Positions 1-64,000 of a stretch of 64,000 nt of DNA are shown piece after piece. How positions within the stretch are numbered: the stretch's first letter is position 1; the number at the start of each line of letters is the position of its first letter. The position numbers and the translations under genes are program-made. The notes beneath the pieces were generated by a model. That model was not told the origin of the DNA, made no database searches, and saw only the letters and a list, made by a program, of their open reading frames with translations. Origin of the DNA: Octopus vulgaris (lineage: Eukaryota); contig OX597830.1 of NCBI GenBank assembly GCA_951406725.2, positions 79,794,001-79,858,000 of the forward strand, read 5' to 3'.

Positions 1-1140
1 TCGTTCCCAGAAAAATATTTTCTCTATAAAATATATAATACTCGTCAATAAATGGCAATAAGCCCCAAGTTTTGTCAGTGAACAAACAGGTCGTGGTTTT
101 CAAGACGAAGAAAATATTTTGACACAAATGAAAATTAAATTAACGGTTTTTGTGTGTTCTTGGATGGCTTACAAATATCTCCCATGCTGCAATTGTTTTT
201 TTTGTTTTAGCACACGATCTCAGATCAAGTCACTTGCTATGCAAATACATCTCCGTAAGTGTAAAGAATATTTTATGTAAAGTGAAAAGAATGTCGAGAT
301 CATTTGTAATAAAAGAAATATTATTATAATCGTTTTCTGAATCACTTTTACTCGCACTAGACTCGCGCACACCATCACTTGTAGACTCTCAGATATCAGC
401 GGAGTCGACAACGAAGAAACGAGACAGAGACTCGTTTTAATGAATCATTCATATTTTTACGAAGGACCGTGGAATATGTTCGCAAAACTATTCGCCAGCA
501 AGAATATATTATATTGGCTTCAAATTTTGGCACAAGGCCAGTTACATCGACTACAGTGTTCAACTCGTGTTTATTTTATCGACCCCGAAAGGATGAAAGG
601 CAAAGCCGACCCCGACGGTCTTTGAACTCAGAACGCAAAGTCGGAAGAAACGTCGCTAAGCATTTTCCCCGGCGCCATAACGATTTTACCTACTTGCCGC
701 GTTTAAATATATAAATTTTGGTTTCAGATTTTCGTACAAGGCCAGCATTTCGATGGAGTAGTTAAGTCTATTACACTGACTCCAGTACTCAACTGGTACT
801 TATTTTAGCGACCCCGAAGGGATGAAAAGCAAAGTCATCCTCGGTGGAATCTGAACTTGGAACATAAAGACAGACGAAATACTGTTAATCATTTTGTCTG
901 GCGTATATTTAAAAGCGGGCGAGCTAACAAAATCATTAGCACGCCGGACGAAATACTTAGCGACATTTCGTTCGTTTTTACGTTCTGAGTTCAAATTTCG
1001 CCAAGGTCGACTTTGCCTTTTATTCCTTTCAGGGTCGATAAAATAGGTACCAGTCATGTACTGAGGTCGATGTATTCGACTTATTCACTCATCATAAATT
1101 ATTGGCCTTGTGCTAAAATTTGAAACGAATATTAGGAATA

Positions 1141-1181
<41 letters not shown>

Positions 1182-2683
1182 ATTATTAAGCGTGTTATTT
1201 TTCCTCATAATTCTGAATTTCTCTTTTCTTTTTTTTTTTCTAAATTTTCCCGACTTGATTGGTGTAAAGAAATTTAATTTTGTCTCCACTAACCAAACAC
1301 ATCTAAAGAAAGTTGAAGAATTGTTAGAACGAAGCCAAAAATTAATATTGCGAATCTCTTAAGAGCAGGAACAGGTTGACAAGAGTTGTTTCCCTTTAAT
1401 TGCTTTCCTACAAAATTATGCAAAGAATAATTTTTAAATATAGTAAGGCCTCGATATACGAGTTAATTTGTACTCGGAAACCGCTCCTAAAACAAAAACT
1501 CGTAAAGCAGAGCAATAATTTTCCATAGTAGCAATGTTATAAACCGTAATTCGTTCCCAGAAAAATATTTTATCTATAAAATATATAATACTCGTCAATA
1601 AATGGCAATAAGCCCCAAGTTTTGTCAGTGAACAAACAGGTCGTGGTTTTCAAGACGAAGAAAATACTTTGACACAAATGAAAATTAAATTAACGGTTTT
1701 TGTGTGTTCTTGGATGGCTTACAAATATCTTCCATGCTGCAATTGTTTTTTTTGTTTTAGCACACGATCTCAGATCAAGTCACTTGCTATGCAAATACAT
1801 CTCCGTAAATGTAAAGAATATTTTATGTAAAGTGAAAAGAATGTCGAGATCATTTGTAATAAAAAAAATATTATTATAATCGTTTTCTGAATCACTTTTA
1901 CTCGCACTTGACTCGCGCACACCATCACTTGTAGACTCTCAGATATCAGCGGAGTCGACAACGAAGAAACGAGCCAGAGACTCGTTTTAATGAATCATTC
2001 ATATTTTTACGAAGGACCGTGGAATATGTTCGCAAAACTATTCGCCAGCAAGAATATATATATTGGCTTCAAATTTTGGCACAAGGCCAGTTACATCGAC
2101 TACAGTGTTCAACTCGTGTTTATTTTATCGACCCCGAAAGGATGAAAGGCAAAGCCGACCCCGACGGTCTTTGAACTCAGAACGCAAAGTCGGAAGAAAC
2201 GTCGCTAAGCATTTTCCTCGGCGCCATAACGATTTTACCTACTTGCCGCGTTTAAATATATAAATTTTGGTTTCAGATTTTCGTACAAGGCCAGCATTTC
2301 GATGGAGTAGTTAAGTCTATTACACTGACTCCAGTACTCAACTGGTACTTATTTTAGCGACCCCGAAGGGATGAAAAGCAAAGTCATCCTCGGTGGAATC
2401 TGAACTTGGAACATAAAGACAGACGAAATACTGTTAATGATTTTATCCGGCGTATATTTAAAGGCGGGCGAGCTAACAAAATCGTTAGCACGCCGGACGA
2501 AATACTTAGCGACATTTCGTTCGTTTTTACGTTCTGAGTTCAAATTTCGCCAAGGTCGACTTTGCCTTTTATTCCTTTCAGGGTCGATAAAATAAGTACC
2601 AGTCATGTACTGAGGTCGATGTATTCGACTTAATCACTCATCATAAATTACTGGCCTTGTGCTAAAATTTGAAACGAATATTA
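1..2683 (+). repeat. ~1.55-kb tandem repeat array (about 1.7 units visible)
   Basis: tcgttcccag recurs at 1 and 1551; ORFs repeat with period 1549-1550; each unit holds three SINE relics. Confidence 0.95.
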
Positions 2684-3060
2684 ATTCGCATTAATATTAA
2701 CTTTTACTCGCACTTGACTCGCGCACACCATCACTTGTAGACCCGTTCGCCGATTCACAAGCACTCGTAGACGGACTTGTAGATTTCTGTTTAAAAACCA
2801 AATATAGAGTTGTTTGCTTCTAAGAAGCCTTTTTTCACTCTCTATAAATTTCTCTGTAACCTGCAGAAGCATTTGTTATGGTAATACGAACTTTTGCACT
2901 TCATTCAAAATTGGGATCTTGTATATCCTGAATTTAAACCTTTCTGAAATATGAATAAATAAGTATTAAATAAGTAATCTGAATGCTAGAGGGTTAAAGT
3001 TGTTCACCATTTATCCAATCAATGGAGTAATAGATACATTTACCCTGTTTGTAGGGGTAC

Positions 3061-3352
3061 TCTTTTCTTTACTCTTTTACTCTTTACTTGTTTCAGTCAT
3101 TTGACTGCAGCCATGCTGGAGCACTGCCTTTAATCGAGCAAATCGACCCCGGGACTTATTCTTTCGTAAGCCCAGTACTTATTCTATCGGTCTCTTTTGC
3201 CGAACCGCCAAGTAACGGGGACATAAACACACCAGCATCAGTTGTCAAGCAATGCTGGGGGGACAAACACACACACGCATATATATAAATGTAATTATAT
3301 GACAGGCTTCTTTCAGTTTCCATCTACCAAATCCACTCACAAGGCTTTGGTC
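3061..3352 (-). mobile_element. tRNA/CORE-type SINE, headless copy
   Basis: Same tail as 14261-14660 (gctccagcatggc...tgactgaaacaagtaaaagag); sits where the mirror arm has 24837-26052. Confidence 0.8.
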
Positions 3353-4378
3353 GTCCGCTTTCCATGCTAGCATGGGTTGGATGATTTTGACTGAGGGCTG
3401 GCGAACCAGATGGCTGCACCAGGCTCCAATCTTGATCTGGCAGAGTTTCTACAGCTGGATGCCCTTCCTAACGCCAACCACTCCGAGAGTGTAGTGTGTG
3501 CTTCCCTTTTTGTTTTATATATGTATGTATGCATATGTGTGTGTGGGGGCGCATACAGATAACTATATATATATATATATATTTATTACCCACAGGGGTC
3601 TAAACATAGAGGGGACCGACATGACCAGACAAAGGAATTATGTTGATTACATCAACCCTAGTACATAACGGGTATTTATTCAGTCAACCCCCCAAAAGGA
3701 TGAAAGGCAAAGTCGATCTCGGTGGAATTTGAACTCAGAACATAAAGACAGACAAAATACCGCTATGCATTTTGTCTGGCGTGCTAATGATTCTGCCAGC
3801 TCACCTTATAATATGTGTGTGTGTGTGTAGTGGAGGTGCATGGCTTAGTGGTTAGGGTGTTGGAGTTCTGATCATGAGTTCATGGCTTTCATTCATGGAT
3901 CGGACAATGCATTGTATTCTTTGAGACAAATCACTTTATTTCACGTTGCCCCAGTCCACTCAGCTGGCAAAAATGAGTAATCCAGTAAGGAATATATCAT
4001 CATCATCATCATCATCATCATCATCGTTTAACGTCTGTTTTCCATGCTGGCATGGGTTAGATGGTTTGACTGATGTCTGGTAAGCCATTGGCTGCACCAG
4101 GCTCCGATCTGATTGCAATGTTTCTACAGCTGATGTCCTTCCTAATGCCAATCACTCTGAGAGTGAGTGGATGTTTTTTACATGCCACCAGCATGTCAAG
4201 AGCCAGTCAGGTGGACCTGGCATCGACCATGTTGGATGGTGCTTTTTACATGCCACCAGCATGGGAGCCAACCAGAGAGCTCTGGCATTGACCACTTTTG
4301 GATGTTGCAGACCAGACAAACTGGAAAACTGGTTCTGTGCTCCTTACTGAGTTTTGTGGACTAACCATATTAATATAT

Positions 4379-4498
4379 CACCGTGATCACCGTGACTGAC
4401 CAGGCTATCAGATTTTGCTACACATCGCTGGTCACAATGTGCTTCGCATGGTTTTAGCCTTCAAGTGACGCCACCCCGCTGGCTAAGCAAGCAGGCCA
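4379..4498 (-). mobile_element. Short 5'-truncated retroposon insertion with 12-bp target-site duplication
   Basis: Flanked by atattaatatat at 4367-4378 and 4499-4510; ends in tandem (cacggtgat)2; absent from the mirror arm at ~23895. Confidence 0.55.
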
Positions 4499-4501
4499 AT
4501 A

Positions 4502-4549
<48 letters not shown>

Positions 4550-4677
4550 AACACACACATATTAATATATATATAGATATATATATATATATGTAGGTCC
4601 CAGATTGAGTCGGGGTTAACCACAGTAAATAAGGTACTCAATACATAGCAGAGTAAATTAATTTATTATATAGAAGG

Positions 4678-4728
4678 AGCTTCTACAGGACTAGAACTGT
4701 TTCATTCAAAAGAAATCATCAGGAAGCT
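4678..4728 (-). ncRNA. Type I hammerhead ribozyme motif, Penelope-LTR/retrozyme-like context
   Basis: Minus strand AGCTTC-CTGATGA-TTTC TTTT GAAT-GAAA-CAG TTCTAGTC CTG-TA-GAAGCT: perfect 6-bp stem I, intact core, 4-bp stem III, GUA triplet, weak stem II. AATAAA follows about 10 nt downstream. Confidence 0.7.
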
Positions 4729-4949
4729 AGTAGACAAGAGTTGTTTTGGCATTTATACATTTAGGCAGGTTTAAATGGGTGGTGGTGGGGGACTTTTTTG
4801 GGGGTAGGCATGGCGCAAAACTGTCATTATTAGGGGAGTGGTCAAAGGAATCTGTGGTAAAGTAGATAAAAGAATAAATAAAATAAAATAAAAGAATAAA
4901 AAATAAATAGAAAAATAGAGTCTTAGGTAAGTAAGGAGACTCTCACTTG

Positions 4950-4957
4950 TACATATC

Positions 4958-4995
<38 letters not shown>

Positions 4996-5671
4996 CACAT
5001 ATATACACCCACATATTCACATATATCTGTACATATACATACATACCCACATATACATACATATATATATACACATACATACACATACATATACATATAT
5101 ATATATATACATATATATACATACATATATATACATATACATACACATACCCATGAACGTACACACAGATACACATATACATACATATACATACACATAT
5201 GTATACTCACTCGCACCTATACAAATGCATATACATGCACACACATACACACACATTTTTATTCTCTTATTTTAATTTTATTATTACTACATTTGTTTAT
5301 ATCTTTATTTTTATTTTTATTTTTATCTTGGCCGAGGTCAGCCGGTCTCAAGGGATGAGCTTAAGATTCCGTTTATCTATCTACTTACTTATAGGAACGC
5401 AAGCACTCACTCACGCCCACACACTCAGACGTACACACATACACATACGCACACGCATACATTCATGTATATTCACATACACGCATACACATACATACCT
5501 CAAAACACTCACATAAGACTAGTCCCTACATATACACTAATTAATATATATACACATATACACATACATACACATACATACATATACATACACATATACA
5601 TATATATATATATATACATACATATACATGTACATATACATACACATATACATTCATACATATATACACAT

Positions 5672-5702
<31 letters not shown>

Positions 5703-5931
5703 CACACACATATATACATATATATATATATATATATACATATACATACATATGCGTACACATACACACACACACACGCACATCTATATATACACATAAG
5801 TACATACATGCATTAATGTATACACATATCTATACATATGCATGCACATCCACACACACACGCGCCTCCTTATGTTCATAAATACATACATGCATACAGG
5901 CATATACATATATACATACATGCATACTCAA

Positions 5932-5979
<48 letters not shown>

Positions 5980-6127
5980 TATATATATATATACGTGCAG
6001 TTACCCATTATACATACGGATACATACATATAAACATACCCATATATACCTATTTGCACATATGTATATGTACATAAATACACACACACATAACTCTACA
6101 TACCTACATATACATAAACACACAAGC

Positions 6128-6164
<37 letters not shown>

Positions 6165-7904
6165 CACACACATACATACACACATATATATATATATATA
6201 TATATACATATACACATACATATATACACACATACACATATACACACACATACATACACACACATATATACATACATTTACACACACATTTTTACACGCA
6301 TATATATACACATACTCATACACACATATATATATATACACATACATATATATATATATACATATATATATATACATGTGTGCATATATACATACATATA
6401 CACACATACATACACACAAGCACATACATGCATAAATGTATACATATGTTTTATACAAGTGCATACACATACACACACTCACGCGCCTCCTTATATACAT
6501 AAATGCATTCATGCATACAAACGCATACTCATGTAATAAATAATGAATAAGGAATAATAGATATATATACACATGCAGTTACCCTTTGTACAGACGGAAA
6601 CATACATATAAGCATACACGCATATATACCTATCTACACATATGTATATATACATATATACATGCACATACACACAACTCTACATACTTACATATACATA
6701 AACACACGAGTGTAGGCATCACTCAGCAGGTCTTTTGTTAGCCGCTCTCCAGCCATCTATTTAAAACTGTATACAGCTATGGTACGACCACACTTGGAAT
6801 TCGCATCATCAGTTTGGAACCCCTATCTTGCACAGAACATTGACCTCCTGGAATCTGTCCAGAGACGTGCAACCAAACGCATACCCTCCATCAGACACCT
6901 ACCATATTCTGAGCGCCTTGTTTCCCTGGGCATGGATTCACTGAAGCTCCGGCGTTTGGCGACGGACTTGGTAAACACCCACAAAGTTATCAACCACCTC
7001 ACCAACAACAACACTGAACACCTTTTTGATCTCCATGTGTCTAACACACGTGGACATGCCTACAAAGTCAGAAAACAATACAGCTCCCATGACTTTCGGA
7101 AACATTTTTTCACGCTCAGAGTTGCTGAAGCATGGAATAAACTGCCTGCGTCAGTTGTTGACTGCCATGACACTGCATCTTTTAAGGCCCTCATGCTTTC
7201 CGAAATCCGCCGAAACTACACCTGATTATATATACACTTTAGATGAGTTGTAGTGCACCTGAGCACTGTACACAATTATTATTATTATTGTTGTTATTAT
7301 TGTTATATAAAAGAAAACAAAATCAAAGAAAAAATTTACCGATTGAAAGGGTGTTGTATAGCAAAATCAGTGGAGAGCTGAAAATAATAATATTTAGTTA
7401 CATCCCTTCCACTCTATGTTCAAATCTCAGTGGAACTAATTTTGCCTTTCATCTTCCAAAGTGTTGATAATATAAATACTATTATTACAAACTGGGTATC
7501 TATAAAATTAGCAATGCTTTTCCTGCATCCTTCAAAACTTCCAACACTACACCTGATTTTCTCCCCTCCATACACACGCAAGCATGTATCTGACTCATAC
7601 ACTGCTTACTTTCCAGACATTAGTACATTACTGCATATACTTTATACGAACTTTTGAGAAGTTGTGGTGCACCTAAGCACTGTATACAATAATTTCATTA
7701 TTATATACATATATATATATACACACATATATACACACATATATATATACATATATACACACACACACATATACACATACATACACATACCTACACACAT
7801 ATATACACACATATATACACACATATACATATACATACATACACATACACACACATACACATACATACACATATACATGCGTATATACACACACACATAT
7901 ATAT

Positions 7905-7935
<31 letters not shown>

Positions 7936-8492
7936 TATATACACATACATACACATACCTACACACATATATACACACATATATACACACATATACATAT
8001 ACATACATACACATACACACACACATACACATACATACACATATACATAATATATATATATATATATATACACATTTACACCATATATATACATACACAT
8101 ACACATATATATATATATACACATACATATATATATATATACATATATATATACATGTGTGCATATATACATACATATACACACATACATACACACAAGC
8201 ACATACATGCATAAATGTATACATATGTTTTATACAAGTGCATACACATACACACACTCACGCGCCTCCTTATATACATAAATGCATTCATGCATACAAA
8301 CGCATACTCATGTAATAAATAATGAATAAGGAATAATAGATATATATACACATGCAGTTACCCTTTGTACAGACGGAAACATACATATAAGCATACGCGC
8401 ATATATACCTATCTACACATATGTATATATACATACATACATGCACATACACACAACTCTACATACTTACATATACTTAAACACACGAGCGT

Positions 8493-8562
<70 letters not shown>

Positions 8563-9060
8563 CACATACATATATACACACACATACATACATAATATAT
8601 ACACATATATACATACATATAATACATACATACATACATACACATACACACACATACATACACATATATACATATACATACACATACATATAATATACAC
8701 ATACATATATATATAAATATAATTTATAAAATTTAAAAAATATATAAAGTAAAAAATCACTTTACACATACAAATACATACAATTTGCTATACATATACA
8801 CATACATATATATATACATAAATATATATATATATATATATATACATATATATAAGTATATAAAAAACCACACACATACACACATACTCATATATATATA
8901 CATATATATAAGTGTATAAAAAAAACCCACGCATACACACATACACATGTACATACACATATACACATACATATACACGCACTCACATACATGCGTATAT
9001 TCCTACTTACACCCATTCATTTCTATCCATATATACAATACATATATACAAGTGTACATA
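4950..9060. repeat. Degenerate (TA/CA) compound microsatellite field with a higher-order ~400-600 bp unit
   Basis: Anchors cacgcgcctccttat, gcagttaccc and aactctacatac recur at ~5860-6100, ~6480-6690 and ~8260-8465. Confidence 0.85.
6716..7290 (+). mobile_element. 5'-truncated CR1/L2-group LINE (ORF2 C-terminus and 3' tail)
   Basis: VRPHLEFASSVWNPY, LESVQRRATK, TRGH..K and FF..RV...WN.LP motifs; ends in an (ATT)n tail. A second short tail copy lies at ~7655-7700. Confidence 0.88.
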
Positions 9061-9968
9061 TACAATCTGTGAATAGTCTTAGGAGGAAAGTTAATCGGGG
9101 GTGCTGGGGGAACGGTGGGATTGGGGGGGGGGGGGTGTCGTCAATCGGGATGCCGGGTGGGTCTATAGTTCTTGTAGTTTGCATAAATTTTATGCATGCA
9201 ATTTGGGGAGTGCACACAAACAAACACATATTTATATATATATATATATATATATCATCATCATCATCATTATCATCTGTGAATGCACATGGTTCAGTGG
9301 TTAGAGCGTTGATCTTAAGATTGTGAGGTTGTGAGTTTGAATCCTGGACCGGGCTGCATGTTGTGTTCTTGAGCAAGACACTTTATTTCATGTTGCTCCA
9401 GTTCACTCAACTGTAGAAATGATTTACAATGTCATTGATGCCAAGCTGTATCGGCCTTTGCCTTTCCTTTGGATAACACTGGTGGCATGCAGAGGGGAGG
9501 CCGGTATGCATGAGCGACTGCTGGTTTTCCATAAACAACCTTGCGCAGACTTGTGCCTCAGAGGGTAACTTTCTAGGTGCAATCCCATGGTCAGTCATGA
9601 CCGAAGGGAGTTTTAGCATATCATCATCATCATCATCACCATCATCATTTAACATCCATTATCCATGCTGGAATGGGCTGGACGGTTCAACCAGGGCTAG
9701 TAAGATGGAAGGCTACACCAGACTCCAGTCTGTTTTGGCATGGTTTCTATGGCTGGATGCCCTGCCTAATGCCAACCACTCTAAGAGTGTAATGGGTGCT
9801 TTATACGTTCTACTGACACTGGTGCAGTTTGTGTGACACCAGTATCTACCATGCCTGTGGTTTTACTTGGCTTGGTGGGTCTTCTTCTCAAGCTTGGCAT
9901 AATGACAAAAGCCCAACACCCAAGGCACAGCATAATGCCAAATGGTCTCAGTCCTTGCCTCTGTATGA

Positions 9969-10023
<55 letters not shown>

Positions 10024-10551
10024 GGCTGTGTGCATGTCTTTGAGTCTATGTTTGCCCCCACCATCACCTGACAGCCAGTGTTGGTGTCTATGTCCCCATA
10101 TCTTAGCAGTTCAGCAAAAGGAGACCAATGAAATAAGTACCTGGCTTAAAATGAAAATAATAAAGACTAGGATCGATTCATTCAACTAAAATTCTTCAAA
10201 GCGCTGCCCCAGCATGGCCGCAGTCTGATGACTGAAACAAGTAAAAGATTCAAAAGGAAAAAGATATATATATGACAGTTGCTGCGTCTCTACACTTGAT
10301 GATGGTGTGCAGCTCAGTGCAATCTTAGGTGCACTGTTTCCTTTAAGCTGTGCACTTGCTCATGTGCATGCATATTTTATGCCTAATGTACAAAAGATAA
10401 TAATTGTGTGTACACAAACATTTTTCCTAGAGGAAATTGAATTTCTGCAATAGTTAATGGCTATGATATAATAGTTAATGGCTATGCTTTATCAATGTTT
10501 CAATTCAATTTTATGTTGGTTTTAATTTTTGTTTAACTTTGTGTGATTCAG

Positions 10552-11650
10552 GAATGGCTTTGTGAAATATGTGAGGCAAATGGTTGGAAGCATGAACAAT
10601 CACCAATAATTTGGAGAGAATTGGTTGATCGAGGTGGGAAAGGTGTTTTAATTGGTGGATCGAATGAATTTGAAGAATATGCATACGGCTACTATGGCGT
10701 TACTATTGATTTGGACGGCAAAAGTATGAAAATCATTGCTTATGAAAATCAAACCACTAAAATCGAACTTGATGAAGAAGAAAGAGAAAGGATAAGAAAC
10801 GAAAAATTCATTAAAGTGTGCATAACAAATGCTAGTAGCCCAGTTTGTTTCAGTTTGGTCGACAGTTTACTCTCAGGGAAAATATTTGGTGAAGAGAAAA
10901 TTTCATTGTGTCTTCTGGACTGTGATCCAGCACAGACAGCTGAATTGCAATACATCGCTGAAAATATACAAAACATGGCTTATGGACTTCTGTATTTGAA
11001 TGTCTTTGTTACATCTGACTGTGAAAAAGCTTTTAAAGGAAGTAGAATTATTATCTTTTTGGATGAGGTAGAAAGGAAAGAAGAGGAAAAAGTACATCGG
11101 TGGACGGAAAGAAACGCTGTTCTTTTTGGGTTTTATGGGACAACTCTGTTGAAAGTTGCCAAAAGTGACACGTTGCTATTAGTTGCAGGAAATAATTACA
11201 TGTGTTTAAATATGAGCATATTAAATGAGATTGTTTCTCACATTTCATCCAGAAATATTATTGGTGTTTCAAAAGTAATTGAAAACCAGGCCAAATCTGT
11301 TTTAGCTGAAAAACTGCCAGCAAGCAGCTGCTCCATTGATAACGTTGTTATATTGGGAAGTATCAGCAATGATTATTTGATAGAATTGGACAAGACTTTA
11401 GTTAGAGAGTTTGATTGTGCAGTTGTTGGTCCAGCTACATTCTCTCAGCCATTAAATGATATTTTTCATCAACAAAGCTGGCTCAAGAAGGAGTATGTAA
11501 ATGAAGTCAGTTCAAGAAAACACGTCAATGAAATGAATTTACGGCACCCTACCTACCATCTCATTGGTCATGCCATAACAACAACATTAAATTACTGGTG
11601 GAATGGTTTATCATCAAATGCCATATTCTCTGCGACTCTTATATCCGATG
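10552..11650 (+). pseudogene. MDH1B: Inverted partial copy of MDH1B (large exon only)
   Basis: Near-identical to 20090-21188 with both splice sites intact. The arm lacks the DCPYY exon (region replaced by a SINE at 3061-3352) and ends at 12463, before the 3' exons. Confidence 0.85.
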
Positions 11651-11793
11651 GTAAGCAAAATTCTTCCGTATTTAATCTTAATTCATTTCGGTTGCAGTCA
11701 GCGTTAAATTCTTTAGAAGCGAAAGTTCCAGTTTAGTTCTTTAGAGAGCATTTTTCTTGAACAGCTAGTCATGAAATTTATGACGACAACGAA

Positions 11794-11850
11794 ATCATCA
11801 TCATCATCATCATCACCATCACCGCCGCCACCACCACCACTATTACCATC

Positions 11851-11915
<65 letters not shown>

Positions 11916-12205
11916 TATCACCATCACCGCCGCCACTGCCACTACCACTATCATCATCATCACCATCATCCTCATCACCATCACCATCATCATCACCACC
12001 ATCATCACCATTACCATCATCATCATCATCACCACCATCATCATCACCATCACCATCATCATCATCACCATCATCACTATCACCATCATCATCATCACCA
12101 TCATCATCACCACCATCATCACCATCACCATCATCATCATCATCATCACCATCACCATCATCATCATCATCATCACCATCACCATCATCATTAGCATCAT
12201 TATCC
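11794..12205. repeat. (CAT/CAC)n trinucleotide tract, ~410 bp (mirror 19746-19946 is ~200 bp)
   Basis: Direct reading; source of the poly-S/P and poly-M ORFs. Confidence 0.95.
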
Positions 12206-12554
12206 AGTCACTGCCTGGAATCAAACCTGGAATCTCGGGGTTAGTAGCCTGCACTCTTAACCACTATGCCATATGCCCATGAGCAACTATGGAGTAAATT
12301 ATAACTCTAATATTCTCCTATCCTTCCTTAATACCGGTTCCCATATGCTGTTCATATCTGCACTCGATCTGCTTAGGAGCTTCTTGTGTCCTAGCATTTG
12401 TGCTGCTTCTTTTGGTTTCCAGATTTTCCAGTACACTTAATTGAAAATGAGTACTAAAAATACTAAGTTTCCATGTGTGTGTGTGTGTGTGTATCTGTGT
12501 GTGTGTGTGTGTGTATGTATTTGCACAAGTGTGTGTGTATTTGTATATGTTCTT

Positions 12555-12767
12555 TCTTTTGTTCTTTTATTTGTTTCAGTTATTTGACTGTGGCCATGCT
12601 GGAGCATCACCTTTAGTGAAACAAATCGACCCCGGGACTTATTCTTTGTAAGTCAAGTCCAGCACTCATTCTATCGGTCTCTTTTGCTGAACTGCTAATT
12701 TACGAGGGTGTAGACACACCAACATTGGTTGTTAAGCGATGGTGGAGAGACAAACACAGACACACAA

Positions 12768-12820
<53 letters not shown>

Positions 12821-12990
12821 AGTACACACATACATACGACAGACTTCTTTCAGTTTCTGTCTACCAAATCCACTCACAAGGTTTTGATTGGCCTGAGGCT
12901 ATAGAAGAAGACACTTGCCCAAGGTGCCATGCAGTGGGACTGAACCTGGAATCATGAGGTTGGGAAGCAAGCTTCTTTCCACACAGCACT
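12555..12990 (-). mobile_element. tRNA/CORE-type SINE
   Basis: Head ggagtgctgtgtgg...ggttcagtccc, CORE-like accttgggcaagtgtctt, internal (CA)n. Confidence 0.82.
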
Positions 12991-13024
<34 letters not shown>

Positions 13025-13267
13025 TCATCATCATCATCGTTTAATGTCCGCCCTCCATGCTGGCATGGGTTGGACGGTTTGACTGAGGACTGGTGAGGCA
13101 GAGGCTGCACCAGACTCCAATCTGATCTGGCAGAGTTTCTACAGCTGGATGCCCTTCCAACTGCAAGTGGGTCAGGGGAATTACTTATTGAACGTCCCTC
13201 GTACCTCATTTTTGGCTGTAAATTTTGGCTTGAAAACTTTAGATTGTATGCTGGAAAATATAATATA

Positions 13268-13868
13268 TATTTCTTTACTACCCACAAGGGGCTAAACATA
13301 GAGGGGACAAACAAAGACAGACAAAGGGATTAAGTCGATTACATCAACCCCAGTGCAAAACTGGTACTTTATTTATCGACCCCGAAAGGATGAAAGGCAA
13401 AGTCGACCTCGGTGGAATTTGAACTCAGAACGTAACGGCAGACGAAATACCTATTTCTTTATTACCCACAAAGGGCTAAACATAGAGGGGACAAACAAAG
13501 ACAGACAAAGGGATTAAGTCGATTACATCAACCCCAGTGCAAAACTGGTACTTTATTTATCGACCCCGAAAGGATGAAAGGCAAAGTCGACCTCGGTGGA
13601 ATTTGAACTCAGAACGTAACGGCAGACGAAATACCTATTTCTTTATTACCCACAAGGGGCTAAACACAGAGAGGACAAACAAAGACAGACAAATGGATTA
13701 AGTCGATTACATCAACCCCAGTGCGAAACTGGTACTTTATTTATCGACCTCGAAAGGATGAAAGGCAAAGTCGACCTCGGTGGAATTTGAACTCAGAACG
13801 TAACGGCAGACGAAATACGGCTACGCATTTCACCCAGCGTGCTAACGTTTCTGCCAGCTTGCCGCCTT
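13268..13868 (-). mobile_element. Tandem trimer of a tRNA-derived Nin/Deu-domain-like SINE (~183-bp unit)
   Basis: B-box gagttcaaattcc plus gactttgcctttcatcctttcggggtcgataaa repeated three times; the A-box head is present only once (13810-13868). Confidence 0.85.
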
Positions 13869-13992
13869 ACCCATTATCTCCAGCACCACAAGAAATAAGA
13901 AGAAAAAAATCATAATCAAAATGAAATATAAAAACTAGAAATATTTTGATCTTTTTCAATAATAAAATATTTTAGTTTAGATTATAAACTAA

Positions 13993-14216
13993 TTATTGTT
14001 CAGTTTCTACTGCTGGTGGATTATTATTATTATCTTCTATCTCGATATCTTCAGTATTTAATGCAGTTTCTGAAATTTCCTCTTCCACCTCTTCTTCAGG
14101 CATTATAGCGTCTAGATTTTCAAGCTCCAAGTCGTGCTCACTGTCTAGACTCCCACGTGGCATTGAGGATGCGGACATTTTCGTACGTCTCCTCTCCAGT
14201 GCTTCTTGTTCTTCAA
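13993..14216 (-). CDS. MDH1B: MDH1B-like gene, probable terminal exon (acidic tail VEEQEALERRRTKM...PPAVETEQ*)
   Basis: Acceptor ttttctaattcag|TT in phase 1 (G|TT = Val), open to TAA at 13993. Non-repetitive, Glu-rich, coding-like sequence. Confidence 0.68.
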
Positions 14217-14260
14217 CTGAATTAGAAAAAAAAATATATATATATAAAAAAGCAATCAAT

Positions 14261-14660
14261 CAGGAGTGGCTGTGTGGTAAGTAGCTTGCTAACCAACCAC
14301 ATGGTTCCGGGTTCAGTCCCACTGCATGGCATCTTGGGCAAGTGTGTTCTACTATAGCCCCGGGCTGACCAATGCCTTGTGAGTGGATTTGGTAGACGGA
14401 AACTGAAAGAAGCCTGTCGTATATATGTATATATATATATGTGTGTGTTTGTGTGTGTGTGTGTTTGTCCCCCTAGCATTGCTTGACAGCCGATGCTGGT
14501 GTGTTTACGTCCCCGTCACTTAGCGGTTCAGCAAAAGGGACCGATGGAATAAGTACTGGGCTAACAAAGAATAAGTCCCGGAGTCGATTTGCTCGACTAA
14601 AGGCAGTGCTCCAGCATGGCCGCAGTCAAATGACTGAAACAAGTAAAAGAGTAAAAGAGT
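14261..14660 (+). mobile_element. Full-length tRNA/CORE-type SINE
   Basis: A-box tggctgtgtggtaag, B-box gggttcagtccc, CORE-like tcttgggcaagtgt, (gtaaaaga)n tail. Confidence 0.85.
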
Positions 14661-15048
14661 AATCAATTAATCTCCTGAATGATTCTCCACCCACCACCTA
14701 CCACCACCACCACCACCACCACATCTACATCTCTGTACTTCACCTCTACCCTCTAACTCCTACTAGCATGCAAACCAAACATGAACATCAAAGGCAATTC
14801 TCTGACATGGCACTTTGACTAGCTCTGTATTTCATTAAAAACAAATGAGGTGCTTTAGTGAAGTAAACACTGAATAGAAAAGTAGAAATATCCAGATATA
14901 AATTGTATGTAGCTATGAAGAGTGTAGGGTTACATGATTGGATTGCTACCTAACACTCTTTTGAATCTCTGGTGCAAAACCAACTGGTAAGATTGGTATT
15001 AATGGATATTATAATAATGTACACTTCAGCTATTGTATAATTCATATT

Positions 15049-15448
15049 CTCTCTTTACTCTTTTACTTGTTTCAGTCATTTGACTGCGGCCATGCTGGAG
15101 CACTGCCCTTAGTTGAGCAAATCAACCCCAGGATTTATTCCTTGTAAGCCTAAAACTTATTCTATCGGTCTCTTTTGCCGAACCGCTAAGATACGGGGGA
15201 CGTAAACACACCATAAGATACGGGGGAACAAACACAGACACACAAACACACACACACACACATATATATACATATACATATATACGACGGGTTTCTTTCA
15301 GTTTCCGTCCACCAAATCCACTCACAAGGCTTTGGTCAGCCCGAGGCTATAGTAGAATACACTTGCCCAAGGTGCCACGCTGTGGGACTGAACCCGGAAC
15401 CATGTGGTTGGTAAGCAAGCTACTTACCACACAGCCACTCCTGCACCT
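15049..15448 (-). mobile_element. Full-length tRNA/CORE-type SINE, inverted relative to 14261-14660
   Basis: Reverse complement of the same family, about 390 bp away in the last MDH1B intron. Confidence 0.85.
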
Positions 15449-16044
15449 ATACATATATATATAAGGTAAAATATTCACCACTTAAAAGAGGGCGTTGCAT
15501 TAGAACACAAATGATGTAATATTTACCAAGGGAGAAAACTCTCATATGCTTATATGGTGCATAGAAGCACATCATAGTTATCGCCAGCAGTAGACAATCA
15601 CTACTACTTCCACTGCTTGGACTACCAGATCACGTGATTTCAGCCTCATTTGGCCATTTCAGTGATGGACACCAAATAGCTGGAAATAGCAGTAACTGCC
15701 ATGCTAGCAATATACATAGAAATACAGAGCCATAACTGGCACTGATGTTGCTAAAGGCCAGTGGGCTTATTAAAAAATAGAGTGACAGAGGTAATATTAA
15801 GAACCAAAGGTAAAATATTCACCACTTAAAAGTGAAATTTGCATTAAAACAATTAAATACTGCAATATTTACCGAGAGACAAGACATCCATATGGTTATA
15901 TTGAAAAAGCCCAATCAGGCCAAAATCATATGATGTGATGGTCTGAGCAGTGGAAGTAGTGGATTGTCTGCCACTGGTGATAGATATGACGTGCCTTTGT
16001 GCACCAGTTAACCATATGAGGGTTTTCTCTCTTGGTAAATATTC

Positions 16045-16690
16045 TTTTCTACTCTAGGCACAAGGCCAGAAATTTTGGGGGAGGGGGCCAGTCGATTAGA
16101 TCGACCGCAGTACGCAACTGGTAGTTAATTTATTAACCCTGAAAGGATAAAAGGTAAAGTCGACCTCAGCAGAATTTGAACTCAGAATGTAAAGACAGAT
16201 GAAATACCTATTTCTTTACTGCCCACAAGGGGATAAACACAGAGAGGACAAGCAAGGACAGACAAATGGATTAAGGTGATTATATCAACCCCAGTGCATA
16301 ACTGGTACTTATTTAATCGACCCCGAAAGGATGAAAGGCAAAGTCGACCTCGGCAGAATTTGAACTCAGAACGTAGTGGCAGACGAAATACTGCTAAGCA
16401 TTTCGCCCAGTGTGCTAACGTTTCTGCCAGCTTGCCGCCTTAGTGTGATACTAATTCTGCCATCTCACTGCTTTCAAGTAATTTAATAACAGTTTCAGAT
16501 GTTGGCACAAGGCCAGCAATTTTGAGGGAGGGGTAAGGTGATTACATCAGCCCCAGTACTCAACTGGTACTTATTTTATTGACCCCAAAAGGATGAAATG
16601 CAAAGTCGACCTTAATGGCATTCGAACTCAGAACTAAGGTCACTAAGCATTTCCCCCAGCTTGGTAACGACTCTGCCAGCTCACCACCTT
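16045..16690 (-). mobile_element. Cluster of Nin/Deu-domain-like SINEs (dimer plus monomer)
   Basis: Three copies of the aaaggatgaaa(g)gcaaagtcgacct...gaactcagaa motif; the dimer junction gaaatacctatttcttt is the same as in the 13.3-kb trimer. Confidence 0.8.
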
Positions 16691-16747
16691 TGTGTAATTT
16701 GATAGCAAAACTAGTAAGCCTCGATTTTTTTTTTTTTTTTGCCTTAC

Positions 16748-16921
16748 CCATTTCTTCCAACAGAAAGCTTAAGACGTCACTTCTTTGACTGGACGGTGTT
16801 CTGGAACTCATAAACGCTGAGTAATCAGTCTCTTCTGATTCTGGTAATGATTCAACAGACACAACTTTTGAGATCAATTTCCATCCTTGACTACAAACAA
16901 GGCTCTATCTTTTACCAAGTT
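16748..16921 (-). CDS. MDH1B: MDH1B-like gene, 174-bp exon with apparent 1-nt deletion (NLVKDRALFVVKDG / LISKVVSVESLPESEE...LLEEM)
   Basis: Acceptor tttttgacag|AAC, donor ATGG|gtaagg. As written it stops at GGA AAT TGA (~16876). One extra base restores the frame of ORF 16560-16877 and the phase needed for the last exon. Confidence 0.72.
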
Positions 16922-17247
16922 CTGTCAAAAATATAACATATTAATTAACGTACACCAGTGACCAAAATGAAGGTTTCATATGTAAAATGATGCATGAAGA
17001 AAGAAGACTTAAAGACACCTACCCAAAGTGCCACGCAGTGGGACTGAACCCGAAACCACATAGCTAGGAAGCAAGCTCCCTAACCACACAGCCATGCCCG
17101 CTGCTTCATAAATACATAGACACACACATACACATCACCACCACCACCACCACCACCACCATTAAAATGATGACAATGATGATGATGATGATGATAATGA
17201 AGATCGTGATTATGATGATCATGATATGGATGTTGAGGATGATGTGC

Positions 17248-17278
<31 letters not shown>

Positions 17279-17329
17279 GTGTGAGTGTGGGTGTGGAGGA
17301 AAAGGATAAACCCTAGTTATCAGTATAGT

Positions 17330-17728
17330 GAATGAGGTTATACAGGAAGATGTCATACCGAATGACTGATTAAACAGCATCGAAGACAACTGCTACAAAA
17401 GTAAAGGGTCTGCCACAGATTGAAGTAACTACAGAGGCATCAAACAGCTGGACTAGGTCGAGAAAGCTATGGAAAGAGTTATAGCTCAATTAATTGGAGA
17501 AAGAAAGAGAGAGAGTAGATGAGATGTGGTTTGATTTTGTGCCGGGGACGAAAGTGCTATGAATGAGGCTAGTGTGCAGGAGAAGCACTAAGCTAAAAGT
17601 AAGCTGTTGTACTAAGCTGTCTTCAGGATTTCTCACCTTGTGGTCTTGTGGTTTGCCCAAGGTGCCATGCAGTGGGACTGAACCTGGAATCATGAGATTG
17701 GGAAGCAAGCTTCTTTCCACACAGCACT

Positions 17729-17769
<41 letters not shown>

Positions 17770-18245
17770 CATCATCGTTTAATGTCCGCCCTCCATGCTG
17801 GCATGGGTTGGACGGTTTGACTGAGGACTGGTGAGGCAGAGGCTGCACCAGACTCCAATCTGATCTGGCAGAGTTTCTACAGCTGGATGCCCTTCCTAAT
17901 GCCAACCACTCTGAGAGTGTAGTGGGTGCTTTTATGTACCACTGGCACAAGGGCCAGTCAGGCAGTTCTGGCAACAACTATGCTCAAAAGGTGTTTTTGC
18001 ATGCTACTTGTTGAGAGAGCTAGTTAGTGGAAGAATGGCTTGTGAGAACCATAAAAGACATGTACAGAGATGCTGTTAGTTAGGTGAGAGTTTAGCTATG
18101 AGTACAATGATGAGTTTAGAGTACAGACAGGAGTTCATCAGGATTCGGTTCACAGTTGCCTTTTCTATTCATCACAATTATCCAGGCAACAATGGAAGAA
18201 TTTAAGAGCAAATACCTGTGGGAACTGCTATATGCTGATGACCAC
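17330..18245 (+). mobile_element. Decayed RTE-clade RT relic interrupted by SINEs
   Basis: Residual motifs IPND, NYRGIKQLD, KAMERVI, DFVPG, GVHQDS and ELLYADD, with stops and frameshifts. Confidence 0.65.
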
Positions 18246-18639
18246 ACCCAAAGAAACCTCTTTAGTTCTGGTTCCTTTTTCATACTTCAACCTCTCATCT
18301 AGCTCAAAGCCACTTCTCAACTGTATCTCCATTCAGCTGAAAGGGATCCTCCACTGTAACCCGGTCAGTTCAAGTCTTGTGCTCTACAGAGTGATCTCCC
18401 CTTACAATAGCATCCAGTACATGCTGTAAAGTGGTTGGCATTTCAAACTGTTTATACATGGTTCCAGGTTCAGTCCCACTGCGTGGCATCTTGGGCAAGT
18501 GTATAACCTTTTTGGCATAATTTTATCAAAGAACTTTTTTGGTATATTCCAAACACCATCTTAATAACATAAAGATAGATTGTTTTCCTAAATCTATCAT
18601 GGATAGTGAATTTCATAATTAATTTGGTTGCAAAACGAT

Positions 18640-18868
18640 TTAACCCTTTTGTTACTGTATTTATTTTAAGATGATTTTTGCTTCTTTCAATTACTTTAAA
18701 TATAACAAAGAATTGAGTAAAATAACTTAGTTATCATTAAGCTAGTGTTAGGAACATAAATTGTGACTAAGGTTTGGTGGAAGATTTTAATTTAAAACTT
18801 ATGAAAACAAGACATTTGTAGTCAGAGCCAGAGCTGGTTTCAGCCGGGTTGGTAACAAAAGGATTTAA
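18640..18868. mobile_element. piggyBac-like MITE
   Basis: ttaa-cccttttgttac ... gtaacaaaagga-t-ttaa: imperfect terminal inverted repeats with TTAA flanks. Confidence 0.65.
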
Positions 18869-18920
18869 ATGTTTAGAGATTAAAAACCAAAATAGAGAAG
18901 AAAAAATCCAAGATACTTAC

Positions 18921-19051
18921 TTCGATTATTAAATCCATATCTTCTCTGCATTTTTCAGATATACTCAGATTTTCAATGACAGAATATGCTAATGGTAGAT
19001 AAAATGCTACTGGGAATGAAAAAGCGATGCCTTCTGGAACACCATACCAAC
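18921..19051 (-). CDS. MDH1B: MDH1B-like gene, 131-bp exon ((G)WYGVPEGIAFSFPVAFYLPLAYSVIENLSISEKCREDMDLIIE)
   Basis: Not in the ORF track. Acceptor ttctattaccag|GT, donor GAA|gtaagt. The phase 1 start fits the previous exon, and YGVPEG..FSFPV is the conserved MDH C-terminal motif. Confidence 0.9.
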
Positions 19052-19855
19052 CTGGTAATAGAAAAGAAAGTATTTCTAAACAGCTTTGTTTTCATCAAGA
19101 ATGCTATGTCAGTGGTTGGAATATAAACAAAGCAACTTAAAGCTTTCATGCGAGGAAGAAATAAATGTTGTGATCTACAGTTAAAGCTTATTATCCTCCA
19201 ACCCCATGTTATATTATCCTTGTGTCAATCTAATGTAGAGCAGAATTCCACATGTGCATTCAGCCCTAGAATATACCCCGCATGTAGGATATCATGTGGT
19301 AACCAAATAATGATATGAGCTTTTAAATGCAGGTTAGGAAGTCTAGAGTCAGGTTATGAGGTCTAGAGTATCACTCATCAACTTTTTCAGGTACCACTTG
19401 AAAAGGAAGATGAGAATGGAGAGGCAGGTTTTGTCTCGTGAAAGTTTCGTAAAAAGGTGGGTGAATGTAGCAAAGATGGTATTTTTGGTACTCATTTTCA
19501 ATTAAGTGTACTGGAAAATATGGAAACCAAAAGAAGCAGCACAAATGCTAGGACACAAGAAGCTCCTAAGCAGATCGAGTGCAGATATGAACAGCATATG
19601 GGAACCGGTATTAAGGAAGGATAGGAGAATATTAGAGTTATAAGCCCTAAAATTTACTCCATAGTTGCTCACGGGCATATGGCATAGTGGTTAAGAGTGC
19701 AGGCTACTAACCCCGAGATTCCGGGTTTGATTCCAGGCAGTGACTGGATGATGATGATGATGGTGATAGTGATGATGTGATGGTGATGATGATGATGATG
19801 ATGATGGTGATGATGATGGTGATGGTGATGATGATGATGATGGTGATGATGGTGG

Positions 19856-19886
<31 letters not shown>

Positions 19887-20089
19887 GGTGATAGTGGTAG
19901 TTGCGGCGGCGATGGTGGTGATGGTGATAATGATGATGATGATGATTTCGTTGTCGTCATAAATTTCATGACTAGCTGTTCAAGAAAAATGCTCTCTAAA
20001 GAACTAAACTGGAACTTTCGCTTCTAAAGAATTTAACGCTGACTGCAACCGAAATGAATTAAGATTAAATACGGAAGAATTTTGCTTAC

Positions 20090-21188
20090 CATCGGATATA
20101 AGAGTCGCAGAGAATATGGCATTTGATGATAAACCATTCCACCAGTAATTTAATGTTGTTGTTATGGCATGACCAATGAGATGGTAGGTAGGGTGCCGTA
20201 AATTCATTTCATTGACGTGTTTTCTTGAACTGACTTCATTTACATACTCCTTCTTGAGCCAGCTTTGTTGATGAAAAATATCATTTAATGGCTGAGAGAA
20301 TGTAGCTGGACCAACAACTGCACAATCAAACTCTCTAACTAAAGTCTTGTCCAATTCTATCAAATAATCATTGCTGATACTTCCCAATATAACAACGTTA
20401 TCAATGGAGCAGCTGCTTGCTGGCAGTTTTTCAGCTAAAACAGATTTGGCCTGGTTTTCAATTACTTTTGAAACACCAATAATATTTCTGGATGAAATGT
20501 GAGAAACAATCTCATTTAATATGCTCATATTTAAACACATGTAATTATTTCCTGCAACTAATAGCAACGTGTCACTTTTGGCAACTTTCAACAGAGTTGT
20601 CCCATAAAACCCAAAAAGAACAGCGTTTCTTTCCGTCCACCGATGTACTTTTTCCTCTTCTTTCCTTTCTACCTCATCCAAAAAGATAATAATTCTACTT
20701 CCTTTAAAAGCTTTTTCACAGTCAGATGTAACAAAGACATTCAAATACAGAAGTCCATAAGCCATGTTTTGTATATTTTCAGCGATGTATTGCAATTCAG
20801 CTGTCTGTGCTGGATCGCAGTCCAGAAGACACAATGAAATTTTCTCTTCACCAAATATTTTCCCTGAGAGTAAACTGTCGACCAAACTGAAACAAACTGG
20901 GCTACTAGCATTTGTTATGCACACTTTAATGAATTTTTCGTTTCTTATCCTTTCTCTTTCTTCTTCATCAAGTTCGATTTTAGTGGTTTGATTTTCATAA
21001 GCAATGACTTTCATACTTTTGCCGTCCAAATCAATAGTAACGCCATAGTAGCCGTATGCATATTCTTCAAATTCATTCGATCCACCAATTAAAACACCTT
21101 TCCCACCTCGATCAACCAATTCTCTCCAAATTATTGGTGATTGTTCATGCTTCCAACCATTTGCCTCACATATTTCACAAAGCCATTC
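20090..21188 (-). CDS. MDH1B: MDH1B-like gene, large 1099-bp exon (EWLCEICEANGWKHEQSPIIWRELVDRGGKG...SATLISDG)
   Basis: Core of ORF 20004-21197. Acceptor gattcag|GAA, donor GATG|gtaagc. SPIIWREL.DRGGKG..GG.NEF and TTL.YWW.G motifs are characteristic of MDH1B. Confidence 0.93.
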
Positions 21189-21379
21189 CTGAATCACACA
21201 AAGTTAAACAAAAATTAAAACCAACATAAAATTGAATTGAAACATTGATAAAGCATAGGTATTAACTATTATATCATAGCCATTAACTATTGCAGAAATT
21301 CAATTTCCTCTAGGAAAAATGTTTGTGTACACACAATTATTATCTTTTGAGCAATACGTATAAAATATGCATGCACATA

Positions 21380-21559
21380 ATAGGCACAGGAGTGGCTGTG
21401 TGGTAAGTAGCTTGCTTACCAACCTCATGGTTCCGGGTTCAGTCCCACTGTGTGGCACCTTAGGCAAGTGTCTTCTACTATAGCCTCAGGCTATAGCCTC
21501 ACAAAGCCTTGTGAGTGGATTTGGTAGACAGAAACTGAAAGAAGCCCGTCGCATATATG

Positions 21560-21601
<42 letters not shown>

Positions 21602-22014
21602 TGTGTGTGTGTATGTGTGTGTGTATATATATTTTTGTGTGTCTGTGTTTGTCCCCCCAACATCGCTTGACAACCGATGCTGGTGTGTTTACGTCCCTGA
21701 AACTTAGCAGTTCGGCAAAAGAGGCTGATAGAATAAGTACTAGGCTTACAAAGAATAAGTCCTGGGGTCAATTTGTCAACTAAAGGCAGTGCTCCAGCAT
21801 GGCCACAGTCAAATGACTGAAAGAAGTAAAAGAGTATATGTATATACGACAGGCTTCTTTTCAGTTTCCATCTACCTGATCCACTCACAAGGCTTTGGTT
21901 GACCTGAGGTTGTAGTAGAAGACACTTGTCCAAGGTGCCACACAGTGAGATTGAACCTAGAACAACATTGGCTGGGAAGCAAGCTTCTTACCACACAGCC
22001 ACTCCTGTGCCTAT
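21380..22014. mobile_element. Tail-to-tail pair of CORE-type SINEs flanked by a 17-bp direct repeat
   Basis: Termini ataggcacaggagtggctgtgtggtaag / cttaccacacagccactcctgtgcctat; taaaatatgcatgcaca at 21361-21377 and 22020-22036. Confidence 0.8.
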
Positions 22015-22365
22015 AGGTGTAAAATATGCATGCACACGAGCAAGTGCACAGCTTAAAGGAAACAGTGCACCTAAGATTCCACTGAGCTGCACACCATCAT
22101 CAAGTGTAGAGACGCAGCAACTGTCATATATATATCTTTTTCCTTTTGAATCTTTTACTTGTTTCGGTCATCAGACTGCGGCCATGCTGGGGCACCGCTT
22201 TGAAGAATTTTAGTTGAATGAATCGATCCTAGTCTTTATTATTTTCATTTTAAGCCAGGTACTTATTTCATTGGTCTCCTTTTGCTGAACTGCTAAGATA
22301 TGGGGACATAGACACCAACACTGGCTGTCGGGTGATGGTGGGGGCAAACATAGACTCAAAGACAT

Positions 22366-22414
<49 letters not shown>

Positions 22415-22429
22415 AATATACTCATACAG

Positions 22430-23100
22430 AGGCAAGGACTGAGACCATTTGGCATTATGCTGTGCTTTGGGTGTTTGGCTTTTGTCATTATGCCAAGCTT
22501 GGGAAGAAGACCCACCAAGCCAAGTAAAACCACAGGCGTGGTAGATACTGGTGTCACATAAATTGCACCAGTGTCAGTAGAACGTATAAAGCACCCATTA
22601 CACTCTTGGAGTGGTTGGCATTAGGAAGGGCATCAAGCCATAGAAACCATACCAAAGCAGACTGGAGTCTGGTGTAGCCTTCCATCTTACTAGCATGGGT
22701 TAAACCATCCAGCCCATACCAGCATGGATAATGTATGTTAAATAATGATGATGATAATATGCTGAGACCCCCTTCGTTCATGACTGACCATGGGATTGCA
22801 CTTAGAAAGTTACCTTCTGAGGCACAAGTCTGCGCAAGGTTGTTTACTGAAGACCGGCAGTGGCCCATGCATACCGGCCTCCCCTCTCCACGCCACCAGT
22901 GTTATCCAAGGGAAAGGCAAAGGCCGATACAGCTCGGCACCTGTGATGACGCAACTCATTTCTACAGTTGAGTGAACTGGAGCAACATGAAATAAAGTGT
23001 CTTGCTCAAGAACACAACGCACAGCCCAGTCCGGGATTCAAACTCACAACCTCCCAATCGTAAGCTCGACGCTCTAACCACAGAGCCATAGGCATTCACA
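22430..23100. mobile_element. Adjacent SINEs: one with a ggc(a/g)ttaggaagggcatc central motif (+) and one tRNA-headed CORE-like copy (-); mirrored at 9280-9960
   Basis: Family motifs also seen at 3352-3500, 3830-4290, 13022-13160, 17765-18000, 23960-24365 and 24685-24855. Confidence 0.7.
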
Positions 23101-23111
23101 AATGATGATGA

Positions 23112-23147
<36 letters not shown>

Positions 23148-23224
23148 ATTAGGGAATAAATCCAAACTTACAGGGAAAAAGGAGATTTAGGATTAAATCC
23201 AATTTTATAGTATAAATATATTAT

Positions 23225-23772
23225 ATTATATTATATTATATTAAATTAGAGATAAAACCACTATTAGGCAAATCAAACAGTGAAAAACATAAGCCAATAC
23301 ATAAAATTAATTTGAAATATAAAAGTTAAAAATAAAAAATTATTTAAATAATTTAAACTTATAAATTTTATATATATATATAAAAATATATATATATGTA
23401 TATATGTATATTTTTATATTTATATATTATTTTATTAATTGATTAATTAATTAATTTATTAATTAATTTATTTATTTATTTTTTAAACTTTTAATACTTT
23501 TGATATATTTAAAAAAATATAAAAATAAATAAATAAATAAAAATAAAAATAAATAAATAAATAAATTAATTAATCAATAAAATAATATATAAATATAAAA
23601 ATATACATACATACATATATATATATATTTATATATATATATATAAAATTTATAAGTTTAAATTATTCAAATAATTTTTTATTTTTAACTTTTATATTTT
23701 AAATTAATTTTATGTATTGGCTTATGTTTTTCACTGTTTGATTTGCCTAATAGTGGTTTTATCTCTAATTTA

Positions 23773-23785
<13 letters not shown>
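23225..23785. repeat. AT-rich fold-back inverted repeat (~250-bp arms)
   Basis: taaattagagataaaaccactattaggcaaatcaaacagtgaaaaacataagcc at ~23242 is mirrored at ~23718-23772; centre ~23485-23515. Confidence 0.9.
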
Positions 23786-23844
<59 letters not shown>

Positions 23845-24886
23845 TATGTGTGTGTTTGTGTGTGTGTATTTATATATACATATATATATATATATATATG
23901 GTTAGTCCACATAACTCAGTAAGGAGCACAAAACCAGTTTTCCAGTTTGTCTGGTGTGCACCATTCAAAAGTGGTCAATGCCAGTGCTTCCTGACTGGTT
24001 CCTGTGCCAGCAACATGTAAAAAATATCCACTCATTCACAAAGTTGTTGATGTTAGGAAGGGCATCAGCTGTAGAAACACTGCCAGATCAGACTGGAGCC
24101 TGGTGCAGCCACTGGCTTTCCAGACATTAGTCAAACCATCCAACCCATGCTAGCATGGAAAACAGACGTTAAACGATGATGAATATGATGATGATGATAT
24201 ATTCCTCACTGGATTACTCACTTTTGCCAGCTGAGTGGACTGGGGCAACGTGAAATAAAGTGATTTGTCTCAAAGAATACAATGCATTGTCCGATCCATG
24301 AATGAAAACCATGAACTCATGATCAGAACTCCAACACCCTAACCACTAAGCCATGCACCTCCACTACACACACACACATACACACACACACATATTGTAA
24401 GGTGAGCTGGCAGAATCATTAGCACGCCAGACAAAATGCATAGCGGTATTTTGTCTGTCTTTATGTTCTGAGTTCAAATTCACCGAGATCGACTTTGCCT
24501 TTCATCCTTTTGGGGGGGTCGACTGAATAAATACCAATTATGTACTGGGGTCGATGTAATCAACATAATTGGTCATGTCGGTCCCCTCTATGTTTAGACC
24601 CCTGTGGGTAATAAATATATATATATAGTTATCTGTATGTCCCCCCACACACATATGCATACATACATCTATATAACAAAAAGGGAAGCACCCACTACAC
24701 TCTCGGAGTGGTTGGCGTTAGGAAGGGCATCGAACTGTAGAAACTCTGCCAGACAAAGATTGGAGCCAGGTGCAGCCATCTGGTTCGCCAGCCCTCAGTC
24801 AAAATCATCCAACCCATGCTAGCATGGAAAGCGGACGTTTAAACGATGATGATGATATTTATATATGTATAAGAAATATAACTAAC

Positions 24887-24999
24887 CGGCCATTCTGCAG
24901 TTGTTTTCACAATCTTGTGAATTTTGAAATCTGGAAGATTACGTGCGAGTTTGTCCCCAAGCAGCTCTGCTCGGACATAGTAAGGGCAGTCTTGCATTC
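24887..24999 (-). CDS. MDH1B: MDH1B-like gene, first identifiable coding exon (113 bp; (G)[37 protein letters not shown])
   Basis: Acceptor ttttctcaaag|GA and donor CCG|gttagt. The peptide matches the recalled MDH1B N-terminus (DCPYY..ELL.D.L..NLPDF.IHKI). It ends in phase 0, matching the next exon. The tiny upstream exon (MAKFVIAG-like in vertebrates) was not found; an in-frame ATG lies at 24997-24995. Confidence 0.88.
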
Positions 25000-25136
25000 C
25001 TTTGAGAAAAAGAGACGAAAAGAAAAAAATGTTATGAACAATGGTGAGAACTGTTTTGCATTCCATTTAAGATAAACACATATTATTATGAATAAGAAAT
25101 ATTAAAGGGAATATGGTGCATACAGAGAATATTATA

Positions 25137-25703
25137 TTGGGTTGTCTGGAAAGTTTGTGCTGATTTGTAGTAGCTTACCTTTCGACTTATTTTAGAACAT
25201 GGTTGAGTCCATAAAATAGGATTTGACTACACCTCCATTTAGAGCACAGTTTAAGCTATCTTTTCGTGGAAGAAGGTTTATGTTCCTATAACCTGTGTTA
25301 ATTCTGTAACCCTTTAAAATGGAAGATAAAAAAGTTCATTTTCGGCACTTGATGCTTTGGGAACCAAACAAAAATTGCTGCAGCTCGGCTGGGATGTGTT
25401 ACCCCACCCTCCATATTCACCAGATATTGCTCCTTTGGATTTCCACTTATTCAGGTCTCTGCAGTATAGTCTTAATGGTAAAAATTTCAATTCCTTGGAT
25501 GACGTAAAAAAGATACCTTAATGAATTCTTTGCTATGAAACTACCTCAATTCTGGGAAGAGGGTACTTTCAAGTTAAAGGAAAGATGGAGACGCATTGTG
25601 CAACAAAATGGTTCATATTTGGTTGATTAAAAATGTAATGGCAAGTATTTATTGACCTTTTTCTTTCTTTTAAAAATCGGCATGAACTTTCCGGACAACC
25701 CAA
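25137..25703 (+). mobile_element. Internally deleted mariner (Tc1/mariner) element
   Basis: TA-ttgggttgtctggaaagtt ... aactttccggacaacccaa-TA. N-terminal MEDKKVHFRHLMLWE is fused to C-terminal LGWDVLPHPPYSPDIAP.DFHLFRSLQ...QQNGSYLVD*. Confidence 0.92.
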
Positions 25704-26374
25704 TAGTTACATATTACATTCATGCTAGAAACAATGAAGTTTTAAAACGGTTTGAATAATTAAAAAGATTGCTTTGGTACAATGGCAGAACATCTGTCAT
25801 GATAACAGGAGATGAAGGTTTGCGTCCCATGAGCCACCGTCAATATTTTCTATCCACAAGGATTTTAAACCAATATTTAGAGGCTATTATTTATAGCTTT
25901 ATCTGCTTTGAGACCCACCCTTCCTAAAAAAGAATTATATTTTTGTTTATTCAAGACGTATTCCACTACAGTATGACATGATATGAGTAGTTTCATGGGA
26001 AAGCTCAGTATCAGCGCTTCGTTTTGATAGCCGTTTATAGTAAACTTATATAGTACCCCTACAAACAGGGTAAATGTATCTATTACTCCATTGATTGGAT
26101 AAATGGTGAACAACTTTAACCCTCTAGCATTCAGATTACTTATTTAATACTTATTTATTCATATTTCAGAAAGGTTTAAATTCAGGATATACAAGATCCA
26201 AATTTTGAATGAAGTGCAAAAGTTCGTATTACCATAACAAATTCTTCTGCAGGTTACAGAGAAATTTATAGAGAGTGAAAAAAGGCTTCTTCTAGAAGCA
26301 AACAACTCTATATTTGGTTTTTAAACAGAAATCTAGAAGTCCGTCTACGAGTGCTTGTGAATCAGCGATCGGGT

Positions 26375-29300
26375 CTACAAGTGATGGTGTGCGCGAGTCT
26401 AGTGCGAGTAAAAGGGATTCAGAAAACGATTATAATAATATCTTTTATTAGAAATGATCTCGACATTCTTTTCACTTTACATAAAATATTCTTTACATTT
26501 ACGGAGATGTATTTGCATAGCAAGTGACTTGATCTGAGATCGTGTGCTAAAACAAAAAAAAGACAATTGCAGCTTGGAAGATATTTGTAAGCCATCCAAG
26601 AACACACAAAAACCGTTAATTTAATTTTCATTAGTGTCAAAATATTTTCTTCGTCTTGAAAACCACGACCTGTTTGTTCACTGACAAAACTTGGTGCTTA
26701 TTGCCATTTATTGACGAGTATTATATATTTTATAGAGAAAATATTTTTCTGGGAACGAATTACGGTTTATAACATTGCTACTATGGAAAATTATTGCTCT
26801 GCTTTACGAGTTTTTGTTTTAGGAGCGGTTTCCGAGTACAAATTAACTCGTATATCGAGGCCTTACTATATTTAAAAATTATTCTTTGTATAATTTTGTA
26901 GGAAAAGTAATTAAAGGGAAACAACTCTTGTCAACCTGTTCCTGCTCTTAAGAGATTCGCAATATTAATTTTTGGCTTCGTTCTAACAATTCTTCAACTT
27001 TCTTTAGATGTGTTTGGTTAGTGGAGACAAAATTAAATTTCTTTACACCAATCAAGTCGGGAAAATTTAGAAAAAAAAGAAAGAAAAGAGAAATTAAGAA
27101 TTATGAGGGAAAATAACACGCTTAATAATAATAATAATAATATATTCCTAATATTCGTTTCAAATTTTAGCACAAGGCCAATAATTTATGATGAGTGAAT
27201 AAGTCGAATACATCGACCTCAGTACATGACTGGTACCTATTTTATCGACCCTGAAAGGAATAAAAGGCAAAGTCGACCTTGGCGAAATTTGAACTCAGAA
27301 CGTAAAAACGAACGAAATGTTGCTAAGTATTTCGTCCGGCGTGCTAACGATTTTGTTAGCTCGCCCGCTTTTAAATATACGCCAGACAAAATGATTAACA
27401 GTATTTCGTCTGTCTTTATGTTCCGAGTTCAAATTCCACCGAGGATGACTTTGCTTTTCATCCCTTCGGGGTCGCTAAAATAAGTACCAGTTGAGTACTG
27501 GAGTCAGTGTAATAGACTTAACTACTCCATCGAAATGCTGGCCTTGTGCGAAAAATCTGAAACCAAAATTTATATATTTAAAGGCGGCAAGTAGGTAAAA
27601 TCGTTATGGCGCCGGGGAAAATGCTTAGCGACGTTTCTTCCGACTTTGCGTTCTGAGTTCAAAGACCGTCGGGATCGGCTTTGCTTTTCATCCTTTCGGG
27701 GTCGATAAAATAAACACGAGTTGAACACTGTAGTCGATGTAACTGGCCTTGTGCCAAAATTTGAAGCCAATATATATATTCTTGCTGGCGAATAGTTTTG
27801 CGAACATATTCCACGGTCCTTCGTAAAATTATGAATGATTCATTAAAGCGAGTCTCTGGCTCGTTTCTTCGTTGTCGACTCCGCTGATATCTGAGAGTCT
27901 ACAAGTGATGGTGTGCGCGAGTCAAGTGCGAGTAAAAGTGATTCAGAAAACGATTATAATAATATTTCTTTTATTACAAATGATCTCGACATTCTTTTCA
28001 CTTTACATAAAATATTCTTTACATTTACGGAGATGTATTTGCATAGCAAGTGACTTGATCTGAGATCGTGTGCTAAAACAAAAAAACAATTGCAGCTTGG
28101 AAGATATTTGTAAGCCATCCAAGAACACACAAAAACCGTTAATTTAATTTTCATTCGTGTCAAAATATTTTCTTCGTCTTGAAAACCACGACCTGTTTGT
28201 TCACTGACAAAACTTGGTGCTTATTGCCATTTATTGACGAGTATTATATATTTTATAGATAAAATATTTTTCTGGGAACGAATTACGGTTTATAACATTG
28301 CTACTATGGAAAATTATTGCTCTGCTTTACGAGTTTTTGTTTTAGGAGCGGTTTCCGAGTACAAATTAACTCGTATATGGAGGCCTTACTATATTTAAAA
28401 ATTATTCTTTGCATAATTTTGTAGGAAAAGCAATTAAAGGGAAACAACTCTTGTCAACCTGTTCCTGCTCTTAAGAGATTCGCAATATTAATTTTTGGCT
28501 TCGTTCTAACAATTCTTCAACTTTCTTTAGATGTGTTTGGTTAGTGGAGACAAAATTAAATTTCTTTACGTCAATCAAGTCGGGAAAATTTAGAAAAAAA
28601 AAAAAAAAAGAGAAATTAAGAATTATGAGGGAAAATAACACGCTAATTAATAATAATAATAATATATTCCTAATATTCGTTTCAAATTTTAGCACAAGGC
28701 CAATAATTTATGATGAGTGATTAAGTCGAATACATCGACCTCAGTACATGACTGGTACTTATTTTATCGACCCTGAAAGGAATAAAAGGAAAAGTCGACC
28801 TTGGCGAAATTTGAACTCAGAACGTAAAAACGAACGAAATGCCGCTAAGCATTTCGTCCGGCGTGCTAACGATTTTGTTAGCTCGCCCGCCTTTAAATAT
28901 ACGCCGGATAAAATGATTAACAGTATTTCGTCTGTCTTTATGTTCCAAGTTCAGATTCCACCGAGGATGACTTTGCTTTTCATCCCTTCGGGGTCGCTAA
29001 AATAAGTACCAGTTGAGTACTGGAGTCAGTGTAATAGACTTAACTACTCCATCGAAATGCTGGCCTTGTGCGAAAAATCTGAAACTAAAATTTATATATT
29101 TAAAGGCGGCAAGTAGGTAAAATCGTTATGGCGCCGGGGAAAATGCTTAGCGTCGTTTCTTCAGACTTTGCGTTCTGAGTTCAAAGACCGTCGGGATCGG
29201 CTTTGCTTTTCATCCTTTCGGGGTCGATAAAATAAACACGAGTTGAACACTGTAGTCGATGTAACTGGCCTTGTGCCAAAATTTGAAGCCAATATATATA

Positions 29301-32058
29301 TTCTTGCTGGCGAATAGTTTTGCGAACATATTCCACGGTCCTTCGTAAAATTATGAATGATTCATTAAAGCGAGTCTCTGTCTCGTTTCTTCGTTGTCGA
29401 CTCCGCTGATATCTGAGAGAGTGATGCGCGAGTCTAGTGCGAGTAAAAGTGATTCAGAAAACGATTATAATAATATTTCTTTTATTACAAATGATCTTGA
29501 CATTCTTTTCACTTTACATAAAATATTCTTTACATTTACGGAGATGTATTTGCATAGCAAGTGACTTGATCTGAGATCGTGTGCTAAAACAAAAAAAAAC
29601 AATTGCAGCATGGAAGATATTTGTAAGCCATCCAAGAACACACAAAAACCGTTAATTTAATTTTCATTAGTGTCAAAATATTTTCTTCGTCTTGAAAACC
29701 ACGACCTGTTTGTTCACTGACAAAACTTGGTGCTTATTGCCATTTATTGACGAGTATTATATATTTTTCTGGGAACGAATTACGGTTTATAACATTGCTA
29801 CTATGGAAAATTATTGCTCTGCTTTACGAGTTTTTGTTTTAGGAGCGGTTTCCGAGTACAAATTAACTCGTATATCGAGGCCTTACTATATTTAAAAATT
29901 ATTCTGTGCTTAATTTTGTAGGAAAAGCAATTAAAGGGAAACAACTCTTGTCAACCTGTTCCTGCTCATAAGAGATTCGCAATATTAATTTTTGGCTTCG
30001 TTCTAACAATTCTTCAACTTTCTTTAGATGTGTTTGGTTAGTGGAGACAAAATTAAATTTCTTTACACCAATCAAGTCGGGAAAATTTAGAAAAAAAAAA
30101 AAAGAAAAGAGAAATTAAGAATTATGAGGGAAAATAACACGCTTGATAATAATAATAATATATTCCTAATATTCGTTTCAAAATTTAGCACAAGGCCAAT
30201 AATTTATGATGAGTGAATAAGTCGAATACATCGACCTCAGTACATGACTGGTACCTATTTTATCGACCCTGAAAGGAATAAAAGGCAAAGTCGACCTTGG
30301 CGAAATTTGAACTCAGAACGTAAAAACGAACGAAATGCCGCTAAGTATTTCGTCCGGCGTGCAAACGATTTTGTTAGCTCGCCCGCTTTTAAATATACGC
30401 CAGACAAAATGATTAACAGTATTTCGTCTGTCTTTATGTTCCGAGTTCAAATTCCACCGAGGATGACTTTGCTTTTCATCCCTTCGGGGTCGCTAAAATA
30501 AGTACCAGTTGAGTACTGGAGTCAGTGTAATAGACTTAACTACTCCATCGAAATGCTGGCCTTGTGCGAAAAATCTGAAACTAAAATTTATATATTTAAA
30601 GGCGGCAAGTAGGTAAAATCGTTATGGCGCCGGGGAAAATGCTTAGCGACGTTTCTTCAGACTTTGCGTTCTGAGTTCAAAGACCGTCGGGATCGGCTTT
30701 GCCTTTCATCCTTTCGGGGTCGATAAAATAAACACGAGTTGAACACTGTAGTCGATGTAACTGGCCTTGTGCCAAAATTTGAAGCCAATATATATATTCT
30801 TGCTGGCGAATAGTTTTGCGAACATATTCCACGGTCCTTCGTAAAATTATGAATGATTCATTAAAGCGAGTCTCTGTCTCGTTTCTTCGTTGTCGACTCC
30901 GCTGATATCTGAGAGTCTACAAGTGATGGTGTGCGCGAGTCAAGTGCGAGTAAAAGTGATTCAGAAAACGATTATAATAATATTTTTTTTATTACAAATG
31001 ATCTTGACATTCTTTTCACTTTACATAAAATATTCTTTACATTTACGGAGATGTATTTGCATAGCAAGTGACTTGATCTGAGATCGTGTGCTAAAACAAA
31101 AAAACAATTGCAGCATGGAAGATATTTGTAAGCCATCCAAGAACACACAAAAACCGTTAATTTAATTTTCATTCGTGTCAAAATATTTTCTTCGTCTTGA
31201 AAACCACGACCTGTTTGTTCACTGACAAAACTTGGTGCTTATTGCCATTTATTGACGAGTATTATATATTTTATAGAGAAAATATTTTTCTGGGAACGAA
31301 TTACGGTTTATAACATTGCTACTATGGAAAATTATTGCTCTGCTTTACGAGTTTTTGTTTTAGGAGCGGTTTCCGAGTACAAATTAACTCGTATATGGAG
31401 GCCTTACTATATTTAAAAATTATTCTTTGCATAATTTTGTAGGAAAAGCAATTAAAGGGAAATAACTCTTGTCAACCTGTTCCTGCTCTTAAGAGATTCG
31501 CAATATTAATTTTTGGCTTCGTTCTAACAATTCTTCAACTTTCTTTAGATGTGTTTGGTTAGTGGAGACAAAATTAAATTTCTTTACACTAATCAAGTCG
31601 GGAAAATTAAGAAAAAAAAAAGAAAAGAGAAATTAAGAATTATGAGGGAAAATAACACGCTTAATAATAATAATAATAATAATAATATATTCCTAATATT
31701 CGTTTCAAATTTTAGCACAAGGCCAATAATTTATGATGAGTGAATAAGTCGAATATATCGACCTCAGTATGACTGGTACTTATTTTATCGACCCTGAAAG
31801 GAATAAAAGGCAAAGTCGACCTTGGCGAAATTTGAACTCAGAACGTAAAAAGGAACGAAATGTCGCTAAGCATTTCGTCCGGCGTGCTAACGATTTTGTT
31901 AGCTCGCCCGCTTTTAAATATACGCCAGACAAAATGATTAACAGTATTTCGTCTGTCTTTATGTTCCGAGTTCAAATTCCACCGGGGTCGACTTTGCTTT
32001 TCATCCCTTCGGGGTCGCTAAAATAAGTACCAGTTGAGTACTGGAGTCAGTGTAATAG
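26375..32058 (-). repeat. ~1.5-kb tandem repeat array (about 3.7 units), inverted relative to 1-2683
   Basis: Marker ORF at 27226, 28748, 30244 and 31769 (periods 1522, 1496, 1525). Confidence 0.95.
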
Positions 32059-33005
32059 AAAACTAATAAGAAGAGTACAGTAGGCGGTGGAAAAAGCCAG
32101 CTTCTATCTATGGCTGAAGCGGGAAGACCGAAAATGGCTTGAAAGTCATAACATGCCGGCAGGAAATAACATCACTAGGCGAGACAAGCTGACACTGAAT
32201 CAGCTTCGCTGAATGACAGGTGACGGTCGTTTAGAGAATGCGAGGGCTAAAACTACGCTCCTTCACTAGTCAGTTAAGGTGAGACAGTATCACGTGACAA
32301 CTTGCTGGGGCTGCAAGCTGGAGACTGGCGGCAGGTATTTAAAGGGGAAAATTTGACAAGTTAGTCAGTGACCGGCTGGCACTCGCTGACGATACATCGA
32401 AGAGGCCAGGAAACAAAAGAAAGAAGACACTTCCGAAAGGGGCCGGGCCCCTCCACGTCAAAACAGTAGAGGAGTAGGGGCCGAAACCGGACGTGGTTCC
32501 TCCTGATGATGTCTTGAGCTAACTGGATCCTATAAAGGAGCTGTTGTGGTAGCAGACAACGAAACACGGTTGTAATTCCCCCCACAAAATGTACACACGC
32601 ACCAACACACATAGCATACACCCCTTCAAAATATATACACACACCATAATATACACCCCAAATAATATACACAGACCAACTCACATAGCACACACTCCCA
32701 CATAATACACACACACACGCAAACAATATAGAAACACAGCAACACACATACCATAAACACCTCCACAAAATATACACATTAACCAACAAACAGAGCATAC
32801 ACACTCACATAATATGCACACAACGGACGCACATAGCATGCACACACACAAACTGTACACGCATACCAATACACATAACAAACATACACACCTAAAACAC
32901 ATACACACCAACAAACAGAGCATATAATCTCATATAATATGCACACATAGCACCCCCCACCCATACACAATATGCACACAGACCAACATACATTCATACA
33001 GCCCC
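32059..33005. other. Unclassified GC-richer repeat with hammerhead-like boxes, followed by a degenerate CA-rich tract; mirror 60430-61380
   Basis: tatttaaag followed by ctgacga..gaaac, ggcccct..aggggcc-gaaac and ctgatga-tgtct..agaca-ac-gaaac; stem I pairing not evident. Confidence 0.35.
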
Positions 33006-33009
33006 TCAT

Positions 33010-34112
33010 GATATGATGGAAGTCTGTTGGGGTTCGACAGTGACATCAGTGACACCAGAGGTGAGAGCGGAACCCAAAGGCGGACGCGCAGACGTGGCCA
33101 CATGTTGGGCACGTAACAGCAGAAGTAGGATTGGAGATCCTCTCTTTTCGGGCTTGCCGCTTCTGGTCCAGGCTCTTGAGGCGCTTTTCCTCGAACAGCC
33201 TAACACCCTTTTGGACAGCTGGACGCCAGGTGCTGCGGTCAGAGGCAAGCGATTCTTAGCCACGAGCTGAAATGCCGCAGGCCTCAAGGGAAGTTTTCAG
33301 ACTGTCCTTGTATCGCCCCAGTGGCCTTCCAGGGTTTCTTACTCCAGAAGCCAGCTCAGAGAAGAAGATCATCTTTGGTAGATGCGCATCGTCCATTCGG
33401 ACTACATGTCCGACCCACTAGAGTTGGGCCTTCATGATGAGGGCTTCGATCCCGGGCATTTAGGCTCTGCAAAGCACCTCAGTGTTGGAGACTCTGTCCT
33501 CCCAGGAAATTCACATGATTCGTCGCAAGCAGCAGAGATGGAACTAGTCAAGTACTCGCATTTGTCTCCTATACAGCATCCATGTCCCACAGTCGTAGAG
33601 CAGAGAGGTGATGACGACTGCCGTATAGACTGCCAGCTTGGTGGAAAGTCTAACGCTTCGTTCGGCCCACACACATGTCCAAAGTCTGCCAAACGAAGCT
33701 CCTGCTTTTGCAAGCCTCATGGAGACATGTTTGTCCATGCTGCAGCTTGAGGACAGACAGCTTCCCAGGTATGTAAAGCTCTCCACGTTGTTCAGGGTTG
33801 TGCCCTCAATCTAATCTGAGACTCAGGAGGTGTCATGCCAGGTGCAGGCTGAAGCATCATTTCAGTGTTTCGCAGGCTAAAGGTCAGTCCGAAGGCTTTT
33901 GCTGCTTCTGCGAGACAAGTGTCAAGTTCTTGCAGCAGGTCTGGTTCATTCAATGCTGCAAGCGCACAATCGTCTGCAAACAGGAAGTCTCTCACTACGG
34001 CGCCCAGGACTTTGGTTTTTGCCTTCAGACGTCTGAGGTCAAAGAATCGGCCGTCACATCTGTAGCGAATAGTGACACCAGCATCAGACTTTGATAGGGC
34101 GCGGAAGAGCAT
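33010..34112 (-). mobile_element. RTE-clade LINE, 3' part (RT C-terminus and C2H2 finger); mirror 59325-60427 (+)
   Basis: IRYRCDGRFFDLRRLKAKTK, RDFLFADDCAL, FTYLGS and CPTCGHVCASAFGFRSHLWCH*; frameshifted. Confidence 0.9.
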
Positions 34113-34139
34113 GGCTCTCGAGTGCTACAGGTACCATGT

Positions 34140-35550
34140 AGCCCAGTACCACACGTTCCATGGTCGGGTCGTCGGCGACTAAACTGCCAACTCCACCAGG
34201 CTTGCTTGGTAAGGTCGGTGCTTGTTGAACACCCTACGGGACAAAAAAGTAAGACCTGTAAAAGAGTGGAGGAACTACAACGTAGTCAACGGCCATTCAA
34301 CTATGTGTGTTTGTGGGGTGTTTGTGTGTGTGTTGAATTTTGGACTCCTGTGTGTATGTATTGTATATACTGAGTTCTTTCTTTTTTAAATTGTATATAT
34401 CGTTTAGGCAGTGGGCAGGTCCTTCTGGTCCTGTACGGGTAGTGAGATGTTCCCGCTCTCCAAGAGTCTCCTGCTGCCTTGCGGGTAGGTTTTTTTTGGT
34501 TAATCAAAGGCTAGGGAGTAAACCGTATCCAAAGCCGAAGTGGCGCCCCTAAGGCGGTTAGGTAATGAAGTCCATCATCTCCAGCAGCGCCTGCAGTCCA
34601 GTCGTGGCTAGGATGTATCGTCCTGCGTCCCTCCTGGCTAGATCAGCTGGACCGAGAGGGGGTGGGGTGGGCTTGCGCAACCCAAGGCCTCCACAGTTCC
34701 CTTGCCCAGGATTCAGTGACTCCACCCCCTCTACTTCTTCTTCTTCCAAATCCTGAGGCGATGGGCGCGTGGTGGTGGTGGCAGATGCAGGATAGCGCTG
34801 GGAGCTGCTAGCCATGTACCTACACTCGGGTTGTCGTTCTGCAACCTACTGGGCAAGGGCATAGTTCGGCAGCCACTCTGACGACGGAGCAGCCCTCTTC
34901 AGGGATATCACTGCTCGCCCCCTTAGGGGGAAGGGTCTAGAAAAGGTGACCTAAAGAAAGCTTGCCTCATCTCATCCTTCCAGCATACCGCCGCTAACTG
35001 GTCATATACCACTCGGACGAAACATGAAAGAAATACGAAAGATGAATCCAAAATCTTCCCGCCCGAAAAGTACTTTATGTGTTGGAACCTGGAGCATCAG
35101 GACACACATGGACAACCAAAACTGTGACAGACCAGAACGTCGAACAGCACTTGTGGGTTGTGAACTGCAGAGATACAGCATTGATGTTGCTGCCCTCAGC
35201 GAGACACGCCTCGCCGTCACGGGGGAGATCACCGAGGCTGGGGCTAGATACACTTTCTTTTGGTCAAGGAAGGCAGCGGATGAACGCAGGGAAGTAAGAG
35301 TTGGCTTTTCCATTCGCACCGCCCTCGTCAAGAACATGGAATCCCTCTCAAGAGGAATCAGCGATCGCCTGATGGTGATGAGAACTCCTCTCCAAGGCAA
35401 GATGCACTGACACTCATCAGTGCTTAAGCTCCAACTGCGACCTACACTCTGGAGCAGAGAGAATTGTTCTATCAGAACCTCACCAAAGTGCTACGGTCAG
35501 TTCCTAAAGAATAGCAAGCTGCTGATACTCGGGGACTTCAATGCCCGTGT
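34140..35550 (+). mobile_element. RTE-clade LINE, 5' UTR and AP endonuclease; mirror 57890-59280 (-)
   Basis: GTWSIRT, RPERRTALV..ELQRYSIDVAALSETR, SDRLMVMR and LLILGDFNARV motifs. Confidence 0.9.
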
Positions 35551-36900
35551 AATGTCAACGTCTTCAGCTGAGAATATATCTTTAAGTGCAAGACGGATTT
35601 TACCAATTACTTTCAGGTTTTGGTTAGAGTTGTGAATTTGCGGGAGAGTGTCACGCTCATTCATACCAGTTTCTTTAATTTTCAGCCATTCTATCAGGAT
35701 TTCATTGCTTAGATCCTCCAGTTCAGTTGGGTCAATTTCTGTTTTACTTTCTTCATCTATTTGATTTTCATCTGCCTTGGTGTTTATGCTTGGTTCAGAG
35801 AGTATTTCACTTTGCTTATAAGTTACATTGACTCTTATTATCATTACCGCATTTTCATCAGACCTGGGTCAGTCTGTAATTATTTCCACAGTAGTATCTT
35901 CTTTACCTGCATCTTCGTTTCTTCTGACGTTGGCAAGGTTGTTACTATATAAGATCTTACTTCAAGATGCTCCTCTCTTCAGTTTAGGTAGGTTTGTTCA
36001 GTATTAGATTTATCTACCAACGACCATTTTTCATTCTTTTTCTTTTGGTTATTTGATGACGAGCTTGGATGGCCATTTGATGGAATATTCCGGTTGTGGG
36101 GCACTTCGAGCTCCTGCGTCATGGAAAGATTTGAACCAGTATCTGATTTTTCACACCCAGTCTGGTCCTCACTGGCGTGCGCGGCCCATGTTGGCTCTGG
36201 TGACGAACGATCCGGTGTGTATATTGCTTTGTTATCTTTGAGGCATGATGCGTTTGGACGTTAATATTAAGGTAGGATCTGTTTGTTTTGCGTTAACATT
36301 TTGAGACAACATGTTCTCTGAATGAAAGCATTGCTCGTAACATCGCTTTTAAAGGCAAACAGATCTGTATTCGTCTGTATGTTTTCGTTGTTGTTGACAG
36401 ATTTATCTCCGGGCATAGTTTCGTTGCAGTTATTTAAAACTTATGAATTATTCACTCTGTGTTAGTTCGAAGAAAATTGTATTGTTATAGTTTTGTTTCG
36501 TTTGCGACACGTGCTGTCATATACTTGTATGTGTGTCCTGTAAATTTCACGTAGTTGTGTAAACATTGGGTGTATGTGTAGTCCTATGGGTATTAATATA
36601 CGAATGCATAGACATTCGAGTGTATGCATAATTAAATCAATTTATGAATTTACTGTTTTCTTCCACTTATATTTTATAATTTGTAAAGTTTTCGACGTTG
36701 ATTTCGCACGTGTCTTTCGCACATCTTTCACTGAGACATCGTACATGGGAGAAACTGTTTTCCTATGGCAGTAAAATTTCGCTTTTTGTGATTATTTTCG
36801 TTATAATGCCGTTTCCTGCAAGTCTTCCGCGGGTTCCTTTTTCCTATTACACTGGTGTTATTAGATTAGATTTGTATTTGTATGGAGAGTCCGGTGTAAC
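35550..36900 (-). mobile_element. Probable 5' UTR and N-terminal region of another non-LTR element (possibly R4-like); mirror 56530-57890 (+)
   Basis: Decayed A-rich reading frame (KKKNEKWS...; NEILIEW.KIKETGMNERDTLPQI) cut at the RTE junction; clade assignment tentative. Confidence 0.45.
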
Positions 36901-36933
36901 ACGCCCATATTGTTATTCAGCGCGGAGCTGACA

Positions 36934-37118
36934 TCTTCTTCTTCTTCTTCTTCTTCTTCTTCTTCTTCTTCTTCTTCTTCTTCTTCTTCTTCTTCTTCTT
37001 CTTCTTCTTCTTCTTCTTCTTCTTCTTCTTCTTCTTCTTCTTCTTCTTCTTCTTCTTCTTCTTCTTCTTCTTCTTCTTCTTCTTCTTCTTCTTCTTCTTC
37101 TTCTTCTTCTTCTTCTTC
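36934..37118. repeat. Pure (CTT)n tract, ~60 units; mirror (GAA)n 56333-56504 is slightly shorter
   Basis: Direct reading. Confidence 0.97.
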
Positions 37119-37243
37119 CTAGTCAAGAGGAAGAGCGCGATGCGACTGCAGTCGATATTTTATTGGTTGAACGATATTTCGACAGATAGCTTGTCTTTGT
37201 CGAGTTCAGAATGAAAAGTGATAAAATTTCAAAATTATAGAAA

Positions 37244-38490
37244 CTAGCTGAACCACCGCCCTCCAGTCGGTCGATTCAGTTACTTACATATCTACACTCC
37301 TGTTTGTAGTTTGAAAGTAAAATGTGAAACCTACTATAATTTTCTTATAGAATTTCCTAATAGACAACTTTGTAAGTGTATATTCCATTCATACCCTTAT
37401 ACTTTGAGTCCAAAGCCAATATATGCTCATTGTTCCCAGAACCGATCGTGCTGTTGGCAACATAGCACTGGCCATGGATGAACATAGGTGTTGGCGGGTA
37501 AATTCCAACTGTTTCTTAAGTCTGACCTTGGGATTTGTCCTTTCAAAAGCCAGTTTCAGAGGAAACTGCTTCCTGGAAAATGAGAACGGATAGTCTTCAG
37601 TGGTGGTCAGTGGAATTCGTGGTATCATTATTCGGATTCCAGCATGTGTCCCATCGGCCACATCTGCTTCAATAAGGTGGTTGTGCAAATTCACGACCAT
37701 ATATCTTGTTCCGTTACAGTGACCTCCTGCTGGATCAAGGTTTCTGAGCAGCATAATTGAAGAGTGCTTCTTCAAAACCAAAATGTATGGTGGAAATCCT
37801 GATGAGTTGAGATCATTGATCAGTTCCGGCGGGAACTCAGTCTCGTTTTCGTATAAAGTATCACAGCTTTGATAAGTTCTACTATATCCTTGTAGAAGTT
37901 TTGACATGACAACTTTATTACTTTTTCAGCAGCCTTGTTTGTAGGAATAATGATGGCTCTGCTGCTTATCCATAGACCCTCTCTATATTTATCCTCAATA
38001 GCCCTGAAGACCACTTCACAAAGATCCTGTAGCTTTGTAGAGTCAATCAAATGCGGTGGGGCTATAGATATTTTGTATTCACAAATTTCTTTATTGAGAG
38101 AAAATGTTCTATTCCCCAGCTGGTCAAGATAGGGTGCGAAAGTAGTGTCAACACCGCAAGAATTTCGGACTCTCATATTGACAGACAACTGAAAGCTTTG
38201 GACATGGTTCCAAATGTATGACTGTTTTAATATGGCATGAACAATCTGGACTCTGTAACCTCTTTGCACCAAGCGCAAGATCTGCTTCCATTCTCCAGAA
38301 AACAAAACAGTCAGACCGCCAAACAGCTTATCTGGTTGTTGTCAAACTTCTCTAGGACTGCGATCAACACAATCATAGACATGCCTCTGGCCCATTGTAA
38401 CCTCGTCAATTACCTCTGGAATCACTTATTTTCATATGGCACATAAATTCTTCTGTAATTCGCAATGGAATACTGCATCTGGATTTGAAC
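37244..38490 (-). mobile_element. Helitron 3' fragment (PIF1-type helicase relic); mirror 54960-56207 (+)
   Basis: GEWKQIL, LSVNMRV, IMLLRNLDPAGGHCNGTR and IPRIPL...FSRKQFPLKLAF motifs; terminal accg...cggt hairpin followed by CTAG|T. Confidence 0.9.
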
Positions 38491-38970
38491 TCTAGCTTTA
38501 TCTAGTGTGATGCTGCTACTCTTAAGTAGATCCCATCTTTTCAAGGTTGCTTTGGCACATTTTTCTAAGCCAAATTTCATATTTATTTGTTTGGTAAATC
38601 CATGTACTGTCTGTAGTATTGATTCCAGGTGTTTATCATTTGTAGTCTACAGTTTTAGGTCATCCATACATAAGAGGCGGCTGATTGCTTTGCCGTAACA
38701 GTTGTATCCGCTTTCAGTTCTGTCAGATAAAGGTGTCAGTGTGAAACATATAAGGAGTGGAGAGAGCGTGTCTCCCTGGAATATTCCTCTTCTAATGGGG
38801 ATGGCTTTGGTTTTTATGAATCCCTCTTTTGTTTGGAGCTGTAGCAAGGTCTGCCATTTATTTATGGAATGTGTTATACATTTTATGATTATTAGTGCCA
38901 CCTTGTTCATGGCTAGTGTTTCTAGGATCCATGTGTGGAGAATGCTATCAAACACCTTTCGGTAGTACAA
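38490..38970 (-). mobile_element. R4/Dong-like non-LTR RT fragment; mirror 54482-54960 (+)
   Basis: YRKVFDSILHTWI, IRRGIFQGDTLSPLL, MDDLKL and MKFGLEKCAK motifs. Confidence 0.85.
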
Positions 38971-38979
38971 CCTGTTATA

Positions 38980-41088
38980 TGGTCGGGTTGTCGGCAACTA
39001 AACCGGTAACCCCACAATGGCTTGCTTGGTGAGGTGGGTATTTGGTGGATGCCCTGCGGGACAGAAAATAAGACATGTCAAAGGGCGGAGGAACTACAGC
39101 GTAGTCAACGGCCATTCAACAACGTATGTTTGTGGATGTGCGTGTGGAGTGTTTAAGTTTGTGTGTATGTATTGTAAATATTGCATTTAAAACCTGTGTG
39201 CCTATCTGTATATACTGTATATATTGTATTTCAAGCTGTTTGTGTGCATATTGTATATTGTGTTTTACATTGTATATATTGTATGTCAATTTTATTCTTA
39301 ATTTTATTTTTCTTATCTTAGTCTTTTTTTAAATAAATAGATGAGGGTTGGATAGGATTCCTCTGCTTACGCAAGTCGTGGCGAAGGTAGTCTATCTCGG
39401 AGAAAGTAACTCTGAATTTAAATACTTCACTGCTGTCTTGTAGTTAGCCTTTGGCTGAGCAAAGACTCGGAGAAGAACACTCGGATATAAAATATGCGAC
39501 TGCAAATGCACCCAATGATGTCGACTTATTATTCTTCTTGGATCATGCATTGTAGTTTAGAGAGTGGGAATGGTTGCTGTGCAACACTCTTCCTCGTTTT
39601 AAAATGTGTCAGGCACAGGTATTGCTGGAGAGGAAAAGGAAATGAACATCTTGTATGTACATGGTTGACCACCAAAACTTAAAAAGGCACAACTAAACAA
39701 TGAAAGTTCATATTGATACTGAAGCAAATGACAAAAAGGGCTCTGGAACATTTTGTTTTGTGGTTTGGCCCGGCAGGTGTCCCAGGGCACGACAACCTGG
39801 ATCTGGTCGTCATCTTGCAACTGTGAGTAAATTCAGGTTAAGATGCAAGCCTTTGAATATAGGATGTTGGAATGTTCGAATGTTAGACAATGATTGTCTG
39901 AAATCTCGTCCGGAGAGGAGATCCGCGCTTGTTGAAAAAGAGTTACAGCGACATGAATGTTGTAGAGTTAGCCGAAACAAAAATTCATGGAAAGTGGGAT
40001 TTGGTAGAGAAATCTGCTGTGTATCATTTATTTTGGAGCAGTAGAGAGGAGACCTATAAGACAGAATCAAGAGTGGGATTTACTATCAAAACCACTTTGG
40101 TTTCAAACCTTGAGGAACTACCATGTGATAATTCTGATCGTTTGATGTCTTCAACACCTCCATTAAGAAAAGGTCGCTATGCAACACTCATTACTGCATA
40201 TGCTTCAACTATATCTTATATAGATCCCTTCAGTGCAATCTTCAAAAGCTATTTGAAAGACTATTGCAAAATACATAGCAAACAATGCAGGAGCAGGAAT
40301 ATTACCTTGTTTTACACCATTTTATAGAGAAATTGGATCTGATAAGGTACCTCCAACATTAGCTCTCACTTCTGTCTTGTCATGAAATTGTCTAAGCATT
40401 CTTACAAATTTTTCAGGGCATCCTAGCTTTTTCAGGATCTCCCAAAGTACAATTCCATTGATAGAATCAAACGCTTTTGTTAGATCATTGAAAATCTGGT
40501 ATACGTCCATATCCTGTTCGATGTACTTCTCTTGCTAAAAATATCATATCCATAGTACTCCTTCTATCCCTAAACTCACATTGCGATTCTGGTAGAACCT
40601 CATCAGCAATGTGCAGAAACAATCTGTCCAGCATTACTCTACAAAGGGCCTTTCCAGCAACAGCTAACAGATACCGCGATAATTATCACAGACATCGTTT
40701 CCATAGTTGCTTCACGCCAATCCGGAGGAACCTCTTCACTATGCCAAACCCTCTGAATCACATCCGTCAACATTGTACAGTGATGATCACCACCATATTT
40801 ATATATCTCTGTACCTAGTCCATCCATGCCATGAGCATTTCTATAGTTCAATTTCCTGATAGCTGCTTTTATTTCAACCAGGTTTGGAACTTCTGCTATA
40901 AGATGTTTTATTGATCTCCCAGATATATTATCAAGAAAAGAGAGGTCAACTTTAGTAGGTCTATTGAGCAAATCGTCAAAATGTTCTTTCCATCTCCCAA
41001 CAATATCTTTAGGATTTGTTAATAATTCTGTACCATCCTCGCTCCGAAGCGGCGCAACCTTTGATGACACTGGTCCAGAAACTTTTTT

Positions 41089-41128
<40 letters not shown>

Positions 41129-42908
41129 GAGAGAGAGTGAGAGAGAGAGTAAAAAAGTTTGGAATTGTTAGCATTTGAAACTTCTTGGATTTCATTGCAT
41201 ATATCACTCCACCAATTTTCCTGCATCATCCTCAGCTTCGTCTGCACTGTTGCTTTTACTGCCTTGAAGTGTGTAGCCACTGTCCTGATTGCTGACAGGT
41301 CAATATTTTGCAACATGTTAAATGCCTTTTGCTTCTCCTCTAAGATAAAACTAACTTCTTCATCATTATAGTCAAACCAATCTCGGTGTCTTTTTTGCAA
41401 CAAACCCAAGAATGTTACTACAAATCTTGTACACTCTTTCTTTGAATGACTTCCAGCTTTCACCACAGGACAAATTCCATCACAACTCCCATCACAAACT
41501 CATTGCGTACTGATGGAGTCTTAAGTTTATTGACATCAATCCGATTAGGTAACATGTCATTATTTGCTCTAACCTTAGGCTTGAGAGCAAAATTCACCTT
41601 GGCACGCAAAAGCTTATGATCAATCAAGCACTCTGCACCACACATCAATCGTAGTATAGCAAAGCCCCTAGTACCTCGTTTCCTGGAGAGGATGTAATCT
41701 ACAAGGTACCATTTCTTAGAACCAGGGTGCATCCATGTTGTTTTACACTTACTCTTTCGTTGAAACATTGTGTTCATGATACACAAATCCATCTCTACGC
41801 ACATATATAACAGTAATAAACGATTATTGTTGGAACTCCCAACGCTATGCTTTCCTAAGACACCCCAGGTCTACAAATCTGCACCAACGCGTGCATTAAA
41901 ATCACCTAAAATGACAACTTTGTCATCATGAGTAACGCTGCGTATAATCACTGTTAAGTGATAGATAGAAGGCAAGTTTATCATCTATATAAGATATAGG
42001 ACAAGAGGAAAGCTGTTCAATCTCAAAAGACTCTGTGCCAAAAGGAAAGATGATTGTGACCTGTTGGAACATTCCCAGAAAGGTATGCAGCATATTGTGA
42101 ATGCGATTTCTGCAGCATGTGCAGCATTTGGTCTAACGATCAATCTAAAAAAAAAAACTGTTATGAAGTACCAGCCCACTCCCACAAAATGTATGTGGAA
42201 CCTTTTATAACTGTGAATAGTCAAAGGCTGGAGGCTGCACCTAGACTTATTTATGTAGGAAGTACCTTGAGCGCTGCTGGTCTTCATGATAACATTTCAT
42301 ACAGAATCAGCAGGGCTAGAAGTGCTTTTGGTAGACTAGATAGTCGTCTGTGGAAACAACATAATATAAATTAAAGTTAAGGTATATAACAGGTGCGACC
42401 TCCCATCTTTGTTATAGGGGAGTGAGGTGAGGCATGGGTTGTTTAATGTAGGCTTGTAAGTCATTGGAATGATACCATGAATACTGTCTGAGAAAAGGTT
42501 TGAGGATAAACTGGAAAAATGGCCATGAGTAATGTGGCGCTGCTCGAGAGGAGTGGCAGTAGAAGTACAGATTCAAAGATTTTGTAAAAAACTTTGAGGT
42601 TGGAGTCGGGAGACATTTGGTAAGGATGAGTGATGAGCGACTACCCAAGCAGCTATTGTGTGGTGAGCTGGAAGACGGCAGGAGACCAGCACATAAGCCT
42701 AAACTAAGATTTAAGGATTGCCTTAAGAATGCTCTAATACAGACAGGAATTACAGCTGGTGATTGAGAGAGGGAGGCACAAGACCGCGATGGATGGAAGA
42801 AGATAGTGCATGATGGTTGTTCAAGGTTCGAGGGGGAGAGAATGAAGTATGAGATAATTAGAAGGGAGTTTAGAAGGAGGGAACCAGTGGAAAGTGAGAG
42901 AGTGTTGC

Positions 42909-42953
<45 letters not shown>

Positions 42954-43260
42954 TTTGTGGGAAGAGGTGTTTGACTCGTGCAGGCCTGGTGAGCCATCAA
43001 AAATCTTACAGGAATCGACCCATGATAAACAGTGATGTGGCTATTAAAATTCACAACGGAACATGTGTAAAATGTGGAAGAGAGTGCCTCTCATCTGGAG
43101 GTCTGGAAAGACACGTTAAGAGAGTGAATATGGTGGCACCTGTTTCTGTTGCCAGCCAGCACAGTTGTGCAGTATGTAATAAAATGTGTAAAAGTTTGGT
43201 TGGGCTTAAAAGTCATATAAGCGCATCACATGGCATCAACAATGAATCATTTCAGTAAGT
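38980..43260 (+). mobile_element. Near full-length decayed RTE-clade LINE with an internal inversion (40209-41999); mirror 50180-54475 (-)
   Basis: 5' UTR and GCWNVR/RPERRSALV APE on +; GDFNARVG...WMHPGSKKW...RWKEHF...DLTKAFDS...GVKQG on -; IRYRTRGKLFNLKRL...YVGS...three C2H2 fingers on +. Confidence 0.9.
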
Positions 43261-43281
43261 CTTTTGGAAATGGCTTTTCTC

Positions 43282-43394
43282 GTGTAACGAGGGTGCAGCT
43301 ATGATGTATGTATGTATGTATGTATGTATGTATGTATGTATGTATGTATGTATGTATGTATGTATGTATGTATGTATGCATGTATGTATGCATG

Positions 43395-43453
<59 letters not shown>
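43282..43453. repeat. (TATG)n/(TA)n microsatellite; mirror 49983-50135 differs in composition
   Basis: Direct reading. Confidence 0.95.
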
Positions 43454-43456
<3 letters not shown>

Positions 43457-43479
43457 ATTGTAATATGTGACAATTATTT

Positions 43480-45400
43480 GCTAGCCGTGATAAAAATCCG
43501 AGTTTCGGATGTCGGGGTGGAAAGCCACGCCGCCATCTCTTCAGTTATCCGCCCATCAGAAGAAATGCTATGAAAATAACCGTTAAACAAAGGGAAATTA
43601 CTGTGTGATTGACCGTTATTAAGACAAAAGAGCTATTTGAATGACCGCTAAGTGAGGGGAGGGAGTAAAAGTAAGGGGGTAAAATGTTCATAGTATTCGC
43701 GTAAGCGCGTATGTCCATACCTACACATGCGCGTCCACACACCCACGCACATGCACCTATAAGTATACACTCATTCACCCTCACTTGAAACGTACACATT
43801 CTCACCCACACCATTCGCCATACACACATGCGCACCAACTAGGTTCGTACACACATCTATATACGCACATACCCGTATGCACGCACACACACACGCGTCT
43901 ATATACGCACATACTCGCATGCACGCACACACACACATCTATATATGCACATATCAACACACACGCACACATCTATACGCACGCACAAACGAATCCATAT
44001 ACACGTCTATATACGCACAAGTAAAATGCAGGGTGGAAGGTAGAATAAGGAAAAATTATGAGTAAAAAATATATGAGCAATAAACCTATAAAACTATCTC
44101 TATAGATATGTAAAAAATACGTATAAAAGATATATAAATATATATAAAAATATATAAGAAATATAAGTAAAAATTATAAAGAGATAAAAAGCTTGTACGT
44201 GAACACAATATAGAAAGCAAGTCCTATCTGTAATCTCGGCAGGACCAAAAACGTAACAAATATTGAGCCACGTATGGGCATGATCCGAAAAGTTCAATTC
44301 TTGAATTCAGACATGTAGCGGGGTCTAAGCTGCTTTTCCAGATGAGCCATCTTTCCATATCACAAAGACCACACTTTCCACTGCCGTTGGTGTAGGGTTT
44401 AAACTTGGCTAAGATCTTCTAATGGATGTTGTAACTGACACCTTTATCCTTTAATGACCATATATGACTGGATAATTTGGTTGTTTTCCTTTTATCCCAG
44501 TGCCTGAAGCTCAAGGTGTGATTATCGAACCTGGCCTTGAAACTACCCTCTGTAAGGCCTATGTATTTCTTCGTCGAAACCGTGTCCTTAGTGGATATAG
44601 ATTCTACGGTGGCTTCATAAATGATGGTCTCGGTCATGCAAGCTCCATTTAGCGGGCACAAATTTTTATCCCTGCATGAACAGCTGGTTTTGTATTGTGA
44701 TTTTTGTGGGTTGTGTGCGATTATATTTTTAAAATTGGTAGTTGAGCTGAAACTGATTTTTAAGTTATGTCTATTGAAGAGCTTTCTGTAAGTATGGTTG
44801 ACTGGAACATGTCTATCAGTGCTAAGAAATTCTTGCCTATATTGAAGCTCACCTCGGGTGAGTAGGGGTGTGTGAACCAGATAGTTTTCCTATTTCTATG
44901 TTTCCTCTTTATTATTGGACTGGTGGCAGGTGTTTAGGTTATTTCCTCGCCAAAACCACTATCTTTTATATCTTTTATCTTTTCAAACGCTATTAAAAAT
45001 GTCCCTATCGGAGGAGAGGCTAGAAAATCTTTTGCTAAAGTTTTTAACTAAATTTTTAAACAGTACGGGGGGATGGCAAGAATCCACATTAACATATCTA
45101 AGTCTATCGTTGGGCTTCCTATAAGGCTTATAAATGTTCTTATTTAGATCTAAGGATACACCTAGGGAAATTGACAACCGTCAGGTTGGTGTCTGTAGTG
45201 CTAAGTGTCTGTAGTCATGCTAAGTCTGTAGTCATGCTAAGTCATGCTAAGATAACGTCCTTCCTAAACCGATCCTGTGCTGGTCCTTTGGTATTAGCAG
45301 TTAAGGCGAGGGCATCATCTTTGTAAATGGCGAAGTATACGTCAGGAAAGATCTTGCCCAACGTATCGAGTAGGAATAGTCCAATAAGATAGCAAAGAGA
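43480..45400 (-). mobile_element. Penelope-like element (Neptune-type RT end and GIY-YIG endonuclease); mirror 48040-49960 (+)
   Basis: IYKDDAL, LGVSLDL..NIYKPYRKPND..RYVN..S.HPP, IWFTHPYS and CPLNGAC....IYEATV...YIGLTEGSFKARF.NH..SF motifs; degenerate hammerhead motif at the 3' end (43489-43549). Confidence 0.9.
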
Positions 45401-45474
45401 TACACCAATAATAAAAATAAAAATACATCGCATCAAAGTCTTGAACGATAGTAGACAAATCGCACATAGAACTG

Positions 45475-47970
45475 GATGCGGATATAAATGTTACGGCAAA
45501 ACGATCGGCCACCTTTTATATATGGATGACCTAAAACTATACGCTGCAAATGACAAACAGCTGGAAACACTATTAAAGACAGTTCATTGATTTACCAAAG
45601 AAATAGATATGAAATTTGGATTAGAAAATGCGTCAAAGTAACCATGAGAAGAGGAAAACTAGTTAAGAGTAGCAACATCACACTAGATAAAACCAATGAA
45701 ATAAAAGAATTAGACCAAAGCCAAACTTACAAATACTTAGAATCCATGAACTAGATAAGACACAACATACACAAATTGAAAGAGAAAATAAAAAAGAATA
45801 TTATAGATGAGTTAGATCAATACTAAAAACAGAGCTCAATGCTAAAAACAAGATAATAGGTATTAACACTTTAGCTGTCCCAGTTATAAGTTACAGCTAC
45901 AATATCCTTAACTGGACACGAAATGAACTGACCAAAATAGATAGGAAAACAAGAAAAATAATGACAGGATCTAGATGCATCACCCAAAATCTGACATAGA
46001 AAGACTATATATACAACGTATAGAAGGTGGTAGGGGCCTTATACAGCTGGAAAACTACTATAAAATAACCACCATAGGACTGCAAAAATATCTACTTCAG
46101 AAGGAAGGAAAACTGATACAAATAGCGGCAAAACACGAGCAAAACAAAAAACTGTTCTCAGTATTTAAGGAAGCTGACAAATACAAACAAGAAATCATAC
46201 CACCTAATAAATATGAAGAAGAAGAAGAAGAAGAAGAAGAAGAAGAAGAAGAAGAAGATGAAGAAACAACAAAAGCTATAAAACAAATGAAATCCAAACT
46301 AAAAATAGAACAGCAACGAACCATGATAAAACGAGCATGGCAAGAAAAGCCCCTTCATGGTAAATACTGGACTAAACTAAACGCAAAAGAAATAGACAAA
46401 GAAAAATCCCAGCAATGGTTGAGAAGCTCAGACTCAAAGCAGAGACAGAGGGATTTTTAATTGCAGCACAAGACCAAAGCCTCCCCACCAGAAATTACCA
46501 AAAGCATGTAATGAAAAGAAATATTTCAAGTAACTGCAGAATATGTGGAGATGGACAAGAAACAATAAATCATATTATCTCTAGCTGCCCAGTCCTGGCT
46601 AAGAAGGAATATATTCACAGACATGACAGAGTTGGAACCTACATACATTGGAAGCTATGCCAACATTATGGAATAACAACAGAAAAAAGATGGTGTGTGC
46701 CTATACCATCTTTTTTCTGTTGTTATTCCATAATGTTGGCATAGCTTCCAATGTATGTAGGTTCCAACTCTGTCATGTCTGTGAATATATTCCTTCTTAG
46801 CCAGGACTGGGCAGCTAGAGATAATATGATTTATTGTTTCTTGTCCATCTCCACATATTCTGCAGTTACTTGAAATATTTCTTTTCATTACATGTTTTTG
46901 GTAATTTCTGGTGGGGAGGCTTTGGTCTTGTGCTTGCAATTAAAAATCCCTCTGTTTCTGCTTTGAGTCCTGAGCTTCTCAAATCATTGCTGGGATTTTT
47001 CTTTGTCTATTTCTTTTGCGTTTAGTTTAGTCCAGTATTTACCATGAAGGGCTTTTCTTGCCATCGTTTTATCATGGTTCGTTGCTGTTCTATTTTTATT
47101 TTGGATTTCATTTGTTTTATAGCTTTTGTTGTTTCTTCATCTTCTTCTTCTTCTTCTTCTTCTTCTTCTTCTTCTTCTTCTTCTTCTTCTTCTTCTTCTT
47201 CTTCTTCTTCATATTTATTAGGTGGTATGATTTCCTGTTTGTATTTGTCAGCTTCCTTAAATACTGAGAACAGTTTTTTTCCTTAAATACTGAGAACAGT
47301 TTTTTTGCTCGTGTTTTGCCGCTATTTGTATCAGTCTTCCTTCCTTCTGAAGTAGATATTTTGCAGTCCTATGGTGGTTATTTTATAGTAGTTTTCCAGC
47401 TGTATAAGGCCCCTACCACCTTCTATACGTTGTATATATAGTCTTTCTATGTCAGATTTTGGTGATGCATCCTAGATCCTGTCATTATTTTTCTTGTTTT
47501 CCTATCTATTTTGGTCAGTTCATTTAGTGTCCAGTTAAGGATATTGTAGCTGTAACTTATAACTGGGACAGCTAAAGTGTTAATACCTATTATTTTGTTT
47601 TTAGCATTGAGCTCTGTTTTTAGTATTGATCTAACTCGTCTATAATATTCTTTTTTAGTTTCTCTTTCATTTGTGTGTGTTGTGTCTTATCTAGTTCATG
47701 GATTCCTAAGTATTTGTAAGTTTGGCTTTGGTCTAATTCTTTTATTTCATTGGTTTTATCTAGTGTGATGTTGCTACTCTTAACTAGTTTTCCTCTTCTC
47801 ATGGTTACTTTGGCGCATTTTTCTAATCCAAATTTCATATCTATTTCTTTGGTAAATCCATGAACTGTCTTTAATAGTGTTTCCAGCTGTTTGTCATTTG
47901 CAGCGTATAGTTTTAGGTCATCCATATATAAAAGGTGGCCGATCGTTTTGCCGTAACATTTATATCCGCA
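45475..47970. mobile_element. R4/Dong-clade non-LTR element truncated at, and mirrored around, the palindrome apex (+ 45475-46694; - 46705-47970)
   Basis: YMDDLKLYA, YKYLG, HHPKSDIERLYI.RIEGGRGL, ETEGFLIAAQDQ, CRICG...ETINHIISSC (CCHC) and RHDRV...WYRHTP motifs; the endonuclease domain is missing. Confidence 0.9.
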
Positions 47971-50488
47971 TGTTCTATGTGCGATTTGTATACTATCGTT
48001 TAAGACTTTGATGCGATGTAATTTTATTTTTATTATTGGTGTATCTCTTTGCTATCTTATTGGACTATTCCTGCTCGATACGTTGGGCAAGATCTTTCCT
48101 GACGTATACTTCGCCATTTACAAAGATGATGCCCTCGCCTTAACTGCTAATACCAAAGGACCAGCACAGGATCGGTTTAGGAAGGACGTTATCTTAGCAT
48201 GACTTAGCATGACTACAGACTTAGCATGACTACAGACACTTAGCATGACTACAGACACCAGTCTGTCAATTTCCTAGGTGTATCCTTAGATCTAAATAAG
48301 AACATTTATAAGCCTTATAGGAAGCCCAACGATAGACTTAGATATGTTAATGTGGATTCTTGCCATCCGCCCCGTACTGTTTAAAAATTTAGTTAAAAAC
48401 TTTAGCAAAAGATTTTCTAGCCTCTCCTCCGATAGGGACATTTTTAATAGCGTTTGAAAAGATAAAAGATATAAAAGATAGTGGTTTTGGCGAGGAAATA
48501 ACCTAAACACCTGCCACCAGTCCAATAATAAAGAGGAAACATAGAAATAGGAAAACTATCTGGTTCACACACCCCTACTCACCCGAGGTGAGCTTCAATA
48601 TAGGCAAGAATTTCTTAGCACTGATAGACATGTTCCAGTCAACCATACTTACAGAAAGCTCTTCAATAGACATAACTTAAAAATCAGTTTCAGCTCAACT
48701 ACCAATTTTAAAAATATAATCGCACACAACCCACAAAAATCACAATACAAAACCAGCTGTTCATGCAGGGATAAAAATTTGTGCCCGCTAAATGGAGCTT
48801 GCATGACCGAGACCATCATTTATGAAGCCACCGTAGAATCTATATACACTAAGGACACGGTTTCGACGAAGAAATACATAGGCCTTACAGAGGGTAGTTT
48901 CAAGGCCAGGTTCGATAATCACACCTTGAGCTTCAGGCACTGGGATAAAAGGAAAACGACCAAATTATCCAGTCATATATGGTCATTAAAGAATAAAGGT
49001 GTCAGTTACAACATCCATTAGAAGATCTTAGCCAAGTTTAAACCCTACACCAACGGCAGTGGAAAGTGTGGTCTTTGTGATATGGAAAGATGGCTCATCT
49101 GGAAAAGCAGCTTAGACCCCGCTACATGTCTGAATTCAAGAATTGAACTTTTCGGATCATGCCCATACGTGGCTCAATATTTGTTACGTTTTTGGTCCTG
49201 CCGAGATTACAGATAGAACTTGCTTTCTATATTGTGTTCACGTACAAGCTTTTTATCTCTTTATAATTTTTACTAATATTTCTTATATATTTTTATATAT
49301 ATTTATAGATCTTTTATACGTATTTTTTACATATCTATAGAGATAGTTTTATAGGTTTATTGCTCATATATATTTTACTCATAATTTTTCCTTATTCTAC
49401 CTTCCACTCTGCATTTTACCTGTGCGTATATAGACGTGTATATGGAATCGTTTGTGCGTGCGTATAGATGTGTGCGTGTGTGTTGATATGTGCATATATA
49501 GATGTGTGTGTGTGCGTGCATGCGAGTATGTGCGTATATAGACGCGTGTGTGTGCGTGCATACGGGTGTGTGCGTATATAGATGTGTGTACGAACCTAGT
49601 TGGTGCGCATGTGTGTATGGCGAATGGTGTGGGTGAGAATGTGTACGTTTCAAGTGAGGGTGAATGAGTGTATACTTATAGGTGCATGTGCGTGGGTGTG
49701 CGGACGCGCATGTGTAGGTACGGACATGCGCGCTTACGCGAATACTATGAACATTTTATCCCCTTACTTTTACTCCCTCCCCTCACTTAGCGGTCATTCA
49801 AATAGCTCTTTTGTCTTAATAACGGTCAATCACACAGTAATTTCCCTTTGTTTAACGGTCATTTTCATAGCATTTCTTCTGATGGGCGGATAACTGAAGA
49901 GATGGCGGCGTGGCTTTCCACCCCGACATCCGAAACTCGGATTTTTATCACGGCTAGCAAATAATTGTCACATATTACAATTACATATATATATATAGAC
50001 ACATACATGCATACATGCATACATACATGCATACATACATACATACATGCATACATACATGCATACATACATACATACATACATACATACATACATACAT
50101 ACATACATACATACATACATACATACATACATACATCATAGCTGCACCCTCGTTACACGAGAAAAGCCATTTCCAAAAAGACTTACTGAAATGACTCATT
50201 GTTGATGCCATGTGATGCGCTTATATGACTGTTAAGCCCAACCAAACTTTTACACATTTTATTACATACTGCACAACTGTGCTGGCTGGCAGCAGAAACA
50301 GGTGCCACCATATTCACTCTCTTAACGTGTCTTTCCAGACCTCCAGATGAGAGGCACTCTCTTCCACATTTTACACATGTTCCGTTGTGAATTTTAATAG
50401 CCACATCACTGTTTATCATGGGTCGATTCCTGTAAGATTTTTGATGGCTCACCAGGCCTGCACGAGTCAAACACCTCTTCCCAACAAC

Positions 50489-50549
<61 letters not shown>

Positions 50550-52333
50550 CAACACTCTCTCACTTTCCACTGGTTCCCTCCTTCTAAACTCCCTTCTAAT
50601 TATCTCATACTTCATTCTCTCCCCCTCGAACCTTGAACAACTATCATGCACTATCTTCTTCCATCCATCGCGGTCTTGTGTCTCCCTCTCTCAATCACCA
50701 GCTGTAATTCCTGTCTGTATTAGAGCATTCTTAAGGCAATCCTTAAATCTTAGTTTAGGCTTATGTGTTGGTCTCCTGCCGTCTTCCAGCTCACCACACA
50801 ATAGCTTCTTGGGTAGTCGCTCATCACTCATCCTTACCAAATGTCTCCCGACTCCAACCTCAAAGTTTTTTACAAAATCTTTGAATCTGTACTTCTACTG
50901 CCACTCCTCTCAAGCAGCGCCACATTACTCATGGCCATTTTTCCAGTTTATCCTCAAACCTTTTCTCAGACAGTATTCATGGTATCATTCCAATGACTTA
51001 CAAGCCTACATTAAACAACCCATGCCTCACCTCACTCCCCTATAACAAAGATGGGAGGTCGCACCTGTTATATACCTTAACTTTAATTTATATTATGTTG
51101 TTTCCACAGACGACTATCTAGTCTACCAAAAGCACTACTAGCCCTGCTGATTCTGTATGAAATGTTATCATGAAGACCAGCAGCGCTCAAGGTACTTCCT
51201 AAATAAATAAGTCTAGGTGCAGCCTCCAACCTTTGACTATTCACAGTTATAAAAGGTTCCACATACATTTTGTGGGAGTGGGCTGGTACTTCATAACAGT
51301 TTTTTTTTAGATTGATCGTTAGACCAAATGCTGCACATGCTGCAGAAATCGCATTCACAATATGCTGCATACCTTTCTGGGAATGTTCCAACAGGTCACA
51401 ATCATCTTTCCTTTTGGCACAGAGTCTTTTGAGATTGAACAGCTTTCCTCTTGTCCTATATCTTATATAGATGATAAGCTTGCCTTCTATCTATCACTTA
51501 ACAGTGATTATACGCAGCGTTACTCATGATGACAAAGTTGTCATTTTAGGTGATTTTAATGCACGCGTTGGTGCAGATTTGTAGACCTGGGGTGTCTTAG
51601 GAAAGCATAGCGTTGGGAGTTCCAACAATAATTGTTTATTACTGTTATATATGTGCGTAGAGATGGATTTGTGTATCATGAATACAATGTTTCAACGAAA
51701 GAGTAAGTGTAAAACAACATGGATGCACCCTGGTTCTAAGAAATGGTACCTTGTAGATTACATCCTCTCCAGGAAACGAGATACTAGGGGCTTTGCTATA
51801 CTACGATTGATGTGTGGTGCAGAGTGCTTGATTGATCATAAGCTTTTGCGTGCCAAGGTGAATTTTGCTCTCAAGCCTAAGGTTAGAGCAAATAATGACA
51901 TGTTACCTAATCGGATTGATGTCAATAAACTTAAGACTCCATCAGTACGCAATAAGTTTGTGATGGGAGTTGTGATGGAATTTGTCCTGTGGTGGAAGCT
52001 GGAAGTCATTCAAAGAAAGAGTGTACAAGATTTGTAGTAACATTCTTGGGTTTGTTGCAAAAAAGACACCGAGATTGGTTTGACTATAATGATGAAGAAG
52101 TTAGTTTTATCTTAGAGGAGAAGCAAAAGGCATTTAACATGTTGCAAAATATTGACCTGTCAGCAATCAGGACAGTGGCTACACACTTCAAGGCAGTAAA
52201 AGCAACAGTGCAGACGAAGCTGAGGATGATGCAGGAAAATTGGTGGAGTGATATATGCAAGGAAATCCAAGAAGTTTCAAATGCTAACAATTCCAAACTT
52301 TTTTACTCTCTCTCTCACTCTCTCTCTCCTTTC

Positions 52334-52364
<31 letters not shown>

Positions 52365-55300
52365 CGAAAAAAGTTTCTGAACCAGTGTCATCAAAGGTTG
52401 CGCCGCTTCGGAGCGAGGATGGTACAGAATTATTAACAAATCCTAAAGATATTGTTGGGAGATGGAAAGAACATTTTGACGATTTGCTCAATAGACCTAC
52501 TAAAGTTGACCTCTCTTTCTTGATAATATATCTGGGAGATCAATAAAACATCTTATAGCAGAAGTTCCAAACCTGGTTGAAATAAAAGCAGCTATCAGGA
52601 AATTGAACTATAGAAATGCTCATGGCATGGATGGACTAGGTACAGAGATATATAAATATGGTGGTGATCATCACTGTACAATGTTGACGGATGTGATTCA
52701 GACGGTTTGGCATAGTGAAGAGGTTCCTCCGGATTGGCGTGAAGCAACTATGGAAACGATGTCTGTGATAATTATCGCGGTATCTGTTAGCTGTTGCTGG
52801 AAAGGTCCTTTGTAGAGTAATGCTCGACAGATTGTTTCTGCACATTGCTGATGAGGTTCTACCAGAATCGCAATGTGAGTTTAGGGATAGAAGGAGTACT
52901 ATGGATATGATATTTTTAGCAAGAGAAGTACATCGAACAGGGTATGGACGTATACCAGACTTTCAATGATCTAACAAAAGCGTTTGATTCTATCAATGGA
53001 ATTGTACTTTGGGAGATCCTGAAAAGCTATGATGCCCTGAAAAATTTGTAAGAATGCTTAGACAATTTCATGACAAGACAGAAGTGAGAGCTAATGTTGG
53101 AGGTACCTTATCAGATCCAATTTCTCTATAAAATGGTGTAAAACAAGGTAATATTCCTGCTCCTGCATTGTTTGCTATGTATTTTGCAATAGTCTTTCAA
53201 ATAGCTTTTGAAGATTGCACTGAAGGGATCTATATAAGATATAGTTGAAGCATATGCAGTAATGAGTGTTGCATAGCGACCTTTTCTTAATGGAGGTGTT
53301 GAAGACATCAAACGATCTGAATTATCACATGGTAGTTCCTCAAGGTTTGAAACCAAAGTGGTTTTGATAGTAAATCCCACTCTTGATTCTGTCTTATAGG
53401 TCTCCTCTCTACTGCTCCAAAATAAATGATACACAGCAGATTTCTCTACCAAATCCCACTTTCCATGAATTTTTGTTTCGGCTAACTCTACAACATTCAT
53501 GTCGCTGTAACTCTTTTTCAACAAGCGCGGATCTCCTCTCCGGACGAGATTTCAGACAATCATTGTCTAACATTCGAACATTCCAACATCCTATATTCAA
53601 AGGCTTGCATCTTAACCTGAATTTACTCACAGTTGCAAGATGACGACCAGATCCAGGTTGTCGTGCCCTGGGACACCTGCCGGGCCAAACCACAAAACAA
53701 AATGTTCCAGAGCCCTTTTTGTCATTTGCTTCAGTATCAATATGAACTTTCATTGTTTAGTTGTGCCTTTTTAAGTTTTGGTGGTCAACCATGTACATAC
53801 AAGATGTTCATTTCCTTTTCCTCTCCAGCAATACCTGTGCCTGACACATTTTAAAACGAGGAAGAGTGTTGCACAGCAACTATTCCCACTCTCTAAACTA
53901 CAATGCATGATCCAACAAGAATAATAAGTCGACATCATTGGGTGCATTTGCAGTCGCATATTTTATATCCGAGTGTTCTTCTCCGAGTCTTTGCTCAGCC
54001 AAAGGCTAACTACAAGACAGCAGTGAAGTATTTAGATTCAGAGTTACTTTCTCCGAGATAGACTACCTTCGCCACGACTTGCGTAAGCAGAGGAATCCTA
54101 TCCAACCCTCATCTATTTATTTATAAAAGACTAAGATAAGAAAAATAAAATTAAGAATAAAATTGACATACAATATATACAATGTAAAACACAATATACA
54201 ATATGCACACAAACAGCTTGAAATACAATATATACAGTACATACAGATAGGCACACAGGTTTTAAATGCAATATTTACAATACATACACACAAACTTAAA
54301 CACTCCACACGCACATCCACAAACATACGTTGTTGAATGGCCGTTGACTACGCTGTAGTTCCTCCGCCCTTTGACATGTCTTATTTTCTGTCCCGCAGGG
54401 CATCCACCGAATACCCACCTCACCAAGCAAGCCATTGTGGGGTTACCGGTTTAGTCGCCGACAACCCGACCATATAACAGGTTGTACTACCGAAAGGTGT
54501 TTGATAGCATTCTCCACACATGGATCCTAGAAACACTAGCCATGAACGAGGTGGCACTAATAATCATAAAATGTATAACACATTCCATAAATAAATGGCA
54601 GACCTTGCTACAGCTCCAAACAAAAGAGGGATTCATAAAAACCAAAGCCATCCCCATTAGAAGAGGAATATTCCAGGGAGACACGCTCTCTCCACTCCTT
54701 ATATGTTTCACACTGACACCTTTATCTGACAGAACTGAAAGCGGATACGACTGTTACGGCAAAGCAATCAGCCGCCTCTTATGTATGGATGACCTAAAAC
54801 TGTAGACTACAAATGATAAACACCTGGAATTATTACTACAGACAGTACATGGATTTACCAAACAAATAAATATGAAATTTGGCTTAGAAAAATGTGCCAA
54901 AGCAACCTTGAAAAGATGGGATCTACTTAAGAGTAGCAGCATCACACTAGATAAAGCTAGAGTTCAAATCCAGATGCAGTATTCCATTGCGAATTACAGA
55001 AGAATTTATGTGCCATATGAAAATAAGTGATTCCAGAGGTAATTGACGAGGTTACAATGGGCCAGAGGCATGTCTATGATTGTGTTGATCGCAGTCCTAG
55101 AGAAGTTTGACAACAACCAGATAAGCTGTTTGGCGGTCTGACTGTTTTGTTTTCTGGAGAATGGAAGCAGATCTTGCGCTTGGTGCAAAGAGGTTACAGA
55201 GTCCAGATTGTTCATGCCATATTAAAACAGTCATACATTTGGAACCATGTCCAAAGCTTTCAGTTGTCTGTCAATATGAGAGTCCGAAATTCTTGCGGTG

Positions 55301-58300
55301 TTGACACTACTTTCGCACCCTATCTTGACCAGCTGGGGAATAGAACATTTTCTCTCAATAAAGAAATTTGTGAATACAAAAAATCTATAGCCCCACCGCA
55401 TTTGATTGACTCTACAAGGCTACAGGATCTTTGTGAAGTGGTCTTCAGGGCTATTGAGAATAAATATAGAGAGGGTCTATGGATAAGCAGCAGAGCCATC
55501 ATTATTCCTACAAACAAGGCTGCTGAAAAAGTAATAAAGTTGTCATGTCAAAACTTCTACAAGGATATAGTAGAACTTATCAAAGCTGTGATACTTTATA
55601 CGAAAACGAGACTGAGTTCCCGCCGGAACTGATCAATGATCTCAACTCATCAGGATTTCCACCATACATTTTGGTTTTGAAGAAGCACTCTTCAATTATG
55701 CTGCTCAGAAACCTTGATCCAGCAGGAGGTCACTGTAACGGAACAAGATATATGGTCGTGAATTTGCACAACCACCTTATTGAAGCAGATGTGGCCGATG
55801 GGACACATGCTGGAATCCGAATAATGATACCACGAATTCCACTGACCACCACTGAAGACTATCCGTTCTCATTTTCCAGGAAGCAGTTTCCTCTGAAACT
55901 GGCTTTGAAAGGACAAATCCCAAGGTCAGACTTAAGAAACAGTTGGAATTTACCCGCCAACACCTATGTTCATCCATGGCCAGTGCTATGTTGCCAACAG
56001 CACGATCGGTTCTGGGAACAATGAGCATATATTGGCTTTGGACTCAAAGTATAAGGGTATGAATGGAATATACACTGACAAAGTTGTCTTTTAGGAAATT
56101 CTATAAGAAAATTATAGTAGGTTTCACATTTTACTTTCAAACTACAAACAGGAGTGTAGATATGTAAGTAACTAAATCGACCGACTGGAGGGCGGTGGTT
56201 CAGCTAGTTTCTATAATTTTGAGATTTTATCACTTTTCATTCTGAACTCGACAAAGACAAGCTATCTGTCGAAATATCGTTCAACCAATAAAATATCGAC
56301 TGCAGTCGCATCGCGCTCTTCCTCTTGACTAGGAAGAAGAAGAAGAAGAAGAAGAAGAAGAAGAAGAAGAAGAAGAAGAAGAAGAAGAAGAAGAAGAAGA
56401 AGAAGAAGAAGAAGAAGAAGAAGAAGAAGAAGAAGAAGAAGAAGAAGAAGAAGAAGAAGAAGAAGAAGAAGAAGAAGAAGAAGAAGAAGAAGAAGAAGAA
56501 GAAGATGTCAGCTCCGCGCTGAATAACAATATGGGCGTGTTACACCGGACTCTCCATACAAATACAAATCTAATCTAATAACACCAGTGTAATAGGAAAA
56601 AGGAACCCGCGGAAGACTTGCAGGAAACGGCATTATAGCGAAAATAATCACAAAAAGCGAAATTTTACTGCCATAGGAAAACAGTTTCTCCCATGTACGA
56701 TGTCTGAGTGAAAGATGTGCGAAAGACACGTGCGAAATCAACGTCGAAAACTTTACAAATTATAAAATATAAGTGGAAGAAAACAGTAAATTCATAAATT
56801 GATTTAATTATGCATACACTCGAATGTCTATGCATTCGTATATTAATACCCATAGGACTACACATACACCCAATGTTTACACAACTACGTGAAATTTACA
56901 GGACACACATACAAGTATATGACAGCACGTGTCGCAAACGAAACAAAACTATAAGAATACAATTTTCTTCGAACTAACACAGAGTGAATAATTCATAGGT
57001 TTTAAATAACTGCAACGAGACTATACCCGGAGATAAATCTGTCAACAACAACGAAAACATACAGACGAATACAGATCTGTTTGCCTTTAAAAGCGATGTT
57101 ACGAGCAATGCTTTCATTCAGAGAACATGTTGTCTGAAAATGTTAACGCAAAACAAACAGATCCTACCTTAATATTAACGTCCAAACGCATCATGCCTCA
57201 AAGATAACAAAGCAATATACACACCGGATCGTTCGTCACCAGAGCCAACATGGGCAGCGCACGCCAGTGAGGGACCAGACTGGGTGTGAAAAATCAGATA
57301 CTGGTTCAAATCTTTCCATGACGCAGGAGCTCGAAGTGCCCCACAACCGGAATATTCCATCAAATGGCTATCCAAGCTCGTCATCAAATAACCAAAAGAA
57401 AAAGAATGAAAAATGGTCGTTGGTAGATAAATCTAATACTGAACAAACCTACCTAAACTGAAGAGAGGAGCATCTTGAAGTAAGATCTTATATAGTAACA
57501 ACCTTGCCAACGTCAGAAGAAACGAAGATGCAGGTAAAGAAGATACTACTGTGGAAATAATTACAGACTGACCCAGGTCTGATGAAACTGCGGTTATGAT
57601 AACAAGAGTCAATGTAACTTATAAGCAAAGTGAAATACTCTCTGAACCAAGCATAAACACCAAGGCAGATGAAAATCAAATAGATGAAGAAAGTAAAACA
57701 GAAATTGACCCAACTGAACTGGAGGATCTAAGCAATGAAATCCTGATAGAATGGCTGAAAATTAAAGAAACTGGTATGAATGAGCGAGACACTCTCCCGC
57801 AAATTCACAACTCTAACCAAAACCTGAAAGTAATTGGTAAAATCCGTCTTGCACTTAAAGATATATTCTCAGCTGAAGATGTTGACATTACACGGGCATT
57901 GAAGTCCCCGAGTATCAGCAGCTTGCTATTCTTTAGGAACTGACCGTAGCACTTTGGTGAGGTTCTGATAGAACAATTCTCTCTGCTCCAGAGTGTAGGT
58001 CGCAGTTGGAGCTTAAGCACTGATGAGTGTCAGTGCATCTTGCCTTGGAGAGGAGTTCTCATCACCATCAGGCGATCGCTGATTCCTCTTGAGAGGGATT
58101 CCATGTTCTTGACGAGGGCGGTGCGAATAGAAAAGCCAACTCTTACTTCCCTGCGTTCATCCGCTGCCTTCCTTGACCAAAAGAAAGTGTATCTAGCCCC
58201 AGCCTCGGTGATCTCCCCCGTGACGGCGAAGCGTGTCTCGCTGAGGGCAGCAACATCAATGCTGTATCTCTGCAGTTCACAACCCACAAGTGCTGTTCGA

Positions 58301-61300
58301 CGTTCTGGTCTGTCACAGTTTTGGTTGTCCATGTGTGTCCTGATGCTCCAGGTTCCAACACATAAAGTACTTTTCGGGCGGGAAGATTTTGGATTCATCT
58401 TTCGTATTTCTTTCATGTTTCGACCGAGTGGTATATGACCAGTTAGCGGCGGTATGCTGGCAGGATGAGATGAGGCAAGCTTTCTTTAGGTCACCTTTTC
58501 TAGACCCTTCCCCCTAAGGGGGCAAGCAGTGATATCCCTGAAGAGGGCTGCTCCGTCGTCAGAGTGGCTGCCGAACTATGCCCTTGCCCCAGTAGGTTGC
58601 AGAACGACAACCCGAGTGTAGGTACATGGCTAGCAGCTCCCAGCGCTATCCTGCACCTGCCACAACCACCACGCGCCCATCGCCTCAGGACTTGGAAGAA
58701 GAAGAAGTAGAGGGGGTGGAGTCACTGAATCCTGGGCAAGGGAACTGTGGAGGCCTTGAGTTGCGCAAGCCCACCCCACCCCCTCTCGGTCCAGCTGATC
58801 TAGCCAGGAGGGACACAGGACGATACATCCTAGCCACGACTGGACTGCAGGCGCTGCTGGAGATGATGGACTTCATTACCTAACCGCCTTAGGGGCGCCA
58901 CTTCGGCTTTGGATACGGTTTACTCCCTAGCCTTTGATTAACCAACAAAACCTACCCGCAAGGCAGCAGGAGACTCTTGGAGAGCGGGAACGTCTCACTA
59001 CCCGTACAGGACCAGAAGGATCTGCCCACTGCCTAAACGATATATACAATTTAAAAAAGAAAGAACTCAGTATATACAATACATACACACAGGGAGTCCA
59101 AAATTCAACACACAAACACCCCACAAACACACATAGTTGAATGGCCGTTGACTACGTTGTAGTTCCTCCACTCTTTTACAGGTCTTACTTTTTTGTCCCG
59201 TAGGGTGTTCAACAAGCACCGACCTTACCAAGCAAGCCTGGTGGAGTTGGCAGTTTAGTCGCCGACGACCCGACCATGGAACGTGTGGTACTGGGCTACA
59301 TGGTACCTGTAGCACTCGAGAGCCATGCTCTTCCGCGCCCTATCAAAGTCTGATGCTGGTGTCACTATTCGCTACAGATGTGACGGCCGATTCTTTGACC
59401 TCAGACGTCTGAAGGCAAAAACCAAAGTCCTGGGCGCCGTAGTGAGAGACTTCCTGTTTGCAGACGATTGTGCGCTTGCAGCATTGAATGAACCAGATCT
59501 GCTGCAAGAACTTGACACTTGTCTCGCAGAAGCAGCAAAAGCCTTCGGACTGACCTTTAGCCTGCGAAACACTGAAATGATGCTTCAGCCTGCACCTGGC
59601 ATGACACCTCCTGAGTCTCAGATTAGATTGAGGGCACAACCCTGAACAACGTGGAGAGATTTACATACCTGGGAAGCTGTCTGTCCTCAAGCTGCAGCAT
59701 GGACAAACATGTCTCCATGAGGCTTGCAAAAGCAGGAGCTTCGTTTGGCAGACTTTGGACATGTGTGTGGGCCGAACGAAGCGTTAGACTTTCCACCAAG
59801 CTGGCAGTCTATACGGCAGTCGTCATCACCTCTCTGCTCTACGACTGTGGGACATGGATGCTGTATAGGAGGCAAATGCGAGTACTTGACTAGTTCCATC
59901 TCTGCTGCTTGCGACGAATCATGTGAATTTCCTGGGAGGACAGAGTCTCCAACACTGAGGTGCTTTGCAGAGCCTAAATGCCCGGTATCGAAGCCCTCAT
60001 CATGAAGGCCCAACTCTGGTGGGTCGGAAATGTAGTCCGAATGGACGACGCGCATCTACCAAAGATGATCTTCTTCTCTGAGCTGGCTTCTGGAGTAAGA
60101 AACCCTGGAAGGCCACTGGGGCGATACAAGGACAGTCTGAAAACTTCCCTTGAGGCCTGCGGCATTTCAGCTCGTGGCTAAGAATCGCTTGCCTCTGACC
60201 GCAGCACCTGGCGTCCAGCTGTTCAAAAGGGTGTTAGGCTGTTCGAGGAAAAGCGCCTCAAGAGCCTGGACCAGAAGCGACAAGCCCGAAAAGAGAGGAT
60301 CTCCAATCCTACTTCTGCTGTTACGTGCCCAACATGTGGCCACGTCTGCGCGTCCGCCTTTGGGTTCCGCTCTCACCTCTGGTGTCACTGATGTCACTGT
60401 CAAACCCCAACAGACTTCCATCATATCATGAGGGGCTGTATGAATGTATGTTGGTCTGTGTGCATATTGTGTATGGGTGGGGGGTGCTATGTGTGCATAT
60501 TATATGAGATTATATGCTCTGTTTGTTGGTGTGTATGTATTTTAGGTGTGTATGTTTGTTATGTGTATTGGTATGCGTGTACAGTTTGTGTGTGTGTATG
60601 CTATGTGAGTGTGTATGCTCTGTTTGTTGGTTAATATGTATATTTTGTGGAGGTGTTTATGGTATGTGTGTTGCTGTGTTTCTATATTGTTTGCGTGTGT
60701 GTGTGTATTATGTGGGAGTGTGTGCTATGTGAGTTGGTCTGTGTGTATATTATTTGGGGTGGGGTGCTATGTGAGTTGGTGTGTGTATATATTTTGAAGG
60801 GGTGTATGCTATGTGTGTTGGTGCGTGTGTACATTTTGTGGGAAGTATGTGTTTGTGGGGGGAATTACAACCGTGTTTCGTTGTCTGCTACCACAACAGC
60901 TCCTTTATAGGATCCAGTTAGCTCAAGACATCATCAGGAGGAACCACGTCCGGTTTCGGCCCCTACTCTCTACTGCTTTGACGTGGAGGGGCCCGGCCCC
61001 TTTCGGATGTGTCTCCTTTCTTTTGTTTCCTGGCCTCTTCGATGTATCGTCAGCGAGTGCCAGCCGGTCACTGACTAACTTGTCAAATTTTCCCCTTTAA
61101 ATACCTGCCGCCAGTCTCCAGCTTGCAGCCCCAGCAAGTTGTCGCGTGATACTGTCTCACCTTAACTGACTAGTGAAGGAGCGTAGTTTTAGCCCTCGCA
61201 TTCTCTAAACGACCGTCACCTGTCATTCAGCGAAGCTGATTCAGTGTCAGCTTGTCTCGCCTAGTGATGTTATTTCCTGCCGGCATGTTATGACTTTCAA

Positions 61301-64000
61301 GCCATTTTCGGTCTTCCCGCTTCAGCCATAGATAGAAGCTGGCTTTTTCCACCGCCTACTGTACTCTTCTTATTAGTTTTCTATTACACTGACTCCAGTA
61401 CTCAACTGGTACTTATTTTAGCGACTCCGAAGGGATGAAAAGCAAAGTCGACCCCGGTGGAATTTGAACTCGGAACATAAAGACAGACGAAATACTGTTA
61501 ATCATTTTGTCTGGCGTATATTTAAAAGCGGGCGAGCTAACAAAATCGTTAGCACGCCGGACGAAATGCTTAGCGACATTTCGTTCGTTTTTACGTTCTG
61601 AGTTCAAATTTCGCCAAGGTCGACTTTGCCTTTTATTCCTTTCAGGGTCGATAAAATAAGTACCAGTCACGTACTGAGGTCGATATATTCGACTTATTCA
61701 CTCATCATAAATTATTGGCCTTGTGCTAAAATTTGAAACGAATATTAAGAATATATTATTATTATTATTAAGCGTGTTATTTTTCCTCATAATTCTTAAT
61801 TTCTCTTTTTTTTTTTTTTTCTTAATTTTCCCGACTTGATTAGTGTAAAGAAATTTAATTTTGTCTCCACTAACCAAACACATCTAAAGAAAGTTGAAGA
61901 ATTGTTAGAACGAAGCCAAAAATTAATATTGCGAATCTCTTAAGAGCAGGAACAGGTTGACAAGAATTGTTTCCCTTTAATTGCTTTTCCTACAAAATTA
62001 TGCAAAAAATAATTTTTAAATATAGTAAGGCCTCCATATACGAGTTAATTTGTACTCGGAAACCGCTCCTAAAACAAAAACTCGTAAAGCAGAGCAATAA
62101 TTTTCCATAGTAGCAATGTTATAAACCGTAATTCGTTCCCAGAAAAATATTTTCTCTATAAAATATATAATACTCGTCAATAAATGGCAATAAGCACCAA
62201 GTTTTGTCAGTGAACAAACAGGTCGTGGTTTTCAAGACGAAGAAAATATTTTGACACAAATGAAAATTAAATTAACGGTTTTTGTGTGTTCTTGGATGGC
62301 TTACAAATATCTTCCATGCTGCAATTGTTTTTTTTGTTTTAGCACACGATCTCAGATCAAGTCACTTGCTATGCAAATACATCTCCGTAAATGTAAAGAA
62401 TATTTTATGTAAAGTGAAAAGAATGTCAAGATCATTTCTAATAAAAAAAATATTATTATAATCGTTTTCTGAATCACTTTTACTCGCACTTGACTCGCGC
62501 ACACCATCACTTGTAGACTCTCAGATATCAGCGGAGTCGACAACGAAGAAACGAGCCAGAGACTCGCTTTAATGAATCATTCATAATTTTACGAAGGACC
62601 GTGGAATATGTTCGCAAAACTATTCGCCAGCAAGAATATATATATTGGCTTCAAATTTTGGCACAAGGCCAGTTACATCGACTACAGTGTTCAACTCGTG
62701 TTTATTTTATCGACCCCGAAAGGATGAAAGGCAAAGCCGACCACGACGGTCTTTGAACTCAGAACGCAAAGTCTGAAGAAACGTCGCTAAGCATTTTCCC
62801 CGGCGCCATAACGATTTTACCTACTTGCCGCCTTTAAATATATAAATTTTGGTTTCAGATTTTTCGCACAAGGCCAGCATTTCGATGGAGTAGTTAAGTC
62901 TATTACACTGACTCCAGTACTCAACTGGTACTTATTTTAGCGACCCCGAAGGGATGAAAAGCAAAGTCATCCTCGGTGGAATTTGAACTCGGAACATAAA
63001 GACAGACGAAATACTGTTAATCATTTTGTCTGGCGTATATTTAAATGCGGGCGAGCTAACAAAATCGTTTGCACGCCGGACGAAATACTTAGCGGCATTT
63101 CGTTCGTTTTTACGTTCTGAGTTCAAATTTCGCCAAGGTCGACTTTGCCTTTTATTCCTTTCAGGGTCGATAAAATAGGTACCAGTCATGTACTGAGGTC
63201 GATGTATTCGACTTATTCACTCATCATAAATAATTGGCCTTGTGCTAAATTTTGAAACGAATATTAGGAATATATTATTATTATTATCAAGCGTGTTATT
63301 TTCCCTCATAATTCTTAATTTCTCTTTTTTTTTTTTTTTTTCTAAATTTTCCCGACTTGATTGGTGTAAAGAAATTTAATTTTGTCTCCACTAACCAAAC
63401 ACATCTAAAGAAAGTTGAAGAATTGTTAGAACGAAGCCAAAAATTAATATTGCGAATCTCTTATGAGCAGGAACAGGTTGACAAGAGTTGTTTCCCTTTA
63501 ATTGCTTTTCCTACAAAATTAAGCACAGAATAATTTTTAAATATAGTAAGGCCTCGATATACGAGTTAATTTGTACTTGGAAACCGCTCCTAAAACAAAA
63601 GCTCGTAAAGCAGAGCAATAATTTTCCATAGTAGCAATGTTATAAACCGTAATTCGTTCCCAGAAAAATATTTTCTCTATAAAATATATAATACTCGTCA
63701 ATAAATGGCAATAAGCCCCAAGTTTCGTCAGTGAACAAACAGGTCGTGGTTTTCAAGACGAAGAAAATATTTTGACACTAATGAAAATTAAATTAACGGT
63801 TTTTGTGTGTTCTTGGATGGCTTACAAATATCTTCCAAGCTGCAATTGTTTTTTTTGTTTTAGCACACGATCTCAGATCAAGTCACTTGCTATGCAAATA
63901 CATCTCCGTAAATGTAAAGAATATTTTATGTAAAGTGAAAAGAATGTCAAGATCATTTGTAATAAAAGAAATATTATTATAATCGTTTTCTGAATCACTT
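46705..64000 (-). repeat. Palindrome 2, right arm (runs off the window end)
   Basis: Reverse complement of the left arm from the apex ...agatggt|gtgtgcctat|accatct... outward, with scattered substitutions and microsatellite length changes. Confidence 0.96.
61381..64000 (+). repeat. ~1.52-kb tandem repeat array, mirror copy in palindrome 2
   Basis: Marker ORF at 61413 and 62932; same orientation as 1-2683. Confidence 0.95.

Follow-up and report, generated by a model that had tools for sequence, protein, structure and literature searches.

An inverted multi-copy MDH1B amplicon on a probable autosome of Octopus vulgaris, with a putative giant mirror at the scaffold end

Toward its end, C17, a contig of 79,964,032 bp in the Octopus vulgaris assembly, carries an inverted gene amplicon that is real and probably autosomal, of a kind already known and new for octopus, and a giant mirror that is putative. 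The window analyzed here, a stretch of 64,000 nucleotides (C17:79,794,001-79,858,000), was studied together with its flanks. The reading that we prefer, at slightly better than even confidence, is that MDH1B is present on C17 in multiple inverted copies, that its exon 3 was likely gene-converted and that the mirror centered at 46,700 likely is a second haplotype or paralog joined on by a fold-back in the assembly. Among the papers listed in the literature searched, with most subscription journals outside the search, we found no MDH1B amplicon in octopus and no cephalopod ampliconic palindrome, and both the MDH1B expansion and its homogenized exon 3 seem to be undescribed.

An earlier note on this DNA had claimed an alternating order of arrays, MDH1B copies and TE blocks around an apex, and self-BLAST with exon mapping confirmed this order in the assembly, with E-values of 0 that exclude chance for the layout. 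This confirmation covers assembly content; the presence of the apex in the animal is a separate matter. The features of the window are as follows.

1..2683, plus strand: 1.52-kb tandem array, 2 units, starting about 0.8 kb before the window (self-BLAST)
10552..11652, plus strand: MDH1B fragment of exon 3 only, frame open, without exon 2 and exons 4-6
12464..19478, no strand: 7-kb spacer of the inner inversion, whose arms end at 12,463 and 19,479
13993..14216, minus strand: MDH1B exon 6, with acidic tail and stop
16748..16921, minus strand: MDH1B exon 5
18921..19051, minus strand: MDH1B exon 4 (at least 4 copies genome-wide)
20088..21188, minus strand: MDH1B exon 3, 1,101 bp, 2 differences from the plus-strand fragment, at least 7 copies genome-wide
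24887..24999, minus strand: MDH1B exon 2, with in-frame ATG and exon 1 absent upstream
26373..32059, minus strand: 1.52-kb tandem array, 4 units
32059..46690, no strand: TE block B2, one of six copies on C17, with decayed LINEs that bear RT and a piece with a PIF1 domain
46691..46708, no strand: apex (TGGT, 10-nt loop, ACCA), inside a LINE
46705..61380, no strand: TE block B3, which mirrors B2 with 0.9% substitutions
61380..64000, plus strand: 1.52-kb array, mirror of 26,373-32,059, running on to 67,089 and followed by MDH1B exons 2-6 (plus strand)

One inverted self-BLAST alignment covers 29,447-64,000 (97.9% including gaps) and has its center near 46,700. The inner inverted pair consists of 10,362-11,998 and 19,749-21,378, and its older flanks are 9,228-10,385 and 3,352-4,242. 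Consistent with the earlier note, the window begins and ends in the same array in the same orientation, 1-1,897 matching 62,133-64,000 on the same strand. With the flanks included, the left chain reads flank F, TE block B1, two array units, the exon-3 fragment (plus strand), the 7-kb spacer, MDH1B exons 6-2 (minus strand), four array units, B2 and the apex. After the apex come B3, four array units, MDH1B exons 2-6 (plus strand), an exon-3 fragment (minus strand), two array units, B4 and inverted F, so that the numbers of array units are mirrored exactly about the apex (2+4 and 4+2).

A plus-strand MDH1B copy had been predicted past position 64000, and exons 2-6 indeed lie at window 68,461-79,488, starting 4.5 kb beyond the window, with the inverted exon-3 fragment at 81,779-82,880 after them. 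The further rungs suggested as possible upstream failed to appear: the 390 kb before position 1 hold no other exon-3 copy, and the remaining copies are 10-12 Mb away. Tandem arrays with 7.3-kb and 6.5-kb units occupy window -90,000 to -21,000, and their copy numbers differ among the two outer arms and the copy at 69.2 Mb.

The two 399-aa frames at 10,537-11,736 (plus strand) and 20,004-21,203 (minus strand) are MDH1B: O. vulgaris models match them at 99-100%, O. bimaculoides at 89% and other molluscs at 35-41%. Pfam gave weak LDH/MDH matches on exon 3, and the identification rests instead on the comparison with protein models. Exon 3 is unusually long, its 1,101 bp making up two thirds of the coding sequence. 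The plus-strand copy in the window is exon 3 alone, while the minus-strand copy has exons 2-6, of which exon 5 is one base short in an A run compared with the three other copies, likely a consensus error. The arms contain no intact genes: the arm copies are without exon 1, the sole exon 1 found being at 67.20 Mb, and the window's copies are without the first 8 residues. An in-frame ATG lies in exon 2 of O. vulgaris and O. sinensis, at a position that encodes Lys in O. bimaculoides, and copies without exon 1 could possibly make a shortened protein from it. The exon-3 stretch is contained in 20 of the 24 public runs listed, with no RNA run listed among those that contain it. Exon 1 at 67.20 Mb is missing from public O. 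vulgaris models, which have other first exons. The PIF1-domain (Helitron-like) piece of the TE block lies at 37,392-38,341, with its mirror at 55,276-55,934, and P0001, P0006 and P0077, three models from public sets, have it joined to MDH1B exon 3; these models are probably prediction artefacts. Within MDH1B intron 2, 23,206-23,810 forms a 600-bp AT-rich imperfect self-palindrome (90%).

Genome searches, whose counts are lower bounds, found 7 copies of exon 3, 4 of exon 4 and 1 of exon 1 on C17 and none on other contigs; MDH1B is multi-copy, as the earlier note had supposed, and more copies were found in the flanks. The single exon 1 of the genome is at C17:67,201,838-67,201,861, and at 67.18-67.20 Mb, just past a gap, a TE block, an array, a fragment and the inner junction adjoin this sole exon-1 gene. 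At 69.31-69.33 Mb, F, a TE block and one array unit are followed by exons 2-6. The 1.52-kb array unit contains pieces of MDH1B intron 1, matching intron 1 of the 67.2-Mb gene. The inner junction is seen again at 67.18 Mb on a separate contig. The six TE-block copies differ pairwise by 0.56-1.12%, too many copies for two alleles of one locus, and their site patterns are mutually incompatible, which fits exchange among copies or a mosaic consensus. In a second octopus, taken to be O. sinensis, a full MDH1B model and a different exon-3-only model (2 residues different) lie on one 59.4-Mb contig, and partial models lie on a 35.7-kb scaffold. Public models of O. bimaculoides give one MDH1B gene with two isoforms, from an assembly that may have collapsed copies; the expansion is likely younger than the split from this species.

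Taken together, the copy numbers of exons 3, 4 and 1, the repeated inner junction, the six TE-block copies and the O. sinensis models argue that the amplicon is real. If MDH1B were instead single-copy, and every extra copy a haplotig or misassembly, the gaps at which the other two loci start (67,157,684 and 69,122,222) and the scaffold end at which the window locus stops would be expected. We regard this as very improbable given the six mutually distinct TE-block copies, the divergence of about 6% between intron-2 versions, the three different gene structures and the multiple O. sinensis models. In a separate part of the contig, C17:67,248,371-67,261,821, repeats of 2.3-5.1 kb, both inverted and direct and very young (99.5-99.9%), have the shape of an inverted triplication.

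The arms of the inner inversion diverge by 5.8-6.2% in intron 2 and by 2/1,101 bp (0.18%) in exon 3, where a single synonymous difference was found among 226 sites against 13 expected from the 5.8% divergence of the flanks (P=3e-5). Arm-to-arm homogenization had been raised through the analogy with mammalian palindromes, and the likeness of exon 3 between the inner arms bears it out, with the qualification that the donor could be any paralog. Gene conversion likely homogenized exon 3. Selective constraint would be a poor explanation, because the fragment is without its neighboring exons and the protein is just 89% conserved with O. bimaculoides; short-read polishing could homogenize somewhat, yet would not bring 6% down to 0.2%. 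The inner inversion looks real, because it is repeated at 67.18 Mb, because the sister species has several models and because exon 3 differs by 0.18% against flanks at about 6%. The claim that the two inversions differ in age fared unevenly: intron 2 agrees with it (about 6% in the inner arms against about 1.0% in the outer), whereas exon 3 of the inner arms (0.18%) and their TE block, which differs by 1.1%, do not.

The earlier note, in which mammalian MDH1B is described as enriched in testis and ciliated tissue, had raised the idea of a palindrome like those of the X and Y. Amnionless, a Z-linked gene according to bioRxiv 2024.12.09.627507, maps to C16 in our genome search, and C17 is for this reason inferred to be an autosome; the sex-chromosome idea was not borne out. 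A Z-linked testis-gene palindrome of the mammalian type is the least probable reading that we considered. The homogenized exon 3 would suit it, as would the structural role of mouse MDH1B, which pairs with MDH1 as a strut of ciliary radial spoke 3 and whose small N-terminal domain touches CFAP91, C10ORF53 and AK9 (bioRxiv 2025.05.19.654877); both the position of the window on C17 and the arm copies without exon 1 speak against it. Compared with the mammalian X/Y ampliconic palindromes, as described in PMC8327919 and bioRxiv 800185, the octopus locus has arms of more than 10 kb, about 99% identity, a cilia/flagella gene and signs of conversion, and differs in being autosomal, in its outer spacer of 10 nt, in the arm copies without exon 1 and in outer arms that are putative.

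The outer mirror runs from window -116,398 to 169,717 (286 kb), and the scaffold ends 315 bp later. In the assembly, its arms measure 163 and 123 kb, unequal mainly through the lengths of tandem arrays, and the inner arms about 27 kb including the TE block, all above 10 kb. Outer arm identity, to be set against the more than 99% expected of a mammalian-type sex-chromosome palindrome, is about 99.0% by substitutions and about 98% with gaps, figures that consensus errors blur. In the 54 tiles, out of 62, whose alignments exceed 1.5 kb, divergence averages 1.0% (range 0.2-3.7%), a mean inflated by tandem-array and microsatellite tiles; the heterozygosity given for O. vulgaris in bioRxiv 2023.05.16.540928 is 1.22%. 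The arms differ by 115 transitions and 57 transversions (0.9% substitutions), and 67 of 130 differences are common to other copies. With transition-rich differences and shared variants, the two arms were not copied from a single molecule. At 15 sites, B2 and B3 group apart from the rest, a grouping that allelism predicts equally.

At the apex, the two halves of a 4-bp inverted repeat flank a 10-nt loop, and the perfect stem is 190 bp long; this junction was found at a single place in the genome. The parental LINE sequence is retained in four other copies and has TGGT and ACCA ten bases apart, and fold-back priming on this repeat would give the junction of the window. The signature of a fold-back-type event, as the earlier note had supposed, is hence present at the apex as assembled, on a pre-existing short interrupted inverted repeat. 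Arm differences begin 190 bp from the apex. Of the 13 that lie within 2 kb of it, 9 are alleles also found in other copies, so that two versions that already existed are joined there. In the same 2 kb, B2 and B3 have 11 private indels of 1-2 bp against 2 in the other four copies (P=2e-4), a sign of poor consensus at the turn. Noisy reads through a real hairpin could likewise raise errors there. Among contigs from 4 public runs, in which contig depth is not equal to copy number, none of the 32 pieces listed (of about 6,970) at 46,600-46,734 crosses the junction, the LINE being very high-copy, and the loose ends of the contigs listed carry parental LINE sequence on both sides. The integrity of LINE reading frames was tried as an error test and did not discriminate (longest frames 427, 161, 143, 144, 184 and 318 aa), as the non-apex copies are broken too.

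A second fold-back (C17:69,122,322-69,148,524), at a contig start, turns near 69,135,487, where there is a short inverted repeat rich in TA. An assembly gap terminates its arm of 13 kb, which bears 53 private indels in 9 kb against 2-7 in homologues, while 28 inner-private sites indicate that its arms, too, are not one molecule. This error-rich fold-back also has a short inverted repeat, and we therefore did not take the one at the window's apex to prove that the apex arose biologically. In the terminal 20 kb of the 39 other scaffold ends of C1-C20, where a deeper apex would be invisible, no spacerless fold-back reaches the end (0/39), and spaced inverted repeats lie near the end at two, the starts of C7 and C15. 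A telomere tract occurs in just 2 of these 39 termini, over the same 20 kb per end; telomeres being absent at nearly all ends, the missing telomere of C17 was dropped as evidence.

We judge, as an estimate that was not computed, that the outer mirror is an assembly fold-back with somewhat more than even probability, and we give a real chromosome palindrome an appreciable chance, below even. The mirror is suspect because its arm reaches the scaffold end, because arm divergence is close to heterozygosity, because indels are in excess at the apex and because a second, error-rich fold-back exists. Several observations stand against an assembly fold-back: the apex coincides exactly with a short inverted repeat that was already there, which is also the case for the real template-switch junctions of PMC10766183; the outer arms are not copies of one molecule and differ in array lengths; the 39 other scaffold ends are free of spacerless terminal fold-backs within 20 kb; and short-loop palindromes persist elsewhere in the assembly, such as one at the C3 end whose perfect stem of 691 bp encloses a 25-nt loop.

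It is possible, at somewhat less than even probability, that the whole chain is real and arose by successive germline template-switch or fold-back events (ODIRA or BFB type) at short inverted repeats. This would include, near an autosome end, a palindrome of 286 kb whose loop is 10 nt long and whose arms later conversion made mosaic. The parental sequence kept in four other copies around the priming repeat, the junctions that alternate in orientation, the exact mirroring of array units, the 15 sites uniting B2 and B3, and terminal fold-backs at two ends within the amplicon against none at the 39 ends elsewhere all favor it, and so does the use of 2-14-bp repeats at yeast inverted-amplicon junctions (PMC10766183). 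It fits less well with a right arm that stops at the scaffold end, with the nearness of arm divergence to heterozygosity, with the excess of indel errors and with differences that start 190 bp off the apex and are mostly common to other copies. A divergence of about 1% and a length difference of 40 kb would also imply a long-lived 10-nt loop, and small spacers are the least stable in the primate X palindromes of PMC8327919. More specifically, a real 286-kb palindrome may, at less than even probability, cap the autosome as a rung of a germline fold-back chain, in which a radial-spoke gene was amplified in the O. vulgaris/O. sinensis lineage with converted, exon-1-less copies; were it so, the locus would match mammalian ampliconic palindromes on a cephalopod autosome, and its priming site could still be read.

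Under the preferred reading, a real amplicon with a mirror joined on by the assembly, an ancestral single MDH1B gene would have been partly duplicated. The derived copies would have lost exon 1 and been placed behind a common TE block, with a piece of intron 1 amplified in them into the 1.52-kb array. One copy, cut off after exon 3, may then have been inverted beside one that has exons 2-6, from which the inner palindrome and its 7-kb spacer would have resulted, and recombination among 99%-identical copies would have produced mosaics. Finally, a read may have self-primed at the 4-bp inverted repeat, so that the assembler turned and followed the other chromosome copy back to the contig end.

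Long-read fold-back artefacts, which make up about 0.55-0.6% of ONT genomic reads and are often without adapter sequence according to PMC12870357, resemble the outer mirror in having little or no sequence between the arms, in being contig-terminal and in their raised indel rate. They differ from it in that the octopus arms are 123-163 kb long with real-looking variants, for which a single read is insufficient and a switch of haplotype or paralog is needed. The ODIRA and DUP-TRP/INV-DUP junctions treated in PMC10766183 likewise lie on short interrupted inverted repeats that were already present, and alternate in orientation, whereas those of yeast are mostly 40-80 bp and the octopus apex is 18 bp, an asymmetric spacer of 7 kb lies at the inner junction, and the octopus copies are old and mosaic. 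Mouse chr12 SD12A1, a palindromic duplication, is also autosomal, with inversion from one arm to the other and tandem repetition inside each arm; according to PMC13688818 it is of megabase scale, with 93% identity, a 530-kb gap and no conversion found, in contrast to the 99% identity and converted exon of octopus.

Should the apex be real, octopus would have a giant palindrome of a natural and rare sort, almost spacerless and with a visible priming site, on which the stability of palindromes and conversion off the sex chromosomes could be tested directly. If it is false, about 123 kb at the C17 end and two MDH1B copies are false duplicates. Palindromes of 1-2 kb were also observed at the C6 start and the C18 end.

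Follow-up and report, generated by a model that had tools for sequence, protein, structure and literature searches.

Does an inverted copy of an MDH1B exon, lying downstream of its parent gene in Octopus vulgaris, act on that gene through double-stranded RNA, or is it the trace of an event at the DNA level? The window, the whole stretch of DNA analysed here, comprises 64,000 nucleotides of contig OX597830.1. An earlier note on it had proposed a built-in hairpin-RNA locus. Our analysis indicates that the locus probably represents gene amplification of a known kind, as opposed to a module for control by RNA.

The MDH1B gene and its inverted copy

The gene on the minus strand had been named MDH1B (putative malate dehydrogenase 1B), and this was borne out. 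Identity to O. bimaculoides MDH1B was 90% over exon 3, the match to PDB MDH1B chains had E=1e-86, and the homology to named MDH1B proteins was full-length, N-terminal extension included. Relatives of shorter and longer length (3 and 3 matches) all had 39–50% identity, and none was close to the octopus protein. The gene comprised exon 2 (24887..24999, with an in-frame ATG at 24997), exon 3 (20090..21188, 1,099 bp), exon 4 (18921..19051), exon 5 (16748..16921) and exon 6 with the stop (13993..14216; TAA at 13995–13993). Exon 1 of this copy was not recognised: a pattern obtained by back-translation of P0003 had no match in the window, with up to four mismatches allowed. The first exon of MDH1B with the sequence MAKFVIAG was likewise not found in the window, and none of the O. 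vulgaris and O. sinensis models examined contained it. As assembled, the reading frame of this 'intact' copy was shifted by one base in exon 5, at a run of A near 16879. The frameshift was rejected as proof of a pseudogene, since approximately 1.3 single-base indels per coding sequence are expected at the local rate; the named full copies, which read through, also disfavour a pseudogene. MDH1B is a radial-spoke component of motile cilia in mammals (PMC11779644; PDB 9fqr, 9d2f), and by homology the octopus protein is likely a cilium or sperm-tail protein. Compared with other MDH1B genes, the octopus locus stands out as multi-copy.

In pairwise alignment, the plus strand at 10552–11650 was identical to the reverse complement of exon 3 at 1097 of 1099 positions, with two transitions and no indels. 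Because of its length and identity, this similarity is not due to chance. The reading frame of the copy was open, and its acceptor and donor were intact. The coordinates of this near-perfect complement had been given exactly in the earlier note, as had the start of the inverted arm approximately 1.5 kb past the MDH1B stop: the arm ended at 12463, 1,530 nt from 13993, and the exon copy lay 2,343–3,441 nt from the stop. An inverted exon copy was thus present, but the description was incomplete, as the copy is part of a far larger inverted duplication with an arm of at least 12 kb. The left arm, which starts outside the window and stops at 12463, mirrored 19479 to at least 28281, with at least 12.4 kb inside the window and 19479 as the partner of 12463. 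A truncated MDH1B copy occupied 2701..12463 (plus strand) and consisted of an upstream block, intron 2 blocks, exon 3 and the start of intron 3; leftwards of the exon copy, the arm continued through intron 2 and the upstream block into a 1.5-kb satellite up to the window edge. Exon 2 and exons 4–6 were missing from this arm. The former was lost with a 1.2-kb deletion (24838–26051 of the right arm), while the latter were single in the window, in the unduplicated 7,015-bp spacer (12464..19478), together with downstream repeats. The tail-to-tail junction 12463/19479 cuts the second MDH1B copy within intron 3. The right arm (19479..26414, minus strand) is the 5' part of the fuller copy and alone contained an element with terminal inverted repeats (21379..22013). 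Two simpler origins were rejected: a lone exon duplication, given the arm of at least 12 kb, and a retrocopy, given the retained introns and splice sites.

An adjoining palindrome and the satellite arrays

Next to the MDH1B inverted duplication lay another palindrome, whose arms each extended over at least 17 kb. Its left unique arm (32060..46694), made of LINE and Pif1-like pieces, was joined head-to-head to a right unique arm (46705..61380) that differed from it by 1.04% substitutions. In the zf-RVT region of a LINE, the fold-back centre (46691..46708) consisted of a 10-nt loop (46695–46704) flanked by TGGT/ACCA, a native inverted repeat of 4 bp. The minus-strand reading through the loop was Y-R-H-T-P and that of the mirror arm C-V-P-I-P, and the likeness ended right after the Pro. 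Of 150 LINE homologues, for which the search query contained the five residues of the loop, 103 could be set in register at a Trp and the other 47 were left out as out of register; Y, H and P followed in 85, 94 and 77. Judged by this comparison of sequences, the fold-back point at 46700 is native chromosome sequence with inverted microhomology. This finding is limited to 46700, as microhomology at the tail-to-tail junction is unreadable without the ancestral flank.

The tandem satellite of 1.5-kb units formed a left array (1..2700, plus strand), which runs off the window and belongs to the outer left arm, a middle array (26373..32059, minus strand) and a right array (61380..64000, plus strand). 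Units were 0.7–2.5% apart, and the left array was inverted relative to the middle array and direct relative to the right one. We infer that the right array is the start of the next amplicon unit. Rfam at gathering score gave 0 matches and ARAGORN none in the whole window; the satellite is therefore not a described RNA gene array.

Divergence between the arms

Exon 3 differed between the MDH1B arms at 2 of 1099 positions (0.18%), compared with 120 of 2889 (4.2%) in eight non-coding arm blocks (Fisher p=7e-15), where divergence was uneven (0–14.7% per block) and may be overestimated in blocks rich in repeats. The exon was also less diverged than the palindrome at its 1.04% (p=0.0009). On the intron side of the exon 3 donor, 0 of 143 positions differed, and the low-divergence tract over exon 3 spanned approximately 1.3 kb. 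Synonymous and intron sites were conserved as much as coding sites. Arm identity was 99.8% in the exon, 95.8% in the non-coding blocks and 99.0% in the big palindrome, none exceeding 99.9%. The arm-specific element and the 1.2-kb deletion further distinguished the MDH1B arms. Between the palindrome arms, the differences (102 transitions vs 49 transversions in 14,567 columns, 18 at CpG) look like mutations.

At the protein level and across two species, all four combinations of I/V61 and E/K114 occurred among 8 copies. This pattern points to gene conversion; it could also stem from allelic recombination or model error. Exon 3 has likely been kept near-identical between copies by gene conversion, though a very low exon divergence is equally expected under selection for RNA pairing or for protein.

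Copies in related octopuses

Among the named proteins of O. vulgaris, three were full MDH1B models (CAI9735594/617/661). In three truncated models (CAI9735593/659/662), a Pif1-like piece was joined straight to exon 3 and the model ended in intron 3. All six models were located on one 79.96-Mb contig, with a copy count that rests on gene models and accession order, not on DNA. A further O. sinensis MDH1B copy was found on a 35.6-kb scaffold, and the named proteins of O. bimaculoides represented one MDH1B gene with two isoforms. The truncated copies were 0–1 residue apart between species, while O. bimaculoides differed by 35. The vulgaris–sinensis split dates to approximately 2.5 My; the arrangement has apparently persisted from that time, and the expansion is likely recent and specific to this lineage, the common-octopus complex. 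Some copies may be haplotypes, as the 1.04% palindrome divergence is near the O. vulgaris heterozygosity of 1.22% (PMC10700109). In public MDH1B models, both the first exons and the fusions to Pif1 look like annotation products, and call for caution with such models. A literature search for MDH1B in octopus brought up only work that, by its listing, concerns LDH2/MDH2.

Origin of the locus

With head-to-head (46700) and tail-to-tail (12463/19479) junctions both in the window, we consider it probable that the locus is an alternating fold-back amplicon, built by fold-back, repeated along the chromosome and with its exon homogenised by conversion. A broken or stalled strand would have folded back on a short inverted homology and been copied. 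Repeated rounds would have given a unit of approximately 65 kb with one fuller and one truncated MDH1B, after which the arms would have gathered insertions and deletions, with gene conversion acting on the tract across exon 3. The junctions left by a dicentric or breakage-fusion-bridge intermediate would look no different from those of replication template switching.

A study of human fold-back inverted duplications (Hermetz et al. 2014, PMC3907307) describes inverted arms with spacers of 766–70,466 bp, a range that includes the 7,015 bp found here, and inverted microhomology of 2–8 bp, comparable to the 4 bp at one octopus junction. Unlike those cases, which are described there as single de novo events beside terminal deletions, the octopus unit seems to be repeated and common to two species, and one of its parts is a palindrome with almost no spacer.

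The palindrome also raises the question of whether fold-back reads, or two haplotypes joined in inverted orientation, produced the arms, or at least the copy number, during assembly. Its 17-kb arms have almost no spacer and differ by approximately 1%, near the heterozygosity of O. vulgaris; 22 of 38 indels are single-base and mostly in runs, so that the consensus is imperfect here; and the further O. sinensis copy sits on the 35.6-kb scaffold. Such an artefact is nevertheless improbable, because the non-coding blocks of the MDH1B arms are 4.2% diverged, one of these arms carries an inserted element and the other lacks an exon through a deletion, the palindrome centre is native sequence with inverted microhomology, and the O. 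vulgaris annotation has matching full and truncated pairs.

Double-stranded RNA and coding potential

The double-stranded RNA geometry put forward in the earlier note holds on paper: a transcript reading through 12463 to 10552 would complement exon 3 over 1.1 kb. In a functional hairpin or antisense module, this RNA would be hyper-edited by ADAR or feed small RNAs, the amplified gene would be damped, and the need for pairing would keep the exon copy near-identical. Consistent with such a module, the exon is matched far better than the remaining arm, the arrangement seems to have been kept for some 2.5 My, the upstream block common to both arms means that the truncated copy could be transcribed, and repeats are a widespread target of RNA editing in coleoids (PMC9068888). 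The matched tract, however, takes in the intron, as expected of conversion. Minus-strand transcripts would need 2.3–3.4 kb of read-through past 8 hexamers: 7 AATAAA/ATTAAA motifs, in repeat-derived DNA, between stop and arm, and 1 more before the exon copy. The plus strand has no hexamer from the exon of the truncated copy to the arm end but would need 7 kb of read-through past 10 hexamers. Moreover, the pre-mRNA without the left arm already contains 12 pairs of inverted repeats, each 100 nt or longer, so ADAR substrates would not single out the exon copy. When sequencing runs were compared with 10400–14300, 14 of the 24 listed held at least half of the words, a result that is silent on junction and strand in this repeat-rich interval; 6 of these 14 runs, with a share of about 0.5, were guessed to be RNA, and the comparison carries no weight here.

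Drosophila hpRNAs provide a precedent. They arise as inverted exon fragments beside the parent gene (PMC10317233), and Dsim-hp58, hp-ODox1 and Nmy resemble the octopus case as recent fragments near a gene likely used in sperm. Those transcripts contain both arms and are cut by Dcr-2 into 21–22-nt siRNAs, whereas in the octopus 8.4 kb, with the 3' end of the gene itself, separate the arms. No dedicated endo-siRNA pathway was reported in a survey of 32 molluscs (PMC12479628), and the locus matched no described structured RNA family at the Rfam gathering score across the window. A DNA origin requires no RNA role, and we regard the functional module as unlikely. The cis-acting editing or silencing function suggested earlier found no support, the repeat being explained by one of the junctions in a large DNA amplicon. 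In the amplicon, MDH1B would mostly terminate before the arm, and long double-stranded RNA would arise now and then as a by-product, perhaps edited by ADAR, with no regulatory purpose.

The truncated copy could instead be a selected coding unit that acts beside full MDH1B in the radial spoke. Its product would be either a 336-aa protein that begins at the first Met in exon 3 and has a tail read from the intron, or a chimera with a Pif1 piece. The frame is open in the window copy and in 2 of 3 truncated O. vulgaris models, and P0004, which is 76% identical, has a comparable intron-read tail after exon 3. Yet conservation is equally strong at synonymous, intron and coding sites, the third truncated model, P0006, lacks approximately 184 residues, and the first exons of the truncated models derive from transposon pieces. 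We find this reading very hard to sustain.

Palindromes, sex chromosomes and meaning

The octopus Z corresponds to O. vulgaris chr16 and O. sinensis LG20; MDH1B was not named in the Z-chromosome supplement examined. As in mammalian sex-chromosome ampliconic palindromes (PMC3723533, PMC8327919), a multi-copy gene lies in inverted arms with signs of conversion (tract of approximately 1.3 kb vs a mean of 2,068 bp for human P6), and the radial-spoke role of the gene in mammals (PMC11779644) may be a further likeness. Unlike those palindromes, the octopus arms are 96–99% rather than >99.9% identical, and the gene of one arm is truncated. It is a rather distant prospect that the locus is a young Z-linked palindromic amplicon of a sperm radial-spoke gene whose truncated copy damps it through double-stranded RNA and ADAR or piRNAs. 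It would then be a molluscan counterpart of mammalian testis-gene palindromes, with the exon held 99.8% complementary in the truncated inverted copy of each unit.

Taken as it stands, the locus is a clean case, from nature, of fold-back amplification in which both types of junction can be seen. It likewise exemplifies a recent, lineage-specific expansion, within the common-octopus complex, of a gene with a likely part in sperm motility. Read-through editing, if present, would provide a direct test of how coleoids handle long perfect double-stranded RNA without an siRNA pathway. If the locus proved Z-linked and testis-expressed, the theme of ampliconic palindromes would extend to molluscs.

Gene identity and anatomy

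Protein similarity identifies the gene at the locus as MDH1B: the predicted exon 3 product shared 99–100% identity with named O. vulgaris proteins and 90% with O. bimaculoides, and the full O. vulgaris model P0002 matched solved MDH1B chains (E = 1e-86). In mammals, an MDH1A/MDH1B dimer is reported in the radial spoke 3 head of motile cilia (PMC11779644). Five exons with GT-AG ends were placed on the minus strand: exon 2 (24999–24887), exon 3 (21188–20090), exon 4 (19051–18921), exon 5 (16921–16748) and exon 6 (14216–13993). The numbering presumes a short exon 1, since homologues start with MAKFVIAG; no match to this first exon was found in the window with up to four mismatches allowed, including from 24997 upstream to 64000. 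A new start codon in exon 2 may have taken the place of a lost exon 1. Exon 2 has an in-frame ATG at 24997 (G-M-Q-D-C, compared with G-V-Q-D-C in Argonauta), at which the O. sinensis model begins. Exon 5 carried a one-base frameshift at an A run, for which a consensus error is the likelier cause, given about 1.3 single-base indels expected per coding sequence at the local rate (22 in 2 × 14,567 bases) and named full copies that read through. The reading frame continued for 27 codons into the start of intron 3 (11651–11736 and 20004–20089), and in the 76%-identical P0004 the exon likewise had a read-through tail after it; a conserved intron-retention end is possible. Intron 2 of the fuller copy contained an AT-rich 600-bp self-palindrome (23206–23810, ~90%), where the left arm had kilobases of AT/AC microsatellite.

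Extent of the inverted amplicon

The inverted exon 3 copy described in the earlier note was present (1097 of 1099 bases matching), and the left arm, with the truncated gene copy, ended at 12463, opposite 19479 and 1,530 nt past the MDH1B stop. The extent had been understated, the inverted amplicon of MDH1B being larger than reported. Self-comparison extended the left arm beyond exon 3 through blocks at 9228–10385, 3352–4378 and 2701–3061 and into a satellite of 1.5-kb units running past the window edge, with mirror blocks at 22014–23143, 23888–24837, 26052–26414 and 26373 onward. The left arm had no counterpart of 24838–26051, which includes exon 2; a 635-bp element bounded by terminal inverted repeats occurred only in the right arm, and the AT-rich middle of the arms differed by kilobases. 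A second palindrome spanned 29447–64000 around a 10-nt loop (46695–46704). Because the satellite had the same orientation at both window ends, the window appears to represent one ~65-kb period of an array in which head-to-head junctions would alternate with tail-to-tail ones. The satellite (1–2700, 26373–32059 and 61380–64000) lay directly upstream of each MDH1B copy. Its CpG observed/expected ratio was 1.47, versus 0.44–0.74 in four other stretches, and it had no Rfam or tRNA match. It might act as the MDH1B promoter or have displaced it.

Support for a real structure

We judge the inverted amplicon to be real and of a known type. Over 14,567 columns, the arms of the second palindrome differed by 1.04%, with 49 transversions and 102 transitions, 18 of the latter at CpG. 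These differences look biological, but the rate is close to the reported O. vulgaris heterozygosity of 1.22% (PMC10700109). The same source describes nanopore reads for the O. vulgaris assembly and a separation of 2.5 My from O. sinensis. The MDH1B arms were more divergent and additionally differed in structure. Single-base indels between the palindrome arms crowded near the centre (45600–46500), which suggests a poorer consensus there.

One O. vulgaris contig carried three full MDH1B models (CAI9735594, 617 and 661) together with three that are truncated (593, 659 and 662). The truncated models spliced a Pif1-like piece (37518–37925 or 55527–55934 of the window) straight to exon 3, skipped exon 2 and ended in intron 3, a form that the left arm would also give. 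Public O. vulgaris models place MDH1B first exons in Pif1-like helicase fragments and in an 11-codon stretch (37389–38444 and 55008–56024); such first exons are probably annotation products. O. sinensis had one more full model and one scaffold copy, and O. bimaculoides one gene with two isoforms among the named proteins; this cross-species support is at the level of gene models. The Z chromosome is reported as chr17 in one O. bimaculoides assembly (PMC10925132), and as O. vulgaris chr16, equivalent to O. sinensis LG20 (10.1101/2024.12.09.627507).

Junctions and formation

The centre of the second palindrome lay inside a LINE zf-RVT region. On the minus strand, the reading through the loop was W-Y-R-H-T-P, compared with W-C-V-P-I-P in the mirror arm. 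The Trp served to place 103 of 150 LINE homologues in register, the other 47 being left out; Y, H and P followed in 85, 94 and 77 of the 103, a count slightly biased by a query containing the loop residues, and the likeness stopped past the Pro. Since homologues keep these residues, the loop and the next four bases are native sequence, and this native TGGT/ACCA is where the strand would have turned. Either replication template switching or a fold-back initiated by a break would be compatible with the junctions. Human fold-back duplications are reported with 2–8 bp of inverted homology and spacers of 766–70,466 bp (PMC3907307), a range that accommodates the 7,015-bp spacer of the tail-to-tail junction. 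A 250-bp direct duplicate within this spacer (12915–13164 and 17653–17902) was 97.6% identical, closer than other repeat copies, and possibly reflects local conversion or a piece of rearrangement.

Exon 3 likeness and the hairpin RNA proposal

The earlier note had also proposed that read-through dsRNA could make the locus an editing or silencing module; we consider such a regulatory module improbable. Minus-strand RNA would have to run the whole 1,530 nt past the stop to reach the arm and 2,343–3,441 nt to span the exon copy, meeting seven hexamers before the arm and one after; an ACTAAA variant lay 17 nt downstream of the stop. Use of the seven is uncertain because all lie in repeat-derived DNA, which makes up 92% of 12464–13992. 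Five of them came from a 184-bp repeat module present three times in tandem (13268–13818), 175 nt past the stop. Plus-strand RNA from the truncated copy would meet ten hexamers within the spacer, though none ahead of the arm end. Drosophila hpRNAs derive from inverted exon fragments beside the parent gene, though they require Dcr-2 (PMC10317233). In a survey covering 32 molluscs, for which O. bimaculoides was one of the animals handled, no dedicated endo-siRNA pathway is reported, and dsRNA is suggested to end up edited (PMC12479628). The MDH1B pre-mRNA already holds 12 inverted pairs (at least 100 nt and at least 75% identity). Coleoid editing outside the nervous system is described as aimed at repeats (PMC9068888), and incidental editing of a rare read-through RNA is plausible.

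In pairwise alignment, the two exon 3 differences were both transitions, one Ile to Val and the other silent. This divergence (2/1099) was below that of non-coding sequence between the arms (120/2889 in eight alignable blocks ranging from 0 to 14.7%, microsatellites and unalignable parts excluded; Fisher p = 7e-15) and below the 1.04% palindrome rate (p = 0.0009), and the low-divergence tract took in 143 intron bases without a difference. Among eight protein copies from two species (P0006, a truncated O. vulgaris model, and P0084, P0086 and P0087 were excluded as partial or redundant), 5 of 366 residues varied, I/V61 and E/K114 occurred in all four combinations, and truncated copies were 0–1 residue apart across species. 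The exons could also have been kept alike by selection, whether for RNA pairing or for a short protein. Conversion tracts in human palindrome P6 are reported to average 2,068 bp (PMC3723533). Gene conversion between copies would be the simplest reading of the exon likeness in this octopus amplicon.

What the first reader, a model, noticed from the sequence alone, without database searches (positions are those of the whole stretch)
29440..64000. Giant (at least 34 kb) near-perfect palindrome with only a 10-nt spacer
Seen: everything from ~29440 to 46694 is mirrored from 46705 to the window end. The arms differ by scattered substitutions (e.g. at least 3 amino-acid differences in the 161-aa Helitron ORF pair, at least 5 in the 122-aa pair 33382/59687) and by microsatellite lengths. 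Known: long, nearly spacerless palindromes are unstable and usually acquire central deletions. Inference: roughly 1% substitution divergence suggests a real, heritable palindrome of some age rather than a single-read fold-back chimera, though an inverted join of two haplotypes is possible.
Basis: partly seen in the sequence, partly recalled or inferred. Interest (0 to 1): 0.85.

Follow-up and report, generated by a model that had tools for sequence, protein, structure and literature searches.

The report
Fold-back palindrome in octopus MDH1B amplicon
The 34-kb mirror image is really in this octopus sequence, beside two inverted copies of the MDH1B gene; its 10-base centre is a fold-back break inside a retrotransposon that was more likely made during sequencing or assembly than in the animal, though this is untested.

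Summary
Observation confirmed: 29447-46694 mirrors 46705-64000 around a 10-nt loop. The arms differ by 145 clean substitutions in 17.25 kb (0.84%, ts/tv 94/51, evenly spread), so they are two different molecules, not one read.

New anatomy: the apex cuts a non-LTR retrotransposon ORF. One strand reads native WYRHTP through the 'spacer'; family copies in 3 of 3 contig runs continue EKVTENEK. The apex is therefore a fold-back at a 4-bp stem (TGGT/ACCA) with loss of the element's 3' end.

The left half of the window is a second, older inverted duplication (7-kb spacer) with a complete and a truncated MDH1B copy. O. vulgaris has six MDH1B models on one chromosome, five using exons from the arm sequence, so the arms belong to a real amplicon.

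Whether the apex exists in vivo is unresolved: laying four runs was swamped by the abundant element. Arm divergence is close to octopus heterozygosity (1.22%), and described stable giant palindromes have spacers of 77 bp or more, so I favour a fold-back join of two amplicon copies or haplotypes in the assembly (0.6) over an old germline near-spacerless palindrome (0.35).

The parts
29447..46694 (+). Left arm of the giant palindrome (left limit set by the window end on the right)
46691..46708 (.). Apex: 4-bp stem TGGT/ACCA around a 10-nt loop (46695-46704); the loop is native retroelement sequence on the - strand; fold-back junction
   Evidence: (loose ends before 46691 and behind 46694)
46705..64000 (-). 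Right arm, runs off the window
45330..46694 (+). Fragment of a very abundant non-LTR retrotransposon (RT tail, zinc knuckle; R4/Dong-like label recalled), cut at the apex before its endonuclease part; start approximate; 10 one-base indels between the arms
   Evidence: (zf-RVT)
46691..48100 (-). Mirror copy of the retrotransposon fragment, 14 nt longer at its 3' end (reads ...KRWYRHTP); far end approximate
37389..38341 (-). Pif1/Helitron helicase fragments (mirror about 55100-56070 +); used as upstream exon by three truncated O. vulgaris MDH1B models
38412..38444 (-). Stretch encoding MCHMKISDSRG, the predicted first exon of two complete O. vulgaris MDH1B models (mirror from 55008 +)
26373..32059 (+). 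Array of ~1.5-kb tandem units (repeat A), about 3.7 units; partly inside the left arm
61380..64000 (-). Repeat A in the right arm; mirror-partner units differ by 0.8-1.0%
1..12463 (+). Left arm of an older inverted duplication: repeat A (1-2742), intron-like DNA with private insertions, truncated MDH1B
10552..11736 (+). Truncated MDH1B copy: the large exon only; lacks the MQDCPYY exon and the three 3' exons
12464..19478 (.). 7,015-bp spacer of the older inversion; holds the three 3' exons of the long MDH1B copy
13996..25003 (-). Long MDH1B copy, five exon-like segments (25003-24887, 21188-20088, ~19052-18906, ~16900-16749, 14217-13996); the MAKFVIA start seen in O. bimaculoides is not found in the window
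19479..29800 (-). Right arm of the older inverted duplication (far end approximate, inside repeat A)

Best explanation
The two arms are distinct copies of a multi-copy octopus MDH1B amplicon sequence, and the 10-nt apex is a fold-back junction inside a retrotransposon that most likely arose in a sequencing molecule and was used by the assembler to join two copies head to head. Steps. Shown: the DNA is cut inside the element ORF just after ...WYRHTP, and the last four bases pair with four bases lying 10 nt upstream. Inferred: a free 3' end folded back there and was extended, giving a hairpin molecule read as a palindrome. Inferred: because native reads cover both sides of such a joint without a gap, and the element is very abundant, the joint escaped chimera filters, and the contig ran back along the other haplotype or another amplicon copy, which supplies the 0.84% biological-looking divergence. 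Not distinguished: haplotype versus paralog as the second arm.
For: Fold-back anatomy: minus strand reads TTEKRWYRHTP through the loop; family contigs stop matching at 46691 and continue as EKVTENEKAT (46, 16 and 44 contigs in 3 of 3 contig runs); family protein P0084 matches up to WY.HTP and then goes on for about 130 residues. Arm divergence 0.84% is close to the 1.22% heterozygosity given for O. vulgaris (PMC10700109 passage). The arms show no indel above 27 bp in 17 kb, whereas the neighbouring older inverted pair has five private blocks of 290-4,849 bp and 6% flank divergence. Described lasting palindromes have larger centres: 77 bp-358 kb for 26 human X palindromes (PMC8327919 passage), 766-70,466 bp in 21 sequenced human germline inverted duplications (PMC3907307 passage). 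Fold-back reads are about 0.55-0.6% of ONT genomic reads and often have no extra sequence at the joint (PMC12870357). One-base indels are about tenfold enriched in the 1.3 kb beside the apex (10 in 1,294 bp vs 14 in 15,953 bp, p 4e-6; all 10 in homopolymer runs), which looks like uncorrected long-read error, so the apex zone is poorly validated. No protein with the junction peptide came back.
Against: The locus is a real inverted amplicon, where head-to-head joints are expected: an older inverted junction lies in the same window, and O. vulgaris has truncated, complete, truncated models at accession numbers ...659...661...662, the order this window would give if the right arm leads to a truncated copy (orientations unknown). 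The apex is clean and sits on a micro-inverted repeat like true fold-backs (2-8 bp in PMC3907307; 2-14 bp in PMC10766183; 5-11 bp with 6-35-nt spacers in yeast, PMC10622511); only 38-99 of 1,570 positions in the element offer such a stem. The three PacBio samples in PMC12870357 (HiFi, Mas-Seq, Iso-Seq) showed no systemic fold-backs. The indel excess coincides with the young repeat, so it may only reflect failed polishing and does not itself favour artefact. Absence of the junction was not shown: 24 of 21,899 laid pieces were listed, and the protein look-ups are weak negatives.
Confidence: 0.6

Rival explanations
1. The apex is real and inherited. A break in the retrotransposon was repaired by fold-back priming at the 4-bp stem (or a replication template switch), replication made a near-spacerless head-to-head duplication, and it has persisted long enough for the arms to drift 0.84% apart. 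Together with the older tail-to-tail junction it forms an alternating inverted array that amplified MDH1B in the O. vulgaris complex.
For: Six O. vulgaris and at least three named O. sinensis MDH1B records against one gene (two isoforms) recovered for O. bimaculoides; five of six O. vulgaris models take an exon from the arm sequence; variants such as I/V, E/K and SEE/SED occur in records of both species; older inversion with exon 0.17% vs flanks 6% suggests arm-to-arm conversion; clean junction on a micro-stem; even, transition-rich divergence.
Against: A 190-bp perfect core with a 10-nt loop should be fragile: shorter spacers and higher identity raise instability (PMC7999016 passage), and small spacers are the least conserved in primate X palindromes (PMC8327919 passage). 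No central deletion despite the age implied. No independent molecule across the apex was seen (inconclusive).
Confidence: 0.35
2. One fold-back read supplied both arms, and the differences are sequencing errors.
For: Homopolymer indels beside the apex.
Against: 145 substitutions with ts/tv 1.8 and CpG transitions, spread evenly over 17 kb; microsatellite length changes and a 22-bp tandem duplication.
Confidence: 0.03
3. Two independent retrotransposon insertions happen to lie head to head, so there is no fold-back.
For: The family is very abundant.
Against: Both copies would have to be cut within 14 nt of the same ORF position and carry 15 kb of the same non-element flank.
Confidence: 0.01

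Closest known systems
Fold-back inverted duplications (human germline, PMC3907307; yeast Sae2/Mre11 system, PMC10622511)
   Same: Inverted arms, single-copy loop bounded by a few bases of inverted microhomology, loss of the sequence beyond the break.
   Different: Human germline spacers are 766 bp or more; yeast tiny-loop products are fresh laboratory events with identical arms. Here the loop is 10 nt and the arms are 0.84% apart.
Fold-back (palindromic) long-read artefacts and the misassemblies they seed (PMC12870357; Pacasus preprint 10.1101/173872, listing only)
   Same: Strand switch at the same locus with little or no inserted sequence.
   Different: Arms differ like two haplotypes or paralogs, so a read could only have supplied the joint.
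Mammalian sex-chromosome palindromes (PMC8327919)
   Same: Arms over 8 kb, about 99% identity, amplified protein-coding gene, signs of local homogenisation in the older pair.
   Different: Spacers 77 bp-358 kb; sex linkage and testis bias not tested here; half of the octopus copies are truncated.
ODIRA inverted amplicons (PMC10766183)
   Same: Junction at a pre-existing 4-bp interrupted inverted repeat; alternating orientation of units.
   Different: Preferred repeat span 40-80 bp, here 18 bp; the second junction has a 7-kb spacer; no origin test.

Membership tests
Fold-back inverted duplication | Long inverted arms meeting at a single-copy loop of native sequence | tested here: met
Fold-back inverted duplication | Inverted microhomology at the loop edges | tested here: met
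   Exactly 4 bp; the native next base does not extend the stem. Weak hairpin, -1.2 kcal/mol, z -0.41
Fold-back inverted duplication | Sequence beyond the break is missing | tested here: met
   About 130 C-terminal residues of family protein P0084 have no match in the window
Fold-back inverted duplication | Junction present in independent genomic molecules (germline) | tested here: inconclusive
   swamped by the repeat family; weak negatives
Long-read fold-back artefact | Strand switch within 200 bp of the same locus | tested here: met
   criterion from PMC12870357
Long-read fold-back artefact | Arms identical apart from read errors | tested here: not met
   ts/tv 94/51, CpG transitions; only the joint can be read-derived
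Long-read fold-back artefact | Junction absent from other libraries | tested here: inconclusive
Sex-chromosome-type palindrome | Arms of 8 kb or more at 99% identity or more | tested here: met
   17.2 kb or more, 99.16% by substitutions; borderline once indels are counted
Sex-chromosome-type palindrome | Spacer in the described range (77 bp-358 kb) | tested here: not met
   10 nt
Sex-chromosome-type palindrome | Arm-to-arm gene conversion | tested here: inconclusive
   Older pair: exon 2 of 1,200 bases differ, flanks 6%; young pair shows no converted tracts
Sex-chromosome-type palindrome | Sex linkage and testis-biased expression | not tested
   no RNA search made
ODIRA amplicon | Both junctions at short interrupted inverted repeats within 100 bp | tested here: not met
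   met at 46691-46708; the other junction has a 7,015-bp spacer
ODIRA amplicon | Replication origin inside the amplicon | not testable with these tools
   no origin consensus for octopus
R4/Dong-type non-LTR retrotransposon (apex element) | RT followed by zinc knuckle and restriction-like endonuclease | tested here: inconclusive
   YMDD motif and zf-RVT seen; endonuclease and clade label rest on recalled motifs, no tree built

The most novel reading that the evidence does not exclude
An octopus germline carries a palindrome with arms over 17 kb and a 10-nt loop, born by fold-back inside a retrotransposon and kept without central deletion while its arms diverged by almost 1%. It would be the head-to-head joint of an alternating inverted MDH1B array shared across the O. 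vulgaris complex, with a centre smaller than the palindromes in the papers read here.
Probability: 0.35. Interest if true: 0.78.

Novelty: new member of a known kind. Interest (0 to 1): 0.42.

Why it matters
If real, it would be an old, near-spacerless giant palindrome in an animal germline, against the rule that such centres are quickly lost, and would give a dated natural test of palindrome stability and of arm-to-arm conversion outside mammals. If artefact, it flags a misjoin in an octopus assembly and shows that percent-level, transition-rich arm divergence does not validate a palindrome. Either way the MDH1B inverted amplicon of the O. vulgaris complex seems undescribed: a search for 'octopus' with 'MDH1B' gave one unrelated preprint, one for cephalopod palindromes/amplicons gave none, and none of the 15 listed of 62 hits mention octopus. 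The library lacks most subscription papers.

Tried and rejected
No whole genome is held, so the arm could not be followed past 64000. Read laying on 46270-46740 with X7, X4, X1, X21 (4 of the 24 runs listed): 5,565, 2,041 and 14,240 contigs and only 2 raw reads were laid; none of the 24 listed pieces (of 21,899) passes 46685; 224 loose-end rows were not shown; the cross-run table of joined forms was not given. The single 'opposite strands' joint (46688 to 46729, X7) was rejected as junction evidence: 46729 mirrors 46670, so I read it as an 18-base go-back in a family copy, matching the X1 row 46728 to 46711. Junction peptide: no candidate at 67-214 aa, one native family protein at 136-2000 aa, 0 of 6 window ORFs in the exact look-up; weak, since even native copies were barely returned. 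Junction DNA pattern in metagenome contigs: 0, uninformative for octopus. Earlier findings: nothing relevant in six look-ups. Polarising arm differences: left arm matches other repeat-A units at 9 sites, right at 2, 9 ambiguous, 1 unresolved of 21, and matches O. vulgaris at 4 of 4 Pif1 differences, but disruptions in the retroelement fall on both arms; neighbouring units may be homogenised with the left arm, so no conclusion was drawn. The indel excess near the apex was first read as a sign of artefact, then downgraded because it follows the bounds of the young repeat.
Full report
1. Observation. Self-BLAST shows one inverted match covering 29447-64000. Aligned outward from the apex, the arms (29447-46694 and 46705-64000) differ by 172 substitution calls and 44 internal indel events. 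Dropping 27 calls in four misaligned low-complexity patches leaves 145 substitutions in 17.25 kb (0.84%): 94 transitions, 51 transversions, Poisson-even per kb. The innermost 190 pairs are perfect and the unpaired centre is 10 nt. The arms are therefore two different biological molecules, and the left limit is set only by the window end.

2. Organism. A 399-aa ORF present twice in the left half is 99-100% identical to putative malate dehydrogenase 1B (MDH1B) of Octopus vulgaris and 89% to O. bimaculoides, so the window is from the O. vulgaris species complex. The window's long copy differs at several residues from each of the three complete O. vulgaris models, so I treat those models as coming from a different sequence (inference).

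3. The apex. It lies inside the ORF of a non-LTR retrotransposon (YMDD motif near 45520, zf-RVT match; the R4/Dong-like label is recalled, not tested). On the minus strand the frame reads ...TTEKRWYRHTP straight through the loop. Family contigs from three runs stop matching at 46691 and continue with sequence that reads EKVTENEKAT (46, 16, 44 contigs), and four contigs leave the plus strand at 46694 with the native loop sequence. Family protein P0084 aligns up to WY.HTP and has about 130 further residues that are absent from the window. So the 'spacer' is native DNA, the element was broken after its CCA codon, and the terminal ACCA pairs with TGGT across a 10-nt loop. The stem is exactly 4 bp and weak (-1.2 kcal/mol, no better than shuffles), but only 38 (loop up to 10 nt) to 99 (loop up to 20 nt) of 1,570 positions offer one. 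This is the anatomy of fold-back priming (PMC7999016 passage; PMC3907307 passages; PMC10622511 passages). That anatomy can arise in a cell or, by my inference, at a DNA end during library preparation.

4. The surroundings. Bases 1-12463 are an older inverted copy of 19479 to about 29800, around a 7,015-bp spacer. The two copies have five private blocks of 290-4,849 bp and 6% divergence in flanks, yet only 2 of 1,200 bases differ in the large MDH1B exon, which suggests local gene conversion (inference). The minus-strand copy has five exon-like segments (25003-13996); the plus-strand copy has only the large exon. The MAKFVIA start of the O. bimaculoides protein is not in the window. A 1.5-kb tandem repeat occurs at 1-2742, 26373-32059 and 61380-64000; mirror-partner units of the giant palindrome differ by 0.8-1.0%, all other unit pairs by 1.1-2.8%, so the giant pair is the youngest.

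5. The arm sequence is multi-copy elsewhere. O. vulgaris has six MDH1B models on one chromosome: three complete (CAI9735594, 617, 661) and three truncated (593, 659, 662). All three truncated models start in the Pif1/Helitron ORF found in the arm at 37389-38341, and two complete ones start with a stretch found at 38444, so at least five copies of arm sequence are assembled there. O. sinensis has three named records, two on a small contig. The order truncated-complete-truncated at 659/661/662 is what this window would give if its right arm leads to a truncated copy, but accession numbers carry no orientation, so this is a hint only.

6. Test of the junction. Twenty runs from nine studies hold the left-arm stretch in part. 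I laid 4 of the 24 listed runs on 46270-46740. The element is so abundant that 21,846 contigs were laid; 24 of 21,899 pieces were listed and none crosses the apex; the raw-read run gave 2 reads; the one opposite-strand joint is better read as an 18-base go-back in a family copy. The junction is neither shown nor excluded. Searches for the junction peptide or DNA found nothing but are weak.

7. Weighing. For an artefactual centre: divergence near the heterozygosity of O. vulgaris (1.22%, PMC10700109 passage); no large indel between arms; described lasting palindromes have centres of 77 bp or more (PMC8327919 passage) or 766 bp or more; fold-back reads are common in ONT genomic data and often lack junk at the joint (PMC12870357, parts 1-2 of 5 and passages); the zone beside the apex has tenfold more one-base indels, all in homopolymer runs, so it looks unpolished. 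For a real centre: an authentic inverted amplicon with another inverted junction in the same window; a clean joint on a micro-stem like yeast and ODIRA junctions (PMC10766183 passages); the O. vulgaris model order; no systemic fold-backs in the three PacBio samples of PMC12870357; and the indel excess follows the bounds of the young repeat, so it does not discriminate. I put 0.6 on a fold-back join of two copies or haplotypes in the assembly, 0.35 on a real inherited apex, and the rest on minor rivals. These odds are judgement, not computed.

8. Relation to known kinds. It works like a fold-back inverted duplication (three anatomical features met, germline presence untested). It is not a plain single-read artefact (arms differ biologically), not a sex-chromosome-type palindrome by spacer size, and not a textbook ODIRA amplicon (second junction has 7 kb). 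The octopus MDH1B amplicon was not found in print. Papers not named above were seen as search listings only; no supplements were opened.

9. Verdict. Observation confirmed; interpretation partly supported. A real amplicon with an unverified, probably artefactual near-spacerless centre. One k-mer count in raw short reads would settle it.

Noticed in passing
window 1-12463 vs 19479-29800: Older inverted duplication with a 7-kb spacer; MDH1B exon nearly identical (0.17%) amid 6%-divergent flanks, suggesting conversion. Likely the more secure biological feature of the window.
   Followed up: yes
window 24887-25003 (-): This exon reads GMQDCPYY where O. bimaculoides has GKLDCPYY after MAKFVIA; the upstream coding exon is not in the window, and named O. 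sinensis models start at this M. The amplified copies may use a new start or may lack their first exon.
   Followed up: partly
window 37389-38341 (-) and 55100-56070 (+): Helitron Pif1 fragments are joined to the MDH1B exon in three O. vulgaris gene models (one named PIF1-like helicase); probably prediction artefacts, no RNA check made.
   Followed up: partly
window 26373-32059, 1-2742, 61380-64000: 1.5-kb tandem unit holding pieces of a dispersed repeat in inverted orientation; the left array lacks about half a unit at its start.
   Followed up: partly
window 13268-13818: Three tandem copies (184-bp period, 97% match) of a dispersed repeat that recurs many times in the window (octopus SINE label recalled).
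   Followed up: no
window 23206-23810: AT-rich ~600-bp imperfect palindrome (90.6% self-inverted match) inside a block present only in the right arm of the older inversion.
   Followed up: no
window 43400-43441 vs 49997-50040: Left arm has pure (TA)n where the right arm has a degenerate TACA/TGCA repeat of the same length.
   Followed up: no
run X21: Only 2 reads laid from 1,934 million letters on a very abundant repeat; the run or its filtering is unrepresentative.
   Followed up: no

What the first reader, a model, noticed from the sequence alone, without database searches (positions are those of the whole stretch)
46681..46718. Apex preserves a fold-back priming signature inside an R4 retrotransposon
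Seen: on the minus strand the element reads straight through the spacer as KRWYRHTP (AGA TGG TAT AGG CAC ACA CCA), which resembles the WYxHxP motif of R4-type ORFs. The spacer is therefore probably native sequence containing TGGT-10 nt-ACCA. Inference: a broken 3' end ending ...ACCA snapped back on TGGT and primed synthesis of the whole second arm. This is the short-inverted-repeat fold-back mechanism known from breakage-fusion-bridge amplification, apparently fixed in a genome here.
Basis: partly seen in the sequence, partly recalled or inferred. Interest (0 to 1): 0.8.

Follow-up and report, generated by a model that had tools for sequence, protein, structure and literature searches.

The report
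Giant octopus palindrome folded inside retrotransposon
In an octopus genome assembly, at least 17 kb of DNA is mirrored around a 10-base loop that cuts a retrotransposon at its own 4-base inverted repeat, likely the scar of a DNA end folding back on itself: a known mechanism, rarely seen intact in a germline, and here not yet confirmed in reads.

Summary
The apex (spacer 46695-46704) centres a palindrome whose arms run at least 17.3 kb, to the window end. Intact family members read WYRHTP-EKV, and contigs from two public runs show the native DNA continues CCA-GAA. The spacer and ACCA are therefore native, and the microhomology is exactly 4 bp (about 1.4% by chance).

The arms differ by 0.86%, with a transition- and CpG-rich, evenly spread pattern. 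This fits one old duplication better than read errors or two recombining alleles. The palindrome flanks an MDH1B gene, and an O. vulgaris record separate from the window's carries gene models that need the same duplicated block.

Fold-back priming (after a break, or by ODIRA-type fork template switch) is the best reading, about 0.55. The same junction would arise by microhomology end-joining or central deletion (0.15), or from a chimeric long read (0.25).

'Breakage-fusion-bridge' and 'fixed' are not shown. No listed read or contig spans the exact junction, the two raw runs were nearly empty, and error-like indels crowd the last 1.2 kb.

Known kind of event, unusual example: human X palindrome spacers start at 77 bp.

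The parts
46695..46704 (.). 10-nt spacer (fold-back loop); native LINE sequence on the minus strand
46691..46708 (-). native 4-bp inverted repeat TGGT-10 nt-ACCA (codons W-Y-R-H-T-P); the element ends after the Pro codon
   Evidence: loose ends before 46691
29447..46694 (+). left arm, part that can be compared with the right arm inside the window
   Evidence: 136 substitutions in 15,772 clean columns
46705..64000 (-). right arm, open at the window end
45465..46694 (+). 5'-truncated RLE-type LINE (R4/Dong-like), left copy: RT YMDD to CCHC knuckle, with frameshifts and 2 stops
46691..47970 (-). right copy of the same LINE fragment, same 5' truncation, reads through the spacer
26052..29446 (+). 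probable outer part of the left arm (start of the 1.5-kb tandem array plus 360 bp); arm membership inferred from its mirror at the window start
1..3061 (-). mirror of 26052-32059, inferred to be the end of a preceding inverted arm, so the ~64-kb unit is probably repeated
13996..25003 (-). complete MDH1B gene (exons near 25003-24887, 21188-20088, 19067-18906, 16934-16749, 14217-13996) just outside the arm
10552..11652 (+). inverted exon-2-only copy of MDH1B
37389..38341 (-). PIF1-helicase fragment in the left arm (mirror 55111-56024); its link to exon 2 in O. vulgaris gene models marks the duplicated block

Best explanation
A 5'-truncated LINE of the restriction-like-endonuclease type ends directly after its own 4-bp inverted repeat (TGGT-10 nt-ACCA) and is mirrored into a palindrome with arms of at least 17 kb, likely because a single-stranded 3' end folded back on that repeat and primed copying of the arm in an ancestral octopus germline. 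Shown: the native spacer, the 4-bp overlap, the loss of everything downstream including the endonuclease, and two arms with the same LINE 5' junction (one insertion, copied once). Inferred: the 3' end came from a resected break inside the element or from a leading-to-lagging template switch at a fork (ODIRA). The hairpin-capped molecule was then replicated into a palindromic dimer and fixed by recombination into the MDH1B region, where a ~64-kb unit appears to repeat. The arms then diverged by 0.86%, roughly 1 million years at an octopus rate I recall (about 0.0036 per site per My; not from a call), and longer if conversion acts.
For: Native continuation and exact 4-bp overlap, 1.4% by chance; no extra or adapter-like bases at the join. 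Arm differences look biological: 88 transitions vs 48 transversions, CpG transition rate 2.1% vs 0.46%, plus 16-24-bp indels. Their spread is Poisson-like (dispersion 0.98, 0.50, 1.02 at 0.5, 1, 2 kb); simulated allele pairs reach such evenness in at most 2.1% of runs at all three window sizes for rho/theta 0.1-1. A record labelled O. vulgaris, not the one holding the window's own product P0089, carries 3 full MDH1B models and 3 models splicing the arm's PIF1 fragment to an exon-2 read-through copy, interleaved by accession number. That is the block the right arm would form with the exon-2-only copy. One X1 contig (depth 135, 24 nt on the short side) joins 46694 to 46741, i.e. sense to antisense LINE near this apex (weak). 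Precedent: stems of 4 bp suffice in yeast (PMC7467729); human germline inverted duplications show 2-8 bp inverted microhomology (PMC3907307).
Against: No listed read or contig spans the exact junction. Raw runs X21 and X22 gave only 2 and 31 reads, with depth 0 at 46661-46676, and 13,556 contig pieces were not shown, so the test was weak rather than negative. 14 indel events crowd the LINE part (1,057 clean columns, 12 substitutions) against 18 indels and 124 substitutions outside (Fisher p=1.2e-5). Ten are 1-bp, mostly in short runs, as in uncorrected long-read consensus. The right-arm base T47099 is absent from all X3 depth and from 14 of 14 X22 reads. Right-arm-specific PIF1 changes are not in the O. 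vulgaris models. The allele model is not rejected at all window sizes for rho/theta 0.03 or lower, or 3 or higher. Such tight palindromes are unstable; a survey of human inverted CNVs found none unambiguously intact (PMC10766186). The junction letters cannot separate fold-back from end-joining.
Confidence: 0.55

Rival explanations
1. The junction is an assembly artefact. A fold-back chimeric long read (library end-repair or amplification, primed at the same 4 bp) let the assembler join two real but separate sequences, either two paralogous blocks or two haplotypes, into a false palindrome.
For: No junction-spanning read seen; T47099 absent from X3 and X22. Error-like 1-bp indels concentrated in the 1.2 kb next to the apex. 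Fold-back artefact reads occur across nanopore library types and can tangle assemblies (PMC12870357). Arm divergence near 1% is of the order of octopus heterozygosity (recalled).
Against: Arms are not copies of one molecule (transition/CpG spectrum). Even spread disfavours recombining alleles for rho/theta 0.1-1. The duplicated block appears in a separate O. vulgaris record. The indel excess starts at the LINE's 5' end (45473), so failed polishing in a very high-copy family (11,874 contig pieces in X1) explains it as well. One X1 contig shows a sense-antisense join here.
Confidence: 0.25
2. The junction is real but secondary. An older palindrome with a longer centre, or two broken sister chromatids, were joined by microhomology-mediated end-joining at TGGT, deleting the LINE 3' end asymmetrically and leaving 10 native bases as spacer.
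For: Gives exactly the same letters (sequence logic: left-arm TGGT joined to the reverse complement of ACCA). Palindrome centres are where rearrangements concentrate (PMC8327919; PMC10766186). The region has an older inverted duplication. The X1 joint 46694-46741 could be an allele with a further central deletion.
Against: Stabilising deletions normally enlarge the asymmetry (PMC10766186: from 40-80 bp to kilobases); a 10-nt spacer would gain little. A 10-nt loop with a 4-bp stem is in the short-loop hairpin class of yeast foldbacks (under 15 nt).
Confidence: 0.15
3. Recombination between two independent, oppositely oriented LINE copies produced the inversion junction.
For: The family is very abundant; repeat-mediated junctions occur in 3 of 21 human cases (PMC3907307).
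Against: Both copies share the same 5' truncation point and the same flank, so they are one insertion duplicated. Crossing over between homologous sites would give a continuous hybrid element, not a tail-to-tail stop.
Confidence: 0.02

Closest known systems
Short-loop ssDNA hairpin foldback inversions in yeast sae2/mre11 mutants (PMC7467729; passages read)
   Same: Stem as short as 4 bp, loop under 15 nt, 3' end extended by synthesis; short stems are used only next to the break.
   Different: Those are selected laboratory rearrangements, normally suppressed by Sae2-MRX; this one sits in an animal assembly with arms 0.86% diverged.
Human germline inverted duplications by fold-back (PMC3907307; passages read)
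   Same: Single-copy spacer bounded by 2-8 bp inverted microhomology.
   Different: Spacers there are 766-70,466 bp and usually go with terminal deletion; here 10 nt, with no telomere repeats in the window.
ODIRA inverted triplications (PMC10766186; passages read)
   Same: Palindromic junction at a closely spaced short inverted repeat; interstitial amplification next to a gene.
   Different: Only one tight apex is seen; the far junction (3061 vs 26052) is not palindromic; the authors found no intact human example; a replication origin was not tested.
LINE-1-induced foldbacks and 3'-truncated insertions from incomplete second-strand synthesis (bioRxiv 10.1101/2024.12.14.628481; passages and section 11 read)
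   Same: Retrotransposon fragment at a rearrangement junction, kept by its 5' junction and lacking its 3' end.
   Different: Shown for L1 (APE type) in somatic and cancer cells; the L1 foldbacks described keep the polyadenylated end or lack an insert. Here an RLE-type element loses its 3' end, and coupling to insertion is unproven.
Large palindromes of the primate X chromosome (PMC8327919; passages read)
   Same: Arms over 8 kb, about 99% identity, inherited.
   Different: Spacers 77 bp to 358 kb and arms held below 0.2% divergence by conversion; here 10 nt and 0.86%, with MDH1B outside the young arms. Sex linkage not tested.

Membership tests
RLE-type non-LTR retrotransposon (R2/R4/NeSL group) | Reverse transcriptase with Y/F-x-D-D related to R2 | tested here: met
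   YMDD in both arms; relative P0097 matches R2 proteins in PDB at E 6.6e-29; RVT_1 in P0003
RLE-type non-LTR retrotransposon (R2/R4/NeSL group) | C-terminal CCHC knuckle CX2-3CX7-8HX4C (spacing from PMC5678591) | tested here: met
   CRICGDGQETINHIISSC in the window and in P0097; Pfam zf-RVT
RLE-type non-LTR retrotransposon (R2/R4/NeSL group) | Restriction-like endonuclease (PD..D, KX2KY) after the knuckle | tested here: met
   Present in intact relatives P0097 and P0003; absent from the window copy because the apex cuts before it
R4/Dong clade specifically | Placement with named R4, Dong or Rex6 elements in an RT tree | not testable with these tools
   Homologs carried no names; atlas names were generic. 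The label R4 is recalled, not tested
R4/Dong clade specifically | No N-terminal zinc fingers, unlike R2 (recalled criterion) | tested here: met
   No C-x2-C in the first 450 aa of the 1,175-aa relative P0003; the window copy lacks this region
Fold-back inversion (hairpin-primed) | Single-copy native spacer between inverted arms | tested here: met
Fold-back inversion (hairpin-primed) | Pre-existing short inverted repeat at the spacer borders | tested here: met
   4 bp, native next base differs; 1.4% by chance
Fold-back inversion (hairpin-primed) | Junction present in the organism's DNA, not only in the assembly | tested here: inconclusive
   No listed read or contig spans it; raw runs nearly empty; one contig with a nearby sense-antisense join
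Breakage-fusion-bridge amplicon | Terminal loss or telomere healing and stepwise copy-number gains | not testable with these tools
   No whole genome held; no TTAGGG doublets in the window; contig depths are not copy numbers
ODIRA inverted triplication | Second palindromic junction at a short inverted repeat | tested here: inconclusive
   Far junction 3061/26052 is not palindromic, but a 5-bp inverted repeat with 9-nt loop ends 1 nt before it; it may have been rearranged later
Long-read fold-back artefact | Both arms are copies of one molecule, differing only by read errors | tested here: not met
   Transition- and CpG-biased substitutions and multi-base indels. This does not exclude a chimeric read joining two real copies

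The most novel reading that the evidence does not exclude
The fold-back happened during or soon after the insertion of this very LINE copy (for example at a stalled second strand). It seeded a palindromic MDH1B amplicon that is now shared by octopuses of the vulgaris group and has kept an unrearranged 10-nt apex for about a million years. Support: of 14 inactivating changes only 1 is shared by both arms (p=0.027 if the time before duplication equalled the time after), and in the 440 bp tested no shared base departs from the family majority. Against: many of those indels may be consensus errors, up to 4 shared missense changes are unexplained, and strand polarity is the same for any break.
Probability: 0.15. 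Interest if true: 0.7.

Novelty: new member of a known kind. Interest (0 to 1): 0.4.

Why it matters
If the junction is real, it is a natural, inherited example of a short-loop fold-back that has survived long enough for its arms to diverge. Yeast normally destroys such structures (Sae2-MRX), and they were not found intact in a survey of human inverted CNVs. The intact family sequence supplies the 'before' state to the base, which is rarely available. It would allow tests of palindrome stability, arm conversion and retrotransposon-triggered rearrangement in a germline, and points to an MDH1B amplification in Octopus that my one search (octopus + MDH1B) did not find in print. If it is false, it flags a mis-join that inflates copy number at this locus.

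Tried and rejected
Whole-genome search for intact copies: no genome is held.

Junction in raw reads: X21 and X22 laid only 2 and 31 reads although contigs show a very large family, so they say nothing about presence, absence or depth. I laid 4 of the 24 listed runs on 470 bases. Runs with small word shares were not used as evidence.

Junction-bearing proteins: 0 of 4 exact window translations were in the collection, and the near-length search had 1 candidate, a native relative. Both are uninformative.

Hairpin stability as a sign of a special site: rejected (z -0.41; 52 of 1,182 ends qualify). Pure sequencing error as the source of the arm differences: rejected.

My first dispersion test used only the 1-kb window, the most favourable one. 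Repeated at 0.5, 1 and 2 kb it is weaker, and I report the weaker result. Those simulations kept only the 541-1,492 of 1,500 runs whose mean divergence was near the observed value, and tandem repeats and gap-adjacent columns were masked before counting (15,772 columns kept).

Strand polarity as evidence for insertion-coupled origin: rejected, since any break gives it. Recombination between two LINE copies: rejected.

Earlier scan notes: nothing found. Paper searches for octopus or cephalopod palindromes and MDH1B listed no description of this locus; the rate search returned nothing on octopus. Supplements were not read.

Full report
Observation. The plus strand at 46681-46718 is two 14-bp arms around a 10-nt spacer (46695-46704). 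The arms pair without mismatch for 190 bp and align as one inverted block from 29447 to the window end at 64000, at 97.85% identity (pieces). On the minus strand the frame runs through the spacer as ...HYGITTEKRWYRHTP, then into antisense junk.

Is the spacer native? A search with the last 83 codons found 13 relatives among 17 candidates. Eleven were aligned with the query: W, Y, H and P are conserved in at least 90% of the 12 rows, and the closest continue EKVTENEKATILWD into an RPD..D / KX2KY endonuclease. P0097 has the exact WYRHTPEKV. At DNA level, contigs of runs X1 and X3 laid on 46661-47130 have loose ends before 46691 (38 and 13 contigs) that read E-K-V-T-E-N on the minus strand, and no variant row falls in the spacer. 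The native element thus carries TGGT-10 nt-ACCA, and the next native base differs from the window, so the overlap is exactly 4 bp. Four or more bases arise in 1.4% of random sense/antisense joins in this element, yet 52 of 1,182 possible 3' ends could snap back as well, and the hairpin is marginal (-1.2 kcal/mol).

The element. It starts near 45465 inside the RT domain (YMDD), has the CCHC knuckle with the spacing given in PMC5678591 (passages), and stops before the endonuclease. P0097 matches R2 proteins in the PDB (E 6.6e-29). It is an RLE-type LINE. The narrower label R4/Dong is recalled and could not be tested with a tree; the full-length relative P0003 lacks N-terminal C-x2-C motifs, which fits. 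Both arms share the same 5' truncation and flank: one insertion, duplicated.

Host and surroundings. The long exon at 10552-11652 and 21188-20088 is 99-100% identical to MDH1B proteins labelled Octopus vulgaris and O. sinensis, so the host is an octopus of that group. A complete MDH1B lies on the minus strand at 25003-13996. The copy at 10552 is exon 2 alone, inverted; the other four exons occur once. Positions 1-3061 mirror 26052-32059, which includes a 1.5-kb tandem array whose units differ by about 2%, and 1-1897 also match 62133-64000 directly. I infer a repeated unit of about 64 kb: exon-2-only copy, full gene, left arm from about 26052, apex, right arm.

Are the arms real? After masking tandem repeats and gap-adjacent columns there are 136 substitutions in 15,772 columns (0.86%): 88 transitions, 48 transversions, and a CpG transition rate of 2.1% against 0.46% elsewhere, plus indels of 16-24 bp. 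These are not read errors from one molecule. The spread is Poisson-like (dispersion 0.98, 0.50, 1.02 at 0.5, 1, 2 kb). Simulated allele pairs are this even in at most 2.1% of kept runs at all three sizes for rho/theta 0.1-1; the model is not rejected at all sizes for 0.03 or lower, or for 3 or higher. A record labelled O. vulgaris, different from the one holding the window's own product P0089, carries three full MDH1B models (P0015, P0094, P0095) and three models that splice the arm's PIF1 fragment to a read-through exon 2 (P0014, P0019, P0090), with interleaved accession numbers. That is what a gene finder would build from right arm plus exon-2-only copy. It indicates the duplicated block exists elsewhere, but it is protein-level and does not show the apex.

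Is the junction real? This is not settled. In one search the raw runs X21 and X22 laid only 2 and 31 reads, with zero depth in the first bin, although contigs show a huge family (11,874 and 1,660 pieces). No listed piece spans the apex, but a junction contig would be about 56 bp (my estimate from 31-mers), shorter than those shown, and 13,556 were hidden. One X1 contig (depth 135) joins 46694 to 46741 with 24 nt on the short side and an unknown middle. That is a sense-to-antisense join near the apex but not the window's exact junction, and the tool warns about sides under 30. Against: T47099 of the right arm is absent from all X3 depth and from 14 of 14 X22 reads. The LINE part has 14 indel events and 12 substitutions, against 18 and 124 outside (p=1.2e-5), mostly 1-bp changes in short runs. 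This looks like poor consensus, which a thinly supported chimeric join would give, but so would failed polishing in a high-copy repeat, and the excess begins at the element's 5' end. Fold-back artefact reads are documented across nanopore library types (PMC12870357, passages). I put about 0.7 on a real junction.

Mechanism. If real, three routes give the same letters: fold-back of a resected 3' end (PMC3907307, PMC7467729; passages); template switch at a fork on a closely spaced inverted repeat (ODIRA; PMC10766186, passages); and end-joining at TGGT between sisters or across the centre of an older palindrome. The first two are both priming on the 4-bp stem, and I take them together as the best explanation (0.55). 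A 4-bp stem with a loop under 15 nt matches the yeast short-loop class, used only next to a break. End-joining (0.15) is less likely because stabilising deletions usually leave large spacers. Nothing here requires BFB: there are no TTAGGG doublets in the window and no copy-number data. 'Fixed' is untested.

Timing. Against P0097 the arms share 6 missense changes and one frameshift in an A run. Eleven frameshifting indels and 2 stops are arm-private; 1 shared of 14 has p=0.027 under equal times. In the 440 bp covered no shared base departs from the family majority. This hints that the fold-back followed the insertion closely, recalling rearrangements from incomplete second-strand synthesis described for L1 (bioRxiv 10.1101/2024.12.14.628481, passages and section 11). 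But the indels may be errors and up to four shared missense changes are unexplained, so this stays the novel case (0.15). At a recalled octopus rate the arms are about 1 million years old.

Novelty and score. Fold-back inversions are well known. What is unusual is an apparently inherited example with a 10-nt spacer and diverged arms. Human X palindrome spacers start at 77 bp, and small spacers are the most rearranged (PMC8327919, passages); a human CNV survey found no intact palindromic arms. Searches listed no paper on this locus (listings only; no supplements read); earlier scan notes held nothing. Verdict: new member of a known kind, observation confirmed, mechanism plausible but not unique, junction unverified. 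Interest 0.4.

Noticed in passing
window 10552-11652 vs 20088-21188: The exon-2-only MDH1B copy differs from the full gene's exon at 2 of 1,101 bases, while flanks at 9228-9846 and 11656-12266 differ by 6-11%. This suggests conversion between arms of an older inverted duplication, or selection.
   Followed up: partly
window 13996-25003; proteins P0014-P0016, P0019, P0089-P0096: MDH1B appears amplified in the vulgaris group: 6 models on one O. vulgaris record, against two isoforms in one cluster for O. bimaculoides. Not found in print by one search.
   Followed up: partly
window 3042-3061 vs 26052-26071: The far end of the inverted arm stops 1 nt after a 5-bp inverted repeat with a 9-nt loop and is followed by a SINE-like sequence (label recalled); possibly a rearranged second junction.
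   Followed up: partly
window 26373-32059, 1-2683, 61380-64000: Tandem array of a ~1.5-kb unit in both orientations; units about 2% apart, but mirror partners across the apex 0.8-1.0% apart.
   Followed up: partly
window 23206-23810: AT-rich self-palindrome of about 610 bp, 90.6%, inside the first MDH1B intron.
   Followed up: no
window 38497-38964 (-) and 54488-54955 (+): A second, older fragment of the same LINE family (73% to P0097) inside the arms.
   Followed up: no
window 37389-38341 (-), 55111-56024 (+): PIF1 helicase fragment (Pfam PF05970, PF21530), probably Helitron-derived (recalled); O. vulgaris gene models fuse it to MDH1B exon 2, likely annotation artefacts.
   Followed up: partly
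window 47253-47306: Right arm alone has a 22-bp insertion that forms a 26-bp tandem duplication, a slippage-type change rather than a typical read error.
   Followed up: no
runs X21, X22 on window 46661-47130: Raw runs with the same species label as X1 laid only 2 and 31 reads on a family that gives thousands of contig pieces in X1 and X3; cause unknown (filter, or a different lineage).
   Followed up: no
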